Shown here: positions 1 to 32,042 of the stretch, piece after piece
Position numbering within the stretch: position 1 is the stretch's first letter
Layout: each line of letters opens with the position of its first letter
IMG/VR virus record: IMGVR_UViG_3300032081_000060
Location: 1 to 32,042 of that record
DNA length: 32,042 bases
Source: a virus
Taxonomy: Duplodnaviria > Caudoviricetes
Direction: 5' to 3' (one strand)
Notes under the pieces: model-generated
Told to the model about the DNA's origin: nothing
The model's input: the letters and a program-made list of their open reading frames with translations, nothing else
Databases searched by the model: none
Program-made: the position numbers and the translations under genes

Positions 1-652
1 CGCTCGTAGCGCTTGGCCGAGAAGTTCCTGCAACCTTGCCGCCTTTCTTCATGCCTTTGGCTTTCATCATGCCGCCTCTTTGCATGCCTTTGGCTTTCAT
101 CATGCCGCCTCTTTGCATGCCTTTAGCTTTCATGGCTCCGCCTCTTTGCATTCCGGGTGGCTTGGGCGCTTTCGCTTTAAGGGTTTGACGCTGCTTGCGA
201 GCAGCAAGATTACCGTACTTCTTTGTTAGATCGTCAATAACGCCTGTTGGCTGTTTGCGCCCGGTGCTTTGGACAGATCTAAGCAAATTCTTTTGAGCAT
301 CACTCAGCTCTGAAATTGATCTGCCAGTTCCTGCACCAGATCGCGCCTTTGACGGGCCAGCTTCTTTGCCGCCCATACCGGTAGTTTTTACAGCTACACC
401 ACCTCTTTGCATTCCGGGTGGCTTCGCTCTTTTACCTTTGCCCATCCCACCTTTTGCACCAGCTCTTTTACCGGGCTTGTAGCCGTATTGATCGGACAGG
501 TTTTGAATTACGCTTGTTGACTGCTTACTGCCTTCTCGTCCCTGAACGGAATCTAAAAGATTTTTTTGCGCTTTGCTTAACGTAGATCGACGTTGTGCGC
601 GTGTTGTTGGAGCGCCGCCACGACTGTATCCTTTTGCCTTCATCTTCTTCAT
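1..652 (-). CDS. Lys/Gly/Met-rich basic protein with (M)KAKGMQRGG repeats; truncated by the window edge
   Basis: Not in the ORF track because it has no stop inside the window. ATG at 652 overlaps the upstream TAA (TAATG). Translated by hand: MKKMKAKGYSRGG...PPGMQRGGAMKAKGMQRGGMMKAKGMQRGGMMKAKGMKKGGKV..., open to position 1. Confidence 0.85.
   Translation of the reverse strand, partial: MKKMKAKGYSRGGAPTTRAQRRSTLSKAQKNLLDSVQGREGSKQSTSVIQNLSDQYGYKPGKRAGAKGGMGKGKRAKPPGMQRGGVAVKTTGMGGKEAGPSKARSGAGTGRSISELSDAQKNLLRSVQSTGRKQPTGVIDDLTKKYGNLAARKQRQTLKAKAPKPPGMQRGGAMKAKGMQRGGMMKAKGMQRGGMMKAKGMKKGGKVAGTSRPSATS
38..163. repeat. 33-bp coding tandem repeat, about 3.5 copies
   Basis: GCCGCCTCTTTGCATGCCTTTGGCTTTCATCAT-like units start at 38, 71, 104 and 137. 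CCTCTTTGCATTCCGGGTGGCTT occurs at both 141 and 402. Confidence 0.9.
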
Positions 653-963
653 TATCGTCTCCCGAATAAACCGGAATTGCCCGGAGTTTTCCTGATTGAT
701 CCGCCATGAGCGGCGAATGTTTTTACCATCGTAGGCTTGCCGCCTACACCTTGTTTTTTAGACCTTTTTCTGGTCACCGCACTTTTCTTTTGGCTTTCGC
801 TCATACCCGCTGCTTTTGCCGCTGGTACGCACTTTGGGTAACCCCTGCCGCTTTTTTTTGACGCGCTTTTTCGGCCACATTGCTGGTACTTACCGTCTTT
901 TTTAGGAGCGCCGATATCGACCCAATTCTCGCCAAACCATTTTTTTAGGCCAGTCCTAGCCAC
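652..963 (-). CDS. Small basic phage protein (GLKKWFGENWVDI, CGR, YPKCVP motifs)
   Basis: 3' part of ORF 652..1038. The likely start is GTG at 963 (MARTGLKKWF), which overlaps the end of the upstream gene. Confidence 0.75.
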   Translation of the reverse strand: MARTGLKKWFGENWVDIGAPKKDGKYQQCGRKSASKKSGRGYPKCVPAAKAAGMSESQKKSAVTRKRSKKQGVGGKPTMVKTFAAHGGSIRKTPGNSGLFGRR

Positions 964-1306
964 GGGGTACTCGTGTCTTTTTTTGCTTGCTAGGCATAAT
1001 TGCGCCACAACCTCGACCTTGAACCATGACGGCTCCACCGGTATTCATGTTTCTAGCAATCGCTTCACCACGCTTACGCTCGTAACGACTAAGCTTACCG
1101 TCCTTGTTCAAATCGCTTTTCTTCTCGTTCAAGGTAACTTCTCCGCCGGTCGCGCCTTTGTATTTCCCGCCCATCTTCTTGTATTCCTTGACCATGTACG
1201 CATTTGCGTATGCTGACGGATAAACATCAAACTTCGCCTTAGCCTTAGCTTTTGCTTTAGCGTAAAGGCTCGGGTTGGCTACATTCTTAGGAGCAGATGA
1301 AGTCAC
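956..1306 (-). CDS. Small basic phage protein containing an EF-hand-like loop
   Basis: 116 aa, Lys-rich, YPSAYAN motif, DLNKDGKLSRYE; tightly packed in the operon. Confidence 0.8.
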   Translation of the reverse strand: MTSSAPKNVANPSLYAKAKAKAKAKFDVYPSAYANAYMVKEYKKMGGKYKGATGGEVTLNEKKSDLNKDGKLSRYERKRGEAIARNMNTGGAVMVQGRGCGAIMPSKQKKTRVPRG

Positions 1307-1309
1307 AAG

Positions 1310-3238
1310 CTACATTCCAAAATTTGTTCGGTTAAAAAGGTCGTTGTCAAATTTCTGAATTTGAAATGGTCCTTGGCTGTAATTTATAGGCGCTTGTGAA
1401 CCAGTATTGCCCATTGAGCCAACTGGAGCATTGCCGTAAAAGTTAGCCGCTGCCGATCCACCTTGACCATAAGGGCTTTGATTACCTACGCCGCCAGAGC
1501 TTCCGCCAGCAGGGTTAAAACCAGCCGCTTCAGACGCTGATGGACCGTAATTCATGCCTGCATTATAGGTTTGACCTGCGCCGGGTACGAATCCGCCCAT
1601 AAAGTTTTCATAGGGCGTTCCACTAAAGCCGGGTCCGGGTTCAACAACAATAGGACCGGGATCAACAGTTCCTGTGCCGCCGCCAGTTCCACCAGTTCCG
1701 CCAGTTCCACCACCGGGGGGAGGTGTTTGAGTCTTCAGCTCATCGATAATCGACTGGCGCAAAGCGTCAACATCTACTTCTCCGGGAATTTGACCTTGCA
1801 AAGCTGCGATCTGCTCTTGTATTGGATTGATTGCGCCAGTAATAGCTTCTTGCCTTTGGGCGGCAATCGGATCAATTGCAGCTTGAATAGCTGCTTTTCT
1901 TTGCTCCTCAATCTGAGCAGGATCAAGCATTTGTCCTTGAAGATCAGTTATTTGGCTGGTTGTACCTTTTAGTGACTCTTCAAGAGCCGCTAACTCTTCT
2001 GAGGTAGCACTGCCTTCTACGGCTTTTTGTAAAAGATCTATCTCAGAACCAAGCTCAGTGGTTGACCCTGCAACAGTGGCAACCTCGGTTTGAAGCGCTT
2101 CAAGGCTTTGTAGTGGAGCTAAACCGCCGATTTTACCCTCAACATCTGATTTCAACGATTCGATAGCAGTGTTTATTTGGTCTGGAGTAAGGGTTCCAGT
2201 TTCCATTGCTTGAGCGATAGAAGCGTTTACTTGATCATTGGTCAGCATACCATCGCGCAAAGCTTCCATCTGATCAAACAGTTGTTTTCGTTCATCGCTT
2301 CCGGTGCTCTTTAAAGTTTCAGATTCGGTGCGTAACTTGTTTATTTCTTGCTGAAGCTGGTCAATTGGAAGCCCTGCAATATTTTCTTCGAGGTTGGTGA
2401 CGCTTGCTTCGATATTCCCTAAAAGCGTTGATCTTTCATTCCGCAAAGCTTCTAATTGAGCCTTGTTTTCAGTTTGAATCTCCGACTGAATCGTTCCTAA
2501 GCTTTCCCGAACGGAATCTATTTCAGCTTGAACCGCTTCTGCTGCACTCTTCTGAGCACCAGTAAGCTGTGCGTCTCGTGCGTCAAGATCGGCATTTATT
2601 TGTTCTTGAGTGGAATTAAGCGTTGCTCCCAGCTCACTAATTCTTGCGTCAATATCGCCGATCAAAGAGCCTTGCCGATCCTCCAGACTGCCAATAGCAT
2701 CGGTTTGGGCCGCCCTTACTCTTTCTTCAGAAGCTGCCAAATCCGCAGCCGTCTGGTCAATATTCTGTTGGATTAAGTCGCTGATCCTCTGCTGCTCAGT
2801 AGTCAGCGCTGCTCGCTCGTCAATCCCTTGTTGGCGCAAAGCTGCCGTCTCGGTATCAACTCCAGTTTGTAGCTCAGCAATTCGATCTTCCAAAGTTTTA
2901 GTCAGACCAGACCGTTCAGCCGCTGCCGCTTCTTCTGCCGTCGATATGTCTTGTCTTAAAAGATCTCTGAGTGAGTCAATTTCACCTTGTCGAGCAGTAG
3001 CTGAAGCTTGATCCGCAGCTTTTTGCTCATCCATAATTTTTTGATACTGAGTAGAAAGAAGGTCTTCTGTGCTTGGTCCCTCAACCGTGACCTTGTTCAT
3101 TGCGTAGGGATTAGGCGCTTCTCTTGAACCACGGTCATAAACCGGGCGCTGCATCAAATAATCTTGCAGAGAAGCGTAAGGACTCGCCGAGCTGCCGTAC
3201 TCATCAACCGCTTGTTGCATATTGTCTGATACAGCCAT
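1310..3238 (-). CDS. 642-aa acidic coiled-coil protein with Gly/Pro-rich C-terminus, probably virion-associated
   Basis: Long heptad-like Q/E/A/L-rich stretch, then PPPGGGTGGTGGTGGGTG and a low-complexity tail; 3-4 bp spacing to both neighbours. Confidence 0.8.
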   Translation of the reverse strand: MAVSDNMQQAVDEYGSSASPYASLQDYLMQRPVYDRGSREAPNPYAMNKVTVEGPSTEDLLSTQYQKIMDEQKAADQASATARQGEIDSLRDLLRQDISTAEEAAAAERSGLTKTLEDRIAELQTGVDTETAALRQQGIDERAALTTEQQRISDLIQQNIDQTAADLAASEERVRAAQTDAIGSLEDRQGSLIGDIDARISELGATLNSTQEQINADLDARDAQLTGAQKSAAEAVQAEIDSVRESLGTIQSEIQTENKAQLEALRNERSTLLGNIEASVTNLEENIAGLPIDQLQQEINKLRTESETLKSTGSDERKQLFDQMEALRDGMLTNDQVNASIAQAMETGTLTPDQINTAIESLKSDVEGKIGGLAPLQSLEALQTEVATVAGSTTELGSEIDLLQKAVEGSATSEELAALEESLKGTTSQITDLQGQMLDPAQIEEQRKAAIQAAIDPIAAQRQEAITGAINPIQEQIAALQGQIPGEVDVDALRQSIIDELKTQTPPPGGGTGGTGGTGGGTGTVDPGPIVVEPGPGFSGTPYENFMGGFVPGAGQTYNAGMNYGPSASEAAGFNPAGGSSGGVGNQSPYGQGGSAAANFYGNAPVGSMGNTGSQAPINYSQGPFQIQKFDNDLFNRTNFGM

Positions 3239-3242
3239 TAGA

Positions 3243-3527
3243 TCACCATTTCTTGCAAGACCAGTAACGAGGTGTCAATTTATCCTTCGCCGTTGAGCAC
3301 TTGTGGCGAGCGCGAAAACTGGCTCTTCGTTCTGGTATGTTTTTTTTGATTGTCATGTTTGGATCGCCAAAACGAACCAATTTAATTTGATCTCCTTGAC
3401 GCGCAAGAACCGCAAACTTCTTTTTACCGCCAGAAGTCCTTTTCGGTTTATTAAAACCGGAGAACGACTCGCCACGATAAGTGACTCTGCCGCTCTCGGT
3501 TCTTTTAGCGTCCTTCGTGGAGGCCAT
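3243..3527 (-). CDS. Small basic conserved phage protein
   Basis: 94 aa, KLVRFGDPNM...SFRARHKC...YWSCKKW; start overlaps the upstream stop. Confidence 0.8.
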   Translation of the reverse strand: MASTKDAKRTESGRVTYRGESFSGFNKPKRTSGGKKKFAVLARQGDQIKLVRFGDPNMTIKKNIPERRASFRARHKCSTAKDKLTPRYWSCKKW

Positions 3528-3931
3528 TAGGCGTACTCTTTGATCAGTTCCAAAATCACGGTGTAAGTATCAGTATTACCCGCTCCTATTGTTGTAAACA
3601 GAATGTCTCCTGTTACACCGGCACCAGCATTGTTTGGAATGCCGGTGAAATCAGAATAATCATGGAAACCATTGCTGTCGGGCGATAGGCCGATAATCAA
3701 CGTGTTTGCGGTTGCATCACACAAAAGCTCAACGCCCATGCCGACACACTGCCACCAAATCTTAGCCACGGTTACTTTCGTGCAAGCTTTACCAGCAGAG
3801 TTAGCGGTCAAGGCTGAGACATCAACCTTGACCACGTTGGTCTCGCCAGTTCCGTCAGAGATATTTGTAAACTTCAAGACGGCTTTACGTTCGCCGTCTT
3901 GAATAGTTTGTGAAGTGACTGCATCAGCCAT
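3527..3931 (-). CDS. Putative virion structural protein (beta-rich)
   Basis: 134 aa, AGGAG RBS, downstream of the capsid gene. Confidence 0.75.
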   Translation of the reverse strand: MADAVTSQTIQDGERKAVLKFTNISDGTGETNVVKVDVSALTANSAGKACTKVTVAKIWWQCVGMGVELLCDATANTLIIGLSPDSNGFHDYSDFTGIPNNAGAGVTGDILFTTIGAGNTDTYTVILELIKEYA

Positions 3932-3954
3932 TATTACTCTCCTGAGTTATAGCG

Positions 3955-4464
3955 TTAAGCGTCAGCGAAAGGAGTAACAATCGTTCCAGAGCCTAGCAAT
4001 AACGTGTTGTGTACCAAATAAGTAGCAGCGTCGATAGCAGTTACCTGAACAACACTACCCACAAGACCGCCTTTTGTGGATCCGTTTAGGGTCATAACAT
4101 CGTTAGATGCCGCAGGAATAAATGCTTTCTTCGCGCCGTCATCTACAGCGACGATTACAGCGCCCTTGAACTTATCAGTGCCGTCAGTCTTGATGTCAAG
4201 ATCGGTTGCTGCGGTTTCTACATAAAAGTAGAAAGAAGCGCCAATGTTATTTTCTTGATCAGGTGAGGTCGGATCGGTTGGTGTTACTGAAGAAATTGCA
4301 GGCAAAGTAAACTTGCCGTCAGCATCGTTTAATAAAATAATTTTACCAGCGTGAGCTGCAACGGTTAGTGTGGTGTCAGCAGATAAGCTAACACTGCTGT
4401 TTACACCGGCAGTAATAAAACCAGCTAAAGATTTAACGGGTCCAGAAAAAGTAGTTTGCGCCAT
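3955..4464 (-). CDS. Putative virion structural protein (head fibre or decoration)
   Basis: Start MAQTTFSGPV at 4464 with RBS AGAGGTG at 4471-4477; A/T/G/V-rich; first gene after the major capsid gene. Confidence 0.75.
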   Translation of the reverse strand: MAQTTFSGPVKSLAGFITAGVNSSVSLSADTTLTVAAHAGKIILLNDADGKFTLPAISSVTPTDPTSPDQENNIGASFYFYVETAATDLDIKTDGTDKFKGAVIVAVDDGAKKAFIPAASNDVMTLNGSTKGGLVGSVVQVTAIDAATYLVHNTLLLGSGTIVTPFADA

Positions 4465-4470
4465 TATATT

Positions 4471-4548
4471 CACCTCTTACGAAAGGATTCGCCCCATTGT
4501 CTTCGTAACGTCCGCTGAGCCGGTCAATAGGGCTAATTTATCTCAGGT
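4471..4548 (-). ncRNA. Candidate structured RNA leader (stem plus two pseudoknots) abutting an RBS
   Basis: Four complementary pairs within 78 nt: GCCCUAUUG/CAAUGGGGC, CCG/CGG, CUGAG/CUCAG, UUACGAA/UUCGUAA. Confidence 0.5.
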
Positions 4549-4576
4549 CAATGACATTCTAGGTCAATATTGAGGC

Positions 4577-4602
4577 AAAAAAAAGGGGGCATTAGCCCCC
4601 TT
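4577..4602 (-). terminator. Rho-independent terminator after the major capsid gene
   Basis: Minus strand AAGGGGGC-TAAT-GCCCCC-TTTTTTTT. Confidence 0.9.
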
Positions 4603-4609
4603 CTTTCAT

Positions 4610-4625
4610 TGTTTCATGTGAAACA
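4610..4625. promoter_or_regulatory. parS-like palindrome, copy 1
   Basis: TGTTTCATGTGAAACA, 15/16 match to bacterial chromosomal parS TGTTTCACGTGAAACA; lies between the capsid stop codon and the terminator. Confidence 0.7.
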
Positions 4626-4626
4626 A

Positions 4627-5544
4627 TTAAGCGCCTTGACTTCCGTAGATGCCTCGCCAATCGGAGAATCCGAAAGAATAACGCTCTCGCGCTTTGTATC
4701 GAATGTTTCCGGTGGTGAAGTCTGGTTCCATAGAGGTTTCCATCGCTGTGCGTTGGAACATCTTGAGACCTTCGCCTTGGTCTGTGACCGAAGTTAACAG
4801 GAAGAAAGCATCTGGGTCGTTCAGATAGTGGTTAACAGTGTAACCACCGGGCAGAACGCCAGTGTTTCGGATCGCGTTAACGTCATTGTCAGCAGTCCCA
4901 GATCGCTTCTCAGAATTCAAAATTCTGTCCGCAACAAATACCAACTGTGGAGGAACGACTAACTTAGTCGCCTGAACCGAAATGGTCAGTCCTCGGTCAT
5001 CAGTAAAGGTTGAGATATCAATCAAAGCGTCTTCGAGTGAAGTCTCGTTCAGGTCAGCCATCGTCGTAGCTCGGTTAGCAGCAGTGCCGCCACCAGCCAA
5101 AGGGTGAGAAGTGTTGATTAATGAAACACCGTCTCCGCCAGTAAAACTAGCAGAAAACGCATTGTTCAAAACATCAGCGCCTTTCACTTCCTTGGTGTTA
5201 GCCATTGATCGAGCCAGTGCTTTCACATATCGCTTACCGAGTGAGTCATACAAATTATCTTCGACTGCTTCATCGGTGAGCGCGAATGCCAAAGCAATCG
5301 TCTCGTGGGTGTAACGAGCTGAATAGCTTTCAGAAGCATTGTCAAAAACAACGCCTTGGCCTTCAGTCTTCGTGGGTGCTGAACCAAAACCAGTAATCAG
5401 AACCTCTTCTTCAAAAGCACGTTGAGAATCTTCGATTGCGTAGATCTCTTCGTACTCGCGGTCGTAGCTGTCATAGCTCATACCAAAGAGGCTGTTAAGG
5501 CCCGGCTCTAGCTCTTTCGCTAGTTGTGCGCGTGAAATTGCCAT
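4627..5544 (-). CDS. Major capsid protein
   Basis: 305 aa, MAISRAQLAKELEPGLN...RYKARERYSFGFSDWRGIYGSQGA; follows scaffold-like genes and precedes a strong terminator. Confidence 0.9.
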   Translation of the reverse strand: MAISRAQLAKELEPGLNSLFGMSYDSYDREYEEIYAIEDSQRAFEEEVLITGFGSAPTKTEGQGVVFDNASESYSARYTHETIALAFALTDEAVEDNLYDSLGKRYVKALARSMANTKEVKGADVLNNAFSASFTGGDGVSLINTSHPLAGGGTAANRATTMADLNETSLEDALIDISTFTDDRGLTISVQATKLVVPPQLVFVADRILNSEKRSGTADNDVNAIRNTGVLPGGYTVNHYLNDPDAFFLLTSVTDQGEGLKMFQRTAMETSMEPDFTTGNIRYKARERYSFGFSDWRGIYGSQGA

Positions 5545-5556
5545 TAGTCAGTCTCC

Positions 5557-6144
5557 TTATGCTAAGCCAGCAGATTTAACACCGGCAATGTGGTTTTGGA
5601 TAACCACAAGGACGTTGGTGTTAGCACTTGCTACGTCATCGTTATCGGGATCTTGAGAAATGTCCAGAGCTTTCAACGGCAAGGTTGTTGCAGTTGCGCC
5701 AGTGGTCACATCAAGTTCCACATTTGATCGGCCAGAAGCTGTATCACCAGTGGTGGCTTGGTCAACAATATCAAAATTGCCGAACAAATCCGCTACAGGG
5801 AAAGCTGCATCAGCTTGAACAGCAAAGACGGTCATGGGATCGTCTATGATGAAAGCAATGATGTCTGATGCCGCGATTGAACCGGGGTAGTAGTTAGAAA
5901 AAACCTGCTCACCGGATGTGGGGTCTGTGTATTGACACCCGTTAAAAACCCCGACTACGGGGACAGTGCTACTAGCTGCGGCTCGTTCGATACCGCCTCC
6001 GGTTACTTGCTTAACAAGATCTCCTTGGAAAATCTTGCCGCTCAAACCAGAAGCAATACGATATCGACTTTGGCCGCCAGAGTAGGGAGCACCACCCATC
6101 ATACGGACGGGGCGTAAACCAAAGGCTGCGTCTTTGTTAGCCAT
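5557..6144 (-). CDS. Capsid-associated (decoration/cement-like) protein
   Basis: 195 aa, MANKDAAFGLRP, IFQGDLV, GVFNGCQYTDP; immediately upstream of the capsid gene; GGAG RBS. Confidence 0.7.
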   Translation of the reverse strand: MANKDAAFGLRPVRMMGGAPYSGGQSRYRIASGLSGKIFQGDLVKQVTGGGIERAAASSTVPVVGVFNGCQYTDPTSGEQVFSNYYPGSIAASDIIAFIIDDPMTVFAVQADAAFPVADLFGNFDIVDQATTGDTASGRSNVELDVTTGATATTLPLKALDISQDPDNDDVASANTNVLVVIQNHIAGVKSAGLA

Positions 6145-6162
6145 TGTTTTTCTCCTTTAGAC

Positions 6163-6630
6163 TTATCGTCTGCCAAATGTTACTGAGGAGTCTCGCTGAG
6201 GGTCATACTTAACGTAACGTGAATCGCTGCGGGTTTCGTTGAACATTGTGTTATCCAATGCGTCACGAGCCGCTTGGTTCTTATCGTTATAATAAGAGTT
6301 TCGCTCTTCAATCGTTTCGTTAGGAATTTTCGCCAGCAATAATCCCTCGTTGTAAATGACGCCAGCATGTCTTCCAGAATCCATTGTGGGAAGTTCCCAC
6401 TCTGGAGGCAAGTCAGAACCTGTTACCAGTTCCCAACCTTCCCTTAACCTTCGACTTACGTTAGCTCGATCCTCTTGCCCTAACATGCTCTCTCGAATCC
6501 ACCGATAGGTGTAACCGGGAGGTGAGGGCGGAGTTTCCAGCTTACGAACTGGTCGCCACGGTCTACGTCGAGCCTTTTTATCGTGCGTCTCGGAATCACG
6601 CGAAGCGCGGGTTTTAGCTGTGTCTGTCAT
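6163..6630 (-). CDS. Conserved head-module protein
   Basis: 155 aa, PPGYTYRWIR...REGWELV; between scaffold and capsid genes. Confidence 0.75.
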   Translation of the reverse strand: MTDTAKTRASRDSETHDKKARRRPWRPVRKLETPPSPPGYTYRWIRESMLGQEDRANVSRRLREGWELVTGSDLPPEWELPTMDSGRHAGVIYNEGLLLAKIPNETIEERNSYYNDKNQAARDALDNTMFNETRSDSRYVKYDPQRDSSVTFGRR

Positions 6631-7574
6631 TATCTTGCCTCCCTTTGAGCAATTTTTTGCTTTTCTGATGCTACACGTTTAAGCCAAGCTTCCTCGGACA
6701 TATTGTGTGGCTTCAAACCACGGAGGCGCTGAAGTTCTGACTGAGTGAACTTAACACCACGCTTGTTGCTTCGTGTTTGTTGCCGACCAGCAGGGCTGGC
6801 GGAAGCGACTCTTTGCACGGCGGGTCTATCTTCCTGTTTATCGGCTTTCGGTTCTGACCTTAAATCAGGATAGATCCGAAAAACTCTTGTGTCCAACTCA
6901 TTGTAATACTCTTCTGAATCTGGTTCAAACCCCTCATTAATCAGGTTGAAATGCGTAAAATACGCAAACTGAGTTGCCTGAAGGTTTTCCTCGTTCTCAG
7001 AATCACCGTACCACTGATTTTGATCGTGCCAAGATAAAGCCTCATTTGTAGGCTTGATCTCTTGCTGAGGCGCTTGCGCCTGATCTTGATAAGCTTGATA
7101 ATTTTCTTGCTGAGGAGCGACTTGCTGCTCTGATGACTGAGTGTGCCTAGATTTGGCAACTCGAAGCTTTTCTTTCTGAATTGCAATGTCATTCTTTAGC
7201 GTATCAGCTTTTGATATTAGATCCGCATCACCAGAACGAATAGCCTTTCGATAAATATCGTCGATCTGGCTTTCTTTGCTTAGTAAAGCTTCTTCCTCTT
7301 TTTGAAGAACTGTGCTCTGCTGAACCACGGAATGTTGACGATAAGCGTTCAATTCCTGATCTTTTTGCATTGCTAATTGCTCAAGGTATTGAGCACGTTC
7401 TTCAGCTTGTTTGGTTTTTTGATTTAGCTTGTTAATCCGCTTGCTGACCGATTTGGTGTAGCGCTCAAGCTCGTCATCACTGTTGACTGCCCCGCCTTCT
7501 TGTTCTTCAGCCGGGTCTTCAACAATTTGAACTTCAATTTCTTCTTCTACCGCGTTTTGATTTTCTACACTCAT
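6630..7574 (-). CDS. Putative capsid scaffolding protein
   Basis: 314 aa, acidic N-terminus, coiled coil (KRINKL), basic C-terminus; position upstream of the capsid genes. Confidence 0.65.
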   Translation of the reverse strand: MSVENQNAVEEEIEVQIVEDPAEEQEGGAVNSDDELERYTKSVSKRINKLNQKTKQAEERAQYLEQLAMQKDQELNAYRQHSVVQQSTVLQKEEEALLSKESQIDDIYRKAIRSGDADLISKADTLKNDIAIQKEKLRVAKSRHTQSSEQQVAPQQENYQAYQDQAQAPQQEIKPTNEALSWHDQNQWYGDSENEENLQATQFAYFTHFNLINEGFEPDSEEYYNELDTRVFRIYPDLRSEPKADKQEDRPAVQRVASASPAGRQQTRSNKRGVKFTQSELQRLRGLKPHNMSEEAWLKRVASEKQKIAQREAR

Positions 7575-7993
7575 CGCCAGCTACTCACTATGTCTTCAGG
7601 GTTTAGGATAGTGCCAATAACTTCGTCATCGTTTATGATGCGAACCTCATCACCATCGTCCAACTTGAAACGAGCGCCTGCGTAACGTCCAATAAGAACC
7701 CAGCTACCCTCGTCGCACCAAGGTTTGTCGCCAAATTTCTCGGTATCTGCATAACAAAGTGGTCCCTTTTTAACAACATAAGCAACGACTGTTGCTAATG
7801 ATTCTCGGTCCACGGTTTCTTTTGTTAGATGAATGCCACCCTTACTCGTCCTTTTCCCAACATAGGGAATTACAAGCATCCGCCAACCAGACGGACTTGG
7901 CATACGATCCAACACGCTTTTGTCCAACAAGGAAGGATCTAAAACAAGATCATCCTTCTGAACGAAAGCCGATTCAATCGACGGTTTTGACAC
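7571..7993 (-). CDS. groES: Phage-encoded co-chaperonin GroES (Cpn10)
   Basis: PSGWRMLV, TSKGGIHL mobile loop, VVKKGP, GRYAG, RIINDDEVIG. Confidence 0.9.
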   Translation of the reverse strand: MSKPSIESAFVQKDDLVLDPSLLDKSVLDRMPSPSGWRMLVIPYVGKRTSKGGIHLTKETVDRESLATVVAYVVKKGPLCYADTEKFGDKPWCDEGSWVLIGRYAGARFKLDDGDEVRIINDDEVIGTILNPEDIVSSWR

Positions 7994-8184
7994 TAGCGCT
8001 CTCCTTTTGCGTAAAAATCTTGAATTGACTGTTCAACCAAGTTTAACGCAGTTAGCTCGCCTTGCAAACTTTTATAATGTTCCATATCTTTGAGCATACC
8101 TTCGCACAATGTTTCAACGATCAAACTTCTGCGATCAGCAATCATGCGCTTCAAAGATGAGGCTAGGTCAACATCGTCTCTCAT
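7993..8184 (-). CDS. Small conserved head-module protein
   Basis: 63 aa helical protein (DMEHYKSLQGEL), overlapping both neighbours. Confidence 0.75.
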   Translation of the reverse strand: MRDDVDLASSLKRMIADRRSLIVETLCEGMLKDMEHYKSLQGELTALNLVEQSIQDFYAKGER

Positions 8185-8411
8185 ACGCGCTCGTAATAAT
8201 CTAAGCCGCGAGTAGCTGCACCAGTGCCGCGAGTACGCATCTTCTTAACCTTAACCTTGAGCTGGCCTTTAGAAACCGCTCCACCGTCTTTCATGCCTTT
8301 AGCTGTTTTCATGGCAATAGCAACAGCTTGGTCTTGTGGCTTACCTTCTTTTCTTAACATGCTTATATTCCTGCTAATGGTTTTTTTTCCGCTACCCTTC
8401 TTCAGAGGCAT
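8181..8411 (-). CDS. Small basic protein (MPLKKG...QAVAIA...MKDGG...RGTGAATRG)
   Basis: 3' part of ORF 8181..8519; ATG at 8411 preceded by GAGGAG. Confidence 0.8.
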   Translation of the reverse strand: MPLKKGSGKKTISRNISMLRKEGKPQDQAVAIAMKTAKGMKDGGAVSKGQLKVKVKKMRTRGTGAATRGLDYYERV

Positions 8412-8718
8412 CGTCCTGCTCCTCAACAACCGATTTTTTCTTAAAAGAAACTTTTGTTTTTGCTTTGGGTTTAGGGCTTTCCTCGGCAGTCTCTGCAACA
8501 GCAGCCTTTGGCGCTTCAATTGAAACTGAAGCTTTTACTGGCGCAGATTCACCTCTTGCAATTCTTTCAACCTTGGCCTTAATTCTTGCCTCATTTGCGG
8601 CTTGCCTAAGCCCTTTCTCTTCTTCCATCTTTTCGACAACAGCTTTTTCGGCATCCCTCATAATTTTTTTGTAAGCCTTTAGCTCTTTTTGACGTTCTAA
8701 AATGTAACTCGTTGTCAT
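8392..8718 (-). CDS. Hypothetical charged protein
   Basis: 108 aa K/E/A-rich; start overlaps the portal stop (ATGA); GGAGG RBS. Confidence 0.7.
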   Translation of the reverse strand: MTTSYILERQKELKAYKKIMRDAEKAVVEKMEEEKGLRQAANEARIKAKVERIARGESAPVKASVSIEAPKAAVAETAEESPKPKAKTKVSFKKKSVVEEQDDASEEG

Positions 8719-11210
8719 CTGTAACCTCCGAATTTAGCCTGTAACTCAAGCAACTTTAACTCAGCTTGCTGCTCAAGTCTCTTCATGGCTATATCTAACT
8801 TGTCATCTGCTACGTCCTTCTGAACATCAATTCTTTGTTTCGATATTTCAGATTCAAGCAGCTTTTCTTGTTCTCGCTGAGCCTGTTTAGCATCAAATTG
8901 CTCTTGATCAGCAACTATCTCCTGTTCACGCAAATCAAGCTCTCTTTGCCTAATTTGGACTAGCGGGTCTTCTTCGTTGCCCTGACCAACTGACATTAAG
9001 AAATCTTGAGTCAATTGAGCCATGATCGGCGCTGAAAAACTTTCAGTAATCATTTGAATTTGACTTGCAACTTGTTGCTGTTGCTCTGGTGGAACCTGTT
9101 GCATTTGCTGTTCCATCTGCTGCATTTGCTGTTGAATCTCGGGAGGCATTTGCTCCTTTGCCATTTGGGTAGACATAAACTGCAAGTGCTGCATGCTATG
9201 AGCAATAATCAACGACTGCATTTGTGGGTTAGTTTTAACCACATCCGTAAGAAATAAAGACCTATGCGTGTCGATATGCGCTTGGTGGTTTTGTGGCTCA
9301 AAAGCCTGCTGTGGCTGACCTATCATCAAACCGCTGTTTTCGATACCAGCATCAACGGGTGCAGGAACCGGAGGTGGTGGTGGTGGCTGCAAAAGGCTGT
9401 CGATGTCATCTACGCCAAGAGCTGCGTACATTCTACGATAAGCCTCGTACATGCCTTGAGGCCCATGGATTTCTGGATTTGACTGCACAAGCTGCATCAG
9501 CTCTTGCGCCATCGTAATTCGTTGAGACTGGCTAAATATGTTGGGATCAGAAACCGGGATAACATCAACGCGGCCATCAAAGTCTGTTTGTTTTACTTGC
9601 TGATCGCCATTTGGCGTCTGGTACGGATACATCGGCGGCAAGTATTCAGCAAACACTTTGGCTAAAAGCTGAAACTCGATTCGCTGCGAATAATGCAATC
9701 GCTTGTGAATTGCGCTCATCACCTTGGTGCCGCGCTCTAACAAGGCAACCGTGGTACCAACCGGCATTGCTTGATTCATGTCGCCAACATTGGTGTCGGC
9801 AATTGAAGCAAATCTCTTGCCGGATTCAACCAACATTCCAAGTAATTGCATCAAGACATTTGAAGGCTCTTTGACAGGAAGCGGAATTAAATTTTCTCGC
9901 AACGACCCACCGGTTGTGTCAATATCTCGAAACTCTCCGGGCTGAAGCGGCTCATCCTCATCACGAATTCTCATCCCTCTTGCTTTAAAGCCGGAGGGTA
10001 AATTTGCGATGGTCCCGGCATCTATTAGTTGCCGCAGAATGGACGTTGAAGCCTTGGAGAGACCTCCGATCATGTGACTCAAACCAAGGCCATAAAACCC
10101 CAGTCCGGGCAAAAACTTGTACTGAACAAAGTAGTTAATTTTTTGTTTTAGCGGGTCTTGCTCAGCATAATTTCGACGGATTGCCAAAACCTGCTGACTT
10201 TGCTCGTCAATTGTGACGATATACGGGAGTTTTAATCCGGTTGGCTCTCCATCTGAGCCAACATCTTCATATCCGGGCAAATCCAAGATGGTATGAACCT
10301 CGTAAACCGTTCTATCCCGGTTTTCCGAATAATTCGGTGCCATACCCTCAATTTCATCAATTTCTTCTTCAATTTCGCTTCGGTTAGAAACGTAAGAGTC
10401 GCCTTTCAACTCAATATCCGCATAAAAACCGGTCAACTGCTGCTTGCGGATCTCGTTTTTGCTCATAGAGATCACATGAGTGACCCTTTCTGCCGACAAA
10501 ATGTCAGAAGATTCGTAAGGGACCACGAGATCTTCAGGAGCAATAAACTTCGAGACAGCCCTGCTAAGTGCTTGGTCGTAATAAACCTTCTTGAAAGCAG
10601 ATCCGGCGATAGGCAAGTAAAAAAGCAGCATATCTAGCTCTGGATCGTATTCTTTCATCACATTCATGATGTAAAAATTCATAAATCCAGAAACCCGCTG
10701 AGCCTGCATGTCTATTTCGGGGCTTCTTTTGCCGATAATTTCCGTTTTTACCGGTCCTTTGGCTGGGAGCAGCTCTTTGTATGCTTGAGCCTGAAATTGT
10801 GTAACCGACTCGGCTAAAATCGGGTGAATAACACCTGAAGATCCCTGAAATGGGGACGAACGCATTTCGTCAAACTTCATTCCCAAATATTTTAAACCGT
10901 CAACGTAGGTTTTTTCCCACTCGGATCGAGACTGCTTGTCTGATTCGATTGACTGCAAAACATCATCAGCAAGCTTTCCAATGTCGGACTTGTCGAGAAA
11001 ATCAACTAGGTTTGAATCGAAAGGTATTTGCGGCGTTTCTGGAACCGCGTCAATTTCTTCATCGATTAAAATTTCTTCTTCATCGACCAATATTTGAGCG
11101 GCATCTCTGATCATGTCTTCACGAGAAGGTTCTGGTGCGACTTCAACCTCTCGGGAAAGAGGAATTACGTCTGGGTCATCCTGAGTGCCTAAAAGTCTTT
11201 CAACTGCCAT
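8715..11210 (-). CDS. Portal protein
   Basis: 831 aa directly after terL; GSAFKKVYYD, GFYGLG, LIDAGT, PVGTT and a Gln-rich coiled-coil C-terminus as in P22-like portals. Confidence 0.9.
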   Translation of the reverse strand: MAVERLLGTQDDPDVIPLSREVEVAPEPSREDMIRDAAQILVDEEEILIDEEIDAVPETPQIPFDSNLVDFLDKSDIGKLADDVLQSIESDKQSRSEWEKTYVDGLKYLGMKFDEMRSSPFQGSSGVIHPILAESVTQFQAQAYKELLPAKGPVKTEIIGKRSPEIDMQAQRVSGFMNFYIMNVMKEYDPELDMLLFYLPIAGSAFKKVYYDQALSRAVSKFIAPEDLVVPYESSDILSAERVTHVISMSKNEIRKQQLTGFYADIELKGDSYVSNRSEIEEEIDEIEGMAPNYSENRDRTVYEVHTILDLPGYEDVGSDGEPTGLKLPYIVTIDEQSQQVLAIRRNYAEQDPLKQKINYFVQYKFLPGLGFYGLGLSHMIGGLSKASTSILRQLIDAGTIANLPSGFKARGMRIRDEDEPLQPGEFRDIDTTGGSLRENLIPLPVKEPSNVLMQLLGMLVESGKRFASIADTNVGDMNQAMPVGTTVALLERGTKVMSAIHKRLHYSQRIEFQLLAKVFAEYLPPMYPYQTPNGDQQVKQTDFDGRVDVIPVSDPNIFSQSQRITMAQELMQLVQSNPEIHGPQGMYEAYRRMYAALGVDDIDSLLQPPPPPPVPAPVDAGIENSGLMIGQPQQAFEPQNHQAHIDTHRSLFLTDVVKTNPQMQSLIIAHSMQHLQFMSTQMAKEQMPPEIQQQMQQMEQQMQQVPPEQQQQVASQIQMITESFSAPIMAQLTQDFLMSVGQGNEEDPLVQIRQRELDLREQEIVADQEQFDAKQAQREQEKLLESEISKQRIDVQKDVADDKLDIAMKRLEQQAELKLLELQAKFGGYR

Positions 11211-12694
11211 TAGTAATACACCTTTCTGTCACGAGGCAGAAATCTAGCCTCGTCTTGATAATCATCTTCGAGCGTAACAAAACCGCCCTGCCTGAACCTC
11301 ATTAGCGCCATTGTAGCAGAGTCGCAAAAGTCATCATGGTCGCCGTATGGGAAAGAAGCCATTTCCTCGATGACTTCCTCAGCAAACGTATCTTCTGACG
11401 CCCAAACCATCGCCGATTCAAATAACGGCGCGACACTGTTCATTCTTGCAATCTTATCCTGCCCCCGAGATGGTGTATAGGCCGTCACGGGGATGCCCAT
11501 TCTTCGCAATTCTTGGGTTAGGGGGGTGCCGGATGCCTTGGCCTCAATTAACACGCAATCAGGATCCCAATACTTGTACTCATCCATCGCAATCTTTTTA
11601 AGCTCCGGGAAATCGACACGGAACCGCTTAGCGTCTAATAATATTATGCACTCAGGACCATCGATTTCTGGTGTGAAAACTGCCCAAGTTGTAATGGCTG
11701 AATAGTCAGCGGTCTCTTTCTTCGAGAACGCCGTATCGTAGGACTGAATTACATAAGAATAGGCTGGCACATAATCCTTCTCCCAGATCTCCCACCACTC
11801 ACGTTTAACGATTGAGCCTTCTTCAGCGGTTGGATTCTGCATCCACTGGGAATTCCACTTGCCAATTGGCAAAGAAGCTTTAACGCTCAATAACTCTTCT
11901 TTCTTCCAGTATTCCGGCCACAAAGGTAATTCTGATTCTGGCATGATCGCTGGGAACTCGATCATCTCCCACTGATCAGCATGATCGTCACCTTGCTTTT
12001 TAATAACCTTGCCAACCAAGTCTTTAGTTGACCATCGCGTCATAACGATTACGATGATGCCTCCCGGCTGTAAACGCTGACGAGGACCAGAGGTATACCA
12101 CTCGTAAACCGAATCCATTGCGGTTGGAGAAAGGGCGTCTTGCTCAGAAACAGGGTCATCGATAATTAACAGGTCAGCACCGCGACCAGTAATCGCGCCA
12201 CCAACGCCCGAATAAAAAGATTCGCCACCCTCATTGGTGGTCCACCTACCGGCTGATTTGTTATCTGATTGAAGCTTCAGCTTCGGGAAGACTTCTTGAT
12301 AATCTTCTGAGTCAATGATGTTCCTGACTCTTCGACCGAACCGGACCGCAAGCTCGGCGGTGTGTGTGGTCTGAATAATTTTTAAGTCACCGCGCCGACC
12401 CATCATCCATGCAGGAAAATAGGTGCTCGCAAATTCTGATTTAGTATGACGAGGTGGCAAACAAACGATCAACCGTTTTAGCTTGCCTTGAGCAATACGG
12501 TTAAACTTTTCACCTATTATTTTATGGTGCCTTCCTTCAACAAAATCAGGCCACATGTGCTTAACGAATTTTATAAAATCGTTTTGGCAGTCATCTTGCT
12601 TTTCAAGTTGATCGTATTTTTTCAAAAGCGCTATGGCTTCTGTTTTTTCGGCGTCCGATAAAATGTCAAAGTCTTTTAGCGCAAGCTCAGACAT
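11210..12694 (-). CDS. terL: Terminase large subunit
   Basis: Walker A-like PPRHTKS, Walker B LLIIDDP, coupling motif MTRW, nuclease QSYDTA and HDDFCDS. Confidence 0.95.
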   Translation of the reverse strand: MSELALKDFDILSDAEKTEAIALLKKYDQLEKQDDCQNDFIKFVKHMWPDFVEGRHHKIIGEKFNRIAQGKLKRLIVCLPPRHTKSEFASTYFPAWMMGRRGDLKIIQTTHTAELAVRFGRRVRNIIDSEDYQEVFPKLKLQSDNKSAGRWTTNEGGESFYSGVGGAITGRGADLLIIDDPVSEQDALSPTAMDSVYEWYTSGPRQRLQPGGIIVIVMTRWSTKDLVGKVIKKQGDDHADQWEMIEFPAIMPESELPLWPEYWKKEELLSVKASLPIGKWNSQWMQNPTAEEGSIVKREWWEIWEKDYVPAYSYVIQSYDTAFSKKETADYSAITTWAVFTPEIDGPECIILLDAKRFRVDFPELKKIAMDEYKYWDPDCVLIEAKASGTPLTQELRRMGIPVTAYTPSRGQDKIARMNSVAPLFESAMVWASEDTFAEEVIEEMASFPYGDHDDFCDSATMALMRFRQGGFVTLEDDYQDEARFLPRDRKVYY

Positions 12695-13130
12695 GGCTCC
12701 AATCTTCGTTTGTGAATAAAAGTGATTCCGCCTCCCTTCTGCGGATCAAACCATCCAAAACTTTTCCACCAGCTTTGTTCCATCTCTGCATTTCTGAAGG
12801 AACTTGATCAAACTGGCTATCGTTCAAGCGTTTTAGCATGGTCGAGGAACGAAGATTACTCGGACCGAGGTTGTATGTCCATGCGACCAGTGCATCAAAT
12901 TCGTGTTGCTCAAGCGGCACTTTTACCGCTTCTTGAACATATCCTTCAAACTCTTCCAAATCTTCTTCAAGCATTCGGTCAGCATCTTCTTGAGTGCAAG
13001 CATCGCCTTCTTTAATACCTTGAGTGTGGCCATAACCAATCGTCCATACGTTTGCAGAACACTGATAAGCCTGAAGCTCACAGCCTTCAAATTTTTTAAT
13101 TAATGATCGCCCTTCTTCGCTAGTCTTCAT
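12687..13130 (-). CDS. Endolysin, GH24 phage lysozyme
   Basis: IKKFEGC...AYQCSANVWTIGYGHT, FDALV, YNLG, RWNKAGGKVLDGLIRRREAE. Confidence 0.95.
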   Translation of the reverse strand: MKTSEEGRSLIKKFEGCELQAYQCSANVWTIGYGHTQGIKEGDACTQEDADRMLEEDLEEFEGYVQEAVKVPLEQHEFDALVAWTYNLGPSNLRSSTMLKRLNDSQFDQVPSEMQRWNKAGGKVLDGLIRRREAESLLFTNEDWSHV

Positions 13131-13603
13131 TAGTCATGCTTATGTGATGCGCCGTAGTAGAAACTTATAATAGATGAGACGATACCGCCCAGATAACCGA
13201 GCACAAGATTAACAATCCCGTCATCATTCATGGCAGGATCTTGTAGTGTGACTAGGGCAATGTATCCGCCAAAAAATAATACACACGCAACCGCAATAAA
13301 TTTAGGCGTCCAGTCTCCTTTAAAAGCAAGCCTAGCGTTTTGTATATCCTCCGCCTCGAGTGCGAATACATCCACGTCTAACTTCTTCATCTGAACTTGG
13401 AAGTCGAGTTCAGCTTTTTTAATCTCTGCCAACTGCTCTGGGGTAGCCGCTTGTACTGCATTGGCAATACTTTTTTCATCGGGCTTGCATCCTAGTACGC
13501 TGGCGATTGTCTGTGCCGCAGCACCACCCAAAGGCCCACCAAGGGCTTGACCAAGGGTAGGCGCTACCGCACCGATTAATCCTTTGATTGCGTCAAATTT
13601 CAT
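13130..13603 (-). CDS. Holin-like membrane protein
   Basis: Gly/Ala-rich N-terminus plus two C-terminal transmembrane segments ending FYYGAS; adjacent to the lysozyme. Confidence 0.65.
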   Translation of the reverse strand: MKFDAIKGLIGAVAPTLGQALGGPLGGAAAQTIASVLGCKPDEKSIANAVQAATPEQLAEIKKAELDFQVQMKKLDVDVFALEAEDIQNARLAFKGDWTPKFIAVACVLFFGGYIALVTLQDPAMNDDGIVNLVLGYLGGIVSSIISFYYGASHKHD

Positions 13604-13800
13604 TGTGTTATTACCAACCCAACAATAGCTATTAACGAAGTAATCATAACGGGGTAGATACCCCAGATCATACGCTCTAATTTATCAAAGCGTTGTGACC
13701 CGGAGTCTAACCGTTCCTTAATAGACTCATACCGCAAAGCGCATTCAGCCTCATGAATCTCAATCTTCTTTAACGCTTTACTAGCATGAGTCTCAGCCAT
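13600..13800 (-). CDS. Small coiled-coil protein with C-terminal transmembrane helix (lysis module)
   Basis: HEAECALRY...RFDKLE followed by a hydrophobic tail. Confidence 0.75.
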   Translation of the reverse strand: MAETHASKALKKIEIHEAECALRYESIKERLDSGSQRFDKLERMIWGIYPVMITSLIAIVGLVITQ

Positions 13801-14060
13801 TAGTTCACCACTTCTGCTTCAGGTTCTTCAACCGCTTGAATTGAATCGCGCAGGGCGTTTTCACGAAAGCCTAATGCAACCTGTAAGTTAATGCTTTGCT
13901 GTTGAGCTGCTGCAATCTGATTCTGCAAATCACCAAGCTGCTTACGCAAATTAACCACTTCGACGTAGTGAACCTTGGAATCATTACCTAACTCGTTAAC
14001 GTCATACTCCTGATCGTCAATGGTCAGGATTACTGGTTGCTGTTCTTGTTGTTCGCTCAT
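13800..14060 (-). CDS. Hypothetical acidic coiled-coil protein
   Basis: 86 aa, strong AGGAGGAG RBS, LTIDDQEY motif. Confidence 0.75.
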   Translation of the reverse strand: MSEQQEQQPVILTIDDQEYDVNELGNDSKVHYVEVVNLRKQLGDLQNQIAAAQQQSINLQVALGFRENALRDSIQAVEEPEAEVVN

Positions 14061-14087
14061 AACTCCTCCTAGTTTTTAAATTAAGCG

Positions 14088-14495
14088 TTACTTTATTGTG
14101 CCACTTTTTTCAAGCTCGTTCACCTTCGACTCAAGATAACCTAACCTAATCTCTTGAGCATGGTTAGTACGGATCGCCTCCTGAACTTCTTGTGGTGGTG
14201 CCCAGTTGTTACGGAAGCTAGTGTTTAGATCAACCACCTTCTGCAACGCATCGATCTGACTGTTCTGAAGCAAATCATCGGGCAACGCACCCAACTCCCC
14301 ACGCGGCCATTTGATGCGAAACTCGCTGTTCATCTGTATATCGACTTCAAGAATGGTTAGCTGTCGCTCTAACACCGATATACGGTTAGTCACTTCTGTA
14401 TAACCAATTACCGCGATGGCAACCCCTGCGATGATGGCGATCAAGTTGCGTAACGGTATTTCGATCTTGGTTTCGTCCGATATTTGAGCGGCCAC
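14088..14495 (-). CDS. Membrane-anchored coiled-coil protein
   Basis: 135 aa, N-terminal transmembrane segment LIAIIAGVAIAVIGY, GTG start overlapping the upstream stop. Confidence 0.7.
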   Translation of the reverse strand: MAAQISDETKIEIPLRNLIAIIAGVAIAVIGYTEVTNRISVLERQLTILEVDIQMNSEFRIKWPRGELGALPDDLLQNSQIDALQKVVDLNTSFRNNWAPPQEVQEAIRTNHAQEIRLGYLESKVNELEKSGTIK

Positions 14496-14647
14496 TATTT
14501 TTTCCTGTCATTCCACAGCTCAAACAGTGTTCGGATCTTCTCCTTAATCTGCTCGATATCAGCGTGCATCTTAGCGAGCACGATAACCAAAGTTACGAAT
14601 CCCAAGGCGATAGGCCATATAGCCCCAATAGCGTCTAGCACATCCAT
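14495..14647 (-). CDS. 50-aa membrane protein (below the ORF-track cutoff)
   Basis: Hand translation MDVLDAIGAIWPIALGFVTLVIVLAKMHADIEQIKEKIRTLFELWNDRKK; fills the gap and its stop overlaps the next start. Confidence 0.75.
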   Translation of the reverse strand: MDVLDAIGAIWPIALGFVTLVIVLAKMHADIEQIKEKIRTLFELWNDRKK

Positions 14648-14669
14648 AACTTTGGTTGCTCACTACCGT

Positions 14670-14915
14670 CTAAGAAGCGGTGTAGCCATTACCTGCGCTG
14701 ATAGCTGCATTGACTGCGGTCATGTCTTCATCGCCCCAGTCATCTTTAGCAACCATAAGCTCAAGGTGCTCAGTGTTGCGGTCAACACAGTCTTGACGGT
14801 CTGCGGCATCATCATCAGCCATTTGTTCGCCAGCGATAATCGCGTTGATTAGGTCTACACTGTGGCCCATAGCCGTGTAGTCCTGTGCTAGTTGTTCGGT
14901 AGTACGGTCTTCCAT
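14670..14915 (-). CDS. Small acidic protein after the tail fibre
   Basis: 81 aa, AGGAG RBS. Confidence 0.7.
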   Translation of the reverse strand: MEDRTTEQLAQDYTAMGHSVDLINAIIAGEQMADDDAADRQDCVDRNTEHLELMVAKDDWGDEDMTAVNAAISAGNGYTAS

Positions 14916-14928
14916 TGTTTATCTCCTG

Positions 14929-17900
14929 TCAGGATTCTAGTGCCTCAATACGGGCGGTTAGTGCTGCGTTTTGTGCAGATAGTTCTTGGATGGCTTTGAC
15001 AAGAACGGGAATCAAGGCAGCTTCCGCTACTTCTTGTGAACCATCATCTCTTTCGTCCCAAAGTTTAAAGCCGTCTTTAATACTGTCATCTGCATCTATA
15101 GCTGCTTTAACTTCTTGGGCTATAAAGCCGTGTTGAGTTTGCGAGCTTTTAAAGGCTTCGGTTGAGCCTTCTTCGTAAGCCCTAAAAGATTCAGGCAATT
15201 CGCCTTTGTTTTTGTAGTTAAAGGTTCTGGGACGCAATGCGTTAATTAATGACAAGCCAGCTTCAGAATCTACAATGTCTTTCTTGTAACGTTCATCAGA
15301 TACAGTTGCCCATGTTACATTACCGTGTGCAGCTCTGATGTCGTCAGTGCCTGAGCCAAGAGTTGTATATCCTGCCGCTCCTGCAACATTATATCCTAAG
15401 ACCATTGCTCCATCTGCATCAGCCGCAGTAGCTCTTGAGTATGCACCTACTATTACGTTTCTTAAGCCTGTAGTATTTAGGACGTTATAATTAGCCGCGG
15501 CAAAACCCAGAAACGTGTTGCTGTGACCTGTAGTAGTGTCGCCACCTGCATGTTGCCCCACCATTGTGTTGCTGTGGCCTGTAGTGTTATCTTCACCAGC
15601 AAGACCACCAATGAGGGTGTTGTTAACGCCTGTGGTTACTCGTTTTCCTGCTTGGTCTCCTACTGCTGTATTGTAAGCATTTGTAGCTGACGTAAAGTTT
15701 TGAGTGCTAAGAGCCTCATTACCTATTGCAACAGAGGCACTTCCTTGTGTGTCCGTTGTTAGCGCTGCATAACCTAACGCTACGTTGTGGGTTCCTGTAG
15801 TAAGTGCATCCGCTGCTAGACCACCAATGATGGTATTTTGAACGCCTGTGGTTATATCATTACCTGCGGAGTACCCAACTGCTACATTGTACGTATCAGT
15901 GGCTGAGGTGAAGTTCTGCGCGGATAAGGTGGCAGTACCAATTGCTACACTTCTGCTTCCTAAAGTATCTGAAGCTAAAGCACTAACTCCTACAGCGACA
16001 TTGTAATCAGCATCAGTTAAAGCATCTCCCGCAACCCCACCTATGAGCGTATTTTGAATGCCGGTAGTGACTGATAACCCAGCACTAGTACCTACGGCAG
16101 TGTTATAACTTCCCGTAGTATGCTCAAACAAAGCGCGATACCCGATTCCAACACTACTTGTCCCAGTGGTATTATCGTAAAGCGCCTGATAACCTATTGC
16201 TATGTTGTTACTAGCGGTAGTGTTTGCCCTTAGAGCGTTTTGACCTAATGCGGTATTGCCAGCACCTGTTGTGTTTGAGCCTAAAGCACTTAAACCAACG
16301 GCTGTATTGTTAGCTGCTGTTGTGTTGGCGGCTAAGGAACTATCGCCTAAAGCTGTGTTGTATGAGCCTGTAGTATTAGATGCTAAAGCGCCTTGCCCGA
16401 AGGCAACATTCTGTGCGCCTGTGGTAATAGCGCCGCCTGCATTTACGCCTACTAAACTATTGTAAGAGCCAGTAGTAATCGCATCACCAGCAAGACCACC
16501 GATGAGGGTGTTTTGAACGCCTGTGGTTACATACCTACCTGCTTGCGATCCTACTGCTGTGTTGTAGGCATTAGCCGAACTGCTTTGATTTTGATTTTGC
16601 AATGCCCCCCAACCGACTGCAACGGACTGCTCGCCTTTTGTCTCAGTGCTAAGAGCTAAGTAACCGACTGCTACGTTTGCGGAGGCGGTGTTAACGGCAT
16701 CACCTGCAAGACCACCGATGATTGTATTTTGAACGCCTGTGGTTACTGCTTCACCAGCAGCATGTCCCACTGCAACATTGTAGGTTTCAACGGCGCTAGT
16801 GTTGGCCTGAAAGCGCAACGCAGAAAAACCAACGGCAACGCTTCTACTGCCTAAAGTGTCCGTGGTTAAAGCTTGGTATCCGACTGCAACATTGGCATCA
16901 GCATCAGTAAGCGCATCCCCTGCAAGACCACCGATGAGCGTATTTTGAACGCCGGTGGTGACTGCGGCTCCTGCGGCGTGACCAACTGCCACATTGTAAG
17001 TATCAGTCGCCGAAGTAAAGTTTTGAACATTAAGAGCAGAATCACCTATTGCAACGCTCTTGCTTCCCAAAGTATCGCTAGTTAAGGCTGCTCTCCCAAT
17101 AGCTACGTTATTGTCAGCATCTGTAAGAGCATCACCAGCTAGACCGCCTATGAGCGTATTGTGAATGCCTGTGGTGACTGATGTGCCTGCTTGTGAGCCA
17201 ACAGCCGTATTGTAAGCATCAGTAGCTGACGTGAAGTTTTGACTACGTAGAGCAAAATCACCAAGAGCTACGCTATGGCTTCCTTGTGTATCAGAACTTA
17301 ACGAACCATTACCTACAGCTACATTCTGATTGCCCACAGTAAGAGCATCACCTGAAACTGACCCTATGAGAGTATTTTTAATGCCCGTGGTTACTGATAG
17401 CCCTGCATGATAACCCACGGCAGTATGGTTAGTACCTGTGGTGTTTGCGGTTAAAGCACCTGTACCAACTGCTGTATTATTACTTGCAGTATTTGCAAAT
17501 AAAGCACCTTTTCCAAGTGCTGTATTATCAGCACCTGTAATGTTTGATGACAAAGCTGCATAACCTAAAGCAGTATTTTGAGATGCTGTAGTGTTAGCAT
17601 CAAGGGCTAAAGAACCTACTGCTACATTATATTGACCTGTGGTGTTTACATTTAAAGCTGACCTACCAACTGCTGTGTTGTAAGATGCTGTGGTGTTAAA
17701 TGCTAAAGCCCTATTACCTATCGCCACATTATTAGAACCTGTAGTATTATCAAATAGTGCATGATAGCCTACAGCATCATTATCTACACCTGTGGTGTTG
17801 TTACCTAAAGCTCCACCACCAAAAGCGTTATTTTCGTCCCCTGTTGTGTTGTCTGCTAAAGCTTGATAACCAACTGCTGTGTTGTTAGATGCAGTTGTAT

Positions 17901-19329
17901 TAGCCCTCAAGGCATCTTTACCAATTCCTGTATTGTTAGCACCTGTTGTATTAGTTAATAATGAACCACTGCCAAAAGCAGAATTATTAGATGCTGTCGT
18001 AGTATTTGCTGCTGCACCATCACCAACTGCTGTGTTAAAAGAACCTGTAGTTAAATCAGTAAGCGATTCGCTACCAACAGCAACATTATAGTTACCTGTG
18101 GTAAGTGCATCTAAAGAAATTCTACCTACAGCTACGTTAGCAGAACCTTCAGTATTTGCTGTTAAGGCATTAGCACCTACTGCTACGTTATATTGACCTG
18201 TGGTGTTTGCAGTAAGCGCGGAAGAACCAATCGCTACGTTTGCCCCGCCACTTAACGATCCGTCATCCAGTGCCTGATTACCCAGCGCAACGTTGTTTGC
18301 ACCAACAGGGTAGTTCCCATCCAGCTTAATTGATCCGCTGTCTACTGAAAATTCACCAGCTACGGTAAGCCCGTCTGTGACAGCAGTTCCCGTTACGTCG
18401 ATGCCTGTGGCTGTGGTGGCTAGTTTTTGGTTATTGTTGTGATACAGCTTGACATCATCGTCGTCATTAAAAACGGCAAAAACTTCGTTAAAACCTCTGT
18501 CCGCAAAGATAATCCTGTCATCGGACTCCATGCGAATTTCGCCAGTGGCGTTGCCGTTACGAATTAAGCCATCTGTGCCGTTGCTTAAAATCTCAAGGTC
18601 AGAGCCAGCGCCGAAGATGGCTTTGGCATTGTCAGGCATAGTGATGCCGTTAGTATGGACAGTAGCGGCAGTTGTAGTCAGTACGCCTGTGACAAGCGCA
18701 GTACCTGACACATCAAGGTTGCCATTCAAGTCAACTGTAGTCGCAGCAATTTGAATTTCAGTGTCTGCAACGAGATCTAACTGACCGTCTGCGCTTGAGT
18801 TGATGTAGATCGCTGAGTCGCGGAACTGAATCTTTTGGTCGGTGGTGGTCGTATTGCCAGCCGTTAAAACCTCAGCCAACGTATCCGTCACACCGGGATC
18901 AACAAGCGCCATCGCGTCAACAACTGCGGCACCAGCCCCTGCTCCGTCGAGATAAACAACCGCCGTCTTGCCCGTGGCAATTGTGACGTTCGCGCCTGAG
19001 CCTTGAGAAATTGCAATCGATTGAGAACCAGATGTTGCGTTCTCGATGAACATGACGCGGGAAAGGGTGTTTGGTGCAATCGTTAACGTGCGGGTCGTTG
19101 TCAGACTTACCGCTGAAGTAATCTTGTAATACATTGCTCGCGCTGGGTCTGATACCCCATCGGCAACCGTGGTCGTTGCGTCAGCATCGCTGCCAAAAGC
19201 TTGCTGAGTCGCGTAACCTAACGCCTCGCCGATTAGCTCTAAGTTAGTATTGGTGGTTGTACCCCAAGTACCGGAGCCTTCCCCAGTCGCAAGTTCTGTC
19301 AATCTTAAATCGTTAACGTAGGTTGCCAT
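14929..19329 (-). CDS. Long tail fibre with beta-repeat shaft and C-terminal peptidase S74 intramolecular chaperone
   Basis: N-terminal anchor GEGSGTWGTTTNTNL; dozens of N-x-A-V-G-x-x-A-L-x-x-N-T-T-G repeats; SDERYKKDI...HGFIAQEV...LVKAIQEL. Confidence 0.9.
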   Translation of the reverse strand: MATYVNDLRLTELATGEGSGTWGTTTNTNLELIGEALGYATQQAFGSDADATTTVADGVSDPARAMYYKITSAVSLTTTRTLTIAPNTLSRVMFIENATSGSQSIAISQGSGANVTIATGKTAVVYLDGAGAGAAVVDAMALVDPGVTDTLAEVLTAGNTTTTDQKIQFRDSAIYINSSADGQLDLVADTEIQIAATTVDLNGNLDVSGTALVTGVLTTTAATVHTNGITMPDNAKAIFGAGSDLEILSNGTDGLIRNGNATGEIRMESDDRIIFADRGFNEVFAVFNDDDDVKLYHNNNQKLATTATGIDVTGTAVTDGLTVAGEFSVDSGSIKLDGNYPVGANNVALGNQALDDGSLSGGANVAIGSSALTANTTGQYNVAVGANALTANTEGSANVAVGRISLDALTTGNYNVAVGSESLTDLTTGSFNTAVGDGAAANTTTASNNSAFGSGSLLTNTTGANNTGIGKDALRANTTASNNTAVGYQALADNTTGDENNAFGGGALGNNTTGVDNDAVGYHALFDNTTGSNNVAIGNRALAFNTTASYNTAVGRSALNVNTTGQYNVAVGSLALDANTTASQNTALGYAALSSNITGADNTALGKGALFANTASNNTAVGTGALTANTTGTNHTAVGYHAGLSVTTGIKNTLIGSVSGDALTVGNQNVAVGNGSLSSDTQGSHSVALGDFALRSQNFTSATDAYNTAVGSQAGTSVTTGIHNTLIGGLAGDALTDADNNVAIGRAALTSDTLGSKSVAIGDSALNVQNFTSATDTYNVAVGHAAGAAVTTGVQNTLIGGLAGDALTDADANVAVGYQALTTDTLGSRSVAVGFSALRFQANTSAVETYNVAVGHAAGEAVTTGVQNTIIGGLAGDAVNTASANVAVGYLALSTETKGEQSVAVGWGALQNQNQSSSANAYNTAVGSQAGRYVTTGVQNTLIGGLAGDAITTGSYNSLVGVNAGGAITTGAQNVAFGQGALASNTTGSYNTALGDSSLAANTTAANNTAVGLSALGSNTTGAGNTALGQNALRANTTASNNIAIGYQALYDNTTGTSSVGIGYRALFEHTTGSYNTAVGTSAGLSVTTGIQNTLIGGVAGDALTDADYNVAVGVSALASDTLGSRSVAIGTATLSAQNFTSATDTYNVAVGYSAGNDITTGVQNTIIGGLAADALTTGTHNVALGYAALTTDTQGSASVAIGNEALSTQNFTSATNAYNTAVGDQAGKRVTTGVNNTLIGGLAGEDNTTGHSNTMVGQHAGGDTTTGHSNTFLGFAAANYNVLNTTGLRNVIVGAYSRATAADADGAMVLGYNVAGAAGYTTLGSGTDDIRAAHGNVTWATVSDERYKKDIVDSEAGLSLINALRPRTFNYKNKGELPESFRAYEEGSTEAFKSSQTQHGFIAQEVKAAIDADDSIKDGFKLWDERDDGSQEVAEAALIPVLVKAIQELSAQNAALTARIEALES
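15596..17400. repeat. 216-bp (72-aa) coding repeat array in the tail fibre
   Basis: Related ~45-bp cores (CCxGCAAGACCACCGATGAG...TGAACGCCTGTGGTTAC) at 15596, 15812, 16028 and at 16487, 16703, 16919, 17135, 17351. Confidence 0.85.
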
Positions 19330-19344
19330 TTCAAACCCTCATGC

Positions 19345-20058
19345 TTATGCTGCATCTCTCCCAGCCGCTATGGGCGCGTAACCGGGTGTTTGTGTTGTAT
19401 CAATCTCTGAATATCCTGCGGATTGACTTGTATCAATATCAATATAGTTGGGATCTTGCCCCGGAACTATCTCTCCCCAAACCAAGGGGGTTCCTAAACT
19501 GATTGTAACCGATTGTCCAGTTAAAGAAACTACCGAACCAGCAACAGTTGTCACATCGCCAAGCGCTGAATTGATCTGCTGGCCGGTTAAAAATACATTG
19601 TTAACCGTCCTAACGGTAGCGGTTCCGAGGGCGGAAGTGATCTGCTGGCCGGTTAGCGCTACATTTGCTTCAGCGTCAACGATCAGAGATCCAAGACCAG
19701 ATGTTGTTTGAACGCCTGATGGCTGAACAATCGCCCTTGCGACGATCTGAATTGAACCAACCGCTGAAGTAATCTGCTGACCGGTAGGCGTGACATTTGC
19801 CTCAGCGTCTACGCTTAAAGCGCCAAGCCCACTGGCAATACCTTGCCCGGTAAGTGTGACATTCGCTTCGGCATCGACCGCTGGCGAACCTAGCCCAGAA
19901 TTAATCTGCAAGCCGGTAAGCTGAACCACCGCCCCAGCAACAACGGTCATAGACCCGACCGCCGAAGTTGTTTGCTGGCCCGTTACCGGAACATTAATGT
20001 AAAGAGGGGTTCCCCAAGCACCTAAACCCCAAGTGCCGCGACCCCATCCTTCCTGCAT
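19345..20058 (-). CDS. Tail-associated repeat protein
   Basis: WGRGTWGLGAWG N-terminus and about nine 20-aa repeats V-x-L-T-G-Q-Q-I-T-S-A-L-G; directly upstream of the fibre. Confidence 0.8.
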   Translation of the reverse strand: MQEGWGRGTWGLGAWGTPLYINVPVTGQQTTSAVGSMTVVAGAVVQLTGLQINSGLGSPAVDAEANVTLTGQGIASGLGALSVDAEANVTPTGQQITSAVGSIQIVARAIVQPSGVQTTSGLGSLIVDAEANVALTGQQITSALGTATVRTVNNVFLTGQQINSALGDVTTVAGSVVSLTGQSVTISLGTPLVWGEIVPGQDPNYIDIDTSQSAGYSEIDTTQTPGYAPIAAGRDAA

Positions 20059-20059
20059 G

Positions 20060-20206
20060 TCAGTCGCCTATCAATTGACTCTCGGCATCCTTGAGATGAG
20101 CAACCGCAGTTGTCATGATGTCACGCACAGCGTCCGTCATGAAATCTTGCTCAAGCGAGGCTTCGAGTTTGGCGATGGCCAGTTGTATATCCTGTAAAGC
20201 AGTCAT
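20060..20206 (-). CDS. 48-aa helical hypothetical protein (below the ORF-track cutoff)
   Basis: AGGAG RBS; MTALQDIQLAIAKLEASLEQDFMTDAVRDIMTTAVAHLKDAESQLIGD; stop lies 1 bp before the next ATG. Confidence 0.75.
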   Translation of the reverse strand: MTALQDIQLAIAKLEASLEQDFMTDAVRDIMTTAVAHLKDAESQLIGD

Positions 20207-20228
20207 AACTACTCCTAAGTGAATGCCC

Positions 20229-20257
20229 ATCTTAATCCTTTATGCTGCGCTTGATAA
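20229..20257 (-). promoter_or_regulatory. Possible sigma70-type promoter for the tail/lysis/head operon
   Basis: TTATCA-17 bp-TAAGAT upstream of the 20206 RBS. Confidence 0.3.
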
Positions 20258-21028
20258 GCCTTGATATTTACGATCTAAAATACGCCGAACCTTGGTCCCG
20301 TACATATTCTGACCCTTGTACAAGCTATTGATCTGCTTGGCGATACTGTTTGGAGCAAGACCTCGGGCGCGGAGGCGATGAATCGACTTCAGCACCTTTT
20401 GCTCTTCTGGATGCTCAACCAAGCGCTTGCGCGTCTTGTTACCAATCTTCACAGGTTCGGCAATATATCCGAACGGGACGGATCCACCGATAAAGAATCC
20501 GCGAGCCGCCCAATCGACCTTACCCTCGCCAAATCGATCCTTGATGTTGGCATGCTCAATCTCAGCAACCGCTGATAATACCATCAGCATGATCTTGTTT
20601 GCCATGTCGGACATATCAAACCGCGACTTCAAACCCTTCTCGTCTGCAAATTTAGGGTAAACAATCGGCATATCTCCGAACTGCTCACAGAAAAACAACG
20701 TGATGTTGGTCTCTTGCAGAACCGGAATCATCGATAGTAAATCGGAAGTTGATCGAGACAATCTATCAAGTCGAGTGCAGACAATAACGTCAGATTCGTC
20801 CATCACATCAGTCATGGCGCGAGATCCGGGGCGCTCAAGAATATCGACTGTGCCGCTTACGCCATCGTCAATAAACCACTTATCGACCGGGCGATTGTAT
20901 TTATTCTTAACGAACTCGCTGATCAAAGACTGCTGGGTCTCGATAGAAACGCCAGACTTCGACTGCTCTTTGGTTGATACCCGGCAATAGCCATAAATCA
21001 TGTTGATCTGGGTGATAGGTCTAATCAC
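20240..21028 (-). CDS. Serine recombinase (resolvase/invertase family)
   Basis: YGYCRVST (catalytic Ser), DDGVSG, RLDRLSR, AEIEHANIKDR, GGSVPFGY and a short C-terminal HTH-like region. Confidence 0.9.
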   Translation of the reverse strand: MIRPITQINMIYGYCRVSTKEQSKSGVSIETQQSLISEFVKNKYNRPVDKWFIDDGVSGTVDILERPGSRAMTDVMDESDVIVCTRLDRLSRSTSDLLSMIPVLQETNITLFFCEQFGDMPIVYPKFADEKGLKSRFDMSDMANKIMLMVLSAVAEIEHANIKDRFGEGKVDWAARGFFIGGSVPFGYIAEPVKIGNKTRKRLVEHPEEQKVLKSIHRLRARGLAPNSIAKQINSLYKGQNMYGTKVRRILDRKYQGLSSAA

Positions 21029-21258
21029 TTGATTCCTCCCTTGTAACCGTAGTTAGCCATCTCTTCGTGCAACCGCCTCCAGTCAATATCGAGCGGTTTA
21101 CGACCAAGAGCGCGGTCAGCAAACATGACCCTGCCATCCTTTACCAGCTCGACGGCTCGATACATTTTGGGTACACCGTCATACACAATCTCTATATCAT
21201 GAAGCTTACAGGTGCGGCGGACGCGGTTGTAATACACTTTCTTTTCTTGGGCGCTCAT
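21025..21258 (-). CDS. Hypothetical protein
   Basis: 77 aa, GAGGAG RBS, stop overlaps the recombinase start. Confidence 0.75.
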   Translation of the reverse strand: MSAQEKKVYYNRVRRTCKLHDIEIVYDGVPKMYRAVELVKDGRVMFADRALGRKPLDIDWRRLHEEMANYGYKGGIK

Positions 21259-21307
21259 TTTTACTCCTCGGTTAATATGAACGCATTAGAGCATAGAAAG
21301 AGTCTAT

Positions 21308-21346
21308 GTGCAAACAGTTGCACACAAACACGGCAAGAGGTACAAT
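21308..21346 (+). promoter_or_regulatory. Palindromic operator-like site with an overlapping sigma70-type promoter in a divergent region
   Basis: GTGCAA-ACAG-TTGCAC (21308-21323); TTGCAC-17 bp-TACAAT (21318-21346). Confidence 0.55.
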
Positions 21347-21348
21347 CC

Positions 21349-21510
21349 ATGAGCAAGATCATTATTGAGCTTGATAAAGAAGAAGCAGAAGTTGTTTTGG
21401 AAAACCACGGGCAGATCGTTGATCTACTCGAAAAGATACTAGCGGAGACCAAGAAGAATGGAAAAATACTTCGAGACAATAAGCCGAACAATGTTTCATG
21501 TGAAACATAA
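21349..21510 (+). CDS. Small hypothetical protein (53 aa)
   Basis: MSKIIIELDKEEAEVVLENHGQ..., GAGG RBS; 3' part of ORF 21067..21510. Confidence 0.55.
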   Translation: MSKIIIELDKEEAEVVLENHGQIVDLLEKILAETKKNGKILRDNKPNNVSCET

Positions 21511-21628
21511 GTCTTTGAGTCAACAGAAGAAAGCAGTTAGGCAGGCTATGCGGAGAGAACATAACGCAGGCCCAGAATCAAACTACCTATTCAAACTTTG
21601 GAGAGAAGAAAATGAACGACATGTATGA
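21458..21628 (+). CDS. Small hypothetical protein (56 aa)
   Basis: Hand translation MEKYFETISRTMFHVKHKSLSQQKKAVRQAMRREHNAGPESNYLFKLWREENERHV; GGAG upstream; overlaps both neighbours. Confidence 0.55.
   Translation: MEKYFETISRTMFHVKHKSLSQQKKAVRQAMRREHNAGPESNYLFKLWREENERHV
21492..21507. promoter_or_regulatory. parS-like palindrome, copy 2
   Basis: TGTTTCATGTGAAACA, identical to 4610-4625. Confidence 0.7.
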
Positions 21629-21800
21629 GCTGGAAGAGTACCACCACGATGGCAAGATCGGCGCTTTCATCAAGACCCGGCAGTGCGGAGAAGAACTCTT
21701 TGACGAAGTTATTGAACCACGGATCAGAAAGTTAGAAGACAACGGCGCTTACTTCCACCTATACCGCAAGTGCGGGGATCTGCGGGAGGTTATTCTCTAA
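21612..21800 (+). CDS. Small hypothetical protein (62 aa)
   Basis: GGAG upstream; converges on the stop of the 1201-aa gene. Confidence 0.6.
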   Translation: MNDMYELEEYHHDGKIGAFIKTRQCGEELFDEVIEPRIRKLEDNGAYFHLYRKCGDLREVIL

Positions 21801-24800
21801 AGAACCACATCAGAGGCACTAATCGCCGCTTCTTGCTCTCGTTCTGGCAGTTTATTAAACAACATTTCTGCAAGCTGATAAGCAGGAATGCCAAGCTTCT
21901 GAGCAATGAGCGGCAACATATTCAAACCGCGCTCGTCCATAATCGGGCCTTCCATCGCATATTCTGCAATCGGAGCAATCGTCTCTCCAATACCCTGCAT
22001 GATCTCTTGGCCGACCACTTGGGCCTCTGGGCCAGCATCGTACAAACCACCAACAAAATCAGAAACACCCTCGCGAGTATCTCGAATACTCTCAGCAGTT
22101 GCGGGTACGGGAGATCTAAACCCTCTCAGGTACTCACCAACTCCCGCTGCCCCGCCAAGTATCGCGCCGCCAATTTCGCTCAAAGCTCCTAAGCCTAGCT
22201 GGCCTGCTAGGGATGCTACGCCGGGAGATTCTTTCTTGGGAGCAGCTTTGTAGGCAACGTCATCCGGCATTCTTCTTGATTTTACGCCCAAGCCGCCTGC
22301 TTCTGCGTCTTCTGAAGAAAGAACTGCTGTGGCTCCTAAGCCTGTGATCCCTGCGCCAAGAGCTTTAGGGGACTTGTCATTAAATCCTAGTCCGTCAAGT
22401 CCTTCTGATTTTTTTCTTCCTTTTGAATCTGGAGCTTTATATTTTCTATAGTACGGAAGAGACTGACCCTCCCACTGGCGGAACCTCTCCTGCGCCGGTT
22501 TGAAGCCGTAAAACTCTTGTCTGAGAGCGTCAGGATCTCTAGCTGCCTTTCCATATTGTCCAAGGTAGTCTTGAGTGTCTGCAAGCGACTTGACGTTAAC
22601 GTCAAAATAGGCTGGCGTGGCTGCTTTAACCTGTCCGAACTCTTCCTCAAGATTTCTTCCGAGCGTTTCAAATTGTCCATAAGATCTCTCTACCGTGTCT
22701 TTGTACTCATCTGTAGACATTGTAGCATACTTTTTAGAATCTCCACTAAACTGAGGAATATCTAAAACTCTTAACCCAATAACGCTATTCGCATTTCTCG
22801 GGTCAACGATCATTGTGTAGGCAGGGACATCGTTTTTTATCAAGTAATCGCTGATATCTTGAATCAAGTCTGAGTCAGCACGCTTTGGTCCGTCAAAAAA
22901 TATTTCAGAACCTACCGTGAACATTTCTGGTTTTGATGCGCCTAAATCATCTTTAATCCTTCTCGCAACAAACCATGAGTCTTGGGCATCTTCTGCCGCT
23001 TGAACCGCCGCTAAATCAAGCGTCTCTACTGGTATAAAGTCTCGCTTGCTAACGATATCGATGTCCAAGGCGGTTTCCGGGCTTCCCAAGTAAGCACCGC
23101 TGGTAGGTAGTCCTTTGTAGGTAACCACATCAGGGTCTGTGTTAGCCGGTCTTAAAATGTTCGACATACTCTCAAGCATCTGACCAGAGGACGGCACAAA
23201 ATCTTTACCTTGAGTATCCATGCTTTGTTCTCGGCTAAGACCGAGAAACATTGACTCAACAGGGTCGGCATCAAGCATCTGCTCAAAAGAACCTCCTTCG
23301 CCTGCCTTCGAGGTCCACCCTTTTTTTGTCCAAAGGTCTTTTTCAGCAAACCACTGAAGCGCCTGAACATCCCTTGGCTCAAGCGGGTAAAGAGGACTAT
23401 TAGGATCAAGGAACTGATTAATTTTGTCAGTAGCATCCCTAATAACAGCTTGACCAAAACCAAATTCTAAATTGCTAACAAAATTGTCAGGATCAACGAC
23501 CTTGCCCGTAACGCCTTGTTCCGCAGAAGATGGTATAGGTTTTCTTCCGCTATGCTTCCTAAGGTTTCGCGCAGACCAAACGTCGATAGTTGCCTCTTGG
23601 CTGTCACCAACCAAGTTTCCTGCGAAATTTTTTGCCTTAGGGGCGCTGCCAGCTCTTCTGATTCTAAACTTGTCAGCCAAAGCAACCATGGCGTTGTAAG
23701 AATTAATGCCAAATTGTTTACCGTTTCGCTGCCTAATAATGTTCCTCTGGTCCCGCAGCTCTTCCCCGATTTTTTTAGATTCATTGATCAAGGCTGTGTA
23801 ATTGGGGTCTGCTTTGATATCTTTTACTTTTCGACCAGTTGCTCTTTCGGCTTTTAAAAATGCCTCAGCTTGGTCTTCCAGCGCATAACGAGCGTCAAGG
23901 GAGTCGGCGAAACCCTCCATAAGCTCGTCAAATTCGCCCCGAGCGAAGCCGTCGAGTATGTCTTTCGTGAATCTAAAATTAGTTGCCACAGGTGTGTTAG
24001 GACTGGTAGCGCCAAGCAGATCGCCTACCATTTCAGAAAAAGAACCATACTCGTTACGCAAGCGTCTTTCGACGTTTTTATACCAACCGGCGTTGTTGAT
24101 TACGTTTCTTGCGGCCAAGTCATCGGGGTTCTCAGCCCTTTTAAAATAATCGATAATCTCGTCAGCAACACCATCAGATATTTTCTTAAACTGGGCTGAA
24201 CCCGGCTCAACCTGCTTTCCTGTCTTCGGGTCGATATTGTAAGCATAAGGCATCGCCTTAAACTTTAGCTCAACCTTGTTGTCTTCAGTCAGGTTTGCGC
24301 CAGTGATTTTAGGCTGCGCCCAGTCTGCGTTCGGATGTCTTTTCTTCCAGTCACGAGCGACATTCATTGCCAACTCTGAGTCGCCGCCCAACAAAGATTC
24401 TTCAATTGCGGCCTTTTCTTGAGGTGAAAGAGAAGCCCTCTTCGCCATATTCCTAGTGCCGCGATTAAATTGAGCAGGGGCTTTCTCGGCAAGATCAACC
24501 CCCTCCCTTGCTATTTTTAAACCAAGATCATACATCCCGGCTTCGGCATCTTCGCTTTGAATCATCATGTAAGCGGCAGGAATAGAAATACCGTATTTTT
24601 TGCTGATTTCTATGATCCGAGGGTCAAATACAACGTAATTATTAGAGCGTTTGTCCTTCGGCTTGTGCCGGGTGAATGCGTCAGCGTACTTGATCCCCTT
24701 AACCCCTAAATCTTCCAGCGCCTCAGCCGCATACTCTTGACCGTCCTGCTCAAGCCAACGAACCAGATCAGCGCCGGTAGGGTTCTCGCCCCTAGCGCCT

Positions 24801-25402
24801 GCAATATCGTAAACACCCTCTTCAGCATACGGCCACCAATCAGCGCTCTTGAGCTTGTCCATGACCTTCTTCGGCTGCTCATCGATTAACTCGTCCCACT
24901 CGATAAGCTCATCAGGATCGGCGTCGATGTTGACTTTGTACATGCGGCCAGTAACTTCTCCTGACGGTATTACTTTGCCATCTTGAGTAATTAAGTAACC
25001 AGATCCGTCTGAAAATTCGTACCTTACGTTTCCATTAACATCCGCTGAGGTTTCCACAGCGTCATCAGAAATCGTCTCAATAACGTCATCCAAGGTGGTG
25101 TTGTTAAAGTTTTCGTATCCAGAAAGCCCATACTCTTGCTCATAGCTGTTGGCGATGCTGTCCTCGGGGGCAGGCGTTGTCCCATCCTTTCTGAGCTTAG
25201 TTAAAGAATCTCGGTAACCCCTAGCAACATCCTCAGACTCAGCAAAATACAAGCCCTGACCATAAGCCTGAGCGCCTTCGCCAGTTCCGATAGCTTCGGT
25301 TTTAAACTCATCAAAGTCGTAGGGGGAACCATGGTAAGCCTCGATACCGGCTTTTCGACCGCTGTCAATAATTGCCTTTAAGATTTCGCCCTTAGCGCTC
25401 AT
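21797..25402 (-). CDS. Large polyvalent-type protein: ADP-ribosyltransferase-like domain, HhH-glycosylase-like domain, unknown domain and Gly-rich tail
   Basis: AYHGSPYDFDEF...GQGLYFAE...YKVNI...GVKGIKY...NYVVFD; WY...ATSPNTPV..N...PKAKNFAGNL...TIDVWSAR...PRDVQALQW; hydrophobic Gly-rich C-terminal helices. Confidence 0.7.
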   Translation of the reverse strand: MSAKGEILKAIIDSGRKAGIEAYHGSPYDFDEFKTEAIGTGEGAQAYGQGLYFAESEDVARGYRDSLTKLRKDGTTPAPEDSIANSYEQEYGLSGYENFNNTTLDDVIETISDDAVETSADVNGNVRYEFSDGSGYLITQDGKVIPSGEVTGRMYKVNIDADPDELIEWDELIDEQPKKVMDKLKSADWWPYAEEGVYDIAGARGENPTGADLVRWLEQDGQEYAAEALEDLGVKGIKYADAFTRHKPKDKRSNNYVVFDPRIIEISKKYGISIPAAYMMIQSEDAEAGMYDLGLKIAREGVDLAEKAPAQFNRGTRNMAKRASLSPQEKAAIEESLLGGDSELAMNVARDWKKRHPNADWAQPKITGANLTEDNKVELKFKAMPYAYNIDPKTGKQVEPGSAQFKKISDGVADEIIDYFKRAENPDDLAARNVINNAGWYKNVERRLRNEYGSFSEMVGDLLGATSPNTPVATNFRFTKDILDGFARGEFDELMEGFADSLDARYALEDQAEAFLKAERATGRKVKDIKADPNYTALINESKKIGEELRDQRNIIRQRNGKQFGINSYNAMVALADKFRIRRAGSAPKAKNFAGNLVGDSQEATIDVWSARNLRKHSGRKPIPSSAEQGVTGKVVDPDNFVSNLEFGFGQAVIRDATDKINQFLDPNSPLYPLEPRDVQALQWFAEKDLWTKKGWTSKAGEGGSFEQMLDADPVESMFLGLSREQSMDTQGKDFVPSSGQMLESMSNILRPANTDPDVVTYKGLPTSGAYLGSPETALDIDIVSKRDFIPVETLDLAAVQAAEDAQDSWFVARRIKDDLGASKPEMFTVGSEIFFDGPKRADSDLIQDISDYLIKNDVPAYTMIVDPRNANSVIGLRVLDIPQFSGDSKKYATMSTDEYKDTVERSYGQFETLGRNLEEEFGQVKAATPAYFDVNVKSLADTQDYLGQYGKAARDPDALRQEFYGFKPAQERFRQWEGQSLPYYRKYKAPDSKGRKKSEGLDGLGFNDKSPKALGAGITGLGATAVLSSEDAEAGGLGVKSRRMPDDVAYKAAPKKESPGVASLAGQLGLGALSEIGGAILGGAAGVGEYLRGFRSPVPATAESIRDTREGVSDFVGGLYDAGPEAQVVGQEIMQGIGETIAPIAEYAMEGPIMDERGLNMLPLIAQKLGIPAYQLAEMLFNKLPEREQEAAISASDVVL

Positions 25403-25403
25403 A

Positions 25404-25820
25404 TCAGGTCTCGGTCAGTCTTTCGTAGTGGTCCCAGTTCTTACGCATAATAACCAGCCAGTCATCAAAAGTCATCACGGCGGTCAGGCTGTTGTCCTTT
25501 GGTAGCGCGGGGTTGATGGCGTACAGCGGGATGCAGACGCGAGACTGCTTGTTGTTAAATTTGTAGATGAGAACCGGGATGTCATTGCCACAGGCGGCGG
25601 TGACCTGCTTCCACCACTCGGGCTTCCACCACCAACCCTCCTTGTACGCTTTGCACTCAATCGCGTGGTGCGGGATCTGGATGTCGCATAGGTCAGCGGT
25701 TTGATATTGGTCGAGGTTCCGCTTGCAGGTAATGTCAAAACCGCAGCCCGAAAAAAACGTGTTCAGCTTCTTCACGATGTCGCGCTCGTAAGATGCTCCC
25801 TTGCTGCGAGAATCAACCAT
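25404..25820 (-). CDS. Holliday junction resolvase-like PD-(D/E)xK nuclease
   Basis: SRSKGASYER, D...IECK, WWKQV, PVLIYK. Confidence 0.8.
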   Translation of the reverse strand: MVDSRSKGASYERDIVKKLNTFFSGCGFDITCKRNLDQYQTADLCDIQIPHHAIECKAYKEGWWWKPEWWKQVTAACGNDIPVLIYKFNNKQSRVCIPLYAINPALPKDNSLTAVMTFDDWLVIMRKNWDHYERLTET

Positions 25821-25852
25821 TAATCAAAGTCTCAAAAGTTTGGGCAATTTTG

Positions 25853-25960
25853 TTGCAAATAGGGGTACCTTGCAAGAGAATCTAAAACAGGGGGTACCCC
25901 TACTCCTCCGGGCAAAAATGACCCCTTATGTTTTTTGCTCACCTCAAGGGGTACCCTCTT
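25853..25960. repeat. Cluster of three GGGGTACC palindromic boxes
   Basis: AGGGGTACCT at 25861, AGGGGGTACCCCT at 25889, AAGGGGTACCCTCTT at 25946. Confidence 0.8.
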
Positions 25961-26399
25961 TTCGTTGAAATAATTTTTTACACCTTATGTACCAAACTCA
26001 GCTATAGCTATCCGCCATCGCTCAGCCGCGAAAAAGGGGGGTGCCACCGTCCAAATCAAGGCTGACTGAGGCTCAAAAATCCGATCCATAGGGGTCCAAG
26101 ATTTTACCTCGAACGCCCGGCACAGGCGATCTGAGCGCCTCTGGTGAGGGTTGATCAGTGATGGCCGTGGTTCTGACCGACTCTGACGCCGCCTGTGAGC
26201 ACACCCGTTCAAACCAGAACAGTTGAACTGGTAGCTCAGGTTATGAGGTTTGGCTCGCAAGCCATTGATATCAAAGGATTTAGCGGAGGGAGGGCGGGAA
26301 GAGCTGATTTAGCCAGCGAGGGCGGGCCAGAGAGAAAGAGAGGCCTCTTTCTCGGTTATTCTTTTCGTTCACCAATTACGGGTGATTCATTCCTCAAAT

Positions 26400-26915
26400 C
26401 TATAGGTCGTTATCCTTCATCTCGTCCTGCATCCCCAGCAGCTCGTTCAACCGTGATTTGATGTCAGCCTTCGTCATGCTGTCGAGGTTGGCGTTGATGT
26501 TTAGGTTTTGGCTGCGCTGTATCGTCAAGCCTGCGAGCTGGTTCAACTCCTTCACCGCGCTTACAGCGGCGTTGTAAGCCCCGTTCTCGAAGCTGGTCTC
26601 AGCTATCTTCCACAGCATACTTCCAGTCTTCTCTGGCGTGATAGCGAACTTCTGACGCAGCTCTTCTTGCTCCGCCCGGATTGCCTTAACCACGTTCGGA
26701 TGGTCGCGCCCATTCATCAGCTTGCTTGCGCTCATCGCCGGGAAGCTGAAGCCTGCCTTCCTCGCCGCCTCCGTCTGGCCGCACCCGCCTTGCGTGTAAT
26801 GCCAGACGAAAGCCGTCTGCATTTCGGTCAGCCCGAAGTCGCTGTCCGCAACGAATTGCTGTGGCACTTCCACCAACTGTGGTCGTTCCTTTTTAGGTCT
26901 GCCTCGCTCCGCCAT
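26400..26915 (-). CDS. terS: Terminase small subunit
   Basis: LTEMQTAFVWHY...TEAARKAGFS...ASKLM...PNVVKAI HTH; AAVSAVKELNQLAGL oligomerisation helix. Confidence 0.8.
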   Translation of the reverse strand: MAERGRPKKERPQLVEVPQQFVADSDFGLTEMQTAFVWHYTQGGCGQTEAARKAGFSFPAMSASKLMNGRDHPNVVKAIRAEQEELRQKFAITPEKTGSMLWKIAETSFENGAYNAAVSAVKELNQLAGLTIQRSQNLNINANLDSMTKADIKSRLNELLGMQDEMKDNDL

Positions 26916-27070
26916 CGTCCCTCCATCTGATTGAATATCTGCCGCGCCCCAGCTTCCAGCTCCTGCGCGAGACCGTAAGCGTCACGCTCTGCGTTGTTCA
27001 ACTGCCGCCACCTTCGGTAGTTCTCCTCGCGTGTTTGCTCGAAGTCCCACTCAAACTTGTAGTCTACCAT
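26828..27070 (-). CDS. Hypothetical protein
   Basis: Likely start MVDYKFEWD at 27070 with AGGAG RBS. Confidence 0.6.
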   Translation of the reverse strand: MVDYKFEWDFEQTREENYRRWRQLNNAERDAYGLAQELEAGARQIFNQMEGRWRSEADLKRNDHSWWKCHSNSLRTATSG

Positions 27071-27089
27071 GATCAGTCTCCTGACTAGC

Positions 27090-27280
27090 CAGTGTGTCAA
27101 GTGTAGTGTATAGCCATCCACCTTCTTACGTTTATGCACTATGTAAATACTACGTTACGCTATTTACATGGTCATACTATTAAAGATCTTATATATAATA
27201 CCCTATACACACTATAGTAATAACACCAACGATAACAAGACCTTACCCAATATTTAATATAGGGTATAGGGTGGCATTTT
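27090..27280. other. Putative replication origin (AT-rich, inverted repeats)
   Basis: ATGTAAATA/TATTTACAT (27141, 27161), ATACCCTATA/TATAGGGTAT (27198, 27258), tandem TATAGGG; directly downstream of the primase-helicase. Confidence 0.5.
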
Positions 27281-27368
27281 TTTTACCTCACAGTCATCAT
27301 GATAGATTTAACCATTTACATGAACGCCCACCGGCCCGTGTATGAGTGTGGTTCCCACACTCGGGCAT

Positions 27369-29528
27369 CTAGTCCCACCCCTTCGGGGAAAAACCAAATG
27401 AGTCTGATTTCTCCTCTTCGATGGCGGTGTATGCTAGGTCGTAGATCTTTTTGCCGCTGCTCCTTCGCGGTTCTTTGCCATGCTCTGACAGGATCCTTGC
27501 CGCATCTTTGAAGTCTGCCATGCGCGGATTGTTGACACCCAGATCTCTCAGCAGCTTGGTCATCTGCACTGGCTTGGTGTTGTCCGATTGGAAGTCAACG
27601 TGTTCGAGTATGAGATCCTCGACGCTGGATTGGGTACGGTAAAGCTCGTTGCTCTCTTGCAACTGCGCTCGCTCATCTGGACTGAGGAACCAGTTCTTCT
27701 TGCCAGCGATATACATCGTCTCCTTCACCTCCGCCCAGAGCTGCTGCATATCGACGCCATGGTTCACATCAATACCATTGACCGGTATCACCCAGAACCT
27801 TCGGTTGCCGCTGGTGTCCGTCAGAAACTCTCGTGCGTTGACGCTGGCATAGAACGCTGTCCTCCTCTGGTAGGTGGTGAAGGCGCGGTCGTAGGGTAGC
27901 CGCAGCTCGTCAGTCTTCTTAGTAACAAACGCCTTGAGCTGGTCGATGTCCGACTTCTTGAAGGTGCTCTCGATCTCTCCCAGCTCGACGATCCAGTGGC
28001 TCACCGCTTGCTTCACGCTGTCCTTATCGCTTGGGTTGAGCGTTGCGCCTTCAAGCAACCATCCCTCGTCATAGTTGGCTAAGCGCTTGAACCAGAGCGT
28101 CTTGCCCAGTCCTTGCGCCCCTTGAAAGACCAGTATGCCTTCCAACTCAACCCCATTCGGTTCACACGCCGCCGCCACACAACTGATCAACCACTTCCGC
28201 ATCAGCATCTCTTTCAGCACTTGGTTGGGGCTTGTGATGCTATCTAGGAACGCCTGTAGCCTGCTCTGGCCGTCCCATGGCTTTGATTCCATCCAATCCC
28301 TTACCGGGTTGTATTCAACCGCCAGCAGCTTGAGATAATCCCTGACCTTGGTGTGGGGTATGCCCATTTGTATACATCGATCTTCGATCTCGATCAGCGC
28401 CGCCTCTTCTTGCATGTCTTGGATAAAGTTTGAGTCCGGCACGAAGATCTCCATGCGCTTCTTGATGACGTTGTAGGCGCACTTGATGCCGTTCAGGATC
28501 ATCACGCCTTCGACGTTGCCTTTGGTGTTGAGGTATTTGCCCCGCTCGCTACGGTTAAAATCAAACTCCGCTGGCACCGTCACCGGCTTCAATTTCGGGA
28601 TCAGCTCACCCTCAACCGCGTGGTCGTTGTAGTCTCCCAAGCTTTCCGGTATGAGCACCTCGCTTTCAGCGCCCCGGCTTCGCACAGCTTGGCTCGCCTC
28701 GACAGCCTTGATCTCTCCCGTCTTAGATTCGTCCGCATCTGCGATGAAGATATGCTTCGCCTTGGGGAAATAGTCCGAGATCGTCTCGCCTACCGGCTTC
28801 AGATTGCCTGCGTCAAAGCACACAATCACCGGCTGCGCCATGTCTTGAAAATAACTCGCCGCTGTCGCATATCCTTCGGCGTAATTGATGACCTTGGCAT
28901 CTTGCAGCATGTGCTCGCCGAGAATAAAAAAACTTCCCTTCTTCTTAGTGCCTGTGAGAAATTTTTTGCCGCCGTCATCATCGATGTATTCCAGCCCGAC
29001 GATCTCAAGCTGCGCGTCCAGCAAGGGTATTATCAGTCTGCCGTCTTCATGCTGCCTGAGACCGTGGGAGAGCACTTGCTTTCGCTCTAAGTATGGGTGC
29101 TTCTCAACCGGCAAGGCCTTTTCCCAGATCGTCTGTGCAATCTTCGCCGCCTTCGTTTGCCTGTTGAACATCTCAACCTTTGCCTCTGCCTGCAAGCGCT
29201 TGATCTCTTCCTTCTCTTCGTCAGTCATCTCGTAACGTGCGCCATTGAAGGGTCGCCATTGCGCTGTCGGTTCAACGTGATCGATCCGGTAATCTCCGCA
29301 TCTCCCGTATGGCACACTCTGGTTTAACCATAGCTGATACCAGCCGGTGAGCTTGCGCTTGCCGTCAACTTCCATGTAAGCCCGGCCAATTGTGCCGTCT
29401 ATTTTTAACCCTGTCTTGGGGTCAACGGTCATGCCGTTGCTGAGGAGAAAGTTTTCAAATTCGCTTTTAATGTCCACCGAGAAAGGTGTACTTTGGTTTT
29501 TTGTCGGTCTCGATACCTTTATTGCCAT
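27369..29528 (-). CDS. DNA primase-helicase (TOPRIM primase fused to a VirE/VapE-type ATPase)
   Basis: HPYLERKQV, AEGYATA, FDAGNL, ADAD, DYND; Walker A GAQGLGKT, WIVELGE, LRLPYDR, TSGNRRFW. Confidence 0.9.
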   Translation of the reverse strand: MAIKVSRPTKNQSTPFSVDIKSEFENFLLSNGMTVDPKTGLKIDGTIGRAYMEVDGKRKLTGWYQLWLNQSVPYGRCGDYRIDHVEPTAQWRPFNGARYEMTDEEKEEIKRLQAEAKVEMFNRQTKAAKIAQTIWEKALPVEKHPYLERKQVLSHGLRQHEDGRLIIPLLDAQLEIVGLEYIDDDGGKKFLTGTKKKGSFFILGEHMLQDAKVINYAEGYATAASYFQDMAQPVIVCFDAGNLKPVGETISDYFPKAKHIFIADADESKTGEIKAVEASQAVRSRGAESEVLIPESLGDYNDHAVEGELIPKLKPVTVPAEFDFNRSERGKYLNTKGNVEGVMILNGIKCAYNVIKKRMEIFVPDSNFIQDMQEEAALIEIEDRCIQMGIPHTKVRDYLKLLAVEYNPVRDWMESKPWDGQSRLQAFLDSITSPNQVLKEMLMRKWLISCVAAACEPNGVELEGILVFQGAQGLGKTLWFKRLANYDEGWLLEGATLNPSDKDSVKQAVSHWIVELGEIESTFKKSDIDQLKAFVTKKTDELRLPYDRAFTTYQRRTAFYASVNAREFLTDTSGNRRFWVIPVNGIDVNHGVDMQQLWAEVKETMYIAGKKNWFLSPDERAQLQESNELYRTQSSVEDLILEHVDFQSDNTKPVQMTKLLRDLGVNNPRMADFKDAARILSEHGKEPRRSSGKKIYDLAYTAIEEEKSDSFGFSPKGWD

Positions 29529-29542
29529 GGGTCTTTTTCCAC

Positions 29543-29587
29543 TTGCTTTTCATTTAGAGGTGTGTACCATAGTGCAAACATTTACAC
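29543..29587 (+). promoter_or_regulatory. Divergent promoter region with an operator-like motif
   Basis: TTGCTT-16 bp-TACCAT followed by GTGCAAACATTTACAC, similar to 21308-21323. Confidence 0.45.
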
Positions 29588-29605
29588 AACACAAGGGAAA
29601 GCAAC

Positions 29606-30289
29606 ATGGCAATAACAGCAAGCAGTGGTGGTGGTGATTTCGAGGTGGTGCCAATCGGCACGCATCGAGCAATTTGTTACAAGCTCGTAGACGCAGGAAC
29701 TCGCGAAGAGAAGTTCAAGGACGAGGAACCAAAGAAGCGTCACACCGTTTTTATTTTCTGGGAACTGCCGGATCTGCGAACGGCAAAGGATCAGCCGTTC
29801 TCGATCTTCAAGCAGTATACGCTTTCGTTGAACGAGAACAGCGCTCTACATAAAGACCTTAAGTCTTGGCGCGGTCGCTCATTCAGCGAAGAAGAGTTGA
29901 AGGGTTTCGACATGAACAACATCCTCGGCGTGAGTTGCGATTTGGAAGTTGAGCACACTGCCGGAGGTCGAGCGAAAGTTGCCTCGGTTTTTAAACCAGA
30001 TGGCGGAGCAAAGAAAGTTGCAACGGCCAATGATCAGGTCATGTTTGACCTCGAAGATTACTGCTTAGAGTTTAGCGGCGAGTCCTGCGACAAATCGAAA
30101 GAGATGTGCGATGTCTTTGAGGGTCTGCCCAACTTCTTGTGCGAGATGATCGAGGGATCTTTTGAGATGGCCGCTGCTCACTCGAAAGGTCGAAAAGTTG
30201 AAGCGCCGAAAGGTTTGGCTGCGATGGCCAAAATGCCGAAGTCTGTAGAAGTTCCAGAAGGGGACTTTGACGATGACATCCCGTTTTAA
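29606..30289 (+). CDS. Putative single-stranded DNA-binding protein
   Basis: GTHRAICY..VDAG, YTLSL.E.S.L.KDL.SWRG; acidic tail DFDDDIPF typical of SSBs. Confidence 0.7.
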   Translation: MAITASSGGGDFEVVPIGTHRAICYKLVDAGTREEKFKDEEPKKRHTVFIFWELPDLRTAKDQPFSIFKQYTLSLNENSALHKDLKSWRGRSFSEEELKGFDMNNILGVSCDLEVEHTAGGRAKVASVFKPDGGAKKVATANDQVMFDLEDYCLEFSGESCDKSKEMCDVFEGLPNFLCEMIEGSFEMAAAHSKGRKVEAPKGLAAMAKMPKSVEVPEGDFDDDIPF

Positions 30290-30738
30290 TGAACGCTTCC
30301 AAGATGCTTGCCCGGCTAGAAAGGGCTACGAAGGAGAAAGGTGTAACGGTTACTGAATTTCTTATGCAGTACGGGTTACCTGCCAGCACCTTTTACGTCA
30401 TTAAAAAAACGAAAGAGATCAAGCCCAAGATGCACAAAAGGTATCTGGAGGCGTTGCGGGATTTTGAACCGGCGCTGGCTGATGCAGTTGAGGTTGAGGT
30501 GCAGACAAATGATGCGGTGAACTCGCCGCAACATTACAAGCGCGATGGCATCGAGTGCATTGACGCCATGGTTCAAGTCTACGGCTTGAAACGTGTGCAG
30601 GAATACGCTGAGATATCAGCATTCAAATATCAGTGGCGGGAGGGTTTGAAGGGTGACTCGAAAACGGACAAGCTCAAGAAAATTTGGTACACACGCTTTT
30701 CTATGGGTGATGACCCTCGGAGGGTTAGTGATGTTTAA
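30289..30738 (+). CDS. HTH-like N-terminus fused to a DUF3310-like domain
   Basis: DAVNSPQHY..DGIECIDAM...FKYQWR...KG...DKLKKIWY. Confidence 0.7.
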   Translation: MNASKMLARLERATKEKGVTVTEFLMQYGLPASTFYVIKKTKEIKPKMHKRYLEALRDFEPALADAVEVEVQTNDAVNSPQHYKRDGIECIDAMVQVYGLKRVQEYAEISAFKYQWREGLKGDSKTDKLKKIWYTRFSMGDDPRRVSDV

Positions 30739-30823
30739 AGAAATGGGTTTTGCTAAATACACTGGCTGGGCAGTTGTTACCGCCCTCTGCGCCGGGATCG
30801 TTCTTGGCGCGATGATGTTGTGA
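30731..30823 (+). CDS. 30-aa single-transmembrane peptide
   Basis: MFKEMGFAKYTGWAVVTALCAGIVLGAMML; exactly fills the gap between neighbours. Confidence 0.55.
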   Translation: MFKEMGFAKYTGWAVVTALCAGIVLGAMML

Positions 30824-31249
30824 GTGCGCCCAAGATATGAGCGGCAAGCTGATAGGGACGCTGAAAATAGACTGATTGAGCTGGTTTGCAAACGCTACCA
30901 GCTCGACAGTTTTTACAAACTCCCTGCCAGTTACATTTTAGATTTTGCGGTTTCACGCAATGATCAAATCATCGGATTTGTCGAGGTTAAAAAAAGAACC
31001 ACGGCAATGCGCCAGTACCCAACTTTTTTTATTGCGCTGCACAAAGTCTTGCAAGCTAAGCAGTACGAGCTGATCGGCTTTCACTCTCGCGTGGTCGTTG
31101 AGTGGTCCGATTACATCGGCTCAGTGAGGCTAGATGCACCGTTTGAATTGAAGTTTGGTGGTAGGTCAGATCGTAACGATTCTGCCGATCAAGAACCAAT
31201 GGCGCATTTCTCGATTGATTCGTTCGACATTTTGGAGGAGAAAGAATGA
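30824..31249 (+). CDS. PD-(D/E)xK-family nuclease
   Basis: YILDFA...GFVEVKKR motif. Confidence 0.7.
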   Translation: MRPRYERQADRDAENRLIELVCKRYQLDSFYKLPASYILDFAVSRNDQIIGFVEVKKRTTAMRQYPTFFIALHKVLQAKQYELIGFHSRVVVEWSDYIGSVRLDAPFELKFGGRSDRNDSADQEPMAHFSIDSFDILEEKE

Positions 31250-32040
31250 CAGACTTTAAACCGGGGATCTATGAGGATCTCGACTACCCAACCTATGCGA
31301 GCATCACCGTAGACGGTCAACAAGCTTGGCGGTCACATGACCTCACCTCGTTGATCAAATGCGCTTACAGTTGGAAGAATGCCAAGCCCATGACTGAATC
31401 ACCCGCGCTTCTTGAGGGCCGGGTCCAGCACACGGTTTTTCTTGAGCATCACAAATTCTTTGATGAGTTTGCGATAGAGCCAGAGCACATCAATCGACGC
31501 ACGAAAGCTGGCAAAGAAGAGTACGAAGATTGGGTGTCAGGTCTTGGCGACAAGACGCCTTGCAAGCAGGATCTGTATGACCTCTGCATGGAGCGCCGAG
31601 CTGCGCTTGAAGAGTTTATCCCCGGTCCTGACGATAAGGTCGAGCTGACGCTGGTTTTTGAATGGTGCGGACAACCCTGCAAGGGCAAGCTTGACTGGTA
31701 TACCGGGACTGACATTTGGGATCTAAAAACCTGCCGTGATGCTTCGCCGCGTGGCTTTAAAAACGCCGTCAACTCGTTCAGGTATTACCAGCAAGCCGCC
31801 TTCTACATGGCAGCCGCTGAGTACCTCGGAATGCAGTGTGATAAGTTTTATTTTTTGGCGCAGGAAAAAGCATACCCCTACCCATACGGCGTTTATACGC
31901 TCACTCAAGAAGCGATTGAGTATGGGCATGCCAAGAACCAGCAAGCGCTTAAGATCGGCTTGAAGTGCCGTGAGACCGGAGATTACAAACCGTTTAACAA
32001 TGGTTTGATCACGGAGTTTAATCTTGCAGATCTCTGGTGA
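31246..32040 (+). CDS. RecE/exonuclease VIII-like (DUF3799-type) nuclease
   Basis: PGIYEDL, GRVQHTVFLE, E...CKGKLDW...DLKTC, YYQQAAFY, FLAQEK. Confidence 0.85.
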   Translation: MTDFKPGIYEDLDYPTYASITVDGQQAWRSHDLTSLIKCAYSWKNAKPMTESPALLEGRVQHTVFLEHHKFFDEFAIEPEHINRRTKAGKEEYEDWVSGLGDKTPCKQDLYDLCMERRAALEEFIPGPDDKVELTLVFEWCGQPCKGKLDWYTGTDIWDLKTCRDASPRGFKNAVNSFRYYQQAAFYMAAAEYLGMQCDKFYFLAQEKAYPYPYGVYTLTQEAIEYGHAKNQQALKIGLKCRETGDYKPFNNGLITEFNLADLW

Positions 32041-32042
32041 GG

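Follow-up and report, generated by a model that had tools for sequence, protein, structure and literature searches.

The window analysed here is a 32,042-nt stretch of viral DNA (IMG/VR record IMGVR_UViG_3300032081_000060, Caudoviricetes), in which a short segment of the minus strand (4471-4548), situated between the capsid gene and the next gene, can form four interlocking pairings. This locus raises the questions of whether such a fold is real, which gene it serves and what might recognize it. The original prediction had taken the pairings as signs of a selected fold and had offered three possible roles: a translational switch, a ribozyme/processing element and a small structural RNA.

Among the genes of the window are a terminase, a portal, a GroES-like gene and, on the minus strand, a major capsid gene of 305 aa, which sequence searches assigned to the Mu-like gpT (Phage_capsid_4) type (4627-5544, minus). 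Its product is 57-64% identical to the capsid proteins of DSL-LC04, HTVC023P, HTVC027P and CRP-901/902, and the window was therefore taken to be an HTVC023P-type phage. An intrinsic-terminator-like hairpin followed by a T run lies 3' of the capsid gene (4603-4577, minus; the terminator scan listed the hairpin on the plus strand only), and a gene for a 169-aa protein starts at 4464 on the same strand. The element occupies the interval between the two, as had been proposed, with a Shine-Dalgarno (SD)-like GAGGUG at its 3' end (4476-4471).

All four pairings of the original prediction were found on the minus strand, in the strand order a b c a' c' d b' d'. Strand a (4546-4542) pairs with a' (4519-4515) over 5 bp to form the first pseudoknot. 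Helix b (4533-4525 with 4499-4491) constitutes arm 1 and contains 9 bp, one of them G-U; G4525 is also the G of the first junction strand. Invariant A4524 is followed by hairpin c (4523-4521 with 4514-4512, 3 bp), which forms arm 2, contains the invariant pair C4523-G4512 and holds a' in its loop; this segment (4524-4512) was defined by pairing, covariation and a search that specified no sequence. The next segment (4511-4500), defined in the same way, consists of invariant A4511, a lone invariant pair, C4510-G4501, which forms arm 3 and closes a loop containing strand d (4508-4502), and invariant A4500. This lone pair, which turns the fold into a three-way junction, had been overlooked. Strand d pairs with d' (4483-4477) over 7 bp to form the second pseudoknot; d' ends at the base before GAGGUG, so that the predicted contact with the SD is an abutment and not an overlap, and the ATG follows at 4464. 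A -10-like box, TAGAAT (4561-4556, minus), is present 9 nt 5' of strand a, at the predicted start of the leader; such boxes are enriched in relatives, although a sigma-70 promoter scan did not list this one.

With pseudoknots ignored, the single window sequence folded no better than its shuffles (z = -0.59). Because of this result, relatives were collected, and the evidence that goes beyond chance is comparative. The minimum-energy fold in the window also pairs the 5' flank with the SD; as a candidate switch arm this pairing was discarded, since it was unconserved (2/29, as compared to 23% with swapped partners).

Relatives were gathered with a narrow RNA pattern, which fitted 28 of 82 loci and at least 120 IMG/VR stretches, out of an estimated 770. 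So that such a pattern would not build in the answer, loci were also gathered by protein searches using the capsid protein, the downstream protein of the window and those of DSL-LC04 and HTVC023P, with the best 80 loci kept for each. Anchoring on the N-terminus of the downstream gene yielded 237 distinct leaders out of 394 loci, and 205 of these fitted a descriptor of the junction. After exclusion from the pseudoknot counts of four leaders that the descriptor had misparsed (L309, L310, L312 and L354), there remained 174 long forms, 101 of them protein-anchored and 73 derived from the RNA pattern, and 27 short forms.

Pseudoknot a, of at least 5 bp, was present in 173 of the 174 long leaders, as compared to 7% when partners were swapped and 6% when they were shuffled. 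The corresponding values for pseudoknot d were 157 of 174, 14% and 9%; in the other 17 long forms d was shorter than 5 bp. Similar results were obtained with the 101 protein-anchored leaders (a in 100 and d in 84, against 8% and 7% with swapped partners) and with 29 representatives at 80% identity (a in 29, d in 25). In a 30-row MAFFT alignment, 21 of 23 pairs showed changes on both sides, and pairing reached 87.5%, as compared to 30-41% after partners were slid along the sequence. The covariation score of this alignment was attained by none of 500 shuffles, a control that related rows can beat, and its d columns, at 66% pairing, are partly misaligned. C-U mismatches were frequent at two positions, b2 (63 of 174 leaders) and c3 (36 of 174). 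The cultured phages HTVC023P, HTVC027P and DSL-LC04 all carry the full form, and their sequences differ in all four helices. Thus, all four pairings exist and are maintained by selection, and both the swap test and the covariation across homologous leaders bear out the proposal of a selected fold.

While the helices vary freely in sequence, seven bases at the junction stay fixed. A descriptor that named no bases matched 110 of 163 protein-anchored leaders, and 108 of these matches had the identical junction bases A,C / G,A,C / G,A; the other two are consistent with the rate in shuffled sequences (22/489). In the window, these bases contribute to three G-A-C strands (4525-4523, 4512-4510 and 4501-4499, minus), in which every C is able to pair with the following strand's G and the three A residues stay unpaired. 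It is likely that the GAC strands form a three-way junction with pseudo-threefold symmetry. The pair C4510-G4501 was unchanged in all 174 long leaders, and because it is invariant we infer it without support from covariation. With the pseudoknots stacked on, the three arms are similar in length, with averages of 9.2, 8.3 and 6.8 bp. The first pair of helix b varies (G-C in 152, A-U in 19 and U-A in 3 of 174), so that one of the "GAC" strands is often AAC or GAU and the three arms are unequal.

Which gene the element serves can be judged from its position. The distance from the end of d' to the AUG was 9-14 nt in 156 of 167 leaders, and the leader stays near the start codon even where 0.5-1.5 kb separates it from the capsid gene, as in L029, L039, L041, L055, L063 and HTVC027P. 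When d' was compared with the best anti-SD duplex in 168 leaders, it overlapped this duplex in 101, lay within 2 nt of it in 63 and lay farther away in 4. At the 5' side, 102 of 173 leaders had a TAnnnT box at a distance of 4-11 nt from strand a, as compared to 30% in shuffled sequences; the -10-like box of the window, absent from the sigma-70 scan, is less well supported than the pairings. A terminator-like hairpin directly preceded strand a in 58 of the 173, with both features present in 8 and neither in 21. Because of the spacing to the start codon, the location of d' at the SD and the upstream box or terminator, we regard the element as the likely 5' leader of the downstream gene and not as the tail of the capsid gene. 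It lies in the leader of the gene that it would regulate, travels with that gene and overlaps or adjoins its ribosome-binding site, as expected for the translational-switch branch of the original prediction. Of 24 listed metatranscriptome runs, 4 gave contigs that overlap the region in part; strand, start and level are not readable from contigs. In several loci (L029, L036-L042, L049 and L055-L065), 0.5-1.5 kb of variable DNA is inserted between the capsid terminator and the leader, and in L014 (2960-3250) tandem repeats of about 36 nt come straight after the capsid terminator and before the leader.

The downstream gene (3955-4464, minus) encodes a 169-aa protein that consists of an N-terminal arm, approximately residues 1-15 with the motif TTFSGPV, and a predicted beta-sandwich body. 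Pfam, PHROGs and PDB sequence searches gave no name for it, and the ESM Atlas returned unnamed viral clusters as matches; the gene in this slot of DSL-LC04 is annotated in GenBank as a cement protein. Its structure was predicted with high confidence (mean pLDDT 90). Residues 16-158 matched the C-terminal knob of the capsid spike of phage Pa223 (9ny6_C, residues 195-294; Z 10.4, rmsd 2.3, 99 aligned residues, 13% identity), and Foldseek also linked the body to this spike (E 4.4e-5); baseplate and tailspike domains tie with the Pa223 knob within 1.1 Z. The Pa223 spike, gp52 (PDB 9NY6), is described as a homotrimer whose N-terminal residues anchor at threefold axes (bioRxiv 10.1101/2025.06.11.659172), and the cement proteins of Pam1, GP4 and A1002 are likewise described as trimers. 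These proteins share an N-terminal attachment part, a body and a location at threefold axes; the window protein resembles gp52 in the knob and lacks its triple beta-helix. The profile of a 150-aa sister family gave a weak match (E 1.1) to a 143-residue structural chain (PDB 26DE/44NY), which by entry and chain length is the trimeric cement protein of phage A1002; the match is a hint at most. From these matches, the downstream protein is predicted to be a trimeric capsid spike or cement protein.

The type of leader follows the N-terminal arm of this protein. The 211 downstream proteins of at least 135 aa fell into six BLAST clusters, and all six include genes with a GAC leader and the arm TTF(S/N)GP(V/I). 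Genes with this GP arm had the GAC core, in one form or another, in 221 of 223 leaders; 74 of these had been picked with the RNA pattern, and the remainder, by subtraction, gives 147 of 149. In contrast, genes with a different arm, THF(T/R/K)xGV, had the GAC core in 0 of 14 and 0 of 37 leaders. In the leaders of these THF-arm genes, a sequence-free search for three-way junctions had 54 best fits, and in 42 of them every linker was UG, with helices that vary; in the UG leaders, the SD and the AUG lie in separate hairpins. Rfam gave no match on the UG-leader loci that were scanned. One body family, with approximately 32% identity, has both types of arm and leader. Furthermore, GAC-long, GAC-short and UG leaders are all found with capsids that are 98.4-99.3% identical, and a 47-row capsid tree shows nine changes of leader type. 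Because six bodies share the GAC type, one body has both types and near-identical capsids differ, the RNA type tracks the arm and not the body or the capsid. The motif ranges over phages of SAR11, of Roseobacter and of a gammaproteobacterial host. UG leaders stand in the same slot before 236-aa THF-arm genes in L013 (2975-3050), L466 (430-515), L524 (430-515) and others, and in L399 (1110-1175) a GP-arm gene that is second in a tandem is preceded by a plain hairpin and has no GAC junction.

Rfam searches over 4471-4548 produced no match at the gathering threshold or up to E 10. The element nevertheless has known kin in the orphan motif Mu-gpT-DE (RF03012, 53 nt, Rfam type "Gene; sRNA"). In Rfam scans of two sets of 20 related loci, Mu-gpT-DE was the only family matched, in 3 and 1 loci, none of them carrying the long form, and it occupies the same genomic slot in sister phages. 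The window element lies in that slot, 3' of a Mu-like gpT capsid gene and directly before a start codon, and it contains the Mu-gpT-DE core, stem-A-(C...G hairpin)-AC-(7-9 nt)-GA-stem. The arm of the downstream protein is also common to the two, and the long form of DSL-LC04 and the Mu-gpT-DE copies of CRP-901/902 precede the same protein family. They differ in periphery. The outer helix of Mu-gpT-DE has 4-6 bp (CCUG/CAGG) and takes in the SD, and the motif has a long inner hairpin and a CCA in the joining segment. The window element lacks these features and has instead the 9-bp helix b with the SD outside it, the 3-bp hairpin c, strand d and two pseudoknots, and it did not reach the 49-bit gathering threshold of the Mu-gpT-DE model. 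A long-form model found one copy in the window, found long forms elsewhere and gave a single match, at E 0.068, among 23 short-form loci; its input included three of the four misparsed leaders (L309, L310, L312, L354), which were scored as long forms. The proposed kinship between the window form and Mu-gpT-DE therefore rests on the core and the slot, not on profile scores.

Other variants connect the two forms. None of the 27 short forms had an a of 5 bp or a d of 4 bp, while intermediates (L243 and L251) combine the CCA with the 5' pseudoknot. In circularly permuted forms, the third arm is open and the SD is in a hairpin loop. A search with a permuted pattern gave 90 distinct matches, 11 of them before arm genes; in all 11 the SD was in a hairpin of at least 3 bp, as compared to 9 of the 79 others. 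Permuted or minimal GAC junctions were found in L346, L360, L333, L370 (about 560-603) and L546-L664, with the SD in a hairpin loop and, in some of them, two lone C-G pairs; forms with two lone pairs could hardly fold by themselves. On a quick tree of one protein family (62 rows), the long, short and permuted forms are intermixed, with 14 changes from one to another, and in every form the SD is within a helix, in a hairpin loop or beside d'. Thus, the window element appears to be a larger, doubly pseudoknotted relative of Mu-gpT-DE, and Mu-gpT-DE itself would belong to the gene that follows it, as a leader, and not to the capsid gene. In the CaCoFold supplement, the rows for Mu-gpT-DE give counts and labels, a pseudoknot label among them, and "gpT" is absent from the main text of PMC5737381.

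Two unrelated threefold junctions thus stand before genes for predicted trimers, each linked to a particular arm, and from this arrangement we infer that the trimer may bind and repress its own leader. Our leading reading, held with somewhat less than even confidence, is that the leader is an autogenous translational operator to which the spike, as a trimer, would bind. A free spike trimer would bind its leader, with each subunit reading one GAC strand, probably via the N-terminal arm, whose other role would be docking on the capsid. The bound protein would stabilize the fold and keep d', or the hairpin that bears the SD, closed, so that the 30S subunit is blocked. As long as empty capsid sites soak up trimers, translation would continue; an excess of trimer would turn it off, and the supply of spikes would be matched to the number of capsids. 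The seven fixed core bases amid free helices, and the retention of this core in short and permuted forms, are consistent with such an operator. Several observations argue against it. The arm is encoded beside the leader, so linkage alone predicts that the two travel together, and no more than one or two residues of the arm are basic, which is unusual in an RNA-binding peptide. Moreover, the GAC strands are unequal, d' in the window adjoins the SD but does not overlap it, d falls below 5 bp in 17 of 174 long forms, L399 is an exception, and the long-form model barely detects the short form. The trimeric state, for its part, is drawn from fold likeness at 13% identity.

A more specific version, which we regard as possible but tentative, is that feedback is matched in symmetry: the trimeric spike would read the pseudo-threefold junction via its capsid-docking arm, and the RNA would mimic the threefold site on the capsid. 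There would then be at least two arm/RNA codes, GP with GAC and THF with UG, swapped as cassettes among near-identical capsids, and Mu-gpT-DE would be a form of the first.

The RNA evidence would fit any oligomeric binder, and the most conserved neighbour of the element is the capsid protein. An operator read by another protein, whether the major capsid protein, a scaffold, another phage regulator or a host factor, is nevertheless rather unlikely, as near-identical capsids go with all three types of leader, the type changes nine times on the capsid tree, and the motif spans phages of several hosts. We consider it unlikely, too, that the element is a constitutive structural leader, in which the pseudoknots bury the 5' end, shield the message from nucleases and fix the rate of translation with no ligand. 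The -10-like box (102/173) or terminator-like hairpin (58) would put strand a at or near the 5' end of the RNA; yet short and permuted forms keep the seven core bases in the absence of both pseudoknots (0/27 in short forms), and shielding requires helices, not fixed unpaired bases.

Unpaired invariant junction bases together with a pseudoknot at the SD are the usual anatomy of a riboswitch. A small molecule or metal ion could accordingly be imagined in the junction as a pocket, with d/d' as the expression platform, but this is an improbable explanation: the gene encodes a predicted virion part with no metabolic link, the minimal forms with two lone pairs leave little pocket, leader type tracks the protein arm, and no Rfam riboswitch or aptamer family was matched. 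A self-cleaving ribozyme, a processing element or a small RNA apart from the message is very improbable, in spite of the compact double pseudoknot and the Rfam type of Mu-gpT-DE, because no terminator separates the element from the start codon, d' keeps its distance of 9-14 nt to the AUG (156/167), a catalytic core is hard to reconcile with permutation and with reduction to lone pairs, and Rfam models of hammerhead, twister, pistol, hatchet and HDV-like ribozymes gave no match over the element up to E 10; these branches of the original prediction found no support. To our knowledge, the helix order of the element is also unlike the topologies of hammerhead, twister, pistol and HDV ribozymes.

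Returning to the autogenous operator, two phage systems are comparable in part. The scaffolding protein of P22 is a head protein that reportedly limits its own synthesis while unassembled; we know of no conserved threefold junction in that autoregulation, and the protein is a scaffold, not a surface spike. In T4, a pseudoknotted leader precedes gene 32 and is bound by the product of that gene, according to PMC10690425. That product is a single-strand-DNA-binding protein, whereas the window gene encodes a predicted virion surface protein and its RNA contains a threefold junction, and the two are likened here by description only. The accessible parts of the cited descriptions of the Pa223 spike and of the Pam1, GP4 and A1002 cement proteins make no mention of RNA binding. 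Literature searches returned no description of the long form, which supplements outside these searches could hold; the motif may be among the 8,495 IMG/VR candidates of PMC10690425.

With these results, the orphan Mu-gpT-DE can be assigned a gene and a core as well as a mechanism open to testing, and its family is widened to long, short and permuted forms. The family sits in one of the common phage groups of the ocean, with a single narrow pattern estimated to occur in about 770 IMG/VR stretches. Should the spike bind, this would be a clear case in which a virion surface protein counts itself against capsids by means of a symmetry-matched RNA, with two natural specificity codes. The cultured carriers HTVC023P, HTVC027P, DSL-LC04 and CRP-901/902 make the mechanism accessible to experiment.

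A genome scan gave 13 matches, of which 12 were attributed to chance and one was real: a long-form leader in L214 (510-597, minus), on a 9.5-kb contig in a Sneathiella metagenome-assembled genome, which is probably a binned phage fragment and is not evidence for the host. A blastn search of the intergenic region against annotated phages returned a 23-nt terminator match and nothing else. In Pag-Yong1, a GC-rich, self-complementary intergenic region precedes an annotated minor capsid gene (L302, 3403-3510); the long-form model did not match it. Within the window itself, a 22-nt match to the Mu-gpT-DE model at 14913-14934 (minus) was weak (17 bits, against the cut-off of 49) and is probably a mere ribosome-binding region. 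The gene at 14929-19329 (minus) encodes a fibre-like protein of 1466 aa whose C-terminus is an S74 chaperone domain. The window also contains a serine resolvase-like gene (20240-21028, minus) and, at 21797-25402 (minus), a gene for a 1201-aa protein whose N-terminus matched ART-PolyVal, an ADP-ribosyltransferase domain, at E 2e-6, under the Pfam cut-off.

Follow-up and report, generated by a model that had tools for sequence, protein, structure and literature searches.

What use could a phage have for the centromere of a bacterial chromosome when no partition gene of its own can be found? The question is raised by a stretch of 32,042 nucleotides (the window), which is an entire IMG/VR record, yet by a completeness estimate covers only ~61% of the genome. 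The sequence TGTTTCATGTGAAACA is found in it at 4610-4625 and at 21492-21507, with no other copy at ≤3 mismatches; its count was reached in 0/100 shuffles of the window, and for the degenerate consensus TGTTYCAYRTGRAACA only ~1.3e-4 exact copies are expected. The original prediction of two identical 16-mers 16.9 kb apart is thus confirmed by the window scan and by independent contigs. In contigs from studies other than those flagged as the source, both sites are unchanged, and site 2 is intact in four runs; an assembly artefact was ruled out, as the sites recur in independent seawater assemblies. The sites had been called palindromes, and their arms are indeed inverted, but they are only near-palindromes because the central TG breaks the symmetry. 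The claim that the flanks extend each palindrome by one base pair fails for site 1, which extends by 2 bp.

The first site lies beside the capsid gene:

4575..4602, minus strand: hairpin and U run resembling an intrinsic terminator, following the capsid gene (from sequence and RNA fold)
4610..4625, no strand: parS-type site 1, non-coding, starting 1 nt past the stop codon of the capsid gene
4627..5544, minus strand: major capsid protein, HTVC023P/CRP-901-like (PF25209 and phrog_371)

The window belongs to an uncultured marine phage with an HTVC023P-like head. The capsid protein is 57-64% identical to those of DSL-LC04, HTVC023P, HTVC027P and CRP-901/902 (57-61% for the HTVC023P and CRP-901 types), and the kinship with HTVC023P-type and CRP-901-type marine phages extends to the terminase (34-58% identical), GroES and a comparable head gene order. 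In contrast, the replication module of the window, with its Toprim/VapE primase-helicase, differs from theirs, and its serine recombinase was not found in the nine named genomes of these types tested. The family records, all classed as linear and with no end repeats found, come from seawater. This habitat, together with head genes akin to those of Pelagibacter and Roseobacter phages, probably argues against a spore-forming host. Capsid matches in genome contigs were rejected as a host clue: two of the four loci were close, both resembled binned phage contigs, and these two were without a parS-type site. Homologues of the lysozyme bear hardly any organism names, and no recombinase match at E<=1e-40 was obtained in 251 sampled genomes.

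How closely do the sites resemble those of chromosomes? The consensus, given as TGTTTCAC-GTGAAACA in PMC7383237 and as TGTTNCACGTGAAACA in PMC7022226, is matched by the 16-mer at 15/16 bases, the single mismatch lying at the centre. At positions 1 and 6, where parS differs from NBS, the Noc site, the phage 16-mer is of the parS type. The exact 16-mer occurs in 33/301 alphaproteobacterial genomes and the control in 1/301, the sample being the class of G091, a Pelagibacter-labelled MAG. Among 25 fetched genomic copies, 17 lie within 1.5 kb of mnmE, mnmG, rsmG, parA or parB, and in two genomes (G313, G459) the exact 16-mer is the only parS form found. A degenerate motif built from the phage variants matches 250/301 genomes of the phylum of G091 (control, 6). 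The exact 16-mer is missing from all 110 genomes sampled from the class to which G092 belongs, a class too small for Gammaproteobacteria. The predicted chromosomal type is borne out by these counts and neighbourhoods, and judged by its sequence the 16-mer is a chromosomal parS variant. Copies embedded in coding sequence are known from chromosomal parS too; the phage sites differ in having neither oriC nor parAB nearby. Of 134 phage sites, 0 have the full consensus, and CACGTG was seen 0 times in 76 capsid loci, against 61 expected. The CA/TG centre may keep the arms read by ParB while avoiding CACGTG. Beyond this family, ~2,000 viral stretches carry the 16-mer and ~5,700 the consensus (two controls, 46 and 21); these counts include host DNA and coding coincidences, and they suggest that ParB borrowing may be common.

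Are partition proteins really missing? As originally stated, no ParA or ParB gene was detected in the window: its 41 proteins were without a match, as were six-frame searches of the record. ParB_N (PF02195) was found in 0/11 family records searched, four of them at least 90% complete and including the site-carrying G006 (97%) and G087 (93%). ParA AAA_31 (PF13614) was found in 0/5 family records, and a Pfam scan of 48 further proteins of G006 revealed no partition family. That the sites would act in cis only, with no parA or parB on the phage, agrees with the relatives searched, the record itself being 61% complete.

The two sites have different histories. Site 1 had been described as squeezed between the capsid stop codon and its terminator, and it does begin 1 nt past the stop and is followed by a GC hairpin and U run; similar hairpins follow most of 80 related capsid genes. 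The site is patchy, being present at the same place in 6/80 capsid relatives and absent in 74/80, the closest included. It is probably lineage-restricted and gained with a ~55 bp patch, in a mosaic pattern among relatives; a second site has been gained by the window and by one relative, G001. A fixed centromere pair is not what is seen: beyond the patchiness of site 1, three near-complete relatives (G006, G008, G087) have as their sole site the one in the ORF-B island.

That island comprises:

20240..21028, minus strand: small serine recombinase (PF00239; for the C-terminal PF07508 the match reaches only E 0.2)
21025..21258, minus strand: 77-aa ORF upstream of the recombinase, with sub-threshold atlas matches only and assigned to no family
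21307..21324, no strand: second inverted repeat in the gap between the divergent genes (TGTGCAA-N4-TTGCACA)
21349..21510, plus strand: ORF A, small upstream gene, in 38 related loci
21458..21628, plus strand: ORF B, conserved 56-aa protein, in 160 related loci
21492..21507, no strand: parS-type site 2, the family's conserved site, inside ORF B at codons 12-17

Of the two overlapping small frames in which site 2 had been placed, the M-F-H-V-K-H frame is a gene (21458-21628), whereas the VSCET frame belongs to the upstream ORF, as a tail confined to one lineage: the C-terminal tail of ORF A overlaps the site in close relatives only, and the ORF A of distant relatives stops before it. The distance to the serine recombinase, put at ~460 bp, measures 464 bp to its start. 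The recombinase, transcribed away from ORF A/B, appears to be a resolvase or compact integrase and is 25-28% identical to compact phage integrases. It is present in 15/20 viral records, in 4/4 of those at least 90% complete and in 0/9 named phage genomes. The second inverted repeat is a candidate phage operator or recombinase site. A similar repeat is present in close relatives.

Among relatives, scanned with a degenerate motif that takes in TTCC..GGAA forms, exactly one parS-type site was found in 133/158 loci, 102 in ORF B and 31 elsewhere nearby, compared with 0 for the control. No site lies within the fetched DNA in 25/158 loci, and no locus (0/158) has two. The 31 sites outside ORF B occupy five non-homologous positions, including other frames and intergenic DNA, and all six positions lie no more than ~600 bp from the start of ORF B (785 bp in the presence of intervening insertions). 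Of 26 clusters, none carries both (Fisher p 0.006, for lineages that are not independent). The rebuilding of a host-type parS at one locus, six times over, speaks strongly for some function of the site, and its retention beside the same small gene even when moved suggests that host ParB is likely recruited to phage DNA. Site and recombinase are not strictly coupled, because one relative (G007, 94% complete) keeps the recombinase without a site; strict coupling was ruled out on this ground.

Within ORF B the site is conserved as DNA and not as protein. The motif is present in 56/98 distinct ORF B sequences; positions 5 and 12 are symmetric in 52 of these 56 and change together. Wobble positions 11 and 14 have not changed once, where the median elsewhere is 7. 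Residues over site 2 vary only among codons that preserve the DNA motif. Between L497 and L507, for instance, the site is identical at 16/16 positions and the remaining gene at 49%.

Taken by itself, binding of the sites by host ParB, in any role, is likely. For what purpose is less certain. The hijack of host ParB originally proposed gains from a host-type parS under DNA-level selection and from the failure to find a phage ParA or ParB, but the idea is not new, having a precedent in phi29. The reading we prefer, to which we give somewhat less than an even chance, is that the sites load host ParB so that unintegrated phage DNA is positioned and inherited. By analogy with ParABS biology, host ParB-CTP would load at the site, slide and engage ParA and SMC, and phage DNA that has not integrated could thus find its place and reach the daughter cells in the course of a delayed or carrier-type infection. 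Many plasmid stability regions have a site-specific recombinase nearby, as is the case beside phage site 2. In what would be the weakest step of the scheme, the neighbouring small serine recombinase might resolve dimers of a circular genome, recombinase and parS forming a plasmid-like stability module that uses borrowed proteins. Plasmid-borne parS lowers Caulobacter viability 100- to 1000-fold (PMC5815017), a toxicity that implies a cost for a stable episome and counts against the proposed role.

Segregation should also work from any position in a genome, yet the site stays near ORF B, an arrangement more in keeping with a function linked to this one region. A local role fits this better: host ParB would spread over the divergent promoter gap, repress or time the recombinase and ORF A/B, and sense the ParB/CTP state of the host. 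This fits with six independent positions within ~600 bp of the ORF B start, never two per locus, with the sole site of three near-complete relatives in the island, with a spread of ~2 kb per site for Caulobacter ParB (PMC5815017), and with a promoter-like match at 21319-21346, though this is not above shuffles. Site 1, in its gap between stop codon and terminator, lies far from the island, and overall we consider the local role unlikely, if worth keeping in view. Improbable, in our estimation, is a decoy function in lytic growth, whereby multiplying phage DNA draws ParB off the host centromere and stalls segregation and division. In Caulobacter, parS carried outside the chromosome is highly toxic (PMC5815017), some candidate hosts have only one or two sites, and a second site was gained in the window and in G001; decoys should nevertheless be numerous, of the strongest sequence and anywhere in the genome, whereas the family has just one or two, its region is fixed, and the complete consensus does not occur among its sites.

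Quite improbable is binding by a phage protein, most plausibly ORF B, for autoregulation and perhaps competition with ParB at the host centromere. The site is always in or just upstream of ORF B, whose model is a predicted three-helix bundle (pLDDT 91); among its weak fold matches, the best at Z 6.1, are numerous DNA-binding domains of the winged-helix and Myb types. Helical bundles, however, commonly reach Z values of 5-6, and the fold search excludes no family; ORF B has no Pfam family at E<=1, no atlas match and no Foldseek match, and its relatives gave a weak PHROG match in 1/47 members. Moreover, ORF B is kept in lineages without the site, the tolerated motif variation mirrors chromosomal parS, and elsewhere the identical 16-mer adjoins phage genes of unrelated kinds, among them phi29-like collars and T7-like heads (80 neighbouring ORFs compared with PHROGs). 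A ParB-like protein of the phage's own, encoded in the missing 39% of the genome, is very improbable: the record is incomplete and very divergent ParB-fold proteins can escape PF02195, but ParB_N is lacking from all 11 records, including G006 and G087, and the Pfam scan of G006 gave no partition family. Finally, it is scarcely credible that the match simply follows from protein coding (F-H-x-K-H) or from an RNA hairpin, and this reading is already largely refuted by site turnover. In its favour, the left half of site 2 encodes a conserved M/L-F-H, a CG-centred copy is present in HTVC027P in an apparent F-H-V-K-H stretch of an unannotated frame, and a stem of 7-8 bp can form at each site (-7 kcal/mol, RNA fold). 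Against it, the site turns up again in intergenic DNA and in other frames, site 1 is non-coding, residues vary only within motif-preserving codons, whole ORF B clades lack F-H, and just 1/7 pairs covaries, namely the pair variable in parS.

Returning to the segregation reading, its fullest form, in which this marine group lives partly as an unintegrated circle that borrows host ParABS and SMC through one movable, restriction-escaping, CACGTG-free parS, is possible but doubtful. If true, carrier-state infection of ocean bacteria that grow slowly and do not sporulate would gain both a marker in the sequence and a mechanism; the question bears on the placing or retention of phage DNA in marine cells that divide slowly. 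No reports of parS in marine or HTVC023P-type phages, or printing the 16-mer, were found in mainly open literature and main texts, and a paper on HTVC023P-/CRP-901-type phages (PMC9599517) has 0 occurrences of parS or ParB.

The centromere-on-phage-DNA arrangement is shared with plasmid-prophage cassettes such as the parABS of P1, N15 and mycobacteriophages; these have their own ParA and ParB and replicon-specific sites, none of which were found in the marine phage. Closer is the case of phi29, and in the literature found, borrowing of host ParB via parS is documented only for phi29-like phages of spore formers. The host-type parS of phi29 was reportedly first described by Meijer et al. in 2005. 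According to PMC2731898, the Bacillus phages phi29 and Nf carry host-type parS bound by host Spo0J, five such sites in phi29, and, as here, the chromosomal parS is present in cis only on a phage genome with no need for a phage ParB. Binding of the ParB type is shown there for phi29, whereas for the marine sites it is predicted; phi29 has five sites, spore entrapment and a Gram-positive host, the marine phage one or two sites and a probably non-sporulating host. Unlike phi29, the marine phage also has a CA/TG centre, a coding-embedded site and repeated relocation near a serine recombinase. The principle is thus already known from phi29, and what is new is the turnover of the site and the probably non-sporulating host.

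The two identical 16-mers of the original prediction are present at 4610-4625 and 21492-21507. No further match with three or fewer mismatches occurs elsewhere in the window, none of 100 shuffles equalled its 16-mer count, and chance would give it ~1.3e-4 exact matches to the degenerate consensus. Contigs from other studies cover both sites without change, so an assembly artefact is ruled out as the origin of either: site 1 is unchanged in record 5 of sequencing run X11 and record 17 of run X5 (the latter flagged as near-identical and a possible source), while all four runs compared span site 2 intact. Runs that contain most of the capsid region come from seawater or estuary metagenomes.

Features of the window
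50-130: tandem repeat, 33-nt unit, in the left-end ORF
4610-4625: site 1, after the capsid stop codon
~15.6-17.7 kb: tail spike gene, with repeats spaced 216 nt
21307-21324: inverted repeat TGTGCAA-N4-TTGCACA between a divergent 77-aa ORF and ORF A; similar forms occur in close relatives; possibly an operator or recombinase site
21458-21628 (+): ORF B, a conserved 56-aa gene
21492-21507: site 2, inside ORF B
21797-25402: polyvalent-type protein of 1201 aa, its ART-PolyVal match weak and below cut-off, missing from five long relatives; the long relative G006 has a RelA/SpoT-domain protein in the matching interval

Annotation of 41 proteins identified capsid, portal, terminase, GroES, lysozyme and tail spike, together with RusA, a small serine recombinase and a Toprim/VapE primase-helicase. 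The capsid shares 57-64% identity with those of DSL-LC04, HTVC023P, HTVC027P and CRP-901/902, the primase reaches at most ~34% identity to any named phage, and syntenic near-complete relatives measure 49-52 kb. The record, identical to the window end to end, is ~61% complete; a search of 11 records, four of them at least 90% complete, gave no ParB_N match, and five gave no ParA-type ATPase match. Near-complete G006 and G087, both among the ParB_N-negative records, carry an exact motif match. Of 20 viral records, 15 encode the serine recombinase, as do all four near-complete ones, G007 included.

ORF B was sampled as 160 redundant loci from scans of viral and metagenome contigs, and 56 of 98 distinct sequences carry the site. 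Positions 5 and 12 are symmetric (T:A or C:G) in 52 of these 56, with four and six parsimony changes, respectively; all change counts are approximate because the tree was built from a short gene. Wobble positions 11 and 14 show no changes, compared with a median of seven at other third positions (2 of 47 columns show none), and residue variation at the site is confined to motif-keeping codons (M/L, V/M/A, K/E and H/Q/P). In the loci L497 and L507, the site is identical to that of the window (16/16), whereas the remaining gene is 49% identical. These patterns indicate selection on site 2 at the DNA level. When two truncated loci were left out, the site lay in ORF B in 102 of 158 loci and upstream in 31, with none within the sequence covered in 25 and two in no locus; in all, 133 loci have one site, and the reversed control gave no match. 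Upstream sites occupy five non-homologous positions (-23, -29, -178, -199 and -548; cases at -609, -196 and -785 are shifted copies), in different reading frames or intergenic. Clustering at 80% placed the site inside ORF B in 12 clusters, outside in 7 and absent in 7 (Fisher p 0.006, the lineages not being independent). Five of six long genomes carry a site with at most one mismatch in this region, G007 being without one. The site turns over yet stays local.

The published parS consensus is TGTTTCAC-GTGAAACA (PMC7383237), from which the phage 16-mer departs at the centre only; the Noc site departs from parS at positions 1 and 6 (PMC7383237). The exact 16-mer occurs in 33 of 301 genomes in the class of the Pelagibacter-labelled MAG G091, versus one for the reversed control, and was not found in 110 genomes of another class. 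Of 25 genomic copies fetched, 17 have mnmE, mnmG, rsmG, parA or parB no more than 1.5 kb away and 8 do not; in the genomes G313 and G459 the phage-type 16-mer was the sole form found. Consensus, control and gene neighbourhood bear out the claim of a chromosomal-type parS. Matches within G091's family (44 of 61 genomes) are nearly all CG-centred. At the phylum level, a degenerate motif built from the phage variants matched 250 of 301 genomes versus 6 for the control, the matches listed being mostly CG-centred. The phage sites are host-type parS kept by DNA-level selection.

The centres of 134 sites are CA or TG (115), CG (18) or TA (1), and none has the full consensus. Palindromic hexamers are avoided across the family (median observed/expected ~0.5), CACGTG being most extreme (in 76 capsid loci none was seen where 61 were expected, and in six genomes 1 where 25 were expected); all 15 copies in ORF B loci fall within the site. 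We infer that the odd centre reflects restriction avoidance, although the same pattern would arise if the host itself used the CA/TG form or if the site were tuned to lower affinity. Genome-wide depletion is strong for GTGCAC, CACGTG, CGTACG and GCTAGC, and depleted palindromic hexamers may serve as a fingerprint for locating host restriction systems.

Site 1 occurs at the same place, with a CA or TG centre, in only 6 of the 80 capsid relatives; these are 89-97% identical. At the DNA level, the capsid gene of the window shares 92% identity with the site-less loci L127-L129 and 78% with the site-carrying L181, yet its final capsid codons, site and terminator match L181. This ~55-bp patch was most simply gained by recombination, and site 1 is, on this comparison, an add-on. 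The site also follows more distant capsids (L011, L076, L121, L015 and L017), and the long relative G001 shares both sites with the window.

Host ParB probably loads at the phage site. In the preferred but tentative reading, the ParB-bound site would allow unintegrated phage DNA to be positioned and inherited, with the neighbouring small recombinase acting as dimer resolvase. The main difficulty for this reading is the fixed neighbourhood of the site, which supports local regulation by ParB spreading; Caulobacter ParB spreads ~2 kb from each site (PMC5815017), and we regard such regulation as possible but rather unlikely. Decoy sites would fit the toxicity of plasmid-borne parS in Caulobacter (PMC5815017) but not the low site copy number, and are improbable. 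That the ORF B protein binds the site is likewise a minor possibility: its predicted structure is a confident three-helix bundle, and many of its fold matches are winged-helix domains, but all are weak.

Beyond these relatives, the 16-mer is estimated to occur in ~2,000 viral stretches (from 4 of 64 database parts) and the consensus in ~5,700 (from 2 of 64), whereas two fully scanned controls gave 46 and 21; part of the viral counts is host DNA or coding coincidence. Among the adjoining genes are phi29-like collar, T7-like head and replication genes. Of the 265 viral loci sampled that contain one or other 16-mer, 10 (L056, L013, L343, L249, L236, L270, L246, L311, L005 and L217) have it ~60-370 bp upstream of a terminase 34-68% identical to that of the window, hinting that the site also recurs at this position among phages sharing the head module. 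The core motif is present in two of nine named phage genomes. In HTVC027P, it is CG-centred, the form used by SAR11-family genomes (16413-16426; L459:2914-2927), and lies in an unannotated frame read as P-H-Q-Y-A-F-H-V-K-H; HTVC027P, a Pelagibacter phage, and its host are both in culture and could serve to test the idea. QDWS535, an Alcaligenes phage whose capsid is distantly related, has GTTCCACGTGGAAC in a small annotated ORF (47935-47948; L460:2436-2449).

The sites are real and selected. PMC9599517, on HTVC023P-type phages, does not mention parS or ParB, PMC12991052 confines the borrowed-parS idea to spore formers, and the literature searched on phage parS and this phage group yielded no report of parS in marine phages. 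Contigs of 15-17 kb with phi29-like collar genes (L018-L020, L257-L258 and L284-L286) carry 3-5 parS copies each, resembling phi29, whose five parS sites serve together with host Spo0J in spore entrapment (PMC2731898). Host-type parS on phage DNA is already known from phi29 (PMC2731898), and the marine-phage case is a new variant of it.
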